Source: an uncultured Candidatus Saccharibacteria bacterium
GTDB taxonomy: Bacteria > Patescibacteriota > Minisyncoccia > Phycocordibacterales > UBA9973
Length of the DNA: 43,110 nt
NCBI GenBank assembly: GCA_964638985.1
Contig: CAZXCD010000002.1
Span: 379-43,488, forward strand
Reading direction: 5' to 3'
The notes under the pieces were generated by a model. That model was not told the DNA's origin. It ran no database searches and saw only the letters and a program-made list of their open reading frames with translations. A program made the translations under genes and the position numbers. Positions within the stretch are counted from its first letter, which is position 1. Each line of letters starts with the position of its first letter. Of this stretch, positions 1 through 43,110 are shown in pieces.

Positions 1-234
1 CTGAAGGAGGAGAATCAGCGGGATCAGCTGGAGCTGGGTCTACGGGGGCCGGTTCAACAGGGGCAGGTTCACCACCTCCCCCCGCCTCGGCGGGCGAGCC
101 TTCGGGTACTCCTCCTTCTGAAGGAGGAGAATCAGCGGGATCAGCTGGAGCTGGGTCTACGGGGGCCGGTTCTACGGGTGCTGGATTTGAACCACCACCA
201 CCCCCGCTTCCTGCGGGTACTCCTCCTACACTAG
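1..234. repeat. 117-nt (39-codon) tandem duplication inside the 3' part of the surface-protein CDS
   Basis: Positions 1-55 and 118-172 are identical (ctgaaggaggagaatcagcgggatcagctggagctgggtctacgggggccggttc). The second halves have diverged. The array may continue past the window edge. Confidence 0.8.
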
Positions 235-2746
235 GAGGAGAGGCGAGCAATGCATCAAGTTGAGATTTTGTGATACAGGTCTTCGCTCCTGTGTCATCCG
301 AGACGCACAAGGACTTCGTTTCTATTTCTCCGACGAAAATTTTAGCGATACCGTTCGTGGCATCCGCGAGCCAGGTGGTGAGCTTGGAGAGAAGGCGGGA
401 GAAGAAAGAACCACCTCCCTCGCTTTCTGCGAGTACTCCTCCTTCCAAAGGAGGAGAGGAAACATCAAGCGATAATACATCTTCCAAGTTCAAATTCATT
501 TCCTTTATGGCATTGATGGTTGCGGCGAGGATGGTCGTGGTGTTGACCTGTCTGTATCCCGAAGGATTTATATTGACCGCCTCCGGGATGGCTGACTCAA
601 TATTCTGAGCGATGAAGCCGGAATAATTTATTCCTCCGTCATAAAGTCCGGAATTTTCTCTCCAAGAATATGTTTCTGGATTGATTTGCATAATGCTTGC
701 CAAGCCTGCGGTAAATTCTCCGTGGAGATCTTTTAATCTTTCATCAGAGGTACAGCTCATGGTACCGCTTCCGTTGGTCTGAATGCCTCCGCAAGAAACC
801 AAGCTCACAGCGCTGACCACTCCAGCATTGGTGACGTTGAATTGTGTCACCCCTCCCACCTGTGCGTCAATTAAGTACTGTGCTCCCGAACCCACAGATG
901 TTTCTGTCCTGTTTATTAGAAGGTCGGTATTGGCGGCAGTAGAAGCAACTTGGTTGTAAATTGGAGCGATTTTTAACGCGCCATTTGTTCCAGATACTTG
1001 AGAATGTGTACCACCTCCAAGAGTTACCGCAAACCTACTGGCTGTTGAATAACTGTAACTATTTAGAGTGAATGTGGTATTCGTGTTGTAAGGACCTATC
1101 GAGTCAGTGTTTATTAACCCTGTAGCCCATAAGTTTCCAGTATTTATTAATCCTGGTGTTGTTATATTTCCCGCCTTACTTACCTTAAACAAATTCGTCG
1201 TCCCAGCTGCTCCGCCTAAAATCTGCATAGCCAAAGAAGCAGAATTGGAAGCAGTATCAGTAATAACAAACTTCAATCCCGTAGGTGCTCCTGTCGTATT
1301 CCAAGTCTGAGCAAGATTAAGAAGAGAGCCAGCGAGAGAACCAGAACCTGCAAGGTAAGTATCATTCATCACGAGAGAACCCGTGGTAGTTTCTATCGCT
1401 CTATAATCTGCCGCAGCGGTAAGATTTGAGCTTATGTAAAGCCCACGAGTTATTCCATTAGCTCCACCAGTTTGATTAATTGTTCCACCTATATTCAAAT
1501 TTGTGTAAGTTCCCGTTCCACTTGTAGGAGCAAAGGTTCGTGCAAAAATAGTGTTGGTATAATTACCTGTAGTGTTAGTTAAATTATCTCCAGAGAATCC
1601 TACTCCTATATCTCCAGCTGTTATAGAATAGCTAAAAAATCCAAGCCCTTTACCTGTTGGGTCAGGACCAGTATATGCTGCAGCAAGAAATGGAAATATC
1701 ACTGGAGCTTGTGTAGTATTAGTTCCAAATCTCAAAGCATATTTTGTTCTGATTCCTCCATCTGTCCAACTCGTCCCAGTAACTACATCGAGAGGGTAGG
1801 AGGGTGCCGCCGTCCCTATCCCGACGAGACCTGTCCCTAAAATTGTCATCGCTTCGGTAGCTCCATTGTTGCCTACTAGGAAGTGCATATCAGCACCGGT
1901 TGCTCCGATACCTGTGGTTGTTTTGAAAGTTAAATCTTGGGTTGTTGAAGAGCCTCCGATTAATAGAGGGCTGGTTAAAGAGTGTGTGCCTAAGTCTAGG
2001 TCTGTGGTAGCTCCTGTGTATGGGATGTAACCCGAAGCAGAAGCGTAATAGCTTCCGTCTTGTCCGTCTAAAAGATCTGCATTTAAATTTGAAACGAGCC
2101 CAGTGTTTGAAGTGGTCAAAGTGTTTGCTCCGAGGACGAGATTTCCACCCATGGTGAATCCAGCAACTGTCCCAGTGAATGTCGGACTAGTGAACATTGT
2201 AGCCTTGCTTTCGTTTGTGACATTGCCTAGACTCACATCACTAGCAGTGACGGTAACATCGGAAGATAAAGCATGGCCGTTTACCATTCTGGTATCTGGA
2301 ACAGCAGTAAATCCTAAAGCATTTTGTTTATTATTAAAAATATCCCAATCCGTATCTGAAAGTGCACCTGTGGTGGAGGTGGAAGACAAATCCAAACTCA
2401 ATACTTGAGTCGCAAGAGAGAGGCCGTTGGCCGATACGCCCAAAGAGATGGGGTCGTGACTGCCTGCAACGAGCCCTTCTATTTTGTCATAGAGAGCATT
2501 TTTGGATGGAGCATGTGTGGTATCTGTATCCCAGCCTGCCCCATAAACTGTGTCACTTATATTTAAAGAGGTAAGGGGAGCGCGGACATCACAGTCCACG
2601 TCAGTCGGCAGACATTCTGGATTTAAGGTGTCTCCCGGCTCGTAAAAAGTGCCATTCCAGACGGCAAAAACAGTCGGAGCAAAGAAGGAAAGTACCACAA
2701 TGACCGCGAATATTATTATTGTTTTTTTATTTAATAAAAAAGGCAT
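1..2746 (-). CDS. Large secreted tail-fibre-like surface protein with a Peptidase_S74-type intramolecular chaperone domain; the 3' end runs off the window
   Basis: Absent from the ORF track because it has no stop codon inside the window. My reverse translation from the ATG at 2746-2744 stays open to position 1 (915 codons plus 1 nt). The N-terminus MPFLLNKKTIIIFAVIVVLSFFAPTVFA looks like a signal peptide. The body is G/T/N/S-rich and fibre-like. SDERLKDLHGEF...YSGFIAQNIESAIPEAV...IKEMNLNL (about 748-497) matches the S-D-x-R-x-K autoproteolytic chaperone motif of tail fibres and endosialidases. Confidence 0.75.
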   Translation of the reverse strand, partial: MPFLLNKKTIIIFAVIVVLSFFAPTVFAVWNGTFYEPGDTLNPECLPTDVDCDVRAPLTSLNISDTVYGAGWDTDTTHAPSKNALYDKIEGLVAGSHDPISLGVSANGLSLATQVLSLDLSSTSTTGALSDTDWDIFNNKQNALGFTAVPDTRMVNGHALSSDVTVTASDVSLGNVTNESKATMFTSPTFTGTVAGFTMGGNLVLGANTLTTSNTGLVSNLNADLLDGQDGSYYASASGYIPYTGATTDLDLGTHSLTSPLLIGGSSTTQDLTFKTTTGIGATGADMHFLVGNNGATEAMTILGTGLVGIGTAAPSYPLDVVTGTSWTDGGIRTKYALRFGTNTTQAPVIFPFLAAAYTGPDPTGKGLGFFSYSITAGDIGVGFSGDNLTNTTGNYTNTIFARTFAPTSGTGTYTNLNIGGTINQTGGANGITRGLYISSNLTAAADYRAIETTTGSLVMNDTYLAGSGSLAGSLLNLAQTWNTTGAPTGLKFVITDTASNSASLAMQILGGAAGTTNLFKVSKAGNITTPGLINTGNLWATGLINTDSIGPYNTNTTFTLNSYSYSTASRFAVTLGGGTHSQVSGTNGALKIAPIYNQVASTAANTDLLINRTETSVGSGAQYLIDAQVGGVTQFNVTNAGVVSAVSLVSCGGIQTNGSGTMSCTSDERLKDLHGEFTAGLASIMQINPETYSWRENSGLYDGGINYSGFIAQNIESAIPEAVNINPSGYRQVNTTTILAATINAIKEMNLNLEDVLSLDVSSPPLEGGVLAESEGGGSFFSRLLSKLTTWLADATNGIAKIFVGEIETKSLCVSDDTGAKTCITKSQLDALLASPPSVGGVPAGSGGGGGSNPAPVEPAPVDPAPADPADSPPSEGGVPEGSPAEAGGGGEPAPVEPAPVDPAPADPADSPPS
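71..129 (+). repeat. GC-rich composite palindromic element (CPE) copy, inside a CDS and antisense to it
   Basis: caccacctcccc, then mini-hairpin cccgcc-tc-ggcggg, then gtactcctcctt-ctg-aaggaggag. On the CDS strand it reads SPPSEGGVPEGSPAEAGGGGE. Confidence 0.7.
190..238 (+). repeat. CPE copy inside a CDS
   Basis: caccaccaccccc, then cccgc-ttcct-gcggg, then gtactcctcct-acact-aggaggag. It encodes SPPSVGGVPAGSGGGGGS. Confidence 0.7.
411..458 (+). repeat. CPE copy inside a CDS
   Basis: ccacctccc, then tcgc-tttc-tgcga, then gtactcctcctt-ccaa-aggaggag. It encodes SPPLEGGVLAESEGGG. Confidence 0.65.
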
Positions 2747-2816
2747 ATTCTCATAGAGATACCATATATATTATACAACAAAAGTATGAGCTAATGTATG
2801 CAAAATGGGGATAAGT

Positions 2817-2861
2817 CTACCCCCTCCGTCATTCTGACACCTCCCCCTACGTAGGGGGAGG
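2817..2861 (+). repeat. CPE copy, intergenic
   Basis: ctaccccctcc... followed by a perfect hairpin cctcccccta-cg-tagggggagg (2840-2861). Confidence 0.6.
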
Positions 2862-2877
2862 CTGGGAAGGGGTATTT

Positions 2878-3246
2878 CTATTTCTGAATCTTACTAATTA
2901 GAATCTCCAAGAGTTTTTTCACACTATTTTGGGCTTCTGCTTCCGTCGAGCTACCGGTAAAGTTTTGCCATTCTTCCATCACTTCTTTGTCTTTCAGGTC
3001 GCGTACGGCATTTTCCAAAGAAAGCCGTGTTTCAAAGTCCACTTCCTTGTCCGCTTGCAATACTTTCTTCACGAACATAGAAGCGAAATTGACTACTTTT
3101 GTATTTACCTCCGCTTTATCTCTTATGGAATAGGCTGAGTTTAATTCTCGGTTCAGGAGAAAATAATTAAGCGCGAAAAATACATTGCCGATGATAAGCG
3201 CCCCGATAACTATTATGAGAACAATGCGTTTTTTACTTTCCATCAT
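2878..3246 (-). CDS. Hypothetical small membrane-anchored protein
   Basis: 122-aa ORF with an N-terminal hydrophobic helix (IVLIIVIGALIIGNVFFAL). It overlaps the upstream gene's stop by 14 nt, which suggests an operon. I recognise no motif. Confidence 0.6.
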   Translation of the reverse strand: MMESKKRIVLIIVIGALIIGNVFFALNYFLLNRELNSAYSIRDKAEVNTKVVNFASMFVKKVLQADKEVDFETRLSLENAVRDLKDKEVMEEWQNFTGSSTEAEAQNSVKKLLEILISKIQK

Positions 3247-5275
3247 TTTTATTTAAAAACTTTGATAATTTCTCCCGTAAGGTATTACGATAGAAATTAT
3301 ACATTAATAATAATAAAACAACAATCAAAAGAACTGTTTGAAAATCAATTTTCTCCATCCACTTCGTGCTGGAACCGAGTTCTATGTTCTGGTGGATACC
3401 GCTTCCTTCCGCTACTACGAACACTTTCCCTCTGTAGGTGAGATAGCCCGGCGCCTCTACTTCAAAATAATAAGAACCTTCCGGCACCAGGAATGAATAA
3501 GTACCCCGGACATCCGTCACTTGAGGGTTTTCTTGTTGATAATCTTTCGCAGGCCAGAGTTCGTATTTCTTGGTAGTAGTATTTAAGTAATAAAGGGACA
3601 CGATGGCGGACGGAATGCGAGTTTCTTTGCCGCCATTTTTCTCAAAGACGTATCCCTCCGGGTCAATGACCGTGGTCATCCTCATCTGGCGAGTGCCCAA
3701 TACCGGATCTATGTAGTTGATGACGGTGATGATTTCGTATTCTCCCGGCACGATGGGGGAGACGACGTCCGCGGTGTATATGCCGTCATGGTCCGGGTCA
3801 ATGTATTCAAATGAGGAGAGAACTAATTTGTTTTCTACCTCACCCCCCGCCTTCCCCTGGAAAGGGGAAGGGGCTTGCTCAACAAAATTGTTCATAGAAA
3901 AAAGCGCGGAAGCGGTGAGAGAAGAACGAGGAATGCTGTTTTGAGAAATCTTCGGGGTGGGAGCTTTGAATACGAAATACCCCGTCACGCTACTAGCCTT
4001 GCTGATAGGCTTGACTACTAAGCGTAATGTCTGGCCGGGTAGAGTGGACATCTGCTGGGAGACTTCGCCCCTTTCTCCTACAGACAAAGCGACGTTTAGA
4101 TCAACGAGCTCTTGATTGGCGCGGGCGAAGACGAATTCCGCCGGAAGATTTTTCTTGGCGGAAGGGGAGAACTTCGCGATAGGCAAGCCTTTTATCAAAG
4201 CTATTTTACCCACACCCACGTTGTTCATCATTTGTCCGTCTAAATTGGAAAGCCCCGGAATGTTGATAGATACTCCATTCAACTTATCAATCTCGGACAA
4301 GTTTTCCAGTCCGACGGTGGTAATCGTTTTATCTAAAATGTTTGCCAATCCTGGAATATTCAAAGACACACCAGTCAACTTGCCCAAGTCGCTCAGCCTC
4401 TCTATTCCTACGCTTTTCAAAGTTTTATCCAATTCTGGAAATTTACTTGCGAGGATGCGGATATCATAAGGCAATGGAGCAAAGACGAAAGAACTGATGG
4501 CTTTTGCGGGTAAGATATTCCACAAAGCACTGAGGGCTTTCGGCGCGACTTTTGGAATTTCCGCTAAAGTTTCCGTGGAAGGCTTTTCTCCTCCAAATAA
4601 ATAAGAAAGAAAATCAGAGGCGTAATTGACTACGTTTGAAAGGTTGTCAAAGATGTCAAAGGGAGGAAGCGCAACAAAAGGAGGTGGCGTGAAAGGGGGA
4701 GGAGTAACGGGTGGAGGGTTGCGGGGAGCGGAGCCACTGGAACCGCCGGAACTTCGCATACTAGCCGGTCTCCAATCTGTTTTTATTTTGAAATCGGCCG
4801 AGGCGCAAGAATTTCCTGTCGCGCAATTGAAATTGATTTGACTGCTGTCGGATTTAAGAGTCGCATAACCTAGCAATTCTCCACTTGTGTTTATCGTCAC
4901 TCCTGTAAAATCAATCCAGCCCAGATTGGAACTCCAAGCGTAACCCGAGAGTACGCCCGCGCCGTCGTTTTTGACCCCTGAAGTCGTCGGGGCCAAATTT
5001 ATCCAGCCGAACTGACTACTCCAAGCGTTCCCGGTAATTTCGGTATCGGTAATTTGAACATTGCAATTATCACAGCCAAAATTTATCCAGCCGATGTTTT
5101 CTCCCCAAGCGTATTTGTATGCTCCATCAATGACCCCGTCGGTTTCGGAAGCAAGGGCGGAAGATGCCCTCGGTCGTAGCCCTACGGGTGAGACGAAAAA
5201 AACCAAAGAAAATAGAATTCCCAAAAAAAGCGCTTTTTTCCCTAAAAATGTATCTAACATAAAGATTTTAAGCAT
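3233..5275 (-). CDS. Large secreted repeat protein with a CarboxypepD_reg-like domain and a C-terminal TM anchor
   Basis: 680-aa ORF with a signal-like N-terminus. It has repeated W..N.GWI.F motifs (GWINFG, GWINLA, GWIDFTG) and a Pro-rich linker (PPVTPPPFTPPPF). RGTYSFLVPEGSYYFEVEAPGYLTY resembles a carboxypeptidase-regulatory fold. A hydrophobic helix lies at the C-terminus. Confidence 0.75.
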   Translation of the reverse strand: MLKIFMLDTFLGKKALFLGILFSLVFFVSPVGLRPRASSALASETDGVIDGAYKYAWGENIGWINFGCDNCNVQITDTEITGNAWSSQFGWINLAPTTSGVKNDGAGVLSGYAWSSNLGWIDFTGVTINTSGELLGYATLKSDSSQINFNCATGNSCASADFKIKTDWRPASMRSSGGSSGSAPRNPPPVTPPPFTPPPFVALPPFDIFDNLSNVVNYASDFLSYLFGGEKPSTETLAEIPKVAPKALSALWNILPAKAISSFVFAPLPYDIRILASKFPELDKTLKSVGIERLSDLGKLTGVSLNIPGLANILDKTITTVGLENLSEIDKLNGVSINIPGLSNLDGQMMNNVGVGKIALIKGLPIAKFSPSAKKNLPAEFVFARANQELVDLNVALSVGERGEVSQQMSTLPGQTLRLVVKPISKASSVTGYFVFKAPTPKISQNSIPRSSLTASALFSMNNFVEQAPSPFQGKAGGEVENKLVLSSFEYIDPDHDGIYTADVVSPIVPGEYEIITVINYIDPVLGTRQMRMTTVIDPEGYVFEKNGGKETRIPSAIVSLYYLNTTTKKYELWPAKDYQQENPQVTDVRGTYSFLVPEGSYYFEVEAPGYLTYRGKVFVVAEGSGIHQNIELGSSTKWMEKIDFQTVLLIVVLLLLMYNFYRNTLREKLSKFLNKNDGK
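3841..3871 (+). repeat. CPE copy, in frame inside the 680-aa CDS
   Basis: caccccccg followed by ccttcccct-ggaa-aggggaagg. It encodes ...APSPFQGKAGGEV... on the minus strand. Confidence 0.65.
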
Positions 5276-5336
5276 ATATATTATATCAATAATAGCGTTG
5301 CAATAAAAGAAATTATGTGGATAATTAGCTATGTAT

Positions 5337-5411
5337 GCCGTCGTAGCTTAGTGGTAAAGCACGTCATTGGTAATGACGAGACCACGGGTTCGATCCCCTT
5401 CGACGGCTCCA
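5337..5411 (+). tRNA. tRNA-Thr (anticodon GGT), CCA encoded
   Basis: Hand-folded cloverleaf: acceptor gccgtcg/cgacggc, D arm gctt/aagc, anticodon arm cgtca-ttGGTaa-tgacg, T loop ttcgatc. There is one T-stem mismatch. Confidence 0.85.
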
Positions 5412-5418
5412 AGTATTT

Positions 5419-5470
5419 GCCGAAGTAGCTCAGCTTGCCCCGCCTGAGTTAGGCGGGGTGAAGTAGAGCA
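5419..5470 (+). pseudogene. tRNA 5'-fragment (acceptor plus D arm) with a GC hairpin inserted in the D loop
   Basis: gccgaag-ta-gctcagcttg[ccccgcctgagttaggcggggtgaa]gtagagc followed by an A-run. There is no anticodon arm, T arm or 3' acceptor. Confidence 0.3.
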
Positions 5471-5479
5471 AAAAAATAA

Positions 5480-5553
5480 GCCGATATAGTTCAGTGGCAG
5501 AACACTACTTTCGTAAAGTAGGGACATGGGTTCGATTCCCATTCTCGGCTCCA
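5480..5553 (+). tRNA. tRNA-Thr (anticodon CGT), CCA encoded
   Basis: Acceptor gccgata/tctcggc (one mismatch), D arm gttc/gaac, anticodon arm ctact-ttCGTaa-agtag, T arm atggg-ttcgatt-cccat. Confidence 0.8.
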
Positions 5554-5561
5554 AAAAAATT

Positions 5562-6497
5562 ATGGAAAAAGATACGAACGAAATAGAAAATGAAATAGAA
5601 AAGCTTGAAGAGGAGATGCAGGCCCCTAACTTTTGGAACGATAAAAATAAAGCGCAGAATGTTTTAAAAGAACTAGCAGATTTAAAAAATAAAAAAGAAG
5701 GAACGAATAAATACGACAGGGGTAATGCTATTGTGACAATCATTTCCGGCGCTGGCGGGGAAGATGCGGAAGACTTCGGCGCGATGCTCTTCTCTATGTA
5801 TGTGAAATATGCGGACAAAATGGGCTTCAACGTTTTTTTAATTCACGAAAACAAAAATAACAGCGGGGGATACAGAAATGTTTCTTTTGAGATAACAGAC
5901 CCCACCCTACACCCTCCCCTTCGCAGGGGAGGGCACGGGGAGAGGTTAGGCCCGTATGGCATGCTCAAAAAAGAATCCGGGGTGCACAGGCTCGTGCGCA
6001 TTTCTCCATTTGATGCGAAAAAACTGCGTCACACGTCCTTCGCGCTCGTGGAAGTTTTGCCTAAATTTTCAAAACTAGAAGAAAAAGATTTTGTAATTCC
6101 ACCAGCAGATTTGAAGATAGAATTTTCCCGTTCGGGCGGTCCCGGAGGGCAGAATGTGAATAAAAGAGAAACGGCAGTAAGGATAGTCCACATACCCTCG
6201 GGCATAGCGGTGCATTCTTCCGAAGAACGGTCGCAAGAGAATAATCGCGAACGGGCGATGGCTATTTTGCGAGCAAAAATTTTCAAAAAAGCGGAAGAAG
6301 AGAAGAAAAGTGTGGAAGAAATATTCAAACAAAAGTCTACGGAGATAGAATGGGGAAATCAAATTCGTTCGTACGTGCTCCATCCGTACAAAATGGTAAA
6401 AGATCATAGGACTGATGCCGAGACATCGGATGTGGATGGAGTGCTGGATGGGAATCTAGACTTGTTCATAGAGGCGGAGAAAGATTTATTTACCTAG
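5562..6497 (+). CDS. prfB: Peptide chain release factor 2 (compact form, no programmed frameshift)
   Basis: SPF tripeptide (RISPFD), GGQ motif (SGGPGGQNVNK), GVHRLVR and WGNQIRSYV. I moved the start to ATG 5562, because the track start at 5526 lies inside the tRNA. The ORF is continuous, so no +1 frameshift site is needed. Confidence 0.9.
   Translation: MEKDTNEIENEIEKLEEEMQAPNFWNDKNKAQNVLKELADLKNKKEGTNKYDRGNAIVTIISGAGGEDAEDFGAMLFSMYVKYADKMGFNVFLIHENKNNSGGYRNVSFEITDPTLHPPLRRGGHGERLGPYGMLKKESGVHRLVRISPFDAKKLRHTSFALVEVLPKFSKLEEKDFVIPPADLKIEFSRSGGPGGQNVNKRETAVRIVHIPSGIAVHSSEERSQENNRERAMAILRAKIFKKAEEEKKSVEEIFKQKSTEIEWGNQIRSYVLHPYKMVKDHRTDAETSDVDGVLDGNLDLFIEAEKDLFT
5900..5933 (+). repeat. CPE copy, in frame inside prfB
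   Basis: ccccaccctaca followed by ccctcccct-tcgc-aggggaggg. It encodes DPTLHPPLRRGGHGERL, which has no counterpart in canonical RF2 between the ..EI and GxYGxLK..GVHRLVR segments. Confidence 0.7.
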
Positions 6498-7181
6498 GGT
6501 TCCCCTCGGGGATGGGGGTTCGAGAAATTCGGGAAGTTCTGCGCTAAAATCATCCACAATATTATTATAATTACAGATATTTTTTTCTCTGATAGGGAAT
6601 GGTTTTGCGTTTATTATTTTATAATTTTTAGATAAATATTCTTGCAGGCTGGAGTATGGATATTCAGCAATAAATTTTTTAAGTTGAGTCAAAAAGCTTT
6701 TTGGCTGTGTTTTCCACTTAGATTTTTTTAATTTTGCAGGGTTTAGGTGTATGTATGCGTAAATATATTTAAGGTATACATCTTCATCTATATGTTGCGA
6801 TTTAAAAACCCCTTGAAAAAGAGTTCCAACTCGATCAGTTTTTTTATTAAAGTACATTGAATACCCAGTCTGAAGCTTAAGCATAAATTTTGAAATACCT
6901 CCGTTCACAAGGGGAGTCAGTAGTAGATGAAAATGATTTGGCATTAAGCAATATGCACCAATTGCGACCAATGGTTCACCCCGATCTTTTTGGAATATTT
7001 CTTCTATTGAGTTAATTACTCCATAGTCTCTGAAGTGCAGTGGTTGATTGCTATTTGCGATATAAAGCAACATCAAGAATCTCTTGTAATCGGTAGAGTT
7101 CTGAAAAATAATCCTTTTTTCAACTCCTCGATTATATGCATGATAGAATTCTCCAATTTCAAATTTTATTTTTCTTTCCAT
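6486..7181 (-). CDS. IS200/IS605-like Y1 (HUH) transposase, REP-associated (RayT-type), copy 1
   Basis: HUH motif LMPNHFHLLL and catalytic Tyr motif YAYIHLNPAK. It is flanked by REP1 hairpins on both sides. Confidence 0.85.
   Translation of the reverse strand: MERKIKFEIGEFYHAYNRGVEKRIIFQNSTDYKRFLMLLYIANSNQPLHFRDYGVINSIEEIFQKDRGEPLVAIGAYCLMPNHFHLLLTPLVNGGISKFMLKLQTGYSMYFNKKTDRVGTLFQGVFKSQHIDEDVYLKYIYAYIHLNPAKLKKSKWKTQPKSFLTQLKKFIAEYPYSSLQEYLSKNYKIINAKPFPIREKNICNYNNIVDDFSAELPEFLEPPSPRGTLGK
6494..6511. repeat. REP1 hairpin (ctaggg/ccctag type) at the 3' end of RayT-1
   Basis: ctagggttcccctcgggg. It encodes the C-terminal ...PSPRGTLGK. Confidence 0.7.
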
Positions 7182-7209
7182 ATATTTTAGTAGTATAGCA
7201 CATTCTCTG

Positions 7210-7230
7210 CCTAGGGGAACCCTAGGGGAG
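7210..7230. repeat. REP1 hairpin upstream of RayT-1
   Basis: cctaggggaaccctaggggag, with stem ctaggg / ccctag. Confidence 0.7.
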
Positions 7231-7282
7231 TTGTGTCTTGAAGTTTTTTTTGTGAAGTTATATAATTATTGAGATTAAACCT

Positions 7283-7801
7283 ATGATAAAAATAAATCAA
7301 AAAGGTTTTACCTTAATAGAGCTTTTGGTTGTGGTGGCAATTATCGGACTTTTAGCGTCCATTGTTTTTTCCTCACTCAATTCTGCGCGAAAAAAGGCGC
7401 GTGATGCCAGAACCCTGGAGGACGTGCGTCAGATTACTCTTGCTCTCAACATGGCTCGTGATGCAAGTCCTACTAATAGTTGGCCCGGAATTGCAAACTG
7501 GCAATGTCTTAAGTCAAGCGGAACTTGTTGGAGGGGTAGCTATTCTGGAAACAGTACCATTGGAAATGCCTTGGCTCCATATATGCCGACAATTCCTAAA
7601 ACACAAAATTCTTCCTCTGCAAATTATGCTTATGATTCATATTTGTATTTACCGTATTGGGTGGGCCCAACCGGCGGTCCTGCGGGAGCCTATCTTATCT
7701 ACGCTCTAGAAGGGGGAGCCTTTGCCAATAAATGCAACGGATATTATGCCGGACAGATGGATACGGGTTATTGGTATTGTTATTCTTGGATTGGGAATTA
7801 A
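7283..7801 (+). CDS. Type IV pilin / pseudopilin-like protein (prepilin N-terminal methylation domain)
   Basis: N-terminus KGFTLIELLVVVAIIGLLASIV is the canonical prepilin cleavage/methylation motif. Confidence 0.9.
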   Translation: MIKINQKGFTLIELLVVVAIIGLLASIVFSSLNSARKKARDARTLEDVRQITLALNMARDASPTNSWPGIANWQCLKSSGTCWRGSYSGNSTIGNALAPYMPTIPKTQNSSSANYAYDSYLYLPYWVGPTGGPAGAYLIYALEGGAFANKCNGYYAGQMDTGYWYCYSWIGN

Positions 7802-7854
7802 AAATTTTCAAAAGATATGGATAAATTTATTTTTATGTTATAATTAAGAACGTG

Positions 7855-8132
7855 ATCCCGAACAGAACTTATTATGTTTTATACTTACGTGTTAAAAAGT
7901 AAGAAAAGTGGTAAGTTTTATACAGGGTACACAAATGACTTGCGGAAGCGCTTTAAGGAACACTCCGAGGGTAAGTCTTTATATACAAAAGGACGAGGCC
8001 CCTTTGAAATAGTGTATTATGAAGCGTGTCTAGACGAGGGTGACGCAAGACACCGAGAATTGTATCTAAAATCGGGCAGGGGCAAACTTTATCTCAAGCA
8101 ACGGTTGAAGCGCTTCCTGTTCTGTACGGGAT
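7855..8132 (+). mobile_element. GIY-YIG ORF cassette bounded by 14-bp imperfect terminal inverted repeats
   Basis: Left end is atcccgaacagaac (7855-7868). The reverse complement of the right end (8119-8132) is atcccgtacagaac, a 13/14 match. Confidence 0.5.
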
Positions 8133-8134
8133 AA
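7874..8134 (+). CDS. GIY-YIG nuclease family protein (small, UPF0213-like)
   Basis: FYTYVLKS...GKFYTGYTNDLRKRFKEH carries the GIY...YIG motif pair. A conserved R and an E lie downstream. Confidence 0.9.
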   Translation: MFYTYVLKSKKSGKFYTGYTNDLRKRFKEHSEGKSLYTKGRGPFEIVYYEACLDEGDARHRELYLKSGRGKLYLKQRLKRFLFCTG

Positions 8135-8248
8135 TCCCGTACGAAATCGTGGACACATATGACAAAAATATATTTACCAACAAATTTTATTAATAATAAG
8201 AATATGCGCGTTCTCTCAGTAGTGTCCGCGTTTATTTCGTAACGGGAT
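8134..8248. mobile_element. ORF-less miniature inverted-repeat element (MITE-like) sharing the ATCCCGNACGAA termini
   Basis: Left end is atcccgtacgaaat (8134-8147). The right end is atttcgtaacgggat (8234-8248). The inverted repeat extends imperfectly (cgtggacac / gtgtccgcg). The element spans exactly from the GIY-YIG stop to the ftsE ATG. Confidence 0.45.
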
Positions 8249-8915
8249 GATTTATTTTAATAATGTTTCAAAGAATTATAAGGATGCGGTTGCGCTTGAT
8301 GGCGTGACTTTTACGGTAGAGCCAGGGGAATTTCTTTCTATTGTTGGTCATTCCGGCGCCGGCAAGACCACTTTGGTAAAAATGATTCTAGCGGATGAAT
8401 TTCCTTCAGATGGGACTGTCTTTTTTGAGTCTATCAATGTGCATAGATTAAAAAATAAAGAATTGACTGATCTCCGCCGTCGCATCGGGGTGGTTTTCCA
8501 GGACTTTAAACTGCTCCCCAATAAAACCGCTTATGAAAACATCGCTTTTGCCATGGAAGCCGTAGGCAAAACCGAAGAAGAGATAGCGAGCGATGTGCCA
8601 CACGTCCTAGAACTCGTTGATCTGAGCCAAAAATTGCATCATTTTCCTCATCAGATGTCCGGGGGCGAGCAACAGCGCCTGGCCATAGCGCGAGCTATCA
8701 TCAACCAGCCCGAACTCATCATTGCCGACGAGCCGACAGGGAATCTGGACCCAGTCAATACTTATGAGATAGTTCAAATTTTAAAGAAAATAAACGATAT
8801 GGGCACGACGGTTATTTTGACCACACACAATCGCGGAGTCATTGAGTCTGTGGATAAGAGAGTTATCACACTGGAAAATGGCAAACTGGTGAGGGATACG
8901 AAGCATAGTAAATAG
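8247..8915 (+). CDS. ftsE: Cell-division ABC transporter ATP-binding protein FtsE
   Basis: Walker [13 protein letters not shown] signature MSGGEQQR, Walker [13 protein letters not shown]. It is followed by ftsX. Confidence 0.9.
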
Positions 8916-8934
8916 GTGTATAATAAAATTACTT

Positions 8935-9858
8935 ATGGCAATGACCACATTCAGAAGAATAATCAAAGGCGGATTTTTAAACTTTAAAAGAAGCGGAATT
9001 ATTTCTTGGGCGGCTGTCTTGGTCGTCACCATTACCCTTTCTGTCATCACCACTGTCATCCTACTGCAAGCGGTTCTGCATTTTTCACTCAATCAAATCA
9101 AAGACAAGGTTGACGTGACCATTTATTTCACTATCGGCGCTTCGGAAGAAAAGATTATGACACTGAAGTCTTCCTTGGAAAAGTTGCCGGAGGTGGCCAC
9201 TGTCTCTTATACGAGCGCGGAGGAAGCGCTTAGAATTTTCCGTGAACGCCACCAGAACGACTACCCTACGATTCAAGCATTAGATGAGATAGGGGACAAC
9301 CCTCTCGGAGCGTATATAAATATCAAAGCCAAAGAAGTTTCTCAATACGAAGACATTGCGAATTTTATGAAATCCGACAACTCGCTTACGCCGGGGAGAG
9401 AGTCTATCGTAGATAAGGTAAATTACCATCAAAATAAATTGGTGATAGATAGATTGAACAACATCATCGGAGGCGCGCAGAAGCTCGGGTTTATCCTCAC
9501 TCTGCTCTCGGTAATCATCACCGTGATTGTCACCTTCAATACCATTCGTCTGACTATTTTCATTGCCAAAGAAGAAATCGGAGTGATGCGCTTGGTTGGT
9601 GCTTCCAAGATGCATGTACGCGGGCCATTTATGGTGGAGGGGGTGATTTACGGTGTCGTCGCTACGGGGATTACCTTGGTGCTGTTCTTGCCTGTTACCG
9701 CTTGGCTCGGACGTAGTATGACGAATTTCCTCGGCATCAATATGTACGACTACTATCTCTCTAGCTTCTTTCAAATTTTTGCAATTCTTCTATTATCAGG
9801 TATAATCCTGGGTGTAATTTCCAGTTTACTGGCGATTAGAAAATATTTGAATAAGTAG
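8935..9858 (+). CDS. ftsX: Cell-division permease-like protein FtsX
   Basis: One N-terminal TM, a periplasmic domain and three C-terminal TM helices. It lies immediately downstream of ftsE. Confidence 0.85.
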   Translation: MAMTTFRRIIKGGFLNFKRSGIISWAAVLVVTITLSVITTVILLQAVLHFSLNQIKDKVDVTIYFTIGASEEKIMTLKSSLEKLPEVATVSYTSAEEALRIFRERHQNDYPTIQALDEIGDNPLGAYINIKAKEVSQYEDIANFMKSDNSLTPGRESIVDKVNYHQNKLVIDRLNNIIGGAQKLGFILTLLSVIITVIVTFNTIRLTIFIAKEEIGVMRLVGASKMHVRGPFMVEGVIYGVVATGITLVLFLPVTAWLGRSMTNFLGINMYDYYLSSFFQIFAILLLSGIILGVISSLLAIRKYLNK

Positions 9859-9859
9859 C

Positions 9860-11515
9860 ATGAGCAAAAAAGAGACAAAATATATTTTCGTGGTGGGGGG
9901 CGTCATTTCCGGAGTGGGAAAGGGCATTACCGCCTCCTCCATCGGGCTCATTTTGAAAAATCGCGGTTTTAACGTCACCTCTGTAAAAATAGACCCATAT
10001 GTAAATGTTGACGCAGGCACTATGAACCCCACCGAACACGGTGAGGTTTTTGTTTTATCCGATGGAGACGAGACAGACCAAGATATGGGCAACTACGAGA
10101 GGTTCCTAGACTTGAATTTGACCCGAATAAACTATATGACCACCGGTCGGGTGTATAAAACGGTTATAGAAAAAGAAAGAAATTTAGAATATGGAGGCAG
10201 GTGCGTGGAAGTTGTTCCGCATATTCCGATGGAAGTAATAAACCGCATTAAAACAGCCGGACGGAATGCCAAGGCGGATATAGTCATCATAGAGATAGGC
10301 GGAACCATCGGAGAATATCAAAACATTTTATTTCTGGAAGCGGCCCGTATGATGAAAATTGAAAGTCCAAAAGATGTCATCTTTGTGATGGTTTCTTATC
10401 TGCCGACTCCGGGGAAAGTCGGGGAAATGAAAACCAAGCCGACCCAGTACGCTGTGCGCACTTTGAATTCCTCCGGTATTTCTCCCGATATGCTCGTAGC
10501 CAGAGCGGACACAGTGCTAGACGAAAAGAGAAAGGAAAAGCTCTCTATGTTCTGCAATATCTCAACCGACCGCATCATCTCTGCTCCGGATGTGGATAGT
10601 ATTTATGACATTCCGCTTAATTTTGAAAAAGAAAAACTGTCGGAAAAACTTTGTGATATTTTGAGTTTGTCCAAGAAAAAGCCGGATGCCTCTGCTTGGA
10701 ATGCTTGGAAGAGTTTCGCCAAACATTCACACAACGGCAAACAGGTGGTAAAAATAGCGATGGTGGGAAAATACTTTGAATCAGGAGACTTTATGCTGTC
10801 GGATTCGTATCTTTCCGTGATTGAAGCGCTGAAGTATTCGGCATATTCCCAAAACAGAAAACCGGTAATTTCCTGGCTTAACTCCGTTGACTTTGAACAA
10901 CATCCGGAAAAACTTAAAGAACTCAAAAAATATGATGGCATAATAGTGCCTGGCGGATTCGGCAAGAGAGGGGTGGAAGGGAATTTAAGCGCTGTGAAGT
11001 TCGCCCGGGAAAATAAAATTCCGTATTTCGGACTTTGCTATGGAATGCAGATGATGGTCATAGAATACGCGCGCAATGTACTGCACCTCAAAGATGCGAA
11101 TACCAGAGAGGTCAATCCAAATTCTAAAAATATGGTGATTGACGTGATGGAATCGCAAAAAGAAGTTTTAAAAAATAATCTATACGGCGGGTCTATGCGC
11201 TTGGGAGGTTATAAAGCTATCTTGCGCGAGGGGACTATCGCTCGCAACAGTTATGGCAAGAAGGAGATAGTGGAAAGGCATCGCCATCGTTACGAGGTGA
11301 ACCCTTCGTTCGTCGGAGACTTGGAGGCGAAAGGTTTGGTTTTCTCCGGGCGTTCACCCGATGGACATTTGATGGAGATAGCCGAACTACCGAAGAGCAA
11401 GCACCCGTTTTTCTTGGGTACTCAATTTCATCCGGAATTTTTAGCGCATCCGCTTTCTCCGCACCCACTCTTCTCCGCTTTCATCAAAGCTTGTTTGGGA
11501 AAGCAAAGAAAATAA
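9860..11515 (+). CDS. pyrG: CTP synthase
   Basis: GGVISGVGKGITASSIG N-terminus; GATase motifs GLCYGMQ and HRHRYEVN; 551 aa. Confidence 0.95.
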   Translation: MSKKETKYIFVVGGVISGVGKGITASSIGLILKNRGFNVTSVKIDPYVNVDAGTMNPTEHGEVFVLSDGDETDQDMGNYERFLDLNLTRINYMTTGRVYKTVIEKERNLEYGGRCVEVVPHIPMEVINRIKTAGRNAKADIVIIEIGGTIGEYQNILFLEAARMMKIESPKDVIFVMVSYLPTPGKVGEMKTKPTQYAVRTLNSSGISPDMLVARADTVLDEKRKEKLSMFCNISTDRIISAPDVDSIYDIPLNFEKEKLSEKLCDILSLSKKKPDASAWNAWKSFAKHSHNGKQVVKIAMVGKYFESGDFMLSDSYLSVIEALKYSAYSQNRKPVISWLNSVDFEQHPEKLKELKKYDGIIVPGGFGKRGVEGNLSAVKFARENKIPYFGLCYGMQMMVIEYARNVLHLKDANTREVNPNSKNMVIDVMESQKEVLKNNLYGGSMRLGGYKAILREGTIARNSYGKKEIVERHRHRYEVNPSFVGDLEAKGLVFSGRSPDGHLMEIAELPKSKHPFFLGTQFHPEFLAHPLSPHPLFSAFIKACLGKQRK

Positions 11516-11525
11516 GTAAGCGAGT

Positions 11526-11548
11526 TGAGCGAGGGTAGTCCTCGCTCA
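11526..11548 (+). repeat. REP2 hairpin
   Basis: tgagcgagg-gtagt-cctcgctca, a 9-bp stem. It lies between the convergent pyrG and membrane-protein genes. Confidence 0.8.
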
Positions 11549-11589
11549 CGCCGAGTAATTGTTATAATTTGCTCTATTTACTGGCACCA

Positions 11590-12465
11590 CTATTGAACTA
11601 ATAGGAAAAGAATTATTGAACTAACAATACAGAGGGTGCCGAGCCACATAAAAGGCGTAATTTGTTCTTTGTATTTAAAATGGCTGATGAAATAAGTTAC
11701 TGGAAAAGCTATGGTGCCTAAAATGGCTATAGTTGTTATCGGAAGATTAAAAATAAGCCATGAATCAATGAATGTTACCGCAACATTACCCAAAATAAAT
11801 ATTTTTCCATGGGGTTTTTTGACCAAAGAGGAAAAATCTTTAAATGGGTTTTTACCAACCATCCATAACCCAAAAATCCAAATGATAGTCCAGACTATAA
11901 GATCAACAACAAAGCGACCGGTAAAAAAAGCAAAAGTGTTCGGTACGTGGAAGCTTGCTAGTTTGTAGAATATAGAAGAAAATCCTGCAAGCACCACCGC
12001 CAGAATAGTGAAAATAGTCCCTCGATCAAATACAAAAAATCTATTCTCACTTTTCTTGTATGAGAAGAATATAACACCTAGAACTCCCAGGATAAGGGCG
12101 AAAACTGTCCAGCCATTCAATTTTTCATTTAAAAAAATTACTGCACATATACTACTCGATACAAATCCAAGACTGTGAATAACTTGGGTGGTAAAGAATT
12201 TTGTTTCAAGTAAGCCAAGTATTGTAAATATACCAACGATAGCGGCAATAATTACCAGAGCAACCCAATAAATGTAAAATAACAGGTCAGTAGGTAGTAA
12301 GAATAAACCCGTAAGAAAGAGAAGAGCAATTCCAATGGGATGTCCTATCAAATTAGGAACATGGGCGATAGTAAGCGGTGCAATTCCTTCCTCACCGAGG
12401 CGACGTTTGTACATGTTCCAGTATGGAACGGAAGCTTTGGTTAGAATTGTAATAAGGGTAAACAT
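11590..12465 (-). CDS. Polytopic integral membrane protein (possibly DMT/EamA-like)
   Basis: 291 aa with about 9-10 hydrophobic helices. I recognise no diagnostic motif. Confidence 0.55.
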   Translation of the reverse strand: MFTLITILTKASVPYWNMYKRRLGEEGIAPLTIAHVPNLIGHPIGIALLFLTGLFLLPTDLLFYIYWVALVIIAAIVGIFTILGLLETKFFTTQVIHSLGFVSSSICAVIFLNEKLNGWTVFALILGVLGVIFFSYKKSENRFFVFDRGTIFTILAVVLAGFSSIFYKLASFHVPNTFAFFTGRFVVDLIVWTIIWIFGLWMVGKNPFKDFSSLVKKPHGKIFILGNVAVTFIDSWLIFNLPITTIAILGTIAFPVTYFISHFKYKEQITPFMWLGTLCIVSSIILFLLVQ

Positions 12466-12479
12466 GGAATTAAATTATA

Positions 12480-13190
12480 TTAATACCTGAGCGAGGGTAG
12501 TCCTCGCTCAATTTCAATCAATGGTTTATTTAGCTGAAAGACTTTTTCTTGTGTTTTAAAATCTAATTTCATATCTTTTATATATTCTGGGATTTTAGAA
12601 AAATCTAGAATTACTGATTCTGGTCTATTTATAGATAAAAAATCTTGATAACTAGAGAATTGATATTTTTTTAGGAATTCTTCTGTTTCTTTTCTGTTTT
12701 TTATCCCATTTTCTTTCCATTTTTTATCAATAATTGAAATTGGATTGAGGTGTACATAAGAAAAGATATACACGTACTGCGACTCGTTGCTTATGTGCTC
12801 AGATTTAAAGGGGTGTGTGAATAGCGGACCGCTTCGCTCGTATTTTGTGTTGAAATACATTGAATATGCAGTCAAAAGTTTGCCCATAAATTTGCTTATT
12901 CCACCTTCACTGCCTTCATATAAAATTAAATGAAAATGATTTGGCATGAGGCAATATCCTAAAATAGAGACAAGAGTTCCTTCTCTTTTTTCCATGAATA
13001 TGTCTTCTAAACTTTTATTTTTATCGCGGAGAAAGTTTCCCATTGTAAATGGTGCGTCTTGGTTCATAATATACAAAAGAGCCACAAAGCGATTGTAGTC
13101 TTTTGTGTTCATGAATATTTTGCGTTTTTCTACTCCACGAGAGTAAACATGATAATGTTCACCAACGGCAAGGGATGTTTTTCTATACAT
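12480..13190 (-). CDS. IS200/IS605-like Y1 (HUH) transposase, REP-associated (RayT-type), copy 2
   Basis: LMPNHFHLIL and YVHLNPIS motifs. It is flanked by REP2 copies. Confidence 0.85.
   Translation of the reverse strand: MYRKTSLAVGEHYHVYSRGVEKRKIFMNTKDYNRFVALLYIMNQDAPFTMGNFLRDKNKSLEDIFMEKREGTLVSILGYCLMPNHFHLILYEGSEGGISKFMGKLLTAYSMYFNTKYERSGPLFTHPFKSEHISNESQYVYIFSYVHLNPISIIDKKWKENGIKNRKETEEFLKKYQFSSYQDFLSINRPESVILDFSKIPEYIKDMKLDFKTQEKVFQLNKPLIEIERGLPSLRY
12488..12510 (+). repeat. REP2 hairpin at the 3' end of RayT-2
   Basis: Identical tgagcgagggtagtcctcgctca. It encodes the C-terminal ..IERGLPSLRY. Confidence 0.8.
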
Positions 13191-13203
13191 ATATTCATTA
13201 AAT

Positions 13204-13226
13204 TGAGCGAGGGTAGTCCTCGCTCA
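13204..13226 (+). repeat. REP2 hairpin 13 nt upstream of the RayT-2 start
   Basis: Identical tgagcgagggtagtcctcgctca. Confidence 0.8.
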
Positions 13227-13242
13227 ATTGCTACGTTTCTGG

Positions 13243-13764
13243 TTAGTTTGATGGTATTTCTTGGAAAGTGACATTTTTTGGTAGTTCAAATTTCGTCGCA
13301 TCCACTACCCAATTCTCGCAATTATAGTCGCCGATTTGGTCCGCGTTCCAAGCATACGTTCCATTTACATCAGCACCCTCGTCTGAAGTTTCAGCCTTCG
13401 CTTTTATCTTGAAGCCCATACCAGGGGTCAGGGAAGACCAGGAATAAGAATATCCATCGCGAGACATAAACGAAGAGGTCATCGTCTTGCCTTCGGCTAC
13501 GGTGCTGAATTCTCCTCTCATATTTTTCCCACTGACATACATCGTTCCACTATTTTCAAAATCGCTCATAGACTGTTTGACTTCGCATTTGTAAGCTCCT
13601 CCTTGTTTTAAAAATTGGGAGAAAGCCATTTTCTTGCCAGCTGTCTGCTCCTCATTTACATTTCCCAGTTCTTCATTTTCCGCTCCTTTATTACCACCCC
13701 AAACAAAATATCCGCCCACAATCACTATCACTACGACAATCAATGCAATTAATTTTTTTGACAT
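13243..13764 (-). CDS. Hypothetical secreted or membrane-anchored protein
   Basis: 173-aa ORF with the N-terminal helix LIALIVVVIVIVGGYFVW. No motif recognised. Confidence 0.6.
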   Translation of the reverse strand: MSKKLIALIVVVIVIVGGYFVWGGNKGAENEELGNVNEEQTAGKKMAFSQFLKQGGAYKCEVKQSMSDFENSGTMYVSGKNMRGEFSTVAEGKTMTSSFMSRDGYSYSWSSLTPGMGFKIKAKAETSDEGADVNGTYAWNADQIGDYNCENWVVDATKFELPKNVTFQEIPSN

Positions 13765-13825
13765 ATATTTTTATAAGTTACTTTTAATATAAACATTATA
13801 GCAGAGATTGTGAAAAAAATTAGTG

Positions 13826-13831
13826 TATAAT
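13826..13831 (+). promoter_or_regulatory. -10 box close to a start codon
   Basis: gtgTATAAT, then 7 nt, then ATG 13839. Confidence 0.45.
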
Positions 13832-13838
13832 ATACCGT

Positions 13839-14411
13839 ATGTCTAGCAATCCGGAAAATAGTTATATCAGAAACATAGATAATAGAAACCTGCCTCCCCG
13901 CAAGGCGGTAAGCGAAGAACTCGCCAGAAAAGCGGAAGAAGTGATCATTGGTTGTCTGAATGAACAATTAAAAGGGAGAAACATAGAAGTCCGCCCGGCT
14001 ACCCCCACCGAGGATTCCGGGCACAAAGACGAGGGAGGAAAACAAATAGATGCCGTATTAAACATCGCCGGAAAGGCGGGTATGTGTATCCAAATCACCA
14101 CCGCTAGAGACCCTGATGTGCAAAGAAAAAAGTTGATGCAACTCAAAGAAAACCCATTCGTAAGGTTGGAAGAAATGAAACGAGAAGAAACTCCGATACC
14201 AAAAGTGGTGGTAAGTATAAATCCGGAAGAAGTCACATCTTTTTTAGGGGATTCTTCTTTCTCCAAACATCCTCAAATTTGGGCAAAAATAAAAAGCGAC
14301 ATCACGAACAGTCTTTTGTATGTCTTAAATATAACCAAGAACGAAAAAGAAAAAGCCAAAGCCCAAGAGTTGCTCATTCTCCTCGCGGATAGTGGAAACA
14401 CTTCGCACTAA
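13839..14411 (+). CDS. Hypothetical protein
   Basis: 190-aa ORF. No motif recognised. Confidence 0.55.
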   Translation: MSSNPENSYIRNIDNRNLPPRKAVSEELARKAEEVIIGCLNEQLKGRNIEVRPATPTEDSGHKDEGGKQIDAVLNIAGKAGMCIQITTARDPDVQRKKLMQLKENPFVRLEEMKREETPIPKVVVSINPEEVTSFLGDSSFSKHPQIWAKIKSDITNSLLYVLNITKNEKEKAKAQELLILLADSGNTSH

Positions 14412-14425
14412 GAGTTATGAAAATT

Positions 14426-14457
14426 TACTAGCTGGGTGTTTGGTGCGAAGTTGGAAC
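14426..14457 (-). repeat. About 32-nt intergenic repeat (GTTCCAACTTCGCACCAAAC..CAGCTAGTA), inverted copy
   Basis: The reverse complement reads gttccaacttcgcaccaaacacccagctagta. Confidence 0.65.
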
Positions 14458-14489
14458 TTACTTAGTATATAAAACTGATCAGTTTTATA

Positions 14490-15281
14490 TTAATTAGCTC
14501 CTTTTCTTTTCAAATCCATTTTAATAAGTGCATCCTGTCCCAAGTTAGATAAAGAAAGAATTTTTGGTTCAAGTTGATATACGTGTTTAATGACGCTTTT
14601 CCAAAAATCCGACTTTAGATCCAAATTTTTTGATTTTCTACGATCTAAAATCATGCACATATAATCCCAATGAGCTGAAAGTATAATACTTAATAAAGCA
14701 AGGGATTTTTTAGTTTCAAAACTAGGGGCATATTTTGCATGAAATTTTCCACGCCCATTTGACCACTTTCCCTCTGTTCCATATAACTGTGCTCCCCATA
14801 CACTTGCATGCATGGTTTTACTAAGAATTTGTAATCCTTGTTTAATAGATTTAACACCCCGTTTTTTTAAATCTCTATCTATTGCCCCTTCATTAAATTG
14901 GCTACTAAAATTAGGATCTTCTTGATAAGATGTTTGACTTTCTTTAATAAAAATTGGAATTAGGTCTGGATTATAATGTAAATAAAAAAACATATTCATA
15001 TCGCTCAATATATTTCTTAGTAAACCGAAGGAACTTCCATAAAGCCCACGTTCTGTGAGTAAAAAGATACTTTCTAAATTCTGTATGGATCTGCTGAGTA
15101 AAAATAACGTGGCCTCGTTAAAATCTTTATCATAACCTTTCAATACTTCTTCAATAAGTTGGTCTTTGACTCTTAGCAACTCCTGTAAAGATTCCGAGTG
15201 TATTTTATAAAAAGGTGAAAATGTTTTGCGTGTTTTTGCAATTATATCTAAATAATTTTTGTCAAAAAATAATTCGTTCAT
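14490..15281 (-). CDS. Hypothetical protein
   Basis: 263-aa ORF, predicted helical. No confident motif. Confidence 0.55.
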   Translation of the reverse strand: MNELFFDKNYLDIIAKTRKTFSPFYKIHSESLQELLRVKDQLIEEVLKGYDKDFNEATLFLLSRSIQNLESIFLLTERGLYGSSFGLLRNILSDMNMFFYLHYNPDLIPIFIKESQTSYQEDPNFSSQFNEGAIDRDLKKRGVKSIKQGLQILSKTMHASVWGAQLYGTEGKWSNGRGKFHAKYAPSFETKKSLALLSIILSAHWDYMCMILDRRKSKNLDLKSDFWKSVIKHVYQLEPKILSLSNLGQDALIKMDLKRKGAN

Positions 15282-15288
15282 ACTACTG

Positions 15289-15359
15289 CTGGGAGACTTG
15301 GATTCGAACCAAGATTCATTGCTCCAGAGGCAATTGGCCTACCATTAGCCGATCTCCCA
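15289..15359 (-). tRNA. tRNA-Gln (anticodon CTG)
   Basis: Reverse complement folds as acceptor tgggaga/tctccca (the U1-A72 pair is typical of tRNA-Gln), anticodon arm attgc-ctCTGga-gcaat, T arm cttgg-ttcgaat-ccaag. CCA is not encoded. Confidence 0.8.
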
Positions 15360-15362
15360 ATA

Positions 15363-16061
15363 TTAATATTTTCTAAATTCAATTAAATCAATGAACTCCG
15401 ATATTTCCCTTTTTCTTGATAATTGAATCTTGTCTTTACTTTGATGTGGATGAAATCCCAACTTTGCAACGAGTTTGGATACATTCTTCAACATTGACGT
15501 GTTCCTGTTGGCAAACAGCATTTTATATGTGTAGGTGGGCTTGTGAACAGAGTATGACCCTTCTGCTTCATATAATCCTCTAAGATACCTCACTATATAC
15601 TTTTTATCGGAAATAATCCAGCCAGGTATTGATATTTTAAGATCACGACGAGGGCTAAAAGGTATTCCCAATCTATCGCTAACGTGTTTCTGATATATAC
15701 GGATTCTCGTACAATTTTCACCAGAATGTGTGGTTATGGTTGGTTTTTTATCAAATATTTTTTCTACCAAAACAGAATATCGGTTGATAAAATTCGGATT
15801 ATTAGAGTTTGAAAATATTGATAATTCCTCTGTTCTCGGATAGGCTCTAATATGTCCATCACCCAATATCACCCCAATAAGTTCAGCAAGATTACCGTCC
15901 TTTTTTAAAGGTGGATATTTTGACTTAATTTTTCCACTTGTTTTCATCCTATCACGCCATCGTTTGAAGTTATCAATTTTTCTAAGCTTCATTGTATTTG
16001 AAATTTTGTTTACAGAAATATCAGTATATTTAGTTTTTCCCTTGTTCCAACTACTTTGCAT
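15363..16061 (-). CDS. Free-standing LAGLIDADG homing endonuclease (two-motif)
   Basis: LAELIGVILGDGHI and YLRGLYEAEGS are the two LAGLIDADG motifs. The N-terminal SWNKGKTKY resembles NUMOD3. Confidence 0.8.
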   Translation of the reverse strand: MQSSWNKGKTKYTDISVNKISNTMKLRKIDNFKRWRDRMKTSGKIKSKYPPLKKDGNLAELIGVILGDGHIRAYPRTEELSIFSNSNNPNFINRYSVLVEKIFDKKPTITTHSGENCTRIRIYQKHVSDRLGIPFSPRRDLKISIPGWIISDKKYIVRYLRGLYEAEGSYSVHKPTYTYKMLFANRNTSMLKNVSKLVAKLGFHPHQSKDKIQLSRKREISEFIDLIEFRKY

Positions 16062-16149
16062 TCATTTAGTATAACATATTTTCCTACCATTAGACGATTA
16101 ATTTAAACAATAGTACAAAATCGCGTTTTTATCAAATTATTAATTAGTT

Positions 16150-16158
16150 TGGTATAAT
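16150..16158 (+). promoter_or_regulatory. Extended -10 promoter, leaderless geometry
   Basis: TGgTATAAT, then 6 nt, then ATG 16165. Confidence 0.6.
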
Positions 16159-16164
16159 AAAAAT

Positions 16165-16797
16165 ATGAAAGAATTATTAGAAATATATAAATTAGATGGT
16201 ACTTTTCTTGGTACCCAGGATAGAATAGATTTCAAAAATGAAGTTCAAAAAGAATTCGAAGAAAAAGGTGTAGTTTCTAAGAAAGTAAAAACTATACGTG
16301 TATTACTAATGAATTCTCTCGGCAGAATATATCTCCAAAAAAGAAGTGAACTGAAAGAAGAAAATTCTAATCTATATGATAAAACTGTGGGAGGTCATGT
16401 AACAGCTGGAAATACTTTTGACTTAACTGCTGTTAAAGAATGTGCGGAGGAATTAGGCTTCCCTGCAACAGTTCTTTCTGAAAAAGAATTTGAGCAAGCC
16501 ATAAAATCAATTGATTTAATGATAGTTGGCGTATTAAAAAAAGTTGATCATATTGATAATTTTAATTCAATAAGAATTTTAAAAGATGGAAATAATTTTA
16601 CTCAACCATCTATTTGTGACATTTATGTCGGATACTATGATGGAGCAATTAGATTTGCTGATGGTGAAAGTTCGGGAGTAGAAACATTTTCCATAAGTCA
16701 ATTAAAAAATGAGCTTGTAAATAGCCCAAATAAATTTACAGAAGATTTAAAATTCATGGTGGAAAAGTATTCAAATTTATTACTTCCCATCAAGTAG
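16165..16797 (+). CDS. Nudix-family hydrolase (degenerate Nudix box, IDI-like)
   Basis: GGHVTAGNTFDLTAVKECAEELGF approximates Gx5Ex7REUxEExGU, with E to N and R to K substitutions. Confidence 0.6.
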   Translation: MKELLEIYKLDGTFLGTQDRIDFKNEVQKEFEEKGVVSKKVKTIRVLLMNSLGRIYLQKRSELKEENSNLYDKTVGGHVTAGNTFDLTAVKECAEELGFPATVLSEKEFEQAIKSIDLMIVGVLKKVDHIDNFNSIRILKDGNNFTQPSICDIYVGYYDGAIRFADGESSGVETFSISQLKNELVNSPNKFTEDLKFMVEKYSNLLLPIK

Positions 16798-16801
16798 TGC
16801 G

Positions 16802-16830
16802 GTTCTAACTTCACACCAAACTCCAACCAA
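16802..16830 (+). repeat. Intergenic repeat copy
   Basis: gttctaacttcacaccaaactccaaccaa. Confidence 0.6.
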
Positions 16831-16834
16831 TATT

Positions 16835-17281
16835 ATGAAAATTCGTTTACTGACAAAAAAAGATATAGAAAAAGCTAGAAACATAGTCAAGCAAAATTAT
16901 GGCTTAAAAGATTCAGTTTCTGCGAAAAAAGAAATGCAAGACATGTTTGTAAAGGGTCCCATGAGGCCTAAGTATCTTGTTGCAGAAGATAAAGGTCTGA
17001 TAGTAGGATTCGCAGGATTTAGTCAATCGTGGATTGACTACTCGACTTACCATATATTTTGGGTAAATGTATTGCCCCAAAGGCAAAGACAAGGAATTGG
17101 TAAAAATTTGGTGGGAGAAGTTATAAAACAAATAAAAAAAGATAAAAAAGCCAAACTCATTATTCTAATGTCTACTTCTCCTAAATATTATGAAAAACAT
17201 TTTAAGTTCAAAGGTATTGATTCTTATAAGGGTAAAAGCCACATCCATTACATCATGTCTTTGTCTTTATATAAAAAATAG
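16835..17281 (+). CDS. GNAT family N-acetyltransferase
   Basis: VLPQRQRQGIGKNLV matches the acetyl-CoA binding motif Q/RxxGxG/A; 148 aa. Confidence 0.8.
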   Translation: MKIRLLTKKDIEKARNIVKQNYGLKDSVSAKKEMQDMFVKGPMRPKYLVAEDKGLIVGFAGFSQSWIDYSTYHIFWVNVLPQRQRQGIGKNLVGEVIKQIKKDKKAKLIILMSTSPKYYEKHFKFKGIDSYKGKSHIHYIMSLSLYKK

Positions 17282-17313
17282 GTTCCAACTTCGCGCCAAA
17301 CTTCAAGCTAGTA
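17282..17313 (+). repeat. Intergenic repeat copy
   Basis: gttccaacttcgcgccaaacttcaagctagta. Confidence 0.65.
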
Positions 17314-17327
17314 TATAATGTATTCAT

Positions 17328-17747
17328 ATGTTTCTATCTTCAGAAAAAATTAAAGAAGCAGTGCGTTTGGGAGAATTAATAATTACTCCGTATTCTGATG
17401 TAAAAGTTAAACCCGCAAGTTATACTTTTACTTTAGATAAAGCTATAAAAGATTTATCTACTGGCGAAGAAATAAGCATACCTTTGGAAGGTTTTATATT
17501 AAAACCAGGGGCTTTTGTTATCGGAAAAACCGTTGAAACAATAAACTTAAGGAATAAATATATTTTAATACTCGGGAACAGAAGTTCTTTGGCCCAACAA
17601 GGCATAGATGTTTTACAAAGCTCGACAATTGCGGAACCCGATACAAACGGGCAGCTTACTCTAGAGATAAATAATAATGGACCCAAGACAGTTTATTTAA
17701 TGCCCGGTATGGGAATTGCTAAAGGAATCTTCAGTGAGATTAATTGA
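17328..17747 (+). CDS. dCTP deaminase (Dcd)/dUTPase-fold protein, short form
   Basis: VKPASYTFTLD, ILKPGAFVIGKTVE, GNRSSLAQQGI and DTNGQLTLEI..N follow the Dcd family pattern. At 139 aa it is shorter than typical Dcd. Confidence 0.65.
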   Translation: MFLSSEKIKEAVRLGELIITPYSDVKVKPASYTFTLDKAIKDLSTGEEISIPLEGFILKPGAFVIGKTVETINLRNKYILILGNRSSLAQQGIDVLQSSTIAEPDTNGQLTLEINNNGPKTVYLMPGMGIAKGIFSEIN

Positions 17748-17767
17748 TATTATTTGTCAGTAAATAA

Positions 17768-17785
17768 GTTTCAACTTCGCACCAG
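17768..17785 (+). repeat. Intergenic repeat copy (partial)
   Basis: gtttcaacttcgcaccag. Confidence 0.5.
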
Positions 17786-17834
17786 ATTTTAATACTGATG
17801 AATGAAATGAAGAAGTATGTCCGGCAAATAAGTT

Positions 17835-17843
17835 TGATATAAT
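17835..17843 (+). promoter_or_regulatory. Extended -10 promoter, leaderless geometry
   Basis: TGaTATAAT, then 6 nt, then ATG 17850. Confidence 0.6.
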
Positions 17844-17849
17844 AAAAAT

Positions 17850-18479
17850 ATGTCAAAACAGAATTGGAACGTACAACATTTTAAATATGCCAAGGCTGAT
17901 TGGATTGACAAACCAACCCTCTTTGCTCAATATGCTATTAAGCTTTTTCCTACAAAAGGAAGAATTATTGATGTAGGGTGCGGACAAGGGCAGGACGCTA
18001 GATATTTTTCTGAGCACGGCCATGATGTGGTTGGTATAGATTTTTCTGAAGAAGGTATAAATTTTGCCAAAGAAAAAAGTAAATCTTTAAATATAGATTT
18101 CCAAGTCGTAGATATTTCAGAACCGTTACCTTTTCAAGATGTTTCTTTTGATGTGGTTTACTCACACCTAGCGGTTCATTATTTTGATAAAGAAAAAACA
18201 AAATTAATTTTTCAAGAATTATCCCGTATTTTAAAAAGGGGCGGAATTTTAGCAATCTTTGTTAATTCAATACATGACCCAGAATATAAAACTGGAACAA
18301 GAATAGAAGAAGACTATTTTGCTATTGGAAACATGCAGAAACGTTACTTTAGTAAAAAATCGTTACAAAGTTACATAAGAGGTTTTGAAACCCTGGTTTT
18401 GGACGAAAAAGGAGAAACATATAAAGATAGGGCTGTCGGGGTCTCAAATCTAGCCCAATTTATTGGCAGAAAGCTTTAA
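17850..18479 (+). CDS. Class I SAM-dependent methyltransferase
   Basis: Motif I IIDVGCGQGQDARYF, followed by acidic VVGIDFS. Confidence 0.85.
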   Translation: MSKQNWNVQHFKYAKADWIDKPTLFAQYAIKLFPTKGRIIDVGCGQGQDARYFSEHGHDVVGIDFSEEGINFAKEKSKSLNIDFQVVDISEPLPFQDVSFDVVYSHLAVHYFDKEKTKLIFQELSRILKRGGILAIFVNSIHDPEYKTGTRIEEDYFAIGNMQKRYFSKKSLQSYIRGFETLVLDEKGETYKDRAVGVSNLAQFIGRKL

Positions 18480-18492
18480 ACAGATTCTAGTG

Positions 18493-18519
18493 TCGTACCA
18501 AACGCCCAGCAAATTCTGG
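18493..18519 (+). repeat. Intergenic repeat copy (degenerate)
   Basis: tcgtaccaaacgcccagcaaattctgg. Confidence 0.4.
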
Positions 18520-18525
18520 TATAAT
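18517..18525 (+). promoter_or_regulatory. Extended -10 promoter, leaderless geometry
   Basis: TGgTATAAT, then 6 nt, then ATG 18532. Confidence 0.6.
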
Positions 18526-18531
18526 AAATTT

Positions 18532-18891
18532 ATGACTAAACGCATAGATTTGGTTAAAAAATTTCATAAAAAATTCAAGGTTCCAGTGCTTAAAAAGCCT
18601 TCTTTGATTCCGAAAGACAGGTCAAACCTCAGATATGAATTGATGAAAGAAGAAGTAGGGGAATACTTGCTTGGCGCCAAGAATGGCGACTTGGAAAACA
18701 TTGCGAAAGAATTGGTGGATATCTTGTATGCCGTTTATGGCACGATTCTGGAGCACGGACTGCAAGATAAAATAGATGAAGTCTTCAAAGAAGTGCACCG
18801 TTCGCATATGAGCAAGGATTATCATAAATATAAAATGATAAAAGGCAAAAAATACTTTAAGCCAAATGTGAAGAAGGTTTTAGAAAGGTAA
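18532..18891 (+). CDS. MazG-like all-alpha nucleoside triphosphate pyrophosphohydrolase
   Basis: LRYELMKEEVGEYL...ELVDILYAVYG follows the ExxE...ExxD pattern of MazG/HisE-like NTP-PPases. I moved the start to ATG 18532, behind the promoter. Confidence 0.65.
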   Translation: MTKRIDLVKKFHKKFKVPVLKKPSLIPKDRSNLRYELMKEEVGEYLLGAKNGDLENIAKELVDILYAVYGTILEHGLQDKIDEVFKEVHRSHMSKDYHKYKMIKGKKYFKPNVKKVLER

Positions 18892-18939
18892 CCAAGGTAT
18901 AATGTAGAATTTAGATGTCAGATTATCAACAATTTTTGC

Positions 18940-18968
18940 TTGACTTTTTTACAAGTTTTGTATATACT
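18940..18968 (+). promoter_or_regulatory. Sigma70-type promoter of the candidate TA operon
   Basis: TTGACT, then N17, then TATACT, about 20 nt upstream of ATG 18988. Confidence 0.55.
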
Positions 18969-18987
18969 ATATTGCATGACTAAATAT

Positions 18988-19668
18988 ATGCAAAAAATCA
19001 AAGAGCTACGAAACAATGGTGGCTTGAGCCAAGAGCAAGTTGCAAAAGCTATCGGTGTTTCGCGTCCAACTTACACCTCTATTGAATCTGGCAAGCAAGA
19101 ACTCAGTTTGGACGAAGCGAAAAAACTCGCCACACTTTTCGGTATTGGGGTTGATGAGTTATCCTCCGGCAATATTTCCAATCTACAAAAATATAAACAA
19201 ATGATAATTACGTTTCTCCGCATGAACGTATCTAGTGATGGAAAAATTCCAAAAACAAAACTCGCAAAATTACTTTACTTGGCTGATTTTGCCTGGTTTT
19301 ACGAACATCTGGAGAGTATGAGTGGAATGCAGTATAGAAAAATCGCTTATGGTCCTGTTCCGGATGTGTTTTTCCGCGCCTTGGACGAGCTTGAATCTGA
19401 TGGAAAAATTAATATTGATCATAAAAATGAAAATGGCAAAGAATGTTTCTTGGTGAGCGAATTAGCAAGCAATAAAAATGAGAAAATTCAAACTATTTCG
19501 GTTGAGGAAAAATCTCTGATGAAAAAAATTGCGGGAAAATGGAAAAATAAAAAAACACAAGAAATTGTGAACTTTACACACAACCAATTACCTTATTCTT
19601 TGTGTAGAGAAAACGAGCTTATTCCCTACGAACTTATTACTCAAGAAGATCCGGGGTTGGTATATTAA
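18988..19668 (+). CDS. XRE-family HTH fused to a Panacea/DUF4065 (SocA/PanA-like) antitoxin domain
   Basis: LSQEQVAKAIGVSRPTYTSIESGKQELSLDEAKKLATLFG is an XRE-type HTH. KLAKLLYLADFAWFYEHLESMSGMQYRKIAYGPVPDVF matches the DUF4065 signature (KLxKLLYxxD...GPV). Confidence 0.75.
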   Translation: MQKIKELRNNGGLSQEQVAKAIGVSRPTYTSIESGKQELSLDEAKKLATLFGIGVDELSSGNISNLQKYKQMIITFLRMNVSSDGKIPKTKLAKLLYLADFAWFYEHLESMSGMQYRKIAYGPVPDVFFRALDELESDGKINIDHKNENGKECFLVSELASNKNEKIQTISVEEKSLMKKIAGKWKNKKTQEIVNFTHNQLPYSLCRENELIPYELITQEDPGLVY

Positions 19669-19671
19669 TTT

Positions 19672-20061
19672 ATGGAGACTAATTACTCTGTAAGAATTGA
19701 AGTATTTGCGGAAAAGCACTTCATAAAAAGTTTTGAGAAAAAATATAAGAAACATTGGGATGTTACTTTGCGCGCTATTATTGCAGGGCTTGAGCGTATT
19801 GATAATCTTTTGCTTACCGATAGAGCGGAGACGATAGTTGATGCTGATGCCATAAAAATAGTAAAAACTAAATTCAGAATAGTAAATTCAAAAGAATCGG
19901 CAAAAACATCAGGCAACAGGTGTATCGTGGCGTGGCATAAAAAGGATAAATTTGTATCAATACTGCTTGTGTATGGCAAAACAGATATAAAGAGCAGTAA
20001 CAAAGAAACAGGGGAGTGGAAGAAAATTATAAAGGATAATTATCCCGAATATAAAATTTAA
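19672..20061 (+). CDS. Candidate toxin partner (RelE/ParE-like pattern), uncharacterised
   Basis: It starts 4 nt after the Panacea gene. It is 129 aa and basic. F.EKHFIKSFEKKY...KTKFRI...GNRCIVAW..KDKFVSILLVYGKTD resembles the RelE/ParE beta-core. This rests on pattern recognition only. Confidence 0.4.
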   Translation: METNYSVRIEVFAEKHFIKSFEKKYKKHWDVTLRAIIAGLERIDNLLLTDRAETIVDADAIKIVKTKFRIVNSKESAKTSGNRCIVAWHKKDKFVSILLVYGKTDIKSSNKETGEWKKIIKDNYPEYKI

Positions 20062-20080
20062 TGACGCTGATAAATAAACT

Positions 20081-20089
20081 TGATATAAT
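20081..20089 (+). promoter_or_regulatory. Extended -10 promoter, leaderless geometry
   Basis: TGaTATAAT, then 6 nt, then ATG 20096. Confidence 0.6.
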
Positions 20090-20095
20090 AAAGGT

Positions 20096-21100
20096 ATGAA
20101 AAATCACACCCAGGGTAAAAGGTCTGTCATGGCTGCTCTTTTGGGAAATACTTTTGTAACAGTAATGAAAGCGATAGTCTTTTTTATGACGGGCTCGGCA
20201 AGTATGTTTGCCGAATCAGTGCATAGTCTCGCGGACACCCTTAATCAATCTTTGTTGCTGGTGGGAATAAAAAGATCTAAAAAACCGGCTGACCATATCC
20301 GGGGTTATGGGTATGGAATTGAAAGATTCTTTTGGTCCCTCGTCTCTGCCTGTGGAATACTTTTTATTGGTTCCGGGGTTACTGTTTACCATTCTATAGA
20401 TTCTTTAACCCACCATGGAGAGGGGGTTCAGACCTTTAATTTGGTGAGTATTGTTGTTTTGATTTTGGCATTGGTGATAGAAGGATTTACTTTAATGGTG
20501 GCGCTCAAAGAATTAAAGAAAAATGAAAAATTTTCAAAAGAAATTTTCAAAGAAGGGGACCCTGTACTGCTAGCGATAATATATGAAGACAGTGTGGCGG
20601 TGCTCGGGGTGGTCATCGCGCTTTTTGCCCAAGGAATAACTTACCTTACCGGAAATGTGGTTTATGACGCGGTCGGTGGAATAATAGTCGGTTTAGTGCT
20701 GGGGTTTTTAGCAATTTTACTGATTATAAAAAATCATCAATATATCATAGGTAAGCCACTTGATATGGAAGTAACGGAAAAAATAATAGAAACACTAGAG
20801 AAAGACCCCTGCATAGAACATGTCGTGGAGTTTAAATCTGTGGCAGTTGATATCGGTAAATATAAAATATTTACCACGGTGGAATGGAATGGCTCTCCAC
20901 TTTATGAAGAAATATATGAGGCCGGAGATCTAAAAGAAGAATTTGACAACATAAAGGATGATTTTAAAGAATTTACAAAGCTGATGTTGAAAACCACAGA
21001 TCGCATTCCCAGGCTTATCGGTAACCATATAGACACGATAGAAAAGGAAATAGTGGAAAGATTTCCCCAAGTAGTCTATGTGGATATAGAGATAAATTAA
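20096..21100 (+). CDS. Cation diffusion facilitator (CDF) family transporter
   Basis: SASMFAESVHSLADTLNQ matches the TM2 HxxxD-type site. Six TM helices plus a C-terminal cytoplasmic domain. Confidence 0.8.
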   Translation: MKNHTQGKRSVMAALLGNTFVTVMKAIVFFMTGSASMFAESVHSLADTLNQSLLLVGIKRSKKPADHIRGYGYGIERFFWSLVSACGILFIGSGVTVYHSIDSLTHHGEGVQTFNLVSIVVLILALVIEGFTLMVALKELKKNEKFSKEIFKEGDPVLLAIIYEDSVAVLGVVIALFAQGITYLTGNVVYDAVGGIIVGLVLGFLAILLIIKNHQYIIGKPLDMEVTEKIIETLEKDPCIEHVVEFKSVAVDIGKYKIFTTVEWNGSPLYEEIYEAGDLKEEFDNIKDDFKEFTKLMLKTTDRIPRLIGNHIDTIEKEIVERFPQVVYVDIEIN

Positions 21101-21215
21101 TGTAATAAATTTATTCTAAGAACGTCTATATAATTATGAAAAACATTTATAAAATAATCAAAAGTTTCAAATTCCTTATAAATAGCGATTAGGGTTAAAG
21201 AAAGGTTTTTGGTAG

Positions 21216-21221
21216 TATAAT
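21216..21221 (+). promoter_or_regulatory. -10 box, leaderless geometry
   Basis: TATAAT, then 6 nt, then ATG 21228. Confidence 0.55.
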
Positions 21222-21227
21222 AAAAAT

Positions 21228-21824
21228 ATGATAAAAGCCATCGCTTTTGATTATGGGGGAGTAATTGAAGTGACAGAATGGGATGTAATACAAAAAATAG
21301 CCAATAGTTTAGGGGTTACCAAGGAAGATTGGTTTAAGGTGTATTATTCTTTTGGTTATTTGTGGAATATTAACGGAGACAACGGGGGAGAAGTGCACAC
21401 CGCTGTGGCAAAAAAACTTAATGCATCAGAAGCGCAAATATCCCAAATGCAAAAATTAAGAGAAGAAGACAGAAAAACTAGAAAAATAAATTTGGAACTC
21501 ATCAAAATAATAAAAGACTTAAAAAACAAAAACTACAAGGTATGCATATTGAGCAATAATTCTATCGCATTAAGACAAAAACTGATAGATAAAAACCTTA
21601 TAGATTTGTTTGACGAAATCGTTATCTCCGGGGAGGTCGGATATCAGAAGCCTCAACCTGAAATTTTTGAAATTTTGCTTAAGAATCTTGAAATATCCAG
21701 CAACGAGCTGGTCTTTATAGATGATTCAAAACAATCCCTACTGGGGGCGGAGAATATAGGGTATATTCCACTCTTGTTCACTAATAATGAAAAATTGAAA
21801 AAGGACCTGTCAGAGATATTGTAA
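21228..21824 (+). CDS. HAD-superfamily hydrolase (subfamily IA-like)
   Basis: Motif I AFDYGGVI, motif II ILSNNS, motif IV FIDDS. Confidence 0.8.
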   Translation: MIKAIAFDYGGVIEVTEWDVIQKIANSLGVTKEDWFKVYYSFGYLWNINGDNGGEVHTAVAKKLNASEAQISQMQKLREEDRKTRKINLELIKIIKDLKNKNYKVCILSNNSIALRQKLIDKNLIDLFDEIVISGEVGYQKPQPEIFEILLKNLEISSNELVFIDDSKQSLLGAENIGYIPLLFTNNEKLKKDLSEIL

Positions 21825-21826
21825 TT

Positions 21827-21835
21827 TGATATAAT
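21827..21835 (+). promoter_or_regulatory. Extended -10 promoter, leaderless geometry
   Basis: TGaTATAAT, then 6 nt, then ATG 21842. Confidence 0.6.
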
Positions 21836-21841
21836 AAATAT

Positions 21842-22279
21842 ATGAAAGAAAGATTTAAATATATCGGTTCGTCTTATTTAATTCTAGTCAAAGAGGGCAA
21901 TATTTTACTTTTAAAAAGAGCAAACACGGGTTTTATGGATGGATATTATGGCCTTCCGGCTGGTCACTTGGATGGAAACGAGACGGCCAGGGAAGGAGGT
22001 TCAAGAGAAATAAGAGAAGAAATCGGGATAGATATCAATCCGCTTGATTTTAAAGTTGTCCACGTGATGCACCGAAAGGCGGAAAATGATGAACGTATTG
22101 ATTTCTTCATGACTACAGACAAATATACGGGGGAGATAAAAAATTGCGAACCGCAAAAATGCGAAGAACTCAAATGGCTTCCGTTGAATAATCTTCCTCA
22201 AAACACGATTCCTTACATCCGTCTTGCCATAGAAAATTATCAGAATGGAATTTTTTATTCAGAATTTGGGTGGAAATGA
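21842..22279 (+). CDS. Nudix hydrolase
   Basis: Perfect Nudix box GHLDGNETAREGGSREIREEIGI. Confidence 0.9.
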   Translation: MKERFKYIGSSYLILVKEGNILLLKRANTGFMDGYYGLPAGHLDGNETAREGGSREIREEIGIDINPLDFKVVHVMHRKAENDERIDFFMTTDKYTGEIKNCEPQKCEELKWLPLNNLPQNTIPYIRLAIENYQNGIFYSEFGWK

Positions 22280-22327
22280 TATTTTGGGAAACTAAAGTGA
22301 AACCCTTTACGTTTAAGGTTTTTGGGG

Positions 22328-22333
22328 TATAAT
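22328..22333 (+). promoter_or_regulatory. -10 box, leaderless geometry
   Basis: TATAAT, then 6 nt, then ATG 22340. Confidence 0.5.
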
Positions 22334-22339
22334 TCCATT

Positions 22340-23051
22340 ATGGGCGGAAAATTTTGTCCGGGGGATTATCGTGCTATCATTTCAATTGAAACTGCGAAGA
22401 AAAACATCACCGACAGTTTTCCTAATTTTAAGATTAACTCAATAGAATATTTGGGCGAGGGGATAAATAACACTACTTTTATTGCTAACAATGAATATGT
22501 TTTTCGTTTTGTAAAACACGAAGAAGCAGATGAATTTATTGAAAACGAAATAGCCATATTACCCCTAATTACAGAAAAGGTTGAATTAAAAATTCCTGAA
22601 TTTCAATACAAAGGAACACAAAAAGAAAATAATTATAAAATAGTTGCTTATAAAATGATAAAAGGTGTTTCTTTAGATGAAGAAATCATTTCAAATAATA
22701 TTGAAACTAAAAAACAAGCCATAATTCAAATTGGATTTTTTTTACAACAACTTCATTCTATTGATCCAAATGAGGCGGAAAAAGCTGGATTAAAACATAG
22801 AAATGTTTATCAGTACTATCTGAGTCAGAGAGAAGACGCAAGAGAACATCTGTATCCAGTGATCGAAAATATTTATCCGCAGAATGCGGTGAAAGAAGTA
22901 AGCCTTGCTTCCTTCTTTTAGTGTCTGGGTTGGGCCTTCACTTCTACCAAAGGAATTTGTGGATTATGTTAAAGAAATTGGTCTGCAGGATCATTTAAAA
23001 ACTTTCAAACTTGCCAAGGCTTACACCGGAAAGGAGAGCATATTTAACTAA
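22340..23051 (+). pseudogene. Aminoglycoside/choline-kinase-type phosphotransferase (APH family), internally deleted and frameshifted
   Basis: The N-lobe is present (IEYLGEGINNTTFIANNEYVFRF). The ORF stops at 22921 before any HGDxxxxN catalytic loop. A plausible C-terminal tail (..PKEFVDYVKEIGLQDHLKTFKLAKAYTG..) continues in the +1 frame to 23051. Confidence 0.55.
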
Positions 23052-23061
23052 AAAACATCAC

Positions 23062-23093
23062 TTACACATTTACGCTATCGCGCATATGTGTAA
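23062..23093 (+). repeat. Hairpin with a conserved 16-nt loop (copy A)
   Basis: ttacacat-[ttacgctatcgcgcat]-atgtgtaa. Confidence 0.6.
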
Positions 23094-23135
23094 ATTTAGT
23101 TGTATTTTGCAGTAGAATGAAAATTAGTTTAAATT

Positions 23136-23144
23136 TGGTATAAT
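23136..23144 (+). promoter_or_regulatory. Extended -10 promoter, leaderless geometry
   Basis: TGgTATAAT, then 6 nt, then ATG 23151. Confidence 0.6.
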
Positions 23145-23150
23145 TAACAT

Positions 23151-23693
23151 ATGAAAAAAGTTTTATTGTTGCCGGGATGGATGACGGCGCTCAGGCTGTA
23201 CAAAAATGATGTTGATGATTTTGACGTGTACTTCGGAGGTTTGGATGAAAAATCTTTCTCGGCTGATTATGTTGTCGGTCTGAGCTTGGGGGCAATTATT
23301 GCTCTCTATAATATAGAAAAAATAAAAGGCAAAGTTATTTTAGTTAATCCACCTCTCCCAAAGAGGAGCCTTTTTAGATGGCTTATAAAATGGGTGAAAT
23401 ATATGGTGGAGGAAGGCTTATTTTTAAAAAGGCAAAAGCTCACAATTAACCCAATCCGATATACCAAAGCACTTATTACTTGCATTAAACTTCTCAGTGT
23501 AGACTTTTCAAACATTTTAGATAATGTTCCTAAAGACAAAATAACGGTAATCCGCGGTAAGGATGACAGATTTTTCTGCGATGAGCTTGCTGTTAATTTT
23601 CTGAAATCCAAAAATATCAAAGTCGTGGAAGTCAAAGGAGGACACAATTGGAGCGAGGAAATAGAAGAAACAATGAATAATTTAATAATTTAA
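23151..23693 (+). CDS. Small alpha/beta-fold hydrolase
   Basis: Nucleophile elbow GLSLGA and a C-terminal GGHNW; 180 aa. Confidence 0.65.
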   Translation: MKKVLLLPGWMTALRLYKNDVDDFDVYFGGLDEKSFSADYVVGLSLGAIIALYNIEKIKGKVILVNPPLPKRSLFRWLIKWVKYMVEEGLFLKRQKLTINPIRYTKALITCIKLLSVDFSNILDNVPKDKITVIRGKDDRFFCDELAVNFLKSKNIKVVEVKGGHNWSEEIEETMNNLII

Positions 23694-23696
23694 ATT

Positions 23697-23705
23697 TGGT
23701 ATACT
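23697..23705 (+). promoter_or_regulatory. Extended -10 promoter, leaderless geometry
   Basis: TGgTATACT, then 6 nt, then ATG 23712. Confidence 0.55.
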
Positions 23706-23711
23706 CAATTT

Positions 23712-24752
23712 ATGTCAAAATCATACATTCAACATGAGGGAAGAGTGATAAATACGGATAAAAAATTTACCCACGTGATGGCAATTACGCTTGACCCACG
23801 GGTAAATTATCGAGAAGGAACACTTCGTTGTATTACTAGCAGAGAGGGAGATATTGCCATAAAGGGTTCTGTTGATCGCAGTGAGTTGCATAAAATAAAG
23901 GGAGATTCTTTAGAACATTTTGAAATTGGTGAGCGTCTAATAATAAAAAATGAAAAAGAAATTATAGATAGTCTTATTCCAGAGGGTTGGGATTTTATTG
24001 GTTTGGAAGACCCAGATATTTGGATAGACCCAGTAACTGATTTGATGCATCTGTATTTCACAATTCCAATAAGACCACCGAAAAAATTACATGACAGTGG
24101 AGAAAAAGTAAAAGTACATTTAGGGCATGCGGTGGGTAAAGATTTGGGTTCACTAGAAATGACAATGCTAGTACTTATGGATACAGTGCAATTAAGCGCA
24201 AAGGAAGTTTCTATAGCGCCAGTAAATAAAAAAGGTTTTCGCTACAATCTTATTGAATCCAGAGATCGCCAAACTGATATAACATATTCTGTTGTTAAAG
24301 TAGCTATTGCAGAAGATATGGGTAAGCCATGGAAGTATGGAGATACAGTGTTTCATCCCGCGGAACATAATATTTCATGGATTGCTGGCCATGCCTCACC
24401 CGGACCACTTTTTTCAAAAAGTTTTATTGACGTCGGAGAAGGAAAATTATTGGGGATAATAAATGGTTGTGAAGCTAACCAAAAGATTGAAGAAGGGATT
24501 AAGTACGGTACATTTTCAATAGGTCTTTTTATTTACGATTATGAAAATGGAAAAATAGACTGGGTATCAGAAAATCCTTTTATAGAAGACAGTGAGGCGG
24601 GGAGAAGCGGTAAAAGAGCAATCACTTTTGCCAGTCAGTTTGTAGAAACAGGACAGGGTGAAGGAATTTTATATGCTCACGTAGATGATTCATTCGTACG
24701 AGCATATACATTAAAAGCCGAGGATTTGAAAACATTATTGCCCGATGAATGA
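23712..24752 (+). CDS. Hypothetical protein, possibly beta-propeller glycosidase/phosphorylase-like (GH130/DUF377-like)
   Basis: 346-aa ORF. The GLEDPDIWIDP and YAHVDDSF segments are reminiscent of GH43/GH130-type propellers. This is weak. Confidence 0.3.
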   Translation: MSKSYIQHEGRVINTDKKFTHVMAITLDPRVNYREGTLRCITSREGDIAIKGSVDRSELHKIKGDSLEHFEIGERLIIKNEKEIIDSLIPEGWDFIGLEDPDIWIDPVTDLMHLYFTIPIRPPKKLHDSGEKVKVHLGHAVGKDLGSLEMTMLVLMDTVQLSAKEVSIAPVNKKGFRYNLIESRDRQTDITYSVVKVAIAEDMGKPWKYGDTVFHPAEHNISWIAGHASPGPLFSKSFIDVGEGKLLGIINGCEANQKIEEGIKYGTFSIGLFIYDYENGKIDWVSENPFIEDSEAGRSGKRAITFASQFVETGQGEGILYAHVDDSFVRAYTLKAEDLKTLLPDE

Positions 24753-24760
24753 GTTTTTAG

Positions 24761-24769
24761 TGTTATAAT
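24761..24769 (+). promoter_or_regulatory. Extended -10 promoter, leaderless geometry
   Basis: TGtTATAAT, then 6 nt, then ATG 24776. Confidence 0.6.
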
Positions 24770-24775
24770 ATTCAT

Positions 24776-25078
24776 ATGAAAAAACCATTTGTATATGCCC
24801 TGGCGGCAGCAGTATATATAGTACTTATAGTTTCTGTTATCAATATTATTATCTCCTTCTTGCCTCAAGAAGACGGAAACGGGGCGCTTGTCCCAATGAT
24901 GATGATGCTCTCCCTGTTCGTATTGTCGGCGGCGGTGATGGGCTTCATTTTCCTATCCGAACCTTTCCGCCTCTATATGGAAGACCGCAAACAGGAAGGA
25001 GTGGCTTTCTTTGTAAGAATCGTCGGCTTTTTCGCTTGTTTTGTGGTTCTTTTCCTGGTTTTACTTTTCCTTCTGTAA
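24776..25078 (+). CDS. Small membrane protein (3 TM)
   Basis: 100 aa with three hydrophobic segments. Confidence 0.6.
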   Translation: MKKPFVYALAAAVYIVLIVSVINIIISFLPQEDGNGALVPMMMMLSLFVLSAAVMGFIFLSEPFRLYMEDRKQEGVAFFVRIVGFFACFVVLFLVLLFLL

Positions 25079-25125
25079 AATCTATAATATTTATTGGTTT
25101 GTATTATTAATTATTTAATATTTTT

Positions 25126-26256
25126 ATGAAGAACTTTTTAAAGTATGGAGTAATTGTCTTGATGTTGATTTTGCCGATAATTTCCTTCTCTGCGGAATTT
25201 AAGGGAGGGGAACAAGTTTCTACAGGCAAAAGTGAAAACATAGTAAATGATTTATATATGGCAGGTGGCAGTGTGATCTCCGCAGGGAATATAAAAGGAG
25301 ACCTCATCACCGCAGGAGGAAACATCATCATCAGTGGAGATATTGAGGAGGACTTGATTGTCGGAGGAGGCAACATAAATATTTTGTCAAACATCGGCGA
25401 CGACGTGCGCGCGGGCGGAGGGACTGTCATTCTGGCCGGGGAAGTGAAGGGGGATGTGCTCTTGGGTGGCGGACAAATAACCATTAGTGGCTCGGGCGTG
25501 GGAGGAGATGTGGCGATAGCCGGGGGCGTCGTCAACATAGATGCGCCGGTAGCTGGAGATGCTTTTATCGCGGGTGGTAATATTTATATTAATTCACTTA
25601 TAAAAGGAGATGTAAAAATTGAAGCAGAAAAGATAACCTTGGGAAGTAACGCTGTGATATCTGGTAATTTAACTTATAAATCAAAAACGGAAATAATAAA
25701 AGAAGAAGGAGCGGTTGTGAAAGGAGTAGTGGAATTTACACCAATAACCAAGGATATAGTTTCTACCAAACTGTTCGTTGCAGCAATCTTTTCCGCTATC
25801 TTGTTGTGGAAATTCTTGACACTCTTAGTGTGCGCGCTTGTCGTTGGATTGGCTCTTAAACGTTTCAACAGAGAGATTGTGGCTTTAGCAACCAGACGTC
25901 CGCTCTACGAGCTCGGCAGAGGAGTCTTGGTAATGATAGCCGTGCCCGTTGTTTCCATCATCCTGTTTATGACTTTAGTGGGGATTCCGTTTGGAATACT
26001 TGGAATGCTTGGCTTTGTGATTACTATGATATTTGCCTGGATTCTGATGCCCATCGTCGTCGGAAGTGTCGTCTACCGTTATTTCTCAAAAAAGGAATTG
26101 GAAGTATCATGGAAGACTATTCTTCTCGGAGTACTTTTGGTTACAATTTTAGGTGTCATCCCATTCATCGGATGGCTGATACAGGCGATCTTGATGTTCA
26201 TCACCCTGGGGTCTGTCATCGCGCTCAAAATGCAGATAGTTAAAGAGTGGAGATAA
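25126..26256 (+). CDS. Beta-helical repeat (bactofilin/DUF583-like) protein with a C-terminal polytopic membrane domain
   Basis: Signal-like N-terminus. Repeated G(D)(V/L)xxxGGxIxIxG units run through residues about 45-190, followed by about 5 TM helices. Confidence 0.65.
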   Translation: MKNFLKYGVIVLMLILPIISFSAEFKGGEQVSTGKSENIVNDLYMAGGSVISAGNIKGDLITAGGNIIISGDIEEDLIVGGGNINILSNIGDDVRAGGGTVILAGEVKGDVLLGGGQITISGSGVGGDVAIAGGVVNIDAPVAGDAFIAGGNIYINSLIKGDVKIEAEKITLGSNAVISGNLTYKSKTEIIKEEGAVVKGVVEFTPITKDIVSTKLFVAAIFSAILLWKFLTLLVCALVVGLALKRFNREIVALATRRPLYELGRGVLVMIAVPVVSIILFMTLVGIPFGILGMLGFVITMIFAWILMPIVVGSVVYRYFSKKELEVSWKTILLGVLLVTILGVIPFIGWLIQAILMFITLGSVIALKMQIVKEWR

Positions 26257-26435
26257 GAAAAAACCATTTTTGACCATCTATATCTATGACGGGTACACCC
26301 ATTTGTCCGCTTTTTGCTATCAATATGAAAGAAAAGTGCCTCTTCGGTTGTATTAATGGTATGAGGTCGATTTGGTATTAAAAATTAACTAAATAATTAA
26401 AACAAAAAAGATGATTATGGGATTTGAAACACACC

Positions 26436-26475
26436 AAAAGAAGGAAGCAAGGCTTCCTTCTTTTGGTGGTTTTTC
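26436..26475. terminator. Bidirectional intrinsic terminator between convergent genes
   Basis: Hairpin gaaggaagc-aag-gcttccttc, flanked by an A-run on the 5' side and ttttggtggttttt on the 3' side. Confidence 0.6.
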
Positions 26476-26494
26476 TGTCGTGCAGTTGTTGTAA

Positions 26495-27610
26495 CTATTG
26501 CGTGGTGTTTATATCAACTACTCGGATTGTCTTCTCTGAAGAAGTTTTATATCCTGCTTCATTTTGGACGGTGAAGGTAGCTGTATAAGTTCCCGATTTG
26601 TCGTAAACGTGGCTAAGTGTCGCGCTTTGGACAAATGGTTCCGATGCGACTTTTAATGCTGTCGCAGCCTCAGCGTCGTCTTCCCAATTGACCGAGTATG
26701 AAAGTGAGCCATTCTTGGGGTCGTAAGCTTTAACGGTGATTGTTGCATTTTCCCCGGATACCACTATGGAAGGACCTTCCAGTCCGGTGATAACAGGAGT
26801 CACTTCATCAGGAAGCGCCGGAGTGGTGAATGATGTTTCAGATGACTTGGTCATCCCATCGCCATTTGAAGACGCCACAACCACATAATATTTCGTATTC
26901 GGTTCCAGTCTGGACAGATTTATCTTGTGATTCAAGATTTTAGCCGGACGGAAAATCATTGGCAATTTAGATGTATCCAACGGTGAAGTGGTTCCATACC
27001 ATACCGAGCTGGTAGCGCGAGTGTCGGTAGTCCAGCTTATGGTAGCTTGACGAGGCTTTAAAGATTTCGCTGTCAGGTCGTTGATAACCGGTCCATCTTC
27101 AGAATCCACGTCTTCATCTTCAACATGAACAGTGACGCTAGATGTCGCTTTCAGTCCGCTCTCATTGCTTACGGTGAATTTTATTTTATATTCTCCTTTC
27201 TCATCGTAAGCGTGCTCAAAGGTGCTCGTCTGGACGAAAGTGGTTTCCGCCACTCTACTTAATGTCTTAGAAGTGCTGTCTCCCCAATCAACGTCGTAGC
27301 TAAGTGACTTGTTTTGAGGGTCCGAAGCCTTCACTGTCCAGGTGCCGGTTTCTCCGACTTCAAGGACAGTAGGGGCGGTAATACCAGAAATGACAGGTGT
27401 AGGTCTAGTTACTCTTGTTTGGGTGGATGCGTTCGCGCGGTACCCAAAGAAATTAAAGAATCTACTCCAAGCGGGCTTGTAGTCTCGGTTGTCCTTATTC
27501 TTCTCATAATTTTTTGCAAAACCGACGGATGGAACAGAAGCCAAAACAACAGCCATCAATACGAATAAACCCGCGATAAGTGATTTTAAGTTTTTATTTA
27601 TTTTTTTCAT
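26495..27610 (-). CDS. Secreted PKD-domain / fibronectin-III-domain protein
   Basis: Signal peptide. Two PKD-like units (YDVDWGDS..., YSVNWEDD...) flank an FN3-like unit (ATISWTTDTRATSSVWYG). Confidence 0.7.
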   Translation of the reverse strand: MKKINKNLKSLIAGLFVLMAVVLASVPSVGFAKNYEKNKDNRDYKPAWSRFFNFFGYRANASTQTRVTRPTPVISGITAPTVLEVGETGTWTVKASDPQNKSLSYDVDWGDSTSKTLSRVAETTFVQTSTFEHAYDEKGEYKIKFTVSNESGLKATSSVTVHVEDEDVDSEDGPVINDLTAKSLKPRQATISWTTDTRATSSVWYGTTSPLDTSKLPMIFRPAKILNHKINLSRLEPNTKYYVVVASSNGDGMTKSSETSFTTPALPDEVTPVITGLEGPSIVVSGENATITVKAYDPKNGSLSYSVNWEDDAEAATALKVASEPFVQSATLSHVYDKSGTYTATFTVQNEAGYKTSSEKTIRVVDINTTQ

Positions 27611-27643
27611 AGTAATTTATATAATATTAAGTTTATAATATTC

Positions 27644-27667
27644 ATTGAGCATAAAAATATGCTCAAT
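27644..27667. promoter_or_regulatory. Operator-like perfect palindrome in a divergent promoter region
   Basis: attgagcat-aaaaat-atgctcaat: 9-bp arms and a 6-nt spacer. Confidence 0.35.
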
Positions 27668-27791
27668 GTGCGACTCGACACTAGGGTAGACGGGCTAGAA
27701 GAGCATTTCCTTACATAGACACAAGCACTTTTATGTTGTATTTTATATTCAGGGGTTAAGTAAGAAATTGATTATATGTACGTCATACAAT

Positions 27792-28343
27792 ATGGAAACA
27801 GAAATTACAAGCAAATTTGAAAAAATATATAGTTCCGAATCGGATGCAATATTTCGATTCTGTCTGGTGCGAGTGTCAAACCGTGAGCAGGCGCTTGATA
27901 TAACTCAAGAAACCTTCCTGCGGTTGTGGCAGAGTTTGTCCTTGGGGAAAGACATTTTAAACGAGAGGGCTTTTCTTTTTACCGTATCCCATCGTCTCAT
28001 TATTGACTGGTACCGCAAGAAGAAGAGTGTCTCTCTGGAGGGCATCATGCATAAAGAATCGGAAGAAGAGGAAGAATTCGGATATGATATAGTGGACGAG
28101 AAAACCAAGGATGGTCTTATACAGGGGGCAGAGGGCAGATATCTAATAAATAAGATTGGCGAGCTCTCAGAAACATACCGACATCCGATATATCTGCATT
28201 TCGTGGAAGGCTTGTCTCCGAAAGAGATTGGCGACATCCTAGAAATTTCCGCCAACGCCGCTTCCGTCAGAGTAAACAGAGGATTGATTGAATTACGGGA
28301 AAAAACAGGATATTATGATGGCGAAAATAAAGAGGATAATTAA
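27792..28343 (+). CDS. ECF-type RNA polymerase sigma-70 family factor
   Basis: Region 2 (ALDITQETFLRLW...DWYRKK) and region 4 HTH (LSPKEIGDILEISANAASVRVNRG). I set the start to ATG 27792. Confidence 0.85.
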   Translation: METEITSKFEKIYSSESDAIFRFCLVRVSNREQALDITQETFLRLWQSLSLGKDILNERAFLFTVSHRLIIDWYRKKKSVSLEGIMHKESEEEEEFGYDIVDEKTKDGLIQGAEGRYLINKIGELSETYRHPIYLHFVEGLSPKEIGDILEISANAASVRVNRGLIELREKTGYYDGENKEDN

Positions 28344-28350
28344 AATCAAT

Positions 28351-29379
28351 ATGAAAGATGAAAAATTAAAAGAAGGCATAAAAGAAATCAGGGAAATAAA
28401 AATGACCGCTATAGAGAAAGAGCGCATATTTGAAAGTGTCATCAATTCTCTGGTTTTACAACAACAACCCATAAAAAGTCCGTGGACGGTTTTCTCTTTC
28501 ATTTCCGTGATGCACAGGAGCCGTTTAGTGTATTATGGGTTCGTATTTAGTCTAGCGGTGGTCATGGGGGGTGGAGCTGTCTTTGCTTCGGGAAACAGCT
28601 TGCCGGGAAATGTTTTCTATCCGCTCAAGGTCAGCGTGGTTGAGCCGATACATTCCGCTCTCACTTTCTCTCCGCAAGCCAAGGCGGAATACGAGAGTCA
28701 CCTCGCTACCAAGCGTCTAGTGGAAGCGGAAACTTTAAAAAATCAAGGCAAACTTGATAAAGCAAAAGAAGAAAAGCTCAGTTTGCTTTTAGAAGATCAC
28801 GCCAAGGCTTTCAATAAAGCGATTGGAGATATCAATAACGATAATGATGATGACGATACCGTTACAAATTTTCAAGCGGGTCTAAATGCGCATGCCAGGG
28901 TTCTGGAGTTTATGAACGCGCGAGACGATAAAGCCGAAAAACAAGAAAAAAATAATAAAATTTCGGAAACAGCTCGCGCGAGCGCGAACAAAATTAAAGA
29001 TACATTAAAAGAGCGAGAAGATAACAATGAAGACAAAAAAGAAAATAAAAATGAAGAGAGGAAAAAACATGTCAGAGAAATGATTGATTTAACCGCGAAA
29101 GAGCTTGACGGACATACCTCCGCCAACGTGTCTCCAATCAGACAAACAATCATAGATAATACACACAAAACTCTGGAAGAGGCGAACCAGTATTTAAAAG
29201 AAGCCGATGAAGAGGACGAAAAAGGAGATTCAAAAAAGGCGTATTTCAAACTGCTGGATTCCGAAAGTTCCGCCAAAGAGGCCGGCATTTTCCTGAAATC
29301 AGGGCTGGAATTTAAAGAATATAAATACGAAAGAAGGGATAGAGAGGAAGAAAAGGACAGAGAGGAAGAGGAGGACTAG
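28351..29379 (+). CDS. Single-pass membrane protein with a DUF5667-like domain; candidate anti-sigma factor
   Basis: It lies immediately after the sigma gene. It has a TM helix (VYYGFVFSLAVVMGGGAVFA), then PGNVFYPLKVSVVEP...ATKRLVEAE (DUF5667 pattern), then a highly charged tail. The start is ambiguous (28288, 28315 or 28351). Confidence 0.55.
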   Translation: MKDEKLKEGIKEIREIKMTAIEKERIFESVINSLVLQQQPIKSPWTVFSFISVMHRSRLVYYGFVFSLAVVMGGGAVFASGNSLPGNVFYPLKVSVVEPIHSALTFSPQAKAEYESHLATKRLVEAETLKNQGKLDKAKEEKLSLLLEDHAKAFNKAIGDINNDNDDDDTVTNFQAGLNAHARVLEFMNARDDKAEKQEKNNKISETARASANKIKDTLKEREDNNEDKKENKNEERKKHVREMIDLTAKELDGHTSANVSPIRQTIIDNTHKTLEEANQYLKEADEEDEKGDSKKAYFKLLDSESSAKEAGIFLKSGLEFKEYKYERRDREEEKDREEEED

Positions 29380-29410
29380 ATTTAAGTGAAAATATGGTAC
29401 ATTAAGACGC

Positions 29411-29500
29411 TTGACTTTTGTCCGACACTTGTAATATAATAGTGGTATCACTATGGAAAAGACCCTTATGTAGATACGTCTACATCGGGGGCTTTTTCTT
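29411..29500 (+). ncRNA. Candidate small RNA or attenuator: promoter plus about 50-nt transcript plus intrinsic terminator
   Basis: TTGACT-N18-TATAAT (29411-29440). Then hairpin atgtaga-tacg-tctacat, extended by ccc/ggg. Then tttttcttttt. A 6-codon mini-ORF (MEKTLM) overlaps the stem. Confidence 0.35.
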
Positions 29501-29588
29501 TTTAGATTCTATTTGAGAATTTATGATAGAGCTTATGGGTGTCAAACATCGGGTGTTTGACAGAGAAAAAGACTAATTTGAAGTGATT

Positions 29589-29616
29589 ACATATATGCGC
29601 GATAGCGTAAATATGT
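29589..29616 (-). repeat. Hairpin with a conserved 16-nt loop (copy B, inverted)
   Basis: acatat-[atgcgcgatagcgtaa]-atatgt. The loop is the exact reverse complement of the copy A loop. The stem differs by one compensated base pair. Confidence 0.6.
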
Positions 29617-29702
29617 TTTACAAACAATGTGAGCTTTATACTCTTATATACATATATAAATACGTATTAATGTTGTATTTTGATAAAAGTCTCACTACCG
29701 AG

Positions 29703-29708
29703 TATAAT
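29703..29708 (+). promoter_or_regulatory. -10 box, leaderless geometry
   Basis: TATAAT, then 6 nt, then ATG 29715. Confidence 0.5.
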
Positions 29709-29714
29709 GCATTT

Positions 29715-30392
29715 ATGAGTTTCGCTATCAAAACGACAACCAAACCTGAAGAAGCGGCCAGCTTTGTGGCTCTTTCTGTTCTAGGTCAACTAAAGGCAGG
29801 GAAGCGTGTTTTGCTATTTTTGACGGGAGGCTCGTCTATCGCTGTCGGGGTGAAGGTGGCAGAGATATTAAGAGAAAGTGAAGACAAAGAGCTGGTTAAA
29901 AATTTAACCATTACCCTGACCGATGAGAGGTATGGGCCGGTGGACCACTTCAATTCAAATTATTTTCAACTGATGGAAAAAGGTTTCAGTCTCCCGCAGG
30001 CGAAAGTAATTCCGATTTTAATTGATGATGATCGTAATATCACAACAGAAAAATTTAATACGATTCTTAATCAGGAGTTCATGGCGGTGGATTATAAAAT
30101 AGGCCTGTTTGGTATTGGTGTAGATGGGCATACTGCTGGTATTTTACCAGAGAGTGAGGCTGTGAATTCGGGAGACTTAGCTTATAGTTATGATACTCCT
30201 GTGTTTTCTAGGATTACCATAACACCAAAAGCAATAGAGAAACTAGATGAAGCAATAGTCTGGGCGCAGGGTGAGGACAAATGGAAAATAATAAAAGATT
30301 TAAATGAAAATATTGATATTGTAAAACAGCCGGCACAGATTTTGAAAAAAGTTCCATTATTAACAATATTTACCGATTACTTGAAGGAATGA
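29715..30392 (+). CDS. pgl: 6-phosphogluconolactonase
   Basis: LFLTGGSS and LTDERYGP motifs of the 6PGL/NagB family. It lies in an operon with gnd and zwf. I moved the start to ATG 29715. Confidence 0.8.
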   Translation: MSFAIKTTTKPEEAASFVALSVLGQLKAGKRVLLFLTGGSSIAVGVKVAEILRESEDKELVKNLTITLTDERYGPVDHFNSNYFQLMEKGFSLPQAKVIPILIDDDRNITTEKFNTILNQEFMAVDYKIGLFGIGVDGHTAGILPESEAVNSGDLAYSYDTPVFSRITITPKAIEKLDEAIVWAQGEDKWKIIKDLNENIDIVKQPAQILKKVPLLTIFTDYLKE

Positions 30393-30495
30393 ATCCCGAA
30401 CGAAGTTTATGTTATATGTTCTTCACGGGGAAAAGAATTTTGATTATTATTTAACTTAAGTAAAGGCAAAAAATACCTTTTACTTCGTACGGGAT
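30393..30495. mobile_element. ORF-less miniature inverted-repeat element with ATCCCGNACGAA termini
   Basis: Left end is atcccgaacgaagt (30393-30406). The right end is acttcgtacgggat (30482-30495), a 13/14 match. It exactly fills the pgl-stop to gnd-ATG gap. Confidence 0.45.
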
Positions 30496-31429
30496 GAAAA
30501 TAGCTATCGCGGGTTTGGGGAAAATGGGAGCGCAGATTGCGAGAAAATTACACGAAGATGGGTATGCTGTCATCGCGCACAATAGAAGCAGTGGACTTGT
30601 GAATGAAATGAAATCTTTGGGTATGATGCCCGCTTATACTAAGGAGGAGGTTATAAATTTATTTAATAATGAGCGAGTAATTATTTGGTTAATGGTGCCT
30701 TCCGATGTGGTAGACCAGGAATTGAATATTTGGCTCAAACTCGTACCGAAAGGAAGTATTTTGATAGATGGGGGCAATTCTGATTTTCGTCTCACGAAGA
30801 CACGAGCGGAATTGGTTTCAAAAAGCGGGTCAACCCTGATGGATGTGGGGACAAGCGGAGGCATTTGGGGATACAAAAACGGTTTTTGTATGATGGCGGG
30901 TGGGGACAAAGAAACTTTTAAAACAATTGAGCCAATATTAAAGACACTTGCAAAGCCAACTGGCGCGTATCATCATTTTGGGGAAAGTGGTTCTGGTCAC
31001 TTTGTTAAAATGACGCACAACGCTATAGAATACGGCATGATGGAATCCCTAGCAGAGGGCTATAGAATGTTGAAAGAAGGACCCTATAAAAATCTTGACC
31101 TGGCTGCTGCCGGGGAAGTCTGGCAACACCACAGCGTGATTACTTCGTGGTTGAATGAGCTTACCCGTGATGCTTTGAAAGAAAACCCGGAACTCTCTGG
31201 GGTGGAAGGGTTTGTGGCTGAGTCTGGAGAAGCGCGTTGGGCGCTCGAGATGGCGAAAAGTTTAAATATAGAGACCCCAGCCATAACGGCTGCTTTCAAT
31301 GTCAGGCTGGAATCACAAAAAGGCAAAGTCAATTTCGCCACGAAACTTTTAGCAGCGATGCGCAACGCTTTCGGTGGACACCCCATATCTCCAAAAGCGA
31401 GCTACGGGGCAGGTAAGATAAATAAATAA
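30494..31429 (+). CDS. gnd: 6-phosphogluconate dehydrogenase (decarboxylating), short YqeC/GntZ-like form
   Basis: Rossmann N-terminus MKIAIAGLGKMGAQIA, and the GHFVKMTHNAIEYG motif. Confidence 0.9.
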   Translation: MKIAIAGLGKMGAQIARKLHEDGYAVIAHNRSSGLVNEMKSLGMMPAYTKEEVINLFNNERVIIWLMVPSDVVDQELNIWLKLVPKGSILIDGGNSDFRLTKTRAELVSKSGSTLMDVGTSGGIWGYKNGFCMMAGGDKETFKTIEPILKTLAKPTGAYHHFGESGSGHFVKMTHNAIEYGMMESLAEGYRMLKEGPYKNLDLAAAGEVWQHHSVITSWLNELTRDALKENPELSGVEGFVAESGEARWALEMAKSLNIETPAITAAFNVRLESQKGKVNFATKLLAAMRNAFGGHPISPKASYGAGKINK

Positions 31430-31435
31430 TAAGCA

Positions 31436-32467
31436 ATGAACAACAAACCAACATACATAATTTTTGGCGCATCGGGGGATTTATCAAAACGTTATTTGAT
31501 GCCGGCTGTTAAAAATTTACAAGAGACGGGGGAGGTGGATATGGTGGTGCCTGTTTCTCGTAAAGATTATGGCAATTTAAAAAATTTAATAAAAGAAAAT
31601 GAGGCGAAAATATTTCATCTGGCCATTCCGCCTGAGGCGGTGTCGGATGTCGTCAAAATAATCAGCGACAACTTCGGCAAAGATAATATAAAGATAATGC
31701 TGGAAAAACCCTTCGGGAAGGATTTAAAGTCCGCGCAAAGTTTGATACAGCACATTGATAAATATTTTTCCGAGGAGCAAATCTATAGAGTGGACCACTA
31801 TCTGGCCAAAGAGTCCTTGCAAAAGGTAATCACCGAAAAATGGGACAGAAACAACATATCCGGTATTGAAATAACCGCGATTGAAAAAATAGACATAGAA
31901 GGGAGAGTGAATTTTTATGAGCAAACCGGAGCGTTGAAGGACTTCGTGCAGAGCCATCTCGTTGAAATGGTTTCTGTGGTGCTCGCGGGAAGCTTTGACA
32001 TTGCTCTCCGGGAAGAAGCGCTCCGAAATTTAAAAATTATCTGTGATATTAGCAAGCATGAATGCGTAAAGCGGGGCCAATATGAAGGATATCGCGATGA
32101 AGTCGGCAACAAGGACAGCATGACGGAAACGTTCGTCTCAATCAACTTGGCATCAATAGAACCGGCGTGGCGTGGAGTATCTATAGTTCTTTCTACGGGC
32201 AAAGCTTTTGATAAAAAACTAACGCAAATAAAAATCAAATATAAAAATGGCGAGGAAAAGATTTTTAATATAGAACATGAACCAAAAGCTTATGAGCGCG
32301 TCATCAGGGCTACTATAACGGGGGAACATGATTTATTTATTTCCAGTAGCGAAGTGCTTGAAAGCTGGAGGATCCTTGAGGCCATCCAAAAGACCTGGGA
32401 ACAATCCAAAGACGACTTGATAATTTACAAGAAGGGAAGCGCGGCAGAAGAGATTCTGGGCAGGTAA
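31436..32467 (+). CDS. zwf: Glucose-6-phosphate dehydrogenase, unusually compact (343 aa)
   Basis: IFGASGDLSKRYLMPA, EKPFGKDLKSA and RVDHYLAKE are the three canonical G6PD motifs. Confidence 0.85.
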   Translation: MNNKPTYIIFGASGDLSKRYLMPAVKNLQETGEVDMVVPVSRKDYGNLKNLIKENEAKIFHLAIPPEAVSDVVKIISDNFGKDNIKIMLEKPFGKDLKSAQSLIQHIDKYFSEEQIYRVDHYLAKESLQKVITEKWDRNNISGIEITAIEKIDIEGRVNFYEQTGALKDFVQSHLVEMVSVVLAGSFDIALREEALRNLKIICDISKHECVKRGQYEGYRDEVGNKDSMTETFVSINLASIEPAWRGVSIVLSTGKAFDKKLTQIKIKYKNGEEKIFNIEHEPKAYERVIRATITGEHDLFISSSEVLESWRILEAIQKTWEQSKDDLIIYKKGSAAEEILGR

Positions 32468-32558
32468 TATCACGTTGCAATAAGAAGCCTTTTCCTCTAT
32501 ACCCCCACACCTATTTGTATTTTGAAAAAAATAGGTGTTGGGGTATACTTGCTCTTGC

Positions 32559-33686
32559 ATGAGCAAAAAAAAGTGGTCTTTTTTAATACTGGCTGTCTCT
32601 CTATCAATTTTATTTTTCAACTTTTCTCCGTTGTTGAGCCGGGTGGTGCGTTACAATAAAAACGACCAAATCGCGGAAGTCATTCAAATAAAAAATAAAC
32701 CTATTGCGCCAGTAATCAAACCACTGGATACTGTCGCTTATGATAAAAAATTAAACGAGATAGCCAACAACCCGGTCCCCCCGGGTCCGACCACGAAAAT
32801 TGTAAAAGACCCGAAAACCGGAGTAGAAACGACCATAACTATTCCTCCCAAACCGACCCCGCCCAATATCTGGCCCGTCAAAACTGTTTACCCCAATGCC
32901 GGAGCTATTTTACCTTTTAATCGCATCATCGCTTACTATGGCAATCTGTATTCAACCAAAATGGGAGTGCTTGGAGAATATAAAGAAGAAGAAATGCTGG
33001 CAAGATTAAAAAAAGAAGTGGATAAATGGAATATTGCCGACCCAAATACACCTGTCATTCCCGCCCTTCATTATATCGCTGTGGTGGCACAGGGTAGCGC
33101 TGGAGCTGATGGAAAATACAGAGCTCGTATGCCATCTACTGAAATAGATAAAGTGCTAAAAATAGCTGCGAAAATAAACGCAATTGTTTTCTTGGATATT
33201 CAGCTCGGTTTTTCTAAAGTGGAGATAGAGGTTCCTTTATTGGAAAAGTATTTAAAAATGCCTCAGGTTCATTTAGGTATAGATCCAGAATTTTCAATGA
33301 AAGGGGATATTCGTCCGGGTAAAGTGGTGGGGACTTTAGACGCCGTGGATATAAATTTTGCTTCAAATTATCTGGCGAATATTGTGAAAGAAAATAAACT
33401 TACACCAAAGGTTTTGATTATTCATCGTTATACACAAAAAATGGTTACCAATTACAAACTGATTAATACTTTGTCCGAAGTACAGATGGTGATGCATATG
33501 GATGGCTGGGGAGGGGAAGCGAAGAAGATAAATACGTATCAGCAATTCGTCTATAAAGAACCTGTGCAGTTTACTGGTTTTAAATTGTTTTACAAAAATG
33601 ACATTTTAGAAAAAGGTACAGTATTAATGACACCCGAAAGTCTCTTGAAATTAACCCCCCAGCCGGTCTATATACAGTATCAGTAA
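32559..33686 (+). CDS. Hypothetical secreted or membrane-anchored protein
   Basis: N-terminal helix WSFLILAVSLSILFF and a Pro-rich linker. No motif recognised. I chose ATG 32559 as the start. Confidence 0.6.
   Translation: MSKKKWSFLILAVSLSILFFNFSPLLSRVVRYNKNDQIAEVIQIKNKPIAPVIKPLDTVAYDKKLNEIANNPVPPGPTTKIVKDPKTGVETTITIPPKPTPPNIWPVKTVYPNAGAILPFNRIIAYYGNLYSTKMGVLGEYKEEEMLARLKKEVDKWNIADPNTPVIPALHYIAVVAQGSAGADGKYRARMPSTEIDKVLKIAAKINAIVFLDIQLGFSKVEIEVPLLEKYLKMPQVHLGIDPEFSMKGDIRPGKVVGTLDAVDINFASNYLANIVKENKLTPKVLIIHRYTQKMVTNYKLINTLSEVQMVMHMDGWGGEAKKINTYQQFVYKEPVQFTGFKLFYKNDILEKGTVLMTPESLLKLTPQPVYIQYQ
33670..33685 (+). repeat. 16-bp direct repeat, left copy, flanking the RayT-3 unit
   Basis: atatacagtatcagta. 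It forms the last codons of the upstream gene. Confidence 0.8.
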
Positions 33687-33692
33687 GATTTT

Positions 33693-33711
33693 CCAAAAGA
33701 CGGTCTTTTGG
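33693..33711. repeat. REP3 hairpin upstream of RayT-3
   Basis: ccaaaagac-g-gtcttttgg. Confidence 0.8.
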
Positions 33712-33712
33712 G

Positions 33713-33718
33713 TATAAT
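33713..33718 (+). promoter_or_regulatory. -10 box abutting REP3, leaderless geometry
   Basis: TATAAT, then 6 nt, then ATG 33725. Confidence 0.5.
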
Positions 33719-33724
33719 AGTTTT

Positions 33725-34432
33725 ATGGGATACAGAAAGGCACCGCTTGTGCGGGGTGAGTTTTATCATATCTATAATCGTGGTAATAGCCGACAGCAGA
33801 TATTTTTCAATGACGACGATTATCGTCATTTTGTTAAACTGCTCTATCTTTGCAATTCAGTTAAAAAAATTAATTTTCGTGAAGACATAGTTGAGAAAAA
33901 AATTGATGCTTGGGATTTTGATAGAGAAGAAACGATAGTTTCAATTGGGGCTTGGGTTTTGATGCCGAACCATTTTCATATTTATATTACTTTCCCAAAA
34001 GACGGTCTTTTGGGTGAAAATAATATCTCTGTTTTTATGCGTAAACTTTGTACCGCCTATTCAAAATATATTAATGCAAAATATAAACGCACTGGTTCAC
34101 TTTTTGAGGGCAGATTTAGGTCTGTTCGCGTGTCTAATGAAGTACAAGCAAAATATCTTTTTTCATATATTCACTTGAATCCGGTAAAATTATTTCAAAA
34201 AAGTTGGAAAGAAGAGGGAATACATGATAAAAATAAAGCGATTTCGTTTCTTGATAAATATAGATGGAGTAGTTATCAAGATCATATGCTAGTAAATAGA
34301 CTAGAAAATAAGATATTAGACAGAGACAATTTTCTTGATTATTTTTCCGATAGAAAAGATTTTCAAAAAGAAATTTTTGAGTGGTTTGAAGGATCTGATG
34401 AAGTTTCCCAAAAGACGGTCTTTTGGGAATAA
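33725..34432 (+). CDS. IS200/IS605-like Y1 (HUH) transposase, REP-associated (RayT-type), copy 3
   Basis: LMPNHFHIYI and YIHLNPVK motifs. It is flanked by REP3 and also contains a REP3 copy. Confidence 0.85.
   Translation: MGYRKAPLVRGEFYHIYNRGNSRQQIFFNDDDYRHFVKLLYLCNSVKKINFREDIVEKKIDAWDFDREETIVSIGAWVLMPNHFHIYITFPKDGLLGENNISVFMRKLCTAYSKYINAKYKRTGSLFEGRFRSVRVSNEVQAKYLFSYIHLNPVKLFQKSWKEEGIHDKNKAISFLDKYRWSSYQDHMLVNRLENKILDRDNFLDYFSDRKDFQKEIFEWFEGSDEVSQKTVFWE
33994..34014. repeat. REP3 hairpin inside the RayT-3 CDS (in frame)
   Basis: cccaaaagacggtcttttggg encodes FPKDGLLG immediately after the HUH motif. The two paralogs are about 5 aa shorter at this point. Confidence 0.75.
34407..34427. repeat. 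REP3 hairpin at the 3' end of RayT-3
   Basis: cccaaaagacggtcttttggg encodes the C-terminal SQKTVFWE. Confidence 0.8.
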
Positions 34433-34447
34433 TATACAGTATCAGTA
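34432..34447 (+). repeat. 16-bp direct repeat, right copy
   Basis: atatacagtatcagta, identical to 33670-33685. Confidence 0.8.
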
Positions 34448-34451
34448 GGTG

Positions 34452-34460
34452 TGATATAAT
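34452..34460 (+). promoter_or_regulatory. Extended -10 promoter, leaderless geometry
   Basis: TGaTATAAT, then 6 nt, then ATG 34467. Confidence 0.55.
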
Positions 34461-34466
34461 ACACAC

Positions 34467-34700
34467 ATGGAAACAGGAAACATTGGAGGTTCAATTGAAC
34501 CCCAAAAATCATATAAAAAATATAAACCCGAAGAAAAAACTGCGTTCTTGAAAAAGGTTGAAGAATACAAAGAGGCAAAAATTCCGGAAGAACAATGGCC
34601 CCCCGAGATAAGAGAATTTTCTGAAGCATATGATGCATATATCTTTAGTGATGAAGATCAGACATATGGAGATACTGAACCGCGCAAACGCAACCACTAA
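34467..34700 (+). CDS. Hypothetical small acidic protein
   Basis: 77-aa ORF behind a leaderless-type promoter. No motif recognised. Confidence 0.45.
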   Translation: METGNIGGSIEPQKSYKKYKPEEKTAFLKKVEEYKEAKIPEEQWPPEIREFSEAYDAYIFSDEDQTYGDTEPRKRNH

Positions 34701-34777
34701 ATTTAACGTGATATTAAAAATTGAAAATTATCAGTTCAAGTGGTGAAAATGAGGGGGCTTTAAGGGTTAACTAACAT

Positions 34778-35158
34778 ATGGATTCCAAACAAGAACAAAA
34801 AGCCTGGCGAGAGGTAAAATACGGTCAGAAATTTCTGAATGCTTTCAGGGGGATGTATATCGTTTGGAAAACGACCAGGCTCATATCTGTGCATGTGCTT
34901 TCGGCCGTGGCTGTAGTGATCGCCGGATTTTATTTTAATGTTTCCGGCATTGAGTGGGTTGCTCTAATCTTTGCTATCGGCTTCGTGATGGTTTCAGAAG
35001 TGTTCAACACGGCTATTGAAATAGATATAGACCTGACTTCTCCCGGATATCACCCTTATGCTAGAGATACGAAAGATGTAGCAGCTGCAGCGGTACTATT
35101 GTCTGTATTTGTTTCAATAATAATTGGATTAATAATTTTCTTGCCAAAGATTTTCTAA
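34778..35158 (+). CDS. dgkA: Diacylglycerol / undecaprenol kinase (DgkA family)
   Basis: SEVFNTAIEIDIDL and TKDVAAAAVLLS motifs; three TM helices. Confidence 0.85.
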   Translation: MDSKQEQKAWREVKYGQKFLNAFRGMYIVWKTTRLISVHVLSAVAVVIAGFYFNVSGIEWVALIFAIGFVMVSEVFNTAIEIDIDLTSPGYHPYARDTKDVAAAAVLLSVFVSIIIGLIIFLPKIF

Positions 35159-35174
35159 CTTGATAAAATATACT

Positions 35175-35567
35175 ATGGATAAAAATATAAAAATTTTCGT
35201 TTCTATAATAATTCTTTTAGTTTTAGGGACAATTACCACTGTAGTAATGAGGATGGATAGCACTGTACCGGTCGGATCGGGTAAATATGACGCTTTTGCA
35301 ACTTGTCTAAAAGACGAAGGGGCGGTATTTTACGGCGCTTTCTGGTGTGTGCATTGCCAGGCTACAAAGAAATTATTCGGCGCGTCACAAAAATTATTGC
35401 CTTATGTTGAATGTTCCACTGCTGATGGCAGAGGTCAGGTGCAAATGTGCGCAGATAAAAAAATAACCAGTTATCCCACCTGGGAATTTGCCGACGGTTC
35501 AAGGCTTGCAGGAGAAGTCACTTTGGAACAGCTAGCCGAGAAAACTTCTTGTCAGTTGCCTCTATAA
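35175..35567 (+). CDS. Membrane-anchored thioredoxin-like thiol-disulfide oxidoreductase
   Basis: CxxC active site in YGAFWCVHCQATKKLFG, as in the VKOR-associated Trx-like domain. It has an N-terminal TM helix. I chose ATG 35175 as the start. Confidence 0.75.
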   Translation: MDKNIKIFVSIIILLVLGTITTVVMRMDSTVPVGSGKYDAFATCLKDEGAVFYGAFWCVHCQATKKLFGASQKLLPYVECSTADGRGQVQMCADKKITSYPTWEFADGSRLAGEVTLEQLAEKTSCQLPL

Positions 35568-35576
35568 GTTGCATAT

Positions 35577-36131
35577 ATGAATTTGAACACTCTTTACTAT
35601 TTGAATGTATTTCTCGGTTCGGGGGCTATAGTCCTCCAAATTCTTTCAGTGGTCGCGCTAATTCTCCTTTTCTTTATACCCAAAGAAAAAAACAAGAATT
35701 TCTATTTAGACTTTATTGATAAGCATTTCTTGGTATTGAGCTTTTTGATTTCTCTTTTCGCCTCGGTCTTCCCTCTGGTGTATTCCGAAGTCGCGAACTT
35801 CCTTCCGTGTTATCTGTGTTGGTGGCAAAGAATATTTATGTTTCCACTTGTGCTAATGTTCGGAGTTGCTCTGTGGGATAAGGACAGAAGGGTTATTCGT
35901 TATGTGATGCCGCTATTGTGTGTCGGTTTTCTATTGTCTATTTATCAGAACTTTTTCTATTACTTCGGCCCAAATTCAAATTTACCCTGTGATGCTTCGG
36001 GTGTGTCTTGTTATCAACATCTGGTTTCTGTATTCAGCGGATATATTTCAATCCCGATGCTGGCGCTTACGGCCTTCTTCTCGCTTCTAACCCTATTATC
36101 GGTTGCTCATTTCTACAAAAAAGAGATATAA
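35577..36131 (+). CDS. dsbB: Disulfide bond formation protein B (DsbB/BdbC family)
   Basis: LPCYLCWWQRIFMFP carries the CxxC-xx-QR motif. A second Cys pair lies in the later loop. Four TM helices. Confidence 0.8.
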   Translation: MNLNTLYYLNVFLGSGAIVLQILSVVALILLFFIPKEKNKNFYLDFIDKHFLVLSFLISLFASVFPLVYSEVANFLPCYLCWWQRIFMFPLVLMFGVALWDKDRRVIRYVMPLLCVGFLLSIYQNFFYYFGPNSNLPCDASGVSCYQHLVSVFSGYISIPMLALTAFFSLLTLLSVAHFYKKEI

Positions 36132-36283
36132 TAAAAGTATATTATTAATTAATTAGGTATAGCGTCGCGCTTAATGGACTTGCGCGACGTGATTCCGCAG
36201 AATCATATGGGAAAAGGAAACAACGCATACCGAAAGGATGTTAAAAAACCAAAAAAAGCTAAAAAGAAATAGTTTCAACAGAA

Positions 36284-36895
36284 ATGTTTCGGTTTACAAA
36301 AAAAGAAGAATCACTGCTGAAAAAATTAAACACTCCGGCCAAGGCGCAGGATTTTTTGAATGCTCTTCGGTTTAATTTTGAAGAGAAGGGAGAGACCTTG
36401 AAGTCTCCGCTTTTCACTCTCAGGGCAAAGAATGCACATTGTCTGGAAGGGGCTCTGCTCGGGGCTTATATCTTGTCTCTGCACGGCTTTACCCCGTATG
36501 TGATGCACCTGAAGGCTATTAGAGAAGACTATGACCATGTGATCGCCCCATTTAAGGTTGGGGGGCTCTGGGGCGCGCTTTCTAAGACTAACCACGCAGT
36601 TCTGCGTTATCGTGAGCCTGTTTATAAGAATATCCACGAGCTCGTGATGTCATACTTTCACGAATATTTTTTAGACAACGGAGTAAAGACTCTCCGGAAA
36701 TATTCTGGACTCCTTAATTTAAATACTTTTGAACAAGGTTGGGAAAGGGAAGACGGCAACCTGTGGGGGATAGATGAAGAACTGGACAAGATAAAGCACT
36801 ACGATATCCTACCTAGGGGAACCCTAGGGAAACTTCGCAAAGCGGACAAGGTTGAAATTCGGGCGGGAAAAATCGTGGAATTTAAAAGACGTTGA
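36284..36895 (+). CDS. Hypothetical protein, possibly transglutaminase/cysteine-peptidase-like
   Basis: 203-aa ORF. NAHCLEGALLGAYIL...DYDHVIAPF suggests a Cys-His dyad. This is weak. Confidence 0.35.
   Translation: MFRFTKKEESLLKKLNTPAKAQDFLNALRFNFEEKGETLKSPLFTLRAKNAHCLEGALLGAYILSLHGFTPYVMHLKAIREDYDHVIAPFKVGGLWGALSKTNHAVLRYREPVYKNIHELVMSYFHEYFLDNGVKTLRKYSGLLNLNTFEQGWEREDGNLWGIDEELDKIKHYDILPRGTLGKLRKADKVEIRAGKIVEFKRR
36812..36830. repeat. REP1 hairpin, in frame inside the CDS
   Basis: cctaggggaaccctaggga encodes LPRGTLGK, the same peptide as the RayT-1 C-terminus. Confidence 0.7.
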
Positions 36896-38834
36896 AAAAT
36901 TTAAGAAGAGCGAAAAGAAGAGCGATGCTGGAAACGATTCCGAGAAATAGGGGAATGTTTTGAGGGATGTTGGAATTTGTAGATTGCAAGGCGTTCACGG
37001 CTGTGGCGGCAAGTAAGCCGGACGTTGTTTCTGATGTCTCTGTGATCGTCGGTTGACTGGTGGCTATCGGTTTTTTGATTTTAGGAACCGGAGTTTCTAT
37101 TCTAAGGACAGGAGAAACTTCAACAATTGCGGGATTTATTTGAGCATCAAGCGAAACTGTCTCTGGGGTTTCCGTATCCGTGGTGGGGGTGGTTTCTTCG
37201 TCTGTGTCTTTGGTGGAATGCCTACTAGAACCACTGTCGTCCTTCGGTTTAGAAAATGATTTCATAATGTCGTTCCAAGTTTTTCCCAAGCCCGCGGGTA
37301 TGGCGTAGCTGGTAGCCCATATCGTGTTTTCTAAAGTTTCCGAAGGGGGAAGCATGGCGCCGTCATTGTCTGCGTTTGTTTGTTGTTCTGCCAGGTAATC
37401 AATCCCGCTTTTGCCGTTTTTTGTCCATGATGCATTAAGCGCGTTTTCTGCTTGCATGGCCCAACTTGTGGCGGAAATGTTCCCCCAACCACCATCGCTG
37501 TTTTGAGAAGTCTCAAGGTAAGTTGTAGCTTTAAGAAGAGCTTCGGAAACACCCGCAACTGAATCAAAGGAGTTAAGCGCTTGAATTGCCGCAGCTGTGA
37601 CGTCCACACTATCTTCCCATGAACCATTGCCTTGTTGTTGTGAAATTATAAAAGCTACGGTCTTAATAATAGTGTCATCATCTTCAGTATAGCCGGTCTT
37701 GGCAAGTGGAATTAGGGCGAAGATGTCGTCATTTACCAAATCAACATCGCCGAATTGGGTGCCGTCAAACTCTTTAATAATGGCTTCAATATAATTTACT
37801 TCTTCCCAAGCATAAGGATTTTTCCCGAGTGAGAGCAAGGCCATCGCTCTTCGTTCATTGTCGGTGAGAAGTGAACTGATTGAATTGTTGGAACTGAGAT
37901 ACGCAAGAATGGAGTCGCGAGAACTGTCGGTCACTTTCCCCGCGCCGTATGCGATGGCCACCCAATCTGTGTACATATCAGAATCGCCGAAAGATCCGTC
38001 CGCACTCTGTACGCTTTTTAAATAATTAATCGCATCTGTGGCGCTGAATTCAGGTTCCGGGGTGGAACTTCCACCGCCTCCTCCTCCACCAGAAGGCGGG
38101 GGTGTCGTTACTGTAAGAGGTTTCGTAGGAAAGTAATATCCGAAATTATCTCTGATTCCCACATCATATAATCCGACAGGTATGGATGTGAAAGTAGCTT
38201 GTCCGATCGTATCAGTCAGGCTCGTCATTATTTCTATGGGTGGATTGAAGGAACTTGCCGGATCGGGCTGTGTAACTCCAAGCGTGATGTCGGTTGCCGG
38301 GGTCCAGGTGTTATCTTCAAAACTATATTTTTCTGCCGTCACCAGGAGAGAGTCGCTTGTAGTCATCGTGTCCGCGCTTAAGGTGATTCTATTTTGTGGA
38401 CTGAAATAAACATATACAGTTTCTCCGCCAATTAGAATCTCTTTGTCCATACCTTTACTCGGTGTTTCGCCGTTTACCGCATATTGCCAGTCATAACAAT
38501 CATTACCCACGGAACTGGTTATACAGTTCAGAAGGAAACTCCCGAAAGATTCAAAATATTGCAAGTCAGAAATGTTCCAATTTTCATCACCCAAATCCGC
38601 CTTGTTTAAAGTTGAAAGCACACTTCGGGCGTCCAGGGTGTGTCCATTTATCTCTGTGGTTCCGGTGGGTAAAAGCTCCACCAAACTATCAAAGAAAACA
38701 GTTGCCCCGCTTCTGATTTTTAAATTTATGGTTATCGGTGTTATTTCACCTTCTGCAAAAACAGTATTTATATAAAAACTACCCAAAAATAAAACCGCGA
38801 CAAACACAAAACTCATTTTTAATATTTTTTTCAT
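36882..38834 (-). CDS. Surface-anchored protein: signal peptide, DUF4430-like domain, prenyltransferase/terpene-cyclase-like alpha/alpha-toroid repeats, C-terminal TM
   Basis: I chose the start at MKKILKMSFVFVAVLFLGSFYINTVFA (38834). NGHTLDARSVLSTL...WQYAVNGE...GGETVYVYF follows the DUF4430 pattern. Repeated DGSFG / GNGSWED / SDGGWGN units match the toroid repeat pattern. There is a Thr/Pro-rich stalk and a terminal hydrophobic helix. Confidence 0.75.
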   Translation of the reverse strand: MKKILKMSFVFVAVLFLGSFYINTVFAEGEITPITINLKIRSGATVFFDSLVELLPTGTTEINGHTLDARSVLSTLNKADLGDENWNISDLQYFESFGSFLLNCITSSVGNDCYDWQYAVNGETPSKGMDKEILIGGETVYVYFSPQNRITLSADTMTTSDSLLVTAEKYSFEDNTWTPATDITLGVTQPDPASSFNPPIEIMTSLTDTIGQATFTSIPVGLYDVGIRDNFGYYFPTKPLTVTTPPPSGGGGGGGSSTPEPEFSATDAINYLKSVQSADGSFGDSDMYTDWVAIAYGAGKVTDSSRDSILAYLSSNNSISSLLTDNERRAMALLSLGKNPYAWEEVNYIEAIIKEFDGTQFGDVDLVNDDIFALIPLAKTGYTEDDDTIIKTVAFIISQQQGNGSWEDSVDVTAAAIQALNSFDSVAGVSEALLKATTYLETSQNSDGGWGNISATSWAMQAENALNASWTKNGKSGIDYLAEQQTNADNDGAMLPPSETLENTIWATSYAIPAGLGKTWNDIMKSFSKPKDDSGSSRHSTKDTDEETTPTTDTETPETVSLDAQINPAIVEVSPVLRIETPVPKIKKPIATSQPTITETSETTSGLLAATAVNALQSTNSNIPQNIPLFLGIVSSIALLFALLKFFNVF

Positions 38835-38838
38835 AAAA

Positions 38839-39333
38839 TTATTCCAATTTCCACTCAAGAATGTCCCCATCCTTAAGCACGTAAGAAGAAACGCCGACAG
38901 TCGCTTCTTTACCGTTAATATAATAAAGCAAGTCTTTCCCATCCCCAGAATGAAGCGCGCCGATATCGGTTAGAAAGAATCCCAAACCGGGATATTTTTT
39001 CCCAGAAAAAGTAATGCCGCCGGAATTTTTCGCTTTCATTAACGCGTCATAAAAGGTGGTACTTGCGGGGACGGATAGAGTTATTTTTTCTTCTCCGAAC
39101 ATGACAGTCACATTTTCTGTATTTTGGGCAAGAAGAGGTTTTAGGGTCGGTTTCGTTTCTTTTATTACCCTCTCTGCCTCCGGCACCTCCCCTTTAACAA
39201 GGGGGAGGTTGGGTGGGGGTGCTATAATGGTAATTTTTTGGGGGGATAAAAATATAAATATAAAAAAAGCTATAAAAGCAAGAATTAATCCAATTGTTAA
39301 AATTATTTTTTTGTTTTTCATAAATTTTGACAT
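38839..39333 (-). CDS. Membrane-anchored DUF4430-like protein
   Basis: TM helix, then TTFYDALMKAKNSGGITFSGKKYPGLGFFLTDIG...LLYYINGKEATVGVSSYVLKDGDILEW (DUF4430 pattern). It ends 4 nt upstream of the next gene. The start is ambiguous (39333 or 39321). Confidence 0.7.
   Translation of the reverse strand: MSKFMKNKKIILTIGLILAFIAFFIFIFLSPQKITIIAPPPNLPLVKGEVPEAERVIKETKPTLKPLLAQNTENVTVMFGEEKITLSVPASTTFYDALMKAKNSGGITFSGKKYPGLGFFLTDIGALHSGDGKDLLYYINGKEATVGVSSYVLKDGDILEWKLE
39186..39221 (-). repeat. CPE copy, in frame inside the DUF4430 CDS
   Basis: The reverse complement reads cacccccacccaa followed by cctccccctt-gtta-aaggggagg. It encodes APPPNLPLVKGEVPE. Confidence 0.65.
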
Positions 39334-39410
39334 AAAAAAATCCTGCCGAATAAATTTTGAGCAGAATTTGGGGTCCAAAAAACCAAGGACTTATCCTGCT
39401 CGGGACACAC

Positions 39411-39504
39411 AAAATGATTGGTAGTCGGGCTTGTCTCCGAACTTTCGTCGGAGCTTACCGTAGCGGCACTGCACTGGAATCTAACCAGTTTCCCCAAATC
39501 ATTT
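39411..39504 (-). promoter_or_regulatory. Cobalamin riboswitch-like aptamer (compact)
   Basis: The minus strand reads aaaugauuugGGGGAAacUGGuuagauuCCAgUGCAGugCCGCUACGGUAAGCuccgacGAAAguucGGAGACAAGCCCgacuaCCAAUCAUUUu. A P1 helix closes the element. The core and a B12-box-like segment match the consensus as I recall it. Confidence 0.6.
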
Positions 39505-39531
39505 CTTATATTTTTAAAAAGGAACTCACTT

Positions 39532-39559
39532 AGTATATACTTACCTTATACGATGTCAA
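39532..39559 (-). promoter_or_regulatory. Sigma70-type promoter for the riboswitch/DUF4430 operon
   Basis: Minus strand: TTGACA (39559-39554), then N16, then TATACT (39537-39532). Confidence 0.6.
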
Positions 39560-39582
39560 AAAGAACTGTGGAAAACAGAAAA

Positions 39583-39617
39583 CCACCCCTAACCCCTCCT
39601 TTATTAAGGAGGGGAGG
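39583..39617 (+). repeat. CPE copy, intergenic
   Basis: ccacccctaa followed by cccctcct-ttatta-aggagggg-agg. Confidence 0.65.
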
Positions 39618-39630
39618 AAAAACGCGAATC

Positions 39631-40038
39631 ATGACATTTGGAACCTTTGACGGATTACACAAGGGTCATTTGAATTTTTTCAAACAAGCGAAAAAGCTGG
39701 CGAAGAATTCGTTTTTAATCGTATCTATCGCAAGAGATAAAAACGTTTTTAAAATCAAAGGAAAATATCCGGACAAAAATGAAAAAGAAAGACTGCTTTT
39801 GGTAAAAGGCAACAAGCTGGTGGATAAGGCGGTTTGGGGCGGTAAGAATTATTCCTTTTCTCATATACTAAAAGAAAGGCCGGATATTATCGCGCTCGGC
39901 TACGACCAAAAAGCCTATGTGCAGAATTTAAAAAAAGATTTAAAAGACAAAGGCGTCCCAGTGAAAGTCGTACGGCTAAAACCATATAAAGAAAATATCT
40001 ACAAAAATCACTTGTTAAAAAATCACCACTCAAATTAG
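39631..40038 (+). CDS. Cytidylyltransferase-family nucleotidyltransferase (HxGH motif; RibL/TagD-like)
   Basis: MTFGTFDGLHKGHLNFF. The track ORF's N-terminal 71 aa (39418-39630) run antisense through the riboswitch and a CPE, so I trimmed them. Confidence 0.7.
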   Translation: MTFGTFDGLHKGHLNFFKQAKKLAKNSFLIVSIARDKNVFKIKGKYPDKNEKERLLLVKGNKLVDKAVWGGKNYSFSHILKERPDIIALGYDQKAYVQNLKKDLKDKGVPVKVVRLKPYKENIYKNHLLKNHHSN

Positions 40039-40047
40039 AATCTCAAT

Positions 40048-40100
40048 CACCACCCCTTTCGACTAAAGTCGAAATGCCCCTCCTCCACAAGGAGGGGAGG
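40048..40100 (+). repeat. CPE copy (full composite form) upstream of the DUF559 gene
   Basis: caccacccc, then tttcgac-taaa-gtcgaaa, then cccctcct-ccaca-aggagggg-agg. Confidence 0.75.
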
Positions 40101-40113
40101 ATAAAAAATTCGC

Positions 40114-40479
40114 ATGAAAATTATTCATAATGTAACTAAATTATTAGAAAGGAGAAAAGAACTCAGAAATGAGAGTACGCCGGAAGAAATTCTGCTGTGG
40201 CTACAACTTAAGAATTCAAAAATTGGCTTCAAGTTCAGGAGACAACATAGTATCGGAGGATATATTGTAGATTTCTACTGTCCAACCAACAGAGTGGTGA
40301 TTGAAATTGATGGTTTGCAACATTCTAAAAAAGAAAACAAAGAATACGACAAAATCAGAAGCAAGTATTTGGAAAGTTTGAATATAAAAGTTTTACGTTT
40401 TACAAATTTGGAAATAAGCACAGAAACACAGAAGGTTGTGGATAAAATAAAAGAGGAACTTACCACCACCCCTGACTAA
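40114..40479 (+). CDS. DUF559 (Vsr-like endonuclease fold) protein
   Basis: FRRQHSIGGYIVDFYCPTNRVVIEIDGLQH...KVLRFTN is the DUF559 signature. Confidence 0.8.
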   Translation: MKIIHNVTKLLERRKELRNESTPEEILLWLQLKNSKIGFKFRRQHSIGGYIVDFYCPTNRVVIEIDGLQHSKKENKEYDKIRSKYLESLNIKVLRFTNLEISTETQKVVDKIKEELTTTPD

Positions 40480-40513
40480 AAGTCAGGTACTCCTCCTCAT
40501 TAAGGAGGAGAGG
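40464..40513 (+). repeat. CPE copy overlapping the DUF559 stop
   Basis: caccacccc, then ctgact-aaaa-agtcag, then gtactcctcct-catta-aggaggag. It encodes the C-terminal TTTPD*. Confidence 0.75.
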
Positions 40514-40524
40514 GTGCTTGAATT

Positions 40525-40570
40525 CCTCCCCTCCTTGTGGAGGAGGGGTGCCATTTATGGCGGGGTGGTG
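40525..40570 (-). repeat. CPE copy, inverted orientation
   Basis: The reverse complement reads caccaccccgccataaatggcacccctcctccacaaggaggggagg. The large hairpin is identical to that of copy 40048-40100. Confidence 0.75.
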
Positions 40571-40596
40571 ATTAAAAAATAGGGAAAATGACAGAA

Positions 40597-40622
40597 AAGG
40601 AAGCCTTGCTTCCTTCTTCTTT
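40597..40622 (+). terminator. Hairpin plus T-rich tract; same stem-loop sequence as 26441-26459, inverted
   Basis: aaggaagc-ctt-gcttcctt followed by cttcttt. Confidence 0.45.
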
Positions 40623-40771
40623 AAACCTAGGGGTGATTCCAAGCTGTTGAACCATTACACAGCTATTGACAGGTGATGTTTTTAATGATATGTTTTATTG
40701 AATGTTATCGGGTGAATCTGATAACCTCTGCTACGAGAGCCTCGTAGTAATTCGTACATTGAGGAAGTCTT

Positions 40772-40987
40772 ATGAACACCGAACGAAAACTCGAAATCGC
40801 CCGTAAGCTCCTAAAGGAAATGATGCGTCAACAGGGCATCAAGGTCTCCGGCGAATCCCTGCGAGGTTAGGGGAACCTCGCAAAGAAGATTGGGGTTCCC
40901 ATCGAGGAGTTGGCGGAGTTCGCCAAGCCTCTCATGCAAGAGGTCTTCGACGAATCCTTCCCTCCCATAACCGTCATCACAAGATAA
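40772..40987 (+). pseudogene. GC-rich small ORF (71 codons) interrupted by one in-frame TAG
   Basis: MNTERKLEIARKLLKEMMRQQGIKVSGESLRG-TAG-GNLAKKIGVPIEELAEFAKPLMQEVFDESFPPITVITR. The TAG (40868-40870) sits in the loop of a perfect 9-bp hairpin, tgcgaggtt-agggg-aacctcgca. Confidence 0.35.
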
Positions 40988-41092
40988 TCGGAAGCCAGGG
41001 TGGAACCTTCGGGTTCCCTAAAGGGGTAATTGCCCCTCTCTCGCCTCGGCGAGACTAGGTGCAGAACAAGAACCCATCCCCGCTTCCATTTC

Positions 41093-41133
41093 CACCGCGT
41101 TGCCCTTCGGGACAACGCGGTGTTCTTTATTTT
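41093..41133 (+). terminator. Strong intrinsic terminator
   Basis: caccgcgttgccc-ttc-gggacaacgcggtg (one bulge) followed by ttctttatttt. Confidence 0.7.
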
Positions 41134-41156
41134 ATCCACAATCTTCTGTATCTAAG

Positions 41157-41175
41157 TGAGGACTTCCCTCGCTCA
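41157..41175 (-). repeat. REP2-like copy (inverted, partly truncated)
   Basis: The reverse complement reads tgagcgagggaagtcctca. Confidence 0.55.
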
Positions 41176-41185
41176 ATTATTTATT

Positions 41186-41274
41186 CTTGCCCGGGCAAGC
41201 TTTAAGGTATGCAAAATCCCTAGGGTGATCACTAGGGAAGTCACTAGTGATCATATCTACGCCATGGCGTAGAT
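41186..41274. repeat. Cluster of three further unrelated perfect palindromes
   Basis: cttgcccgggcaag (41186-41199), tgatcactag-ggaagtca-ctagtgatca (41226-41253) and atctacgcc-at-ggcgtagat (41255-41274). Confidence 0.7.
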
Positions 41275-41331
41275 TGCGCTTAGTATAGTATATATGATAG
41301 GTTAAGATAACCAATCAGAATTTTACCCTTG

Positions 41332-42492
41332 CTAGATATCACTCTTTTTTATTGTGCTTGATAGATAGACCCCATAAAACATCAAAGTTCCCAGGATGAG
41401 AAAAATAAAATTAAAAGACGGGGTCAGCAGGAATACAATAAAAGCGGTGATTGGCGCGAGGACATAAGATGTCGGACCGGCGTTTCTGTATACGCTGACA
41501 AATTCATCTTTTTCCTTATCAATATGTTTGAAAAAGTAGACATCACTCATCACTTCTATGGTGGCGGCCCCGACTCTCGTGAGAAAGAGCGCCAGAGCCC
41601 ATATCCATACTTCGTGTTTGTCTATGAAGAAGAGCGCCAGAGTGGCGGTGGCAGCAACGAAAAATCCAATCATAAGCATTTTCCTTTCGCCAATTTTGTC
41701 CGAATACCGGCCGAGAGGAAACTGAATAAAAACAAAAGGGAGAAGCATGACGGTGAAAATCGCGCCGATTTCCTTCCAGTCAAATCCCAAATGCGCGAAT
41801 AAATAAATCGGCGTATAGATGACCATCCAAGCATAGAAAAACTGCAGAAGGAAATTTATCTTATAAGAACGAGCGAGATTTTTGTTGGTAAAAAAATTTT
41901 TAAATGATTGCCAAGCGAAGGTTTTGTCATATTTCGGATCCCTCAAACTTTCTAAGCTCAACAGTGTAGTTAAGAAGAAAACACTCATAATTATAAAACC
42001 GACTACATAAATAGTGGAGAAAGAAAATTCCGCCAGTGTCCTGCCGGAGAAAAATTGCGCTATCACCCAGGCCAAGTTGACGAAAGTCAGATACAGTCCG
42101 CGCACTTTTCCCGTGGAAGAGTTTCTAGAAAATATCTCCAACATTTCATCAAGCGCAAAGATGAGTATGTTGTTGAGAGTAAAATAAAAAATAAAAATAA
42201 AGATAATTTGAGCGGGAGTTTTCAAAACAGACAAAAAGAGAAGGGAAAGGGCGTTTAACCCCGAGGACCAAAGGAGGAATTTGTATCCTCCCATTTTCCG
42301 AAGCATTAAAGGGACAAAGAAAAGCGCGGAGATGGAAGCGAGAGAACCCAACATATATATCAAGCCGACATATTTCTCGCCGGAAGAGAGGGAGAGGAAA
42401 CTGGAATTGACATAAGAAGTAAAGGCCAGATGCAGAGATATCAAAAAACCCATCAAGAAGATATTTTTTAATTTTGGATTATCTTTAAACAT
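41332..42492 (-). CDS. MFS transporter
   Basis: 386 aa with about 12 TM helices. A GRYSDKIGERK loop motif (DRxGRR-like) lies between TM8 and TM9. Confidence 0.75.
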   Translation of the reverse strand: MFKDNPKLKNIFLMGFLISLHLAFTSYVNSSFLSLSSGEKYVGLIYMLGSLASISALFFVPLMLRKMGGYKFLLWSSGLNALSLLFLSVLKTPAQIIFIFIFYFTLNNILIFALDEMLEIFSRNSSTGKVRGLYLTFVNLAWVIAQFFSGRTLAEFSFSTIYVVGFIIMSVFFLTTLLSLESLRDPKYDKTFAWQSFKNFFTNKNLARSYKINFLLQFFYAWMVIYTPIYLFAHLGFDWKEIGAIFTVMLLPFVFIQFPLGRYSDKIGERKMLMIGFFVAATATLALFFIDKHEVWIWALALFLTRVGAATIEVMSDVYFFKHIDKEKDEFVSVYRNAGPTSYVLAPITAFIVFLLTPSFNFIFLILGTLMFYGVYLSSTIKKSDI

Positions 42493-42541
42493 CGCAGTTT
42501 AATTTTTTGTAGTTTTTCGTAATGTTCGCATAATTTTCGTA

Positions 42542-43110
42542 CTAGACGCTCAATATCACGGGTATAACCAATGGTCTTTTGCCGGTTTTTTGATATAAGA
42601 ATTTTGAAATATTTTCGCCGAGAACCGCTTTAATCTGGTCAAAGTCCATCTGTCCGCCATTTACATGGCTCTGGTGCATTTTCGCGGCTGTGTCTTCCAC
42701 TCCGCTCTTGATTATGATTCTTACTTGGCGCAGAAGTTCTTGATTTTCTTTCAAGTAAACAAATCCGCGAGAGATTAAGTCGGGGGACTTCTTTAATTTG
42801 CCAGTCTTCTGGTCCATAAGCGCGATGATAACAAACATTCCGTCTTGAGAAAGCATCTGTCGGTCGCGGATGACGACATCTTGTGTATCACTGATGGAAG
42901 TTCCATCCACCATCATCGGGCTACTTGGCGCTTTTTCTTTTCGCAATATTATTTTTCCTCCATCTGGGGAAATTTCAATGATGGAGCCGTTGTCTGGAAC
43001 GACAATATTTTCCTCCGGCATCCCGAGTTCCATTGCGAGTTCTTTATGTCGTACAAGCATTGAGTGATGACCGTGTATCGGGATGAAAAATTTCGGATGA
43101 GTTTTCCTAT
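42542..43110 (-). CDS. rnj: Ribonuclease J (C-terminal part; the 5' end lies beyond the window)
   Basis: The frame stays open upstream of the track's Met to the window edge (..KFFIPIHGHHSMLVRHKELA..). This carries the metallo-beta-lactamase/beta-CASP motif HGE/H-type and the RNase J C-terminal domain. Confidence 0.8.
   Translation of the reverse strand, partial: RKTHPKFFIPIHGHHSMLVRHKELAMELGMPEENIVVPDNGSIIEISPDGGKIILRKEKAPSSPMMVDGTSISDTQDVVIRDRQMLSQDGMFVIIALMDQKTGKLKKSPDLISRGFVYLKENQELLRQVRIIIKSGVEDTAAKMHQSHVNGGQMDFDQIKAVLGENISKFLYQKTGKRPLVIPVILSV

What the first reader, a model, noticed from the sequence alone, without database searches (positions are those of the whole stretch)
1..40570. 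RPE-like family of GC-rich composite palindromic elements, at least 11 copies in 43 kb, many in frame inside genes
A modular element recurs at 71-129, 190-238, 411-458, 2817-2861, 3841-3871, 5900-5933, 39186-39221, 39583-39617, 40048-40100, 40464-40513 and 40525-40570. A cut copy also lies at the left window edge.

Its modules are:
- a CACCACCCC-type head;
- a short variable mini-hairpin;
- a pyrimidine-run/purine-run hairpin such as CCCCTCCT-loop-AGGAGGGG or GTACTCCTCCT-loop-AGGAGGAG.

The elements are about 60-70% GC in a roughly 38% GC genome. At least five different CDSs carry copies without losing their reading frame: the tail-fibre-like protein (3 or more copies), the 680-aa surface protein, prfB, the small DUF4430 protein and the DUF559 C-terminus. 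The copies add PP(L/S)xxGG-type peptides.

In-frame colonisation of genes by a palindromic repeat is the hallmark of Rickettsia palindromic elements. I am not aware of it being described for this kind of genome.
Basis: seen in the sequence. Interest (0 to 1): 0.75.

Follow-up and report, generated by a model that had tools for sequence, protein, structure and literature searches.

The report
BoxC-like triplex repeats inside genes
This small groundwater bacterium carries short GC-rich hairpin repeats of the BoxC / "intrastrand triplex" kind, known but unexplained in E. coli for 30 years; many sit in frame inside genes (even release factor 2), and across bacteria they bracket a small nuclease gene (DUF559) that may be what spreads them.

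Summary
The window has 11 perfect pyrimidine/purine hairpins against 0.04 in shuffles. Seven copies lie wholly inside CDSs, in frame, and an eighth overlaps the end of the DUF559 gene. Orthologues lacking the segment show these are gains or losses of DNA, not ancestral peptides.

The elements are not a private, RPE-like invention of this lineage. The same module occurs with near-identical sequence in many phyla and in viral contigs. The "head" is a mirror copy of the pyrimidine arm. This is the architecture of E. coli BoxC/PIT/TMECO "intrastrand triplex motifs" (Holder 2015), which were reported as always intergenic and without any mobility gene.

Two points seem new:
- In this CPR lineage the motifs sit in frame in proteins, and one RF2 loop is a hot spot holding different subfamilies in close relatives.
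- DUF559 (Vsr-like nuclease) genes are bracketed by these elements. In a protein-first sample, 91% had a hairpin within 200 nt, an 18-fold enrichment. This includes E. coli ycjD. Sometimes the whole unit lies in frame inside restriction-modification enzymes.

Nuclease-driven copying is my preferred mechanism, but it is inferred, not shown.

The parts
1..13 (+). Cut copy: 3' purine arm (CTGAAGGAGGAGA) of an element truncated by the window edge. It is part of the 117-nt tandem repeat of the tail-fibre-like gene.
71..131 (+). Long-form copy: head ACCACCTCCCC, two small hairpins, then hairpin TACTCCTCCT/AGGAGGAGAA. It is in frame (antisense orientation) in the tail-fibre-like CDS, which runs on the - strand and off the left edge.
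190..241 (+). Long-form copy: head CCACCACCCCC, mini-hairpin CGCttcctGCG, then CTCCTCCTA/TAGGAGGAG. It is in frame in the tail-fibre-like CDS.
410..459 (+). Long-form copy: head ACCACCTCCC, mini-hairpin CTCGCtttctGCGAG, then CTCCTCCTT/AAGGAGGAG. It is in frame in the tail-fibre-like CDS (SPPLEGGVLAESEGGG). An identical copy lies in the orthologue in L211.
2817..2874 (+). Intergenic copy with both a head (TACCCCCTCC) and a complementary tail (GGGAAGGGGTA), a mini-hairpin, and CCTCCCCCT/AGGGGGAGG. It folds as a three-way junction. It is absent from the orthologous spacer of L008. The same subfamily occupies the RF2 site in L209.
3839..3874 (+). Short-form copy (CACCCCCC + CGCCTTCCCCT/AGGGGAAGGGG), in frame in the 680-aa surface protein (APSPFQGKAGG). 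It is present in L211 and absent in L008, where there is an 8-aa gap.
5900..5945 (+). Short-form copy (CCCCACCC-TACA-CCCTCCCCT/AGGGGAGGG-CAC-GGGGAGAGG), in frame in prfB (DPTLHPPLRRGGHGER). It sits in a loop that AlphaFold2 predicts with low confidence.
39185..39222 (-). Short-form copy (CACCCCCACCCA + ACCTCCCC/GGGGAGGT), in frame in the linker after the membrane helix of the small DUF4430 protein (APPPNLPLVKGEV).
39581..39619 (+). Short-form copy (AACCACCCC-TAA-CCCCTCCTT/AAGGAGGGG-AGG). It is an in-frame insertion of about 11 aa in the conserved N-terminal extension of the cytidylyltransferase (MSKRTVEN-RKPPLTPPLLRRGG-KTRIMTF).
40048..40102 (+). Long-form copy upstream of DUF559. Its hairpin CCCCTCCTccacaAGGAGGGG is the exact inverted repeat of the hairpin at 40528-40548.
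40114..40479 (+). DUF559 gene (121 aa, Vsr-like PD-(D/E)XK nuclease, PF04480). The positions conserved in all seven aligned homologues (D53, E64, D66, H70) are present.
40461..40519 (+). Long-form solo copy of 59 nt. It is a clean insertion relative to L213/L214. Its head supplies the last codons (TTTPD*) of DUF559.
40525..40572 (-). Long-form copy in reverse orientation, closing the DUF559 unit. The outer end of its head (GGGGTGGTGATT|) is the junction of a further 765-nt insertion/deletion difference.
5438..5458 (.). Possible relative: hairpin CCCCGCCT/AGGCGGGG without a head, between two tRNA-Thr genes. L008 and L211 carry a canonical copy in the same spacer. The CCCCGCCT arm type also flanks DUF559 genes elsewhere.

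Best explanation
The copies are members of a pan-bacterial superfamily of short (35-60 bp) selfish DNA modules of the BoxC / PIT / 'intrastrand triplex motif' type.

Anatomy. Each module is Y1 (the 'head') - linker - Y2 - loop - R2, sometimes followed by a tail R1.
- Y2 and R2 form the pyrimidine/purine hairpin.
- Y1 is a mirror copy of Y2.
- The linker is either about 3 nt or a variable mini-hairpin.
- On the complementary strand the module reads hairpin - linker - G/T-rich third strand. This is the geometry shown by CD and NMR to fold into a purine-motif triplex for the E. coli family.

The larger unit. It is about 0.45-0.5 kb: a DUF559 (Vsr-like nuclease) gene bracketed by two modules, usually with the heads facing the gene. 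Solo modules and doublets far outnumber it.

Inferred mechanism. The nuclease nicks or cuts at or next to a module. The break is repaired by copying from another copy. This would (a) move the nuclease gene between modules, (b) overwrite one subfamily by another at an occupied site, and (c) now and then seed a module at a sequence that resembles the G/T-rich tail.

Why copies survive in genes. Modules are open in about 4 of 6 frames and encode Pro/Gly-rich flexible peptides. Copies whose length is a multiple of three therefore survive in loops and linkers of proteins. This shows up strongly in a gene-dense CPR genome.

Shown: the anatomy, the distribution, the DUF559 association, the presence/absence differences, one inversion, and the in-frame status.
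Inferred: triplex folding of these particular copies, and the role of the nuclease in spreading them.
For: Family and anatomy:
Hits came from Acidobacteriota, Bacteroidota, Proteobacteria, Chlamydiota, Chloroflexota, Nitrospinota, several CPR groups and others.
- Heads mirror their own arm in at least 10 arm subfamilies. Own heads score 9-10.5; heads swapped between subfamilies score 4-7; the direct-repeat register scores 5.7.
- The commonest linker is 3 nt; otherwise it is a mini-hairpin of 12-22 nt. The head base opposite an arm T is A in 77% of cases, which is T on the G-rich strand.
- Among 69 long-form copies there are 56 distinct mini-hairpin sequences. 54 have a perfect stem of 4 or more, against about 11 expected from shuffles.
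- TMECO/BoxC = CCCTCNCCC-N3-6-GGGNGAGGG-N3-GGGNGAGGG. Its triplex was verified in vitro, and its TTA/CCG linkers equal the TAA/CGG linkers seen here (PMC4666352).

DUF559 link:
- 7 of 120 pattern-selected loci carry DUF559, each within about 120 nt of a copy, most directly abutting or bracketed.
- In 66 DUF559 loci picked by protein similarity alone, 60 have a pyrimidine/purine hairpin within 200 nt and 44 have one on both sides. Density is 4.9 per kb near the gene against 0.28 per kb further than 500 nt away.
- The heads-facing-gene arrangement occurs 17 times against 3 for the opposite arrangement.
- E. coli K-12 ycjD (DUF559) has a TMECO copy about 180 nt downstream and a degenerate hairpin at its stop codon.
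- No other gene family recurs near the elements.
- DUF559 belongs to the Vsr clade, which includes the homing endonuclease I-Bth0305I.

Dynamics:
- L215 lacks the whole unit between the same two genes.
- L213/L214 have the DUF559 segment inverted between the same two hairpins and lack the 59-nt solo copy.
- The RF2 loop is empty in some close relatives and filled with different subfamilies in others.
- The empty RF2 site GGTAGGGGTGTT resembles the tail.

In-frame tolerance:
- On average 4.3 of 6 frames are open across an element.
- The RF2 insert lies in a loop with pLDDT below 50.
- DUF559 plus its flanking modules lies in frame inside MmeI-family and Type ISP enzymes.
Against: - No cleavage or copying by DUF559 has been shown. 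A 120-aa nuclease has no strand-transfer activity of its own.
- The window holds six arm subfamilies but only one DUF559 gene, whose own flanks are of two types. One nuclease with one specificity does not obviously serve them all.
- Only about 1-6% of sampled elements lie next to DUF559.
- About 1,770 E. coli genomes matched only the 30-50-nt element part of the 691-nt query and not most of the ycjD stretch. Elements may therefore persist without that gene. I did not check these genomes for a diverged or partly deleted ycjD, or for other DUF559 copies.
- The 59-nt insertion has no clear target-site duplication.
- Filled RF2 alleles nearly all share GPYG, which points to shared ancestry plus turnover rather than repeated fresh insertion.
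- The identical DUF559 protein was found at only one locus.
- Co-variation of DUF559 sequence with arm type is small (52.4% against 49.2% identity) and may only reflect relatedness.
- Holder et al. saw no triplex-specific protection in their in vivo DMS footprint.
Confidence: 0.55

Rival explanations
1. The modules are orphan non-B-DNA repeats that spread and turn over through host replication and recombination errors at hairpin or triplex structures. DUF559 is only a passenger: a free-standing homing-type nuclease gene that uses the repeats as landing sites and plays no part in multiplying them.
For: - Solo copies vastly outnumber DUF559 units.
- Many E. coli genomes matched the element part of the query without most of the ycjD stretch.
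- Holder et al. link TMECO to local instability and found no mobility gene.
- Further insertion/deletion differences lie exactly at the end of an element.
- Several subfamilies coexist with a single DUF559 gene in the window.
Against: - Near-identical sequence across distant phyla, together with subfamily-specific co-variation of head and arm, is hard to obtain without a sequence- or structure-specific agent that moves horizontally.
- This rival still needs some way to create new copies at new sites, such as the clean 59-nt insertion.
- The preferred orientation around DUF559 suggests a defined unit rather than random landing.
Confidence: 0.27
2. They are REP elements mobilised by the IS200-like Y1 transposase (RAYT-like) encoded at 6486-7181.
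For: A Y1_Tnp gene lies next to prfB and is itself flanked by inverted hairpins.
Against: - Its flanks are a different palindrome (CCTAGGGTTCCCCTAGG, with a further copy at 36812) that has no head and no pyrimidine/purine arms.
- tblastn with this Y1 protein found nothing in the 120 element-bearing loci.
- There is no GTAG/CGTC tag.
Confidence: 0.03
3. They are genes or cis-elements for a structured RNA (Whalefall-1-like non-coding RNA, terminator, or ribosome-binding-site-sequestering hairpin), and it is the RNA that is under selection.
For: - The Rfam Whalefall-1 consensus has the same layout: pyrimidine/purine hairpin, variable hairpin, GGGUGAGG tail. It aligns end to end with 40046-40100.
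- The 3' arm AGGAGG looks like a Shine-Dalgarno sequence.
Against: - The score is 17.1 bits against a gathering score of 37. No Rfam family reaches its threshold on the window or on 33 other loci.
- Copies lie in both orientations relative to the host gene's transcription.
- Copies occur in Bacteroidota, which in my understanding largely do not use Shine-Dalgarno sequences (from memory, not tested here).
- According to Holder et al., purine-motif triplexes do not form in RNA, and PIT elements showed no promoter or terminator activity.
Confidence: 0.05
4. There is no DNA element: the segments are ordinary Pro/Gly-rich protein linkers, whose CCN and GGN codons happen to be complementary.
For: A PPP...GGG linker in the 686-aa protein and its orthologue does form a weak pyrimidine/purine hairpin (L215 2519-2541; window around 38064, covariance-model E = 3.6).
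Against: - Some copies are intergenic.
- Copies are translated in different frames and orientations.
- The non-coding head and mini-hairpin are conserved.
- Orthologues lack the segments.
- Identical DNA occurs in unrelated proteins and phyla.
Confidence: 0.02

Closest known systems
BoxC / PIT elements / TMECO 'intrastrand triplex motifs' of E. coli, other Enterobacteria and Cyanobacteria (Bachellier 1990s; Hoyne 2000; Holder et al. 2015, PMC4666352)
   Same: - Same three-block architecture: pyrimidine arm - loop - purine arm - 3-nt linker - G/T-rich mirror block.
- Same linkers (TTA and CCG are TAA and CGG on the other strand).
- Occurrence as solo copies and as inverted doublets.
- High copy number in some strains and few in close relatives.
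- Association with local rearrangement.
- The CCCTCTCC/GGGTGAGGG subfamily seen in my loci is TMECO itself.
   Different: - TMECO was reported as always intergenic and never next to mobility functions.
- Here 7 of 11 copies lie wholly inside CDSs, and the family brackets DUF559 genes, including E. coli ycjD.
- The long form, with a mini-hairpin as linker, lies outside the 1-6-nt loop limit of the ITxF search.
- The window's arm sequences differ (CCCCTCCT, CTCCTCCT, CCCTCCCCT, CCTCCCCCT).
REP / REPIN elements with their RAYT (Y1) transposase
   Same: - Short palindromic repeats, many solo or doublet copies per genome.
- One small enzyme gene flanked by two copies in inverted orientation.
- Subfamily-specific sequences.
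   Different: - The associated enzyme is a PD-(D/E)XK Vsr-like nuclease, not a Y1 transposase.
- There is no GTAG/CGTC tag.
- A mirror-repeat third block is present.
- Copies are not confined to extragenic DNA.
Rickettsia palindromic elements (RPE)
   Same: Palindromic repeats inserted in frame in protein-coding genes, adding peptide segments in tolerated places. No transposase is known.
   Different: From memory, RPEs are about 100-150 bp, restricted to Rickettsia and relatives, and unrelated in sequence. They have no mirror-repeat block and no associated nuclease gene.
Free-standing Vsr-like (EDxHD) homing endonucleases: I-Bth0305I and the 'fractured gene' endonucleases (PMC3239194, PMC2677866)
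   Same: - Same nuclease clade as DUF559.
- A small selfish gene with presence/absence differences at a fixed site.
- It can sit inside host genes.
   Different: - Those reside in introns or between split-intein halves and target unique conserved genes.
- Here the gene sits between repeated modules. When it is inside an ORF, it is simply translated through as an extra domain.
Rfam RF01762 Whalefall-1 motif (Weinberg 2010, PMC2864571)
   Same: The layout is a pyrimidine/purine hairpin, a variable second hairpin and a GGGUGAGG tail. It is known only from metagenomes and has no known function.
   Different: The match is below threshold (17.1 against 37 bits). The motif was described as a non-coding RNA.

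Membership tests
BoxC / PIT / intrastrand triplex motif (TM) | Three consecutive blocks: pyrimidine stem, complementary purine stem, and a second G-rich block that mirrors the purine stem, with short loops | tested here: met
   A mirror relation between head and arm holds in at least 10 subfamilies and beats both swapped heads and the direct-repeat register. It can be read directly in most of the window's copies; copy 3839-3874 does not fit. For example: ACCACCCC|TAA|CCCCTCCT; CCCCACCC|TACA|CCCTCCCCT; TACCCCCTCC|..|CCTCCCCCT.
BoxC / PIT / intrastrand triplex motif (TM) | Match to the published TMECO pattern CCCTCNCCC-N3-6-GGGNGAGGG-N3-GGGNGAGGG | tested here: not met
   The window's copies use other arm sequences. 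Only related loci (for example L226, L162) and the E. coli ycjD flank carry the TMECO type. The window therefore belongs to the class but not to the TMECO subfamily.
BoxC / PIT / intrastrand triplex motif (TM) | Formation of an intrastrand triplex by the isolated strand | not testable with these tools
   Shown by CD and NMR for TMECO only (PMC4666352). ViennaRNA does not model triplexes.
BoxC / PIT / intrastrand triplex motif (TM) | Intergenic location (as reported for E. coli) | tested here: not met
   7 of 11 window copies lie wholly within CDSs. About 12% of 160 copies in other genomes are spanned by long open frames.
Rickettsia palindromic elements | In-frame insertion of a palindromic repeat in CDSs | tested here: met
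   RF2, the 680-aa protein and the cytidylyltransferase, each compared with orthologues lacking the insert.
Rickettsia palindromic elements | Length of about 100-150 bp and membership of the RPE sequence families of Rickettsiales | tested here: not met
   The copies are 35-61 bp. The host is a Nomurabacteria/Paceibacteria-type CPR bacterium. Sequence similarity to RPE consensus sequences was not tested, as none was at hand.
REP / RAYT | Imperfect palindrome of 20-40 bp with a conserved GTAG or CGTC tetranucleotide at one end | tested here: not met
   The conserved flanks are AACCACCCC and AGTT.
REP / RAYT | A Y1 transposase gene flanked by inverted copies of the same repeat | tested here: not met
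   The window's Y1_Tnp gene is flanked by a different palindrome. No Y1 homologue was found in 120 element loci. DUF559 takes that position instead.
MITE | Terminal inverted repeats, a target-site duplication, and derivation from an IS that encodes a transposase | tested here: inconclusive
   Some copies have head/tail inverted ends (2817-2874; L209). The 59-nt insertion has no clear duplication, at most CT. The associated gene is a nuclease, not a known transposase.
Free-standing homing endonuclease gene (Vsr-like) | Nuclease of the Vsr/EDxHD clade with its conserved acidic and His positions intact | tested here: met
   PF04480, E = 2.4e-32. PDB 3HRL, E = 2.6e-18. D53, E64, D66 and H70 are invariant in 7 of 7 sequences. 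Clade assignment from PMC3424549.
Free-standing homing endonuclease gene (Vsr-like) | Presence/absence difference at an orthologous site | tested here: met
   L215 lacks the unit between the cytidylyltransferase and MFS genes. The window, L213 and L342 have it.
Free-standing homing endonuclease gene (Vsr-like) | Cleavage of the empty target site followed by copying of the gene | not testable with these tools
   Needs biochemistry or genetics.
Rfam RF01762 Whalefall-1 | Covariance-model score at or above the gathering score (37 bits) | tested here: not met
   17.1 bits on 40046-40100. No hit in 15 further loci.

The most novel reading that the evidence does not exclude
BoxC/PIT/triplex motifs, orphan repeats since the 1990s, are the non-autonomous copies of a pan-bacterial selfish system. 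Its autonomous form is a DUF559 (Vsr-like) nuclease gene bracketed by two such modules. The nuclease recognises the folded (triplex or hairpin) module and drives copying and conversion between modules. The modules have evolved to be readable in most frames as Pro/Gly linkers. Both the solo modules and the nuclease gene itself can therefore live inside host ORFs (RF2, surface proteins, MmeI and Type ISP enzymes) without needing an intron or an intein.
Probability: 0.35. Interest if true: 0.9.

Novelty: new variant of a known kind. Interest (0 to 1): 0.7.

Why it matters
If true, four things follow.

1. A candidate enzyme for an old orphan. BoxC/PIT/TMECO repeats have been catalogued for 30 years and are linked to genome instability, with no known way of spreading. 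The 2015 study states that no mobility function was ever found nearby. A consistent association with DUF559 nuclease genes, E. coli ycjD included, supplies a candidate. It makes the question testable in E. coli with standard genetics and biochemistry.

2. A proposed biological role for DUF559, a very widespread domain of unknown function.

3. A correction to the "always intergenic" picture. In gene-dense CPR genomes these motifs are tolerated in frame in essential proteins, and a single RF2 loop is a recurrent site. This adds a source of protein-length variation and of annotation artefacts (PPLxxGG peptides) in metagenomic proteins.

4. An unusual way for a selfish gene to live. A nuclease gene with translatable linker-coding ends, sitting in frame inside restriction-modification enzymes, needs neither an intron nor an intein.

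Tried and rejected
- Rfam. No family reaches its gathering score on the window or on 33 related loci. The only near match is the sub-threshold Whalefall-1 hit.
- Y1 transposase as the mobiliser. Rejected: it has a different flanking palindrome, and no Y1 homologue lies near elements elsewhere.
- Shine-Dalgarno-sequestering hairpin upstream of the cytidylyltransferase and DUF559 genes. Dropped: the spacing to the ATG is 13 nt, and copy 39581-39619 turned out to lie inside a conserved N-terminal extension.
- Looking for the identical DUF559 protein at a second locus, as direct proof of recent movement. All 15 contigs are the same locus.
- Target-site duplication at the one clean insertion. Ambiguous, at most CT.
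- Clean insertion in the DUF4430 protein. Cannot be shown, because the linker is unalignable and the total length is unchanged.
- Co-variation of DUF559 sequence with arm subfamily. Statistically detectable but small, and confounded by relatedness.
- E. coli comparison of genomes with and without ycjD. In a spread sample of 30 rows there are about 3.0 against 1.7 extra element matches. This is suggestive only, since megablast sees only near-identical copies and phylogeny is not controlled.
- Literature. Searches for DUF559 or PF04480 together with repeats, for RAYT with Parcubacteria, and for RPE with CPR found no description of the association. One paper lists DUF559 among genes enriched between inverted repeats (PMC9881135).
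- A covariance model for the long form was not built. The short-form model recovers only the hairpin part of long-form copies.

Full report
WHAT IS IN THE WINDOW

The window is about 40% GC and comes from a Nomurabacteria/Paceibacteria-type CPR bacterium. Its prfB product is identical to one in GCA_001786735.1, a Rifle groundwater genome.

Each copy has three parts:
- a C-rich head, such as (A)ACCACCCC;
- either a linker of 2-5 nt or a small hairpin of variable sequence;
- a hairpin whose 5' arm is all pyrimidine and whose 3' arm is all purine.

This is far beyond chance:
- The strict pattern gives 5 exact matches against 0 in shuffles.
- There are 11 perfect pyrimidine/purine hairpins against 0.04 in shuffles.
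- Single-stranded DNA folds have z-scores from -2.2 to -6.8.
- The copies are 61% GC against 39.7% for the window.
- A covariance model trained only on copies from other phyla recovers the short-form copies at E = 1e-4 to 1e-6. It finds no further copy between 6.2 and 38.8 kb.

CODING STATUS

Seven copies lie wholly inside CDSs, in frame:
- three in the C-terminus of the Peptidase_S74 tail-fibre-like protein, two of them within a 117-nt tandem repeat;
- one in the 680-aa protein;
- one in prfB;
- one in the linker of the small DUF4430 protein;
- one in the conserved MSKRTVE... N-terminal extension of the cytidylyltransferase.

Both orientations are translated.

Comparison with close relatives shows that these are DNA gains and losses:
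- L008 lacks the copy in the 680-aa orthologue, leaving an 8-aa gap. It also lacks the intergenic copy at 2817-2874.
- L211 keeps the copy in the 680-aa orthologue but has an empty RF2 site.
- L006 and L215, from one genome of similar GC content, have no copy in 29 kb.

THE RF2 HOT SPOT

In 120 RF2 orthologues the base form is 294 aa, with "FEIxGKxxYG". Many others carry inserts of 5-27 aa at exactly this loop, of many different types. In a neighbour-joining ordering, empty and filled alleles are interspersed.

At the DNA level:
- The window and L008 hold a CCCTCCCCT-type copy.
- L209 (88% identical RF2) holds a CCTCCCCCT-type copy with a mini-hairpin. This is the same subfamily as the window's intergenic copy at 2817-2874.
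- L210 and L212 hold yet other variants.
- The empty site reads GGTAGGGGTGTT, which resembles the G/T-rich tail of the elements.

AlphaFold2 places the insert in a loop between a strand and a helix, with pLDDT below 50.

Almost all filled alleles share GPYG. I therefore cannot separate repeated insertion from one old insertion followed by replacement.

THE FAMILY IS NOT PRIVATE TO THIS LINEAGE

Near-identical copies occur in Acidobacteriota, Bacteroidota, Beta- and Gammaproteobacteria, Chlamydiota, Chloroflexota, Nitrospinota, Marinimicrobia and several CPR groups.

Features of these copies:
- The linker is bimodal: about 3 nt, or a hairpin of 12-22 nt.
- There are 56 distinct hairpin sequences among 69 long forms. 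54 have perfect stems of 4 or more, against about 11 expected.
- About 12% of copies are spanned by long open frames, and on average 4.3 of 6 frames are open.

THE HEAD IS A MIRROR OF THE ARM

Across at least 10 arm subfamilies, the head repeats the arm's pattern of C and non-C positions in reverse order.
- Own heads score 9-10.5 out of about 11.
- Heads swapped between subfamilies score 4-7.
- The direct-repeat register scores 5.7.
- The head base opposite an arm T is A in 77% of cases, which is T on the G-rich strand.

On that strand the element reads pyrimidine arm - loop - purine arm - linker - G/T block. This is the layout of a purine-motif intrastrand triplex.

This turned out to be published. 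E. coli BoxC repeats were re-described as PIT elements and then as TMECO (CCCTCNCCC-N3-6-GGGNGAGGG-N3-GGGNGAGGG). They fold into a triplex in vitro, occur thousands of times in Proteobacteria and abundantly in Cyanobacteria, and mark unstable loci. They were reported as always intergenic and never next to transposases or integrases (PMC4666352).

The window's copies belong to this class with other arm sequences. The Rfam Whalefall-1 motif has the same layout but matches below threshold.

THE DUF559 LINK

In the window, the DUF559 gene (40114-40479) lies between two copies whose hairpins are exact inverted repeats. A third copy is inserted at its 3' end.

Elsewhere:
- 7 of 120 pattern-selected loci hold DUF559, each within about 120 nt of a copy and most directly abutting or bracketed.
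- No other gene family recurs near the elements.
- In the reverse test I used 80 DUF559 loci chosen by protein similarity alone. Of the 66 with enough flank, 60 have a pyrimidine/purine hairpin within 200 nt and 44 have one on both sides. Density is 4.9 per kb near the gene against 0.28 per kb further away.
- The arrangement with heads facing the gene dominates, 17 against 3.
- Arm variants match on the two sides of a gene.
- E. coli K-12 ycjD, which is annotated as a DUF559 protein, has a TMECO copy about 180 nt downstream and a degenerate hairpin at its stop codon.

DUF559 is a Vsr-like PD-(D/E)XK nuclease. Its closest solved structure is 3HRL. It shares a clade with the homing endonuclease I-Bth0305I. 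One survey lists DUF559 among genes enriched between inverted repeats. I found no paper that describes the association.

DYNAMICS AT THE DUF559 LOCUS

- L215 has the two neighbouring genes abutting, with no unit between them.
- L213 and L214 have the DUF559 segment inverted between the same two hairpins and lack the 59-nt solo copy.
- L342 lacks a further 765 nt, whose junction is exactly the outer end of a head.

In L109, L082 and L159, the DUF559 gene together with its flanking modules lies in frame inside MmeI-family and Type ISP enzymes.

MECHANISM

My preferred reading is nuclease-initiated copying between modules, which resembles homing or gene conversion. In-frame survival follows because the modules lack stop codons and encode flexible peptides.

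This reading is inferred. Its weak points are:
- no biochemistry;
- six subfamilies but one nuclease gene in the window;
- few DUF559 genes per element;
- no clear target-site duplication;
- E. coli genomes that matched only the element part of the ycjD-region query.

The main rival is that the repeats spread by host processes and DUF559 merely lands in them.

VERDICT

The RPE analogy holds for behaviour but not for membership. The element class is already known (BoxC / PIT / triplex motifs). The in-frame colonisation in a CPR genome and the DUF559 association appear to be new.

Noticed in passing
window 6486-7181 (-), with 6484-6505, 7208-7232 and 36812-36828: An IS200-like Y1 transposase gene is flanked by inverted copies of a different palindrome (CCTAGGGTTCCCCT(A/C)GG). 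A further solo copy lies 30 kb away. This looks like a separate REP/RAYT-type system in the same genome. L211 also has a Y1_Tnp gene.
   Followed up: partly
window 5412-5479: Between the two tRNA-Thr genes lies GCCGAAGTAGCTCAGCTTG + hairpin CCCCGCCTgagttAGGCGGGG + TGAAGTAGAGC. In L211, a canonical element in the same spacer is followed by sequence starting GCCGAAGTAGCTCAGTTGGTAGA, which reads like the 5' end of a tRNA (not checked with a tRNA finder). The window sequence may therefore be a tRNA remnant interrupted by a hairpin, with a GAAGTAG(C/A)(T/G)C direct repeat on both sides.
   Followed up: partly
window 40573-41335: A 765-nt segment is absent from the otherwise identical locus L342 and from L213. 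It is inserted exactly at the outer end of the element head (GGGGTGGTGATT|). It contains several GC-rich hairpins (GGAACCttcgGGTTCC, TCTCGCctcgGCGAGA) and small ORFs. Its identity is unknown.
   Followed up: partly
window 39411-39543 (-): A cobalamin riboswitch (38.3 bits) lies upstream of the small DUF4430 gene and the 686-aa SQHop_cyclase_C/DUF4430 protein. This suggests a B12-binding or uptake operon.
   Followed up: no
window 16140-23720: A repeated motif TTTG(A/G)TATAAT-N6-8-ATG occurs directly at gene starts (five or more genes). This suggests leaderless mRNAs in a lower-GC (29-36%) block.
   Followed up: no
window 11526-11548, 12488-12510, 13204-13226, 41153-41175; 33689-34434; 22892, 26437, 40593: Three other small hairpin families recur, probably as terminators: TGAGCGAGGgtagtCCTCGCTCA (four copies), CCCAAAAGACGGTCTTTTGGG (three copies within 750 nt) and AAGGAAGCnnGCTTCCTT (three copies).
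   Followed up: no
window 5562-6497: RF2 is short (311 aa, with a truncated N-terminal domain). It is read from a single open frame with no programmed frameshift site, as in its CPR orthologues.
   Followed up: no
L109 278-3700, L082 976-2076, L159 12-1919: DUF559 together with its flanking modules is translated through as an internal domain of MmeI-family and Type ISP restriction-modification enzymes.
   Followed up: partly
L297 6070-6143, L267 6589-6655, L020 19-64: Type II hammerhead ribozymes occur in two viral contigs, and an Acido-Lenti-1 RNA occurs in a Terriglobia contig. All three contigs also carry the elements. The co-occurrence is probably coincidental.
   Followed up: no
L346 (E. 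coli K-12 NC_000913.3 1351040-1351830): Downstream of ycjD there is a partial duplicate of the ycjD 3' end (GAGACGGTGCTGGAGAATATTC...), lying between a degenerate hairpin and a TMECO copy. A 16-bp perfect palindrome overlaps the ycjD start.
   Followed up: no

Follow-up and report, generated by a model that had tools for sequence, protein, structure and literature searches.

How does a palindromic DNA element come to lie, in frame, within the gene of an essential translation factor, and what kind of element is it? The question is raised by prfB, the gene for release factor 2 (RF2), in the 43,110-nt stretch of DNA analyzed here (the window), a sequence that occurs in groundwater metagenome runs. 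Judging from the names given by the sources, the organism belongs to a Nomurabacteria/Paceibacteria-like lineage of the Patescibacteria. The gene and the parts of its insert are as follows (coordinates are those of the window):

5562-6497, + strand: prfB (release factor 2), 311 aa, with PCRF and RF-1 domains and the SPF and GGQ motifs.
5895-5954, + strand: variable segment, 20 codons (TDPTLHPPLRRGGHGERLGP) versus five in insert-free alleles (e.g., QGRGV, xGKNA).
5897-5947, + strand: run identical, over 51 nt without a change, to the insert of the relative L001; the remaining gene is 78% identical, with a dS of 1.68.
5899-5933, − (template) strand: purine-motif triplex motif CCCTCCCCT-GCGA-AGGGGAGGG-TGTA-GGGTGGGGT, with 9 of 9 triads allowed (G.G-C, T.A-T).
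5912-5933, no strand assigned: perfect 9-bp hairpin CCCTCCCCT (5912-5920)-TCGC-AGGGGAGGG (5925-5933), one arm all-pyrimidine, the other all-purine.
5938-5946, + strand: second G-rich box GGGAGAGGT; on the coding strand, it might act as third strand, with 8 of 9 triads.

The gene starts 9 nt 3′ of tRNA-Thr(cgt) (5480-5553) and is one uninterrupted ORF, with domain 1 shortened in its N-terminal part. Its best matches in the PDB were RF2 chains (E 1e-68), those to RF1 being weaker (6e-45), and both PF03462 and PF00472 were detected. The score against NCBIfam TIGR00020 (333.6 bits) lies under the curated cut-off of 370, because domain 1 is shortened and because the window prfB has no programmed +1 frameshift site, as judged from the ORF and from the alignment to solved RF2 chains. 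Autoregulation via such a frameshift is the usual state of prfB. Both the shortened domain 1 and the absent frameshift are common to the prfB genes of the whole clade, which, together with a dN/dS of 0.06-0.14 indicating strong purifying selection, argues that the window gene encodes a divergent RF2 and is not a pseudogene. With the loop left out, dN/dS was 0.057 versus L204, 0.078 versus L002, and 0.060 versus L001. The preliminary description had considered the gene functional on account of its intact SPF and GGQ motifs; with both motifs visible and selection as strong as this, its sequence marks it as functional indeed.

The boundaries of the insert were set by aligning DNA and protein with L002, L124, and other insert-free relatives. 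Insert-free protein alleles read EIQ-GRGV-YG or EIx-GKxx-YG (in L002, the DNA is GAG ATA CAA GGT AGG GGT GTT TAT GG; in L124, the corresponding codons are GGT AAG GGT GCT), and the window protein reads ..YRNVSFEI TDPTLHPPLRRGGHGERLGP YGMLKKESGVHRLVRISPFD.. at this position. On balance, the gene is longer by 45 nt (15 codons), with the frame kept and no stop codon introduced. Thus, the element is in frame and palindromic, as had been proposed initially, but smaller than the ∼51 nt given then. The ∼17 residues said to be absent from canonical RF2 are indeed unmatched between ..SFEI and YGML.. in the alignment to solved RF2 chains, and the closest relatives lack them as well. The position corresponds to a short turn of RF2 domain 2, ∼20 residues before the SPF motif, and to approximately S184-Y187 of E. 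coli RF2 (our own count back from S205-P206-F207). In an AF2 model of moderate quality (mean pLDDT 67.6, run on a 32-sequence alignment), the insert is predicted as coil between a strand (104-112) and a helix (131-138), with pLDDT <50 at residues 119-128.

At the DNA level, the order from 5900 is CCCCACCC (5900-5907, after GA)-TACA-CCCTCCCCT-TCGC-AGGGGAGGG-CACG-GGGAGAGGT (5938-5946). The perfect hairpin reported previously is there in the letters, and no match to it occurred in dinucleotide shuffles of the window. Using energy models that handle hairpins only, RNA folding of 5895-5955 yielded −29.7 kcal/mol (z −2.4) for the + strand and −36.2 kcal/mol (z −3.2) for the − strand. The box GGGAGAGGT also pairs with GACC...CCACCC, forming an outer stem. 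The ends of the insert pair imperfectly (GACC..GGTC); those of another insert type found in relatives, type B, are TACCCC..GGGGTA. When filled and empty alleles were compared, no convincing target-site duplication was found. A GP...GP pattern recurs at the inserts and may stem from the palindromic ends of the elements.

GC-rich hairpins of this size in an AT-rich host call to mind bypass elements. Translational hopping over GC-rich mobile inserts is known from yeast mitochondria ('byp') and from T4 gene 60, and the 45-56 nt of the inserts would fit such a scheme, in which the element is skipped or otherwise removed during expression; alternatively, the insert could be an artefact of assembly. 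We regard either as extremely improbable. The same allele was recovered in independent assemblies and runs and is, therefore, not an assembly artefact; every insert seen is in frame and stop-free; and the window insert has neither a stop after a take-off codon nor a matching landing codon. In the assembled contigs of the samples X1 and X2, the window allele is a single contig each. A 'skip' in X1 that looked like loss of the insert within the population is the empty allele of a co-occurring L002-type strain. Translation through the insert is suggested by the open frame.

Not only the hairpin but also its G-rich neighbor follows a rule. The box mirrors the purine arm, T standing opposite A, so that only G.G-C and T.A-T triads result on the G-rich strand, and by this sequence architecture, the insert belongs to the 'intrastrand triplex motif' type of repeats called BoxC, PIT, or TMECO. 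Earlier work on these repeats is reportedly that of Bachellier in the 1990s and of Hoyne and Maher in 2000. Like them, the insert consists of a C-rich stem, a loop of 3-6 nt, a G-rich stem, a spacer of ∼3 nt, and a G-rich third strand, and like them, it represents a multi-copy family with near-identical copies, occurring in Proteobacteria and Cyanobacteria, and linked to local sequence turnover. Ten of the 11 copies found in the window (see below) fully obey the triad rule on one strand; random flanks reached ≥85% in 5% of trials. By these sequence rules, the prfB insert could form a triplex. Because purine-motif triplexes do not arise in RNA (PMC4666352), any triplex here would have to form in DNA, on the template strand.

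According to Holder et al (2015), thousands of triplex motifs occur in 262 genomes of Proteobacteria, and Cyanobacteria contain many as well, their copies are mutually identical to a very high degree, triplex formation has been seen in vitro, and the motif was linked with local genome instability but with no associated mobility gene (PMC4666352). We found the pattern CCCTCCCCTT-N(2-6)-AGGGGAGGG in at least 120 loci of species genomes from many phyla, among the matches listed Cyanobacteria, Alpha-, Beta-, Gamma-, and Deltaproteobacteria, Bacteroidota, Spirochaetes, and Saccharibacteria. In 111 of 126 of these listed matches, the box CCCCACCC (counted with ≤1 mismatch) was present on one side of the stem only, ∼3 nt away from it, which is also its arrangement in the window. 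The element is not a typical member in every respect. The exact published pattern, CCCTCNCCC-N3-6-GGGNGAGGG-N3-GGGNGAGGG, does not match, as the stem is CCCTCCCCT/AGGGGAGGG and loop 2 has 4 nt; the stem is of the variant CCCTCCCC(T) where the published one has CCCTCNCCC, and loop 2 is either 4 nt long or, in other copies, bears a small hairpin. Nearer to the published pattern are the 'class C' RF2 inserts of relatives (SPLLxKERGxGVRS) and the 3′ end of E. coli ycjD, and the C-T-C-T-C core of the stem recurs in a nested class-C-type copy (L211, 5977-6001). The host, a member of the Patescibacteria, differs as well, and so do DUF559 genes bracketed by motifs (see below) and the genic, in-frame location: TMECO is always intergenic in E. 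coli (PMC4666352), whereas 5 of the 11 window copies lie inside ORFs. There was no Rfam family for the prfB insert, or for 12 motif loci from other phyla, and a literature search with sequence strings of the element returned nothing relevant.

A scan for hairpins in which one arm is all pyrimidine and the other all purine returned 10 in the window versus 0 in 30 dinucleotide shuffles; an eleventh, at 39186, was found separately. Besides the one in prfB, the copies, and the gene that some of them surround, are as follows:

109-456, − strand: three in-frame copies (hairpins 109-129, 220-240, and 436-456) in the C-terminal part of a >923-aa protein.
2818-2874, + strand: intergenic copy of type B, TACCCCCTCC-small hairpin-CCTCCCCCT-ACGT-AGGGGGAGG-CTGGGAAGGGGTA.
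3837-3871, − strand: in-frame copy (hairpin 3850-3871) in a 680-aa ORF (..SPFQGKAGGEV..).
39186-39218, + strand: intergenic copy, hairpin plus third strand GGTGGGG.
39583-39614, − strand: intergenic copy directly 5′ of a gene for a cytidylyltransferase, with 9 of 9 triads (− strand).
40048-40101, + strand: left bracket of the DUF559 gene (CACCACCCCT, small hairpin, CCCCTCCTCCACAAGGAGGGG), part of a 25-nt perfect inverted repeat.
40114-40479, + strand: DUF559 gene (Vsr-like endonuclease fold), 121 aa (PF04480, E 2e-32).
40463-40570, no strand assigned: two copies 3′ of DUF559, box plus CTCCTCC hairpin (40463-40510) and inverted right bracket (40524-40570), the latter ending in GGGGTGGTG.

Five of the 11 copies are, hence, in frame within three genes: prfB, the 680-aa ORF, and the gene of the >923-aa protein. 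In the latter, the ORF of which continues past the start of the window, the copies read SPPxxGGV...GGGG, and the region is in part a 117-nt tandem duplication. The copy in the 680-aa ORF is present in L002 and missing from the L001 orthologue. Nesting also occurs: in L211 (5941-6070), one element sits within another directly upstream of prfB. The family assignment made in the preliminary description, which had called the insert exactly a CPE copy, consequently stands, but exactness does not, as the window contains no second identical copy. Neither do the contigs of the two samples with this genome, and recent transposition is, hence, at most conjectural; on a contig of another sample (X5), the prfB variant occurs in two partial copies, 300 nt apart, in a context other than prfB.

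Palindromic repeats in frame within genes are not without precedent, as intragenic REPs with GTAG or CGTC tags have been described (Di Nocera et al, 2013; PMC3733652). The prfB insert differs from these in having no GTAG or CGTC tag (none in 5895-5954), and REPs are tied to RAYT transposases. The window does encode two RAYT-like proteins (PF01797; 6486-7181 and 12480-13190), but these Y1 transposases were rejected as movers of the insert because their genes are flanked by other repeat types (CCTAGGGTTCCCCT.. and GAGCGAGGGTAGTCCTCGCTCA). When the element was compared with MITEs, no transposase was found to share the ends of the insert; only the DUF559 unit does. Rickettsia palindromic elements, reported by Ogata and co-workers in 2000, are said to be 100-150 bp long, specific to Rickettsia, and in frame within genes. 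What they and the intragenic REPs have in common with the present elements is that palindromes sit in frame in coding genes, housekeeping genes included, and are tolerated as an extra surface peptide; the size (45-56 nt), host, and sequence set the latter apart from the rickettsial ones. The nested insertion in L211 is reminiscent of the small dispersed repeats and MITEs that Elhai and co-workers reportedly described in cyanobacteria in 2008, which are likewise tiny, nested palindromes.

If the insert were an old, vertically inherited part of RF2 that was repeatedly lost, its distribution should follow the gene. At face value, there is reason to think so: a loop of the type DPTL[RH]PPLxKGRVGE, followed by the junction GPYG, is common to many relatives, and it was precisely a similar loop in close relatives ('DPTLRPPLxKGRVGE..' in many of them) that had been named at the outset as speaking against an insertion. 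The interpretation stands nonetheless because each such loop is itself a copy of the DNA element, the distribution of the loops conflicts with the gene tree, and they vary in the hairpin loop and spacer. With the loop masked, prfB of the window is most similar in DNA to L204 (86.0%) and L002 (82.8%) and less so to L001 (78.4%), which groups with L206 (88.5%) and L207 (88.2%). Still, it is L001 with which the window shares its 51 identical nucleotides, at saturated synonymous sites in the remaining gene; the nearest relatives of the window prfB do not have this insert type. L204 and L206 share another one, type B (62 nt identical at a dS of 0.89), the architecture of which, in three parts and with a predicted Y-shaped fold, is the same as that of the intergenic copy at 2818-2874. 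L207 contains a GTAG-type hairpin, and L002 has no insert. The empty allele of L002, GGTAGGGGTGTT, had been considered a footprint of type B but derives from the ancestral GGT AAG GGT GCT (G-K-G-A) by two substitutions. Thus, on the sequences compared, insert type disagrees with the prfB gene tree twice, for window/L001 and for L204/L206. In a neighbor-joining tree of the 120 closest RF2 proteins (loop masked), empty and filled alleles, as well as the insert classes, were interleaved. Within the commonest class, DPTL[RH]PPLxKGRVGE[GR]SGP, differences are confined to the hairpin loop and spacer with the stems unchanged, as expected of a nucleic-acid element. Because the wider clade has the short turn, the inserts have diverged far less than the sequences flanking them, and the same sequence is encountered at sites other than prfB and in other phyla, inheritance as an ancient RF2 loop is largely refuted and, in our estimate, very improbable; by all sequence comparisons made here, the insert is repeat DNA.

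The window allele is one instance of many. About two-thirds of the 120 closest RF2 proteins carry an insert in this loop, adding 5 to 34 aa and falling into more than 10 sequence classes, and most of 80 more distant relatives have the insert-free five-residue turn x-G-K-x-x; the turn is equally short in RF2 of E. coli and B. subtilis. Some inserts are unrelated to the triplex type: L162 and L163 contain the hairpin CCTGCCTG-CCGG-CAGGCAGG ('LPAGRQG'), which is present again one turn upstream in L162 and at a different place of the gene in L152, and L140 and L159 contain TCCGCC-AACT-GGCGGA. Short inserts partly resemble decayed copies, SSPDKGRVGGVGP, for example, being the right arm only. All loop inserts seen are in frame and stop-free; frame-breaking ones were absent among the loci passing the motif filter, which is a weak test as the filter missed many loci. 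Taken together, the sequences make it most likely that landing or turnover of repeats has recurred at the RF2 loop in this Nomurabacteria-like lineage of the Patescibacteria.

All filled alleles read G-P-Y-G 3′ of the insert and empty ones G-[AV]-Y-G. This junction could reflect one old insertion followed by turnover in place, the ends of the elements, or a selected, helix-capping proline. That it is shared may count against many independent insertions. The proline directly after each insert may also be taken as a sign that the loop itself is adaptive, the repeats being mere raw material for a protein segment that counters phage factors targeting release factors or fits RF2 to the organism's own ribosome. 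The extreme diversity in length and sequence at this one loop, with the other parts of RF2 highly conserved and the neighboring FtsE and FtsX constant in length across the same genomes, would be in line with this notion. However, the variation obeys rules of DNA structure, with stems conserved and loop and spacer variable, many lineages retain the five-residue turn, no partner or phage factor is known, and the loop is predicted to be disordered, all of which renders an adaptive protein loop hardly probable.

The perfect preservation between distant genes calls for consideration of a further possibility. Identity across diverged prfB genes could, on sequence grounds, also mean a selected function, and the insert might be a cis-acting signal, either an mRNA hairpin that pauses ribosomes and tunes RF2 synthesis or a DNA structure controlling the gene. 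Three observations agree with this: the 51 nt are identical between genes with saturated synonymous sites, the predicted RNA fold is stable at −30 kcal/mol, and the window prfB has no frameshift site, that is, it has lost the usual autoregulation. Yet, the same family occurs in intergenic DNA and unrelated genes, unrelated hairpins occupy the same site elsewhere (the GTAG-type REP of L207; L162 and L163), and the closest relatives do without the insert. Furthermore, copies of this repeat family are highly identical in general (PMC4666352). A selected cis-acting signal, therefore, appears improbable to us.

With high probability, then, the prfB insert is a selfish or neutral repeat of the triplex type, tolerated and presumably translated in a permissive turn of RF2 that is a turnover hot spot of this lineage. 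A copy of the repeat would have entered the turn in domain 2, or replaced an earlier repeat there, and would persist because its length is a multiple of three, its frame is free of stops, and the resulting loop, rich in Pro, Gly, and Arg and predicted to be disordered, is tolerated once translated. Its sequence would be kept at the DNA level, or be a recent arrival, and not be kept as protein. That the insert is neutral or selfish, as well as its way of movement, we infer; our best guess for the mover would be a nuclease acting on single-stranded, folded DNA, for which the DUF559 endonuclease is a candidate.

The kind of element, and repeats in frame within genes, were known before; new are the combination of this repeat with Patescibacteria and prfB, the hot spot in the RF2 loop, and the association with DUF559. 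Triplex-type repeats, deemed intergenic in E. coli, appear able to colonize coding DNA, including that of an essential translation factor, and the genomes hosting the in-frame copies are among the smallest and most streamlined of bacteria. The insertions offer an explanation for odd loops rich in Pro, Gly, and Arg and for length variation in proteins of Patescibacteria, which aids annotation and the reading of alignments. Filled, empty, and swapped alleles at one site represent a natural series for studying movement and decay of repeats, and the RF2 loop is marked as tolerating 5 to 34 extra residues. If confirmed, the link with DUF559 would provide a candidate enzyme for BoxC, an orphan repeat family for 30 years, and a role for a large domain of unknown function.

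Family elements make up the 25-nt perfect inverted repeat that brackets the DUF559 gene of the window, and a C-rich box supplies the last codons of the gene. When the loci collected here were searched with a profile, DUF559 turned up in just three further cases, all abutting motifs: L211 (Patescibacteria), L121 (Mesorhizobium), and L122 (a proteobacterial MAG). From a plasmid collection, 14 DUF559 loci were retrieved, and 13 of them (Synechocystis, Picosynechococcus, two Deinococcus, Azospirillum, Sphingobium, Sphingomonas, Sinorhizobium, Methylobacterium, Shinella, Photobacterium, Neisseria, and E. coli) have motifs at one or both ends of the gene, often overlapping the stop codon, Thermoactinomyces being the sole exception. 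In E. coli, the gene is ycjD; 62% of the complete genomes of this species have it, and its 3′ end is TMECO, letter for letter. In total, triplex motifs bracket or abut DUF559 genes at 17 of 18 loci from five phyla, the window included, which makes DUF559 a candidate partner enzyme of the repeat family, as far as gene arrangement can tell. No published link of DUF559 with triplex-motif repeats was found in the literature.

The arrangement resembles that of a RAYT gene flanked by its own REPs (REP/REPIN-RAYT systems, or 'REPtrons'), in that a small nuclease-type gene lies between inverted copies of a dispersed repeat, and by this analogy, a corresponding activity of DUF559 is putative. The enzymes differ: DUF559 has a PD-(D/E)xK, Vsr-like fold, and RAYT is an HUH Y1 transposase. 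Tentatively, and with the odds rather against it, one may extend the idea to DUF559 being the missing partner of BoxC/PIT/TMECO across bacteria, which would recognize the folded G-rich strand and drive copying, exchange, and loss of the motif as RAYTs do for REPs, and to the RF2 loop being a site of repeated cassette swaps. Hitch-hiking of DUF559, or its preferential insertion beside motifs, are open alternatives to such a partnership. As a background control, 50 kb around two of the DUF559 genes were scanned for such hairpins. In D. proteolyticus, there were two in total, both bracketing DUF559; in Sphingomonas, where the unit lies between sufB and sufC, two of six did so.

Without inserts, RF2 of this clade comprises only ~294 amino acids. 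Its domain 1 is partly missing compared with RF2 of E. coli and B. subtilis, and the gene lacks a programmed +1 frameshift site (window 5562-5720). In the window, prfB begins 9 nt past a tRNA gene and lacks an obvious Shine-Dalgarno sequence. In metagenome sample 3300037810, three related populations each carried a different insert at the same RF2 loop, and two of these three types were also present in sample 3300014208:

Sample 3300037810: type A' (locus L001), type B (L206) and a GTAG-type REP (L207)
Sample 3300014208: type B (L204) and a GTAG-type REP (L208)

Metagenome runs X1 and X5 were compared with window positions 5600-6400 and 5897-5952. In X1, the window genome was found together with an empty prfB allele of the L002 type, and this allele belongs to a different strain. 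Run X5 contained a 686-nt contig with two partial copies of the window insert variant, 300 nt apart and not in prfB.

In other Patescibacteria, the hairpin CCTGCCTG-CCGG-CAGGCAGG ('LPAGRQG') occurs as an in-frame insertion in RF2 genes, at three distinct positions:

L162, 1771-1847: two copies within one gene
L152, 1157-1176: one hairpin
L163, 2720-2739: one hairpin

Directly upstream of prfB at the Patescibacteria locus L211 (5941-6070), repeats were nested one within another: the inner one is TMECO-like with perfect 10-nt ends (ACCTCACCCC...GGGGTGAGGT), and the outer one is a two-hairpin element, of which an uninterrupted copy is located at L211 4551-4630. A large surface-type protein (>923 amino acids; window 2-2770, minus strand; the ORF continues beyond the window) includes the region that is orthologous to L002's Peptidase_S74 protein. 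The C-terminal part of this surface-type protein contains three triplex-motif copies in frame and a 117-nt tandem duplication.

Two transposase-like genes, each bordered by its own repeats, are present in the window:

6486-7181, minus strand: RAYT-like Y1 transposase gene (PF01797)
12480-13190, minus strand: second RAYT-like gene, flanked by inverted GAGCGAGGGTAGTCCTCGCTCA copies

The first lies between prfB and a pilin-like gene, and is absent from L002 and L204. Inverted CCTAGGGTTCCCCT(A/C)GGGGA repeats are found on either side (6493-6512 and 7209-7228; whole region 6486-7232), and a further copy at 36812-36828. The left repeat now contains the stop codon of prfB, which adds two residues to RF2 (..DLFT). 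The second gene and the GAGCGAGGGTAGTCCTCGCTCA copies, four of which occur in the window (within 11522-13229 and 41149-41178), form a REPtron-like arrangement with a separate repeat type.

Between 13 and 36 kb, the GC content of the window is lower (29-39%), and triplex-motif hairpins are absent. The sequence TTTG(A/G)TATAAT-N(6-8)-ATG is repeated there immediately before at least six ORFs (16139-23722; repeat families D1-D4). The TTTG(A/G)TATAAT motifs are extended -10-like promoters and, as they are positioned very near the start codons, the transcripts would have little or no leader.

Across 18 loci from five phyla, triplex-motif hairpins bracketed DUF559 endonuclease genes in 17 cases, and often overlapped the stop codon of the gene:

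Window, 40048-40570: DUF559 gene with hairpin brackets
L211, 4060-4620: DUF559 gene with triplex-motif hairpins
L121 (Mesorhizobium), 1130-1655: the same combination
L122 (proteobacterial MAG), 1480-2080: the same combination
L212-L224: DUF559 genes with triplex-motif hairpins

Among the bracketed genes is E. coli ycjD, and in Sphingomonas such a copy is placed between sufB and sufC. In D. proteolyticus, the pair flanking DUF559 represents the only two triplex-motif hairpins within 50 kb.

Follow-up and report, generated by a model that had tools for sequence, protein, structure and literature searches.

The window analysed here is a stretch of 43,110 nucleotides from a Patescibacteria (Minisyncoccota) genome, on the minus strand of which a predicted promoter, a structured leader RNA and two genes, ORF1 and ORF2, follow one another (Table 1). 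ORF2 starts 4 nt past the stop codon of ORF1. The promoter that the first-pass annotation had placed upstream of the leader is present; it was the best site of a promoter scan within 36500-40100, and the same sequence lies upstream in three relatives (L001, L006, and L017). The scan returned nine promoter-like sites as compared with 6.5±2.7 in shuffles, so that the promoter match alone is not significant.

Table 1. Features of the two-gene operon and its leader, in window coordinates. Residue numbers of the ORF2 domains follow the model numbering, which is shifted by +1 because the reference (36882-38837) has one extra N-terminal codon.
Feature	Position	Strand	Description	Basis
Promoter	39532..39559	(-)	sigma-70-like; TTGACA 39559-39554, 16-nt spacer, TATACT 39537-39532	11/12 positions
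Aptamer	39412..39504	(-)	cobalamin riboswitch, class-II type: P1/P3, J3/4 GGGGAA, P4/L4, P5/L5, P6 with variable extension hairpin, J6/3 AAGCCCGA	RF00174, covariance model R1, covariation
L5 loop	39464..39468	(-)	UGCCG; P5 closing pairs A39470-G39469 with C39463-U39462	alignment of 68 sequences
P13/L13	39394..39405	(-)	stem UCC 39405-39403 with GGA 39396-39394; loop CGAGCA 39402-39397	conservation and P13 covariation
Proposed L5-L13 kissing pairs		(-)	U39468-A39397, G39467-C39398, C39466-G39399, C39465-G39401, G39464-C39402; A39400 bulged	complementarity
Antiterminator	39359..39401	(-)	GAGCAGGAU (39401-39393) with AUUCUGCUC (39367-39359), enclosing a small hairpin	folding
Terminator/sequestrator	39334..39367	(-)	5' arm AUUCUGC 39367-39361, 3' arm GCAGGAU 39346-39340, U7 39340-39334	folding
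ORF1, 164 aa	38839..39333	(-)	N-terminal TM helix 4-28, Pro-rich linker, SLBB/DUF4430 domain 72-164	Pfam, AF2, Foldseek
ORF2, 650 aa	36882..38834	(-)	signal peptide; SLBB-like domain with two invariant Cys (~35-146); Ig-like beta-sandwich (~149-245); Gly linker	Pfam, AF2, Foldseek
ORF2, C-terminal part		(-)	alpha/alpha toroid (~265-525); disordered Thr/Pro/Glu stalk of ~100 aa; TM helix (631-650)	Pfam, AF2, Foldseek

The leader RNA belongs to the cobalamin riboswitch family. The Rfam model RF00174 (Cobalamin) matched positions 39543-39411 (-) with 38.3 bits, the gathering score being 31.5 (E-value 2.5e-6 when the entire window was searched with all 4227 families, 2.4e-8 when the search was confined to the local region), which upholds the cobalamin-riboswitch core that had been recognized from the letters, and the covariance model R1, built here, scored 75.6 bits (E-value 1e-16) on the window aptamer. 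The aptamer is short, of class-II type, and without the P6 peripheral extension, 3 nt taking the place of 62 model positions of the class-I P6 periphery in the RF00174 alignment. Of the 78 species-level loci that could be tested, all from Patescibacteria, 67 (86%) have exactly one copy according to model R1, upstream and with strand and position unchanged; the other 11 keep the operon and have no riboswitch. The linkage of riboswitch and operon is conserved across loci. Rfam gathering scores for cobalamin-clan models were exceeded in 12 of 15 relatives, nine of them with RF01689 (AdoCbl-II).

In an alignment of 68 sequences 93.1% of the cells were paired and compensatory changes were present in 24 of the 34 modelled pairs, values of pairing and covariation that were reached by none of 500 shuffles, and the pairing collapsed when the 3' partners were slid by ±1-3 columns. 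The closing helix proposed earlier (39504-39494 with 39421-39412) is real and corresponds to P1/P3, with compensatory changes in all 11 pairs. In many members P6 carries an extension hairpin, which is variable, or there are inserts in L4 or J1/13. Two points of the first-pass annotation had to be revised. Most of the 'B12 box' (AGUUCGGAGAC...) falls within the variable P6-extension hairpin, on its 3' strand; this hairpin is not conserved in relatives, and AAG(U/C)CCG alone is conserved. The functional element continues beyond the 3' boundary proposed for it, through P13/L13 (39405-39394) and the terminator (39367-39334).

Of the 66 loci with the riboswitch that were examined, nearly all keep the two-gene unit. 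ORF1 had been described as a membrane-anchored DUF4430-like protein, in agreement with its match to PF14478 (DUF4430; 37 bits, Pfam cut-off 23.8), which was also found in all 89 ORF1 homologs, every named one of them from CPR bacteria. The AF2 model of ORF1 (pLDDT 82) points to a specific fold: the ten best Foldseek PDB matches of the modelled ectodomain were all to transcobalamin, on the beta domain and ahead of all other PDB entries, and the isolated transcobalamin beta domain (5np4, 5no0) was matched with a TM-score of 0.79-0.80, an rmsd of 1.8 Å, and 25% identity.

For ORF2, the length of 650 aa was confirmed with ATG at 38834 and the prenyltransferase/terpene-cyclase-like toroid was borne out by SQHop_cyclase_C (41.8 bits, Pfam cut-off 26.1); the DUF4430-like domain ascribed to its N-terminal part was also matched, but with 22.0 bits just below the cut-off of 23.8. 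An N-terminal helix and a C-terminal TM helix, the latter in accordance with the anchor proposed earlier, are visible in the AF2 model (pLDDT 79.9), in which, at a pTM of 0.49, the placement of the domains relative to one another is undefined. There were 368 ORF2 homologs, and relatives are encoded in 311 species genomes. PF01122 (Cobalamin_bind) was matched by seven of 25 ORF2 homologs and, in the Pfam search, not by ORF2 of the window. Foldseek retrieved transcobalamin and intrinsic factor with the ORF2 toroid (E-value ~1e-6), as the first-pass annotation had anticipated, but complement TED domains and squalene-hopene cyclase scored as well or better, and the modelled likeness of this domain to transcobalamin is generic.

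Judging from the predicted helices, ORF1 would be anchored at the outer membrane face via its N-terminal helix and ORF2 via its C-terminal helix on the long flexible stalk. Capture of corrinoids is the best reading of these two proteins by analogy: a corrinoid would be sandwiched, as in transcobalamin, with the toroid of ORF2 on one side and on the other a beta-grasp SLBB domain, which may be that of ORF2 itself or that of ORF1, and would then be passed to an importer encoded elsewhere. A transporter gene was found neither in the window nor among the downstream genes scanned in five related loci, which extends an earlier remark that none is adjacent. Among the genes of the window, none was identified as coding for a B12-dependent enzyme.

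It is unlikely that the surface proteins instead capture another tetrapyrrole (heme) or an incomplete corrinoid (cobinamide) and not complete B12, with the riboswitch reporting on a related pool. Such a ligand is suggested by Lsa1839/Lsa1840 of Lactobacillus sakei, a split transcobalamin beta-like/alpha-like pair in an ECF operon with a genetic link to heme uptake (bioRxiv 10.1101/864751), by the wording 'B12 or its precursors' with which Burroughs et al. left room for it (PMC1796856), and by the ability of corrinoid riboswitches to respond to several corrinoids (PMC10653944). However, the L. sakei ligand was assigned from docking and whole-cell heme content and not from binding assays (bioRxiv 10.1101/864751), no heme-related genes are linked to the operon studied here, and 86% of the testable loci have a cobalamin-clan riboswitch in front of the operon, which ties expression specifically to corrinoids.

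We consider it quite unlikely that the proteins bind B12 without feeding an importer, either for surface sequestration or storage in competition with neighbours or the host cell, or that they act mainly as host adhesins for which B12 is a regulatory cue. CPR bacteria are commonly episymbionts, the Ig-like domain and long stalk of ORF2 are typical of surface adhesins, the best structural matches of ORF2 include complement and alpha-2-macroglobulin MG+TED modules (Foldseek), and the lack of an adjacent transporter described above would also be in keeping with such a role. On the other hand, uptake genes are classically repressed by their ligand, the ORF1 fold specifically matches the B12-contacting beta domain of transcobalamin, and the ORF2 toroid, as read from its sequence, has no Cys, which makes a CGEQ-type thioester as in TED domains impossible.

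The expression platform fits the published kissing-loop OFF mechanism. L5 is invariant in the 68 sequences and corresponds to the published consensus UCCCG (PMC10653944), and in P5 the A-U pair is changed to U-A in 12 sequences and the G-C pair to A-U in one. Shortly 3' of P1, CCGAGCAGGA is nearly invariant in relatives, and P13 covaries (UUC/GAA in L011 and L077, U·G in L010 and L032). Neither L5 nor L13 varies, and the two loops are complementary apart from a single bulge; as the proposed kissing-loop pairs are 98.5% pairable yet invariant, covariation neither supports nor refutes this register. The P13/L13 region of the window is similar in sequence to that of env8HyCbl. The numbering of the latter fits the published one (PMC5028336), and the one-bulge model is consistent with at least one unpaired nucleotide always being present in cobalamin kissing loops (PMC5028336).

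When the expression platform is folded, the antiterminator has the lowest free energy (-18.9 kcal/mol), the terminator forms at -13.9 kcal/mol with the P13/L13 element blocked, and P13 of the window alone folds at -2.9 kcal/mol. In relatives the L13/P13 element is complementary to the 5' arm of the terminator (mean z -2.3), terminator and antiterminator recur as two sequence versions that both use the invariant element, and most of the 66 that were analysed have a comparable hairpin and U-run (5-8) immediately 5' of ORF1. When corrinoid is scarce in the cell, P13, a weak hairpin of 3 bp, would not hold, and the 3' half of P13 together with L13 (GAGCAGGAU) would pair with AUUCUGCUC as antiterminator, so that the operon is transcribed and translated. 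With a corrinoid bound in the P3-P6 junction, L5 would dock on L13 with one bulged A and lock P13, which would free AUUCUGC for pairing with GCAGGAU; transcription would then stop at U7, a single base short of the start codon of ORF1, and the same hairpin would also hide the AGGA ribosome-binding site. It is very unlikely that the riboswitch is translational only or an ON switch, the hairpin with its U-run being a mere Shine-Dalgarno sequestrator or incidental, since, although AGGA (39344-39341) lies inside the 3' arm, env8HyCbl, the closest characterized class-II aptamer, is translational (PMC5028336), and an activating corrinoid riboswitch is known (PMC10653944), U7 follows the stem, U-runs of 5-8 recur in relatives, the start codon lies 10-30 nt past the U-run in many of these so that Shine-Dalgarno masking cannot be the sole effect, and P13 and terminator are compatible and not mutually exclusive, the layout defined as repressing (PMC10653944).

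Taken together, and in support of the first-pass interpretation, the locus probably represents a class-II-type cobalamin riboswitch that switches off an operon of two genes, whose products would be corrinoid binders of transcobalamin-like type displayed on the surface. In a bacterium with a tiny genome (CPR/Patescibacteria) a B12-sensing RNA would thus silence two surface proteins with the folds of the human B12 carrier transcobalamin.

Class-II cobalamin riboswitches (RF01689 AdoCbl-II, formerly AdoCbl-variant; prototype env8HyCbl, PDB 4FRN) are short and without the P6 peripheral extension like the window RNA, with which they share the J3/4, L4, P5/P6, and J6/3 (UCCGAAUGCCA-like) signatures, a J1/13 linker of ~6-7 nt, and a related P13/L13 sequence, CGAGCA(A)GGA. 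RF01689 is the best model for most relatives, whereas RF00174 is the best for the window, and the L5 of 5 nt (UGCCG) is unlike that of env8HyCbl. The kissing loop modelled here has five Watson-Crick pairs and one bulged A, that of env8 an A·G pair and two bulged purines (PMC5028336), and the predicted read-out is a terminator and not RBS masking alone. The logic proposed here is the same as in the transcriptional corrinoid riboswitch of Priestia megaterium metE, in which the L5-L13 kissing loop stabilizes a weak P13 and a structured spacer likewise separates P13 from the terminator; it differs in its class-I aptamer, L5 (UCCCG), contiguous 5-bp kissing loop, phylum, and downstream gene (PMC10653944).

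The two folds of ORF1 and ORF2 are also those from which eukaryotic transcobalamin, intrinsic factor, and haptocorrin (PF01122) are built. Compared with transcobalamin, the domain order in ORF2 is reversed, an Ig-like domain is inserted, and the folds are split over two membrane-anchored proteins; the receptor-mediated endocytosis of the eukaryotic carriers has no counterpart here. BtuG and BtuH, surface B12-binding lipoproteins of Bacteroides, are functional analogues in being surface-exposed, riboswitch-controlled, and importer-feeding, and differ in their unrelated fold (beta-propeller), their outer membrane setting with TonB, and the linkage of their genes to btuB. In L. sakei, Lsa1839 (beta-like) and Lsa1840 (alpha-like), encoded in the lsa1836-1840 ECF operon, are likewise two separate exported proteins carrying the beta-grasp and toroid halves, but this operon contains a complete ECF importer and is linked to heme uptake, a riboswitch is not reported, and the toroid protein is without the extra SLBB and Ig-like domains of ORF2 (bioRxiv 10.1101/864751). 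The first-pass annotation overstated the novelty: Burroughs, Balaji, Iyer, and Aravind (2007) already predicted bacterial surface proteins with SLBB (DUF4430, 'transcobalamin-like C-terminal domain') and alpha/alpha-toroid domains to be scavengers of B12 or its precursors (PMC1796856). As in ORF2, those proteins have the SLBB domain N-terminal to the toroid (in their Bacillus example), secretion signals, anchors, and extra Ig-like domains, and as in the window a second paralogous SLBB protein is often encoded within the operon, in organisms without B12 synthesis; their operons usually include CbiO/CbiQ-type (ECF) transporter genes, none of which is linked here, and the survey predates CPR genomes and does not mention riboswitch control (PMC1796856). 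The system type is therefore not new, and the operon described here is a well-supported new example of the kind of B12 scavenger predicted in 2007 (PMC1796856).

The RNA that precedes the two-gene operon was assigned with Rfam covariance models. RF00174 (Cobalamin) matched the window with 38.3 bits (gathering score 31.5), at an E-value of 2.5e-6 for the whole 43-kb window and all 4227 families and of 2.4e-8 locally. The related loci scored 37-57 bits with RF01689 (gathering score 36.5), 53.3 bits with RF01482 (50) and 36.6-38.9 bits with RF00174, and both the window and these loci thereby exceed gathering scores of the cobalamin clan CL00101 (RF00174/RF01689/RF01482). The first-pass annotation, which had recognized a promoter, a cobalamin-riboswitch-like element and two downstream genes from the sequence, is borne out in all three respects, and the window RNA is almost certainly a genuine cobalamin-family riboswitch. 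Its putative promoter, TTGACA-N16-TATACT, agrees with the consensus at 11 of 12 positions. No better site was found in the region, where promoter-like sites are no commoner than in shuffled sequences. Where the RF00174 model has 62 positions of class-I P6 periphery, the aligned window has just 3 nt, which places its aptamer in the short class-II type; the large P6 peripheral extension (P7-P11), a class-I trait that accommodates the adenosyl group, is absent from the window aptamer in this alignment.

Coordinates of the features discussed in the text
Feature	Sequence	Position	Strand	Detail
Promoter	Window	39559-39532	-	
RF00174 match	Window	39543-39411	-	
P1 as placed by RF00174	Window	39531-39520		rejected
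Riboswitch aptamer	Window	39412-39504	-	
P1/P3, 5' strand	Window	39504-39494		
P1/P3, 3' strand	Window	39421-39412		
P13/L13	Window	39394-39405	-	
Antiterminator, 5' strand	Window	39401-39393		GAGCAGGAU
Antiterminator, 3' strand	Window	39367-39359		AUUCUGCUC
Terminator, 5' arm	Window	39367-39361		
Terminator, 3' arm	Window	39346-39340		
Shine-Dalgarno	Window	39344-39341		AGGA
U-run	Window	39340-39334		U7
ORF1	Window	39333-38839	-	164 aa
ORF2	Window	38834-36882	-	650 aa
MFS gene	Window	41332-42492		
Conserved protein	Window	36284-36895	+	203 aa
Thioredoxin-like and DsbB genes	Window	35160-36131	+	
Transposase-like paralog	Window	6486-7181	-	
Transposase-like paralog	Window	12480-13190	-	
Transposase-like paralog	Window	33725-34432	+	Y1_Tnp (Pfam)
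Weak R1 match	L056	3142-3199		E=0.05
Riboswitch, zinc-ribbon target	L081	6137-6271	-	
Riboswitch, zinc-ribbon target	L125	3352-3512	+	
Riboswitch, zinc-ribbon target	L137	8310-8405	-	
Riboswitch, zinc-ribbon target	L089	3057-3149	+	
Riboswitch, zinc-ribbon target	L115	7018-7116	-	
Riboswitch, acidic-protein target	L123	9387-9515	-	
Riboswitch, acidic-protein target	L139	3176-3295	-	
Riboswitch, acidic-protein target	L153	1949-2075	+	

For the structural analysis a covariance model (R1) was constructed from 20 relatives with a structure specified by us, and base pairs were counted in a covariance-model-based alignment of 68 sequences (A4). Standard pairs occupied 93.1% of the cells in this alignment, which leans toward the proposed structure because it was fitted to a model, as compared with 76.3% in shuffles, and compensatory changes were found in 24 of the 34 pairs. 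None of 500 shuffles matched any of the observed pairing measures, and sliding the 3' partners by 1-3 columns lowered the pairing to 30-48%. Compensatory changes were also evident in a plain MAFFT alignment. The MAFFT alignment A2 was left out of the pair counts because its 5' strand was offset by one column between two subgroups. The closing helix proposed in the first-pass annotation corresponds to P1/P3 and covaries in 11 of 11 pairs; the P1 placed by the RF00174 alignment contains many non-canonical pairs and was rejected in its favor. Compensatory change was further observed in two of the four P4 pairs, in both P5 pairs (A-G with C-U; A-U is replaced by U-A in 12 sequences) and in all six pairs of the P6 extension, and the three pairs of core P6 are invariant. 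The sequence previously read as the B12 box turned out to be mostly the 3' strand of the P6-extension hairpin, which is different in every relative and wholly absent from L020 and L025. The conserved J6/3 reads AAG(U/C)CCGA. An extra hairpin is inserted in the P4/L4 region of L005, L032, L042, L051, L058, L059, L064, L069, L072, L073, L076 and L079.

Outside the element originally delimited, the sequence UCC-CGAGCA-GGA begins six nucleotides 3' of P1, and its core CCGAGCAGGA is virtually invariant among the relatives. The stem of this element, P13 (UCC/GGA), covaries (UUC/GAA in L011 and L077; U·G in L010 and L032), and its loop L13 (CGAGCA) could form five pairs around one bulged A with L5 (UGCCG), at invariant positions where 98.5% of the cells are pairable. 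Since L5 and L13 never vary, the register of this putative kissing loop is inferred. Cobalamin riboswitches signal via an L5-L13 kissing loop that always has at least one unpaired nucleotide, and regulation works best with a J1/13 linker of ~7 nt (PMC5028336); a hairpin must display L13 (PMC5028336, PMC10653944). In one riboswitch that acts on transcription, a weak P13 is steadied by the kissing loop, and the 3' side of P13 otherwise forms an antiterminator by pairing with the terminator's 5' arm (PMC10653944). A hairpin of 30-40 nt is inserted in the J1/13 linker of L034, L039, L049, L061 and L078, which is unexpected, since linker length affected regulation in published work.

The minimum-free-energy fold of the window platform is an antiterminator (-18.9 kcal/mol), and blocking the P13/L13 element yields a terminator (-13.9 kcal/mol) followed by the U-run; P13 by itself contributes only -2.9 kcal/mol. 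As the terminator's 3' arm contains the Shine-Dalgarno sequence and the U-run is directly followed by the ATG, transcription and translation would both be shut off. The predicted platform fits the published kissing-loop/antiterminator model, and the riboswitch likely acts as an OFF switch via this terminator/sequestrator. Two versions of the platform sequence occur among the relatives (AUUCUGC...GCAGGAU or CUCCU-CGGA-AGGAG), both of them complementary to the same invariant element (mean z -2.3 vs shuffles). A kiss between L5 and the terminator loop, which carries a perfect CGGCA in the window, was also considered; CGG(CA) is found in that loop in only about one third of the relatives, and this pairing was rejected because the CGAGCA loop of P13 is both invariant and rightly placed.

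The association of riboswitch and operon was examined from both sides. Starting from the protein, 368 homologs of ORF2 were obtained at E<=1e-5 among the candidates scored, and 311 stretches with ORF2 relatives were found among the GTDB representatives (one genome per species), 80 of which (L001-L080) were taken for locus analysis. All named homologs belong to the Patescibacteria/CPR (Nomurabacteria, Paceibacterota, Minisyncoccia). At Rfam gathering thresholds, a riboswitch of the cobalamin clan lies in the same orientation as the ORF2 homolog, 500-1200 nt upstream of it, in 12 of 15 loci; RF01689 (AdoCbl-II) is the best model for nine of them. R1 gave exactly one match in the window (75.6 bits) and exactly one in each of 67 loci; two loci end too soon upstream, which leaves 78 testable ones. 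The prospect, raised in the first-pass annotation, that homologous operons never carry the leader does not hold, because the riboswitch is present in 67 of these 78 loci (86%). The other 11 (L024, L027, L029, L033, L035, L036, L041, L044, L053, L056, L057) retain both ORF1 and ORF2 and have no cobalamin riboswitch within 4 kb upstream according to Rfam or R1, and the weak R1 match in L056 may be the remnant of a decayed riboswitch. Starting from the RNA, metagenomes were searched for the 16-mer ACAGTGCCGCTACGGT, which returned 120 loci; R1 confirmed the riboswitch in 62 of the first 100. Where the confirmed loci had enough downstream DNA, the riboswitch mostly preceded homologs of ORF1/ORF2, single-chain fusions included, and a few preceded other genes.

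ORF1, separated from ORF2 by 4 nt, has a transmembrane helix near its N-terminus (residues 4-28), which a Pro-rich linker joins to a C-terminal domain, and matches the Pfam model DUF4430 (PF14478, SLBB) with 37 bits (cut-off 23.8). The InterPro name of this family is 'transcobalamin-like C-terminal domain'. The ten best PDB matches of the AF2 model (pLDDT 82) in Foldseek were all transcobalamin, on its beta domain, and the model superposes on this C-terminal beta-grasp domain (TM-score 0.79-0.80, rmsd 1.8 Å and 25% identity against the isolated domain in 5np4 and 5no0). Next in rank were the bacterial DUF4430 structure 3u7z, haptocorrin and intrinsic factor, followed by generic ubiquitin-like folds. 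Sequence searches gave weak matches to the transcobalamin beta domain (E=0.06) and, with a profile, to intrinsic factor (E=0.04). Profile comparison of ORF1 with the N-terminal domain of ORF2 yielded only a 28-residue match of low probability over the C-terminal motif.

In the AF2 model of ORF2 (pLDDT 79.9, pTM 0.49) the helix of the signal peptide is followed by a beta-grasp-like domain and an Ig-like sandwich; a linker rich in Gly then leads to an alpha/alpha toroid of 12 helices, behind which come a disordered stalk of ~100 residues and a C-terminal transmembrane helix. Two cysteines of the beta-grasp-like domain are invariant (C104 and C113 in the numbering of the 650-aa protein; residue numbers in A1 and in the AF2 model are higher by one, as the reference, 36882-38837, carries an extra N-terminal codon). 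This domain matches DUF4430 in part, with 22.0 bits just under the cut-off of 23.8, and DUF4430 was detected at E<=0.01 in the N-terminal domain of 10 of 25 homologs. ORF2 also matches SQHop_cyclase_C (41.8 bits, cut-off 26.1), and single-sequence and profile searches of the PDB matched cyclases only, through the repeat motif. The likeness to class-II terpene cyclases (PF13243), whose active site lies inside the cell or within the membrane, is limited to the repeats (QW-like, DGGWG). The DVDDTA of squalene-hopene cyclase aligns to SVDVTA in ORF2, and because the catalytic DxDD motif is thus absent and the protein is extracytoplasmic (signal peptide), ORF2 is not a squalene-hopene or other class-II cyclase enzyme. 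Foldseek ranked the MG and TED modules of complement/alpha-2-macroglobulin and squalene-hopene cyclase (E ~1e-7) above transcobalamin and intrinsic factor (2e-6 to 8e-6), and the likeness of the modeled toroid to transcobalamin appears generic. PF01122 (Cobalamin_bind) had no match at E<=0.1 in the window ORF2 and was matched weakly by 7 of 25 homologs (best 8e-6).

That the pair handles corrinoids is best supported by the riboswitch and the fold of ORF1, and the two proteins probably bind corrinoid at the cell surface. In a more elaborate scheme, which we consider unlikely, the operon would encode a 'split transcobalamin', complete in itself, of ultra-small bacteria that live as episymbionts: the toroid of ORF2, mounted on its stalk, would hold the corrinoid, and ORF1, a beta-domain protein tethered to the membrane, would shut over it, so that B12 stripped from a host or neighboring cell would be delivered without the known B12 importers. 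No linked importer was found in the window neighborhood or among the scanned neighbors in five relatives. The genes downstream of ORF2 in these relatives (ArsR regulators, NDH-2, methyltransferases, GreA, DNA pol III delta', RRF, thioredoxin/DsbB, PilB and others) are of an unrelated, housekeeping kind and were rejected as the missing transporter, none of them being B12-related. The MFS gene of the window was likewise rejected: it is syntenic in the 21 closest loci only, lies outside riboswitch control and has a divergent gene between it and the promoter.

According to Pfam, the operon of the window (G+C 39.7%) is neighbored by cytidylyltransferase-like, DUF559, MFS transporter, DsbB, thioredoxin-like and DAG kinase genes and by the 203-aa protein, which has no Pfam match, is syntenic in 24 related loci and converges on ORF2 with a 14-nt overlap at the 3' end of the latter. 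The thioredoxin-like and DsbB genes adjoin the operon in both sublineages, directly after ORF2 in L045, L055, L065, L066, L070 and L075, and this position together with the two invariant cysteines of the SLBB-like domain suggests a dedicated disulfide-forming pair. Elsewhere in the window a type IV pilin, FtsEX and RNase J were read from translations. Three paralogs of ~230 aa resemble IS200/Y1 (REP-associated tyrosine) transposases, two of them being assigned by sequence resemblance.

Several other genes were observed behind the riboswitch subfamily. In five metagenome loci it precedes uncharacterized proteins of 285-506 aa with a C-terminal CxxC...CxxC zinc ribbon. Pfam gave no match for any of them, and relatedness was detectable only between L081 and L125 (confined to the zinc ribbon) and between L115 and L191. 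In three others it is followed by a long low-complexity acidic protein whose C-terminus reads ..NGITL(K/R)(I/R)AA and then by an AAA+ ATPase, which in L123 is clearly ClpB-like (AAA_2 and ClpB_D2-small), an odd target for a B12 switch. These targets could be missing parts of an as yet unknown B12 economy of CPR bacteria. A related riboswitch (45-57 bits) precedes an Opp/Nik-type ABC importer in L132 (SBP_bac_5 and a BPD_transp_1 permease), L142, L155 and L178, which may be a cobalt/nickel or corrinoid transporter. In the metagenome loci L101, L177, L187 and L199, which are contigs of higher GC (riboswitch G+C up to 0.66), single chains of 511-647 aa behind a related riboswitch match both ORF1 and ORF2; the architecture therefore also occurs in fused form, and its range probably extends beyond the CPR lineages of low GC.

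The genomes of CPR/Patescibacteria are tiny, and these bacteria presumably live at the expense of other cells. Literature searches turned up no paper that treats proteins of this type or cobalamin riboswitches in CPR bacteria, and none on a B12-dependent ribonucleotide reductase in CPR/Patescibacteria. The conservation of a putative riboswitch-controlled surface corrinoid binder across hundreds of species-level genomes (311 matches) points to B12 as a nutrient that CPR bacteria actively scavenge. The compact riboswitch (~120 nt) and the ectodomains provide a concrete handle on B12 use in CPR, R1 can be used to map the CPR B12 regulon, including the unknown genes already flagged, and the system has a bearing on the proposal that animal transcobalamin came from bacteria.

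Among known systems, the PF01122 proteins (transcobalamin, intrinsic factor, haptocorrin) are single chains in which an alpha6/alpha6 toroid at the N-terminus precedes the beta domain, whereas ORF2 has the order SLBB, Ig-like, toroid and departs from this architecture. A split pair of beta-like and alpha-like proteins is encoded in an ECF operon of L. sakei and has been linked to heme uptake (bioRxiv 10.1101/864751). Burroughs et al. (PMC1796856) reported SLBB-toroid fusions, which occur in either order, with extra Ig-like domains and in operons with a second SLBB paralog, and for which scavenging of B12 or its precursors was proposed; these usually lie beside CbiO/CbiQ genes, whereas the window has no linked importer. 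The present operon is a well-supported further case of the kind predicted in 2007, and because the principle was predicted then the gain is incremental: of use as a compact riboswitch and for the physiology of CPR bacteria, and unsurprising to a specialist. What is distinctive here is, besides the lack of a linked importer, the CPR host, the tight linkage to the riboswitch and a distinct, invariant sequence of the putative kissing loop.
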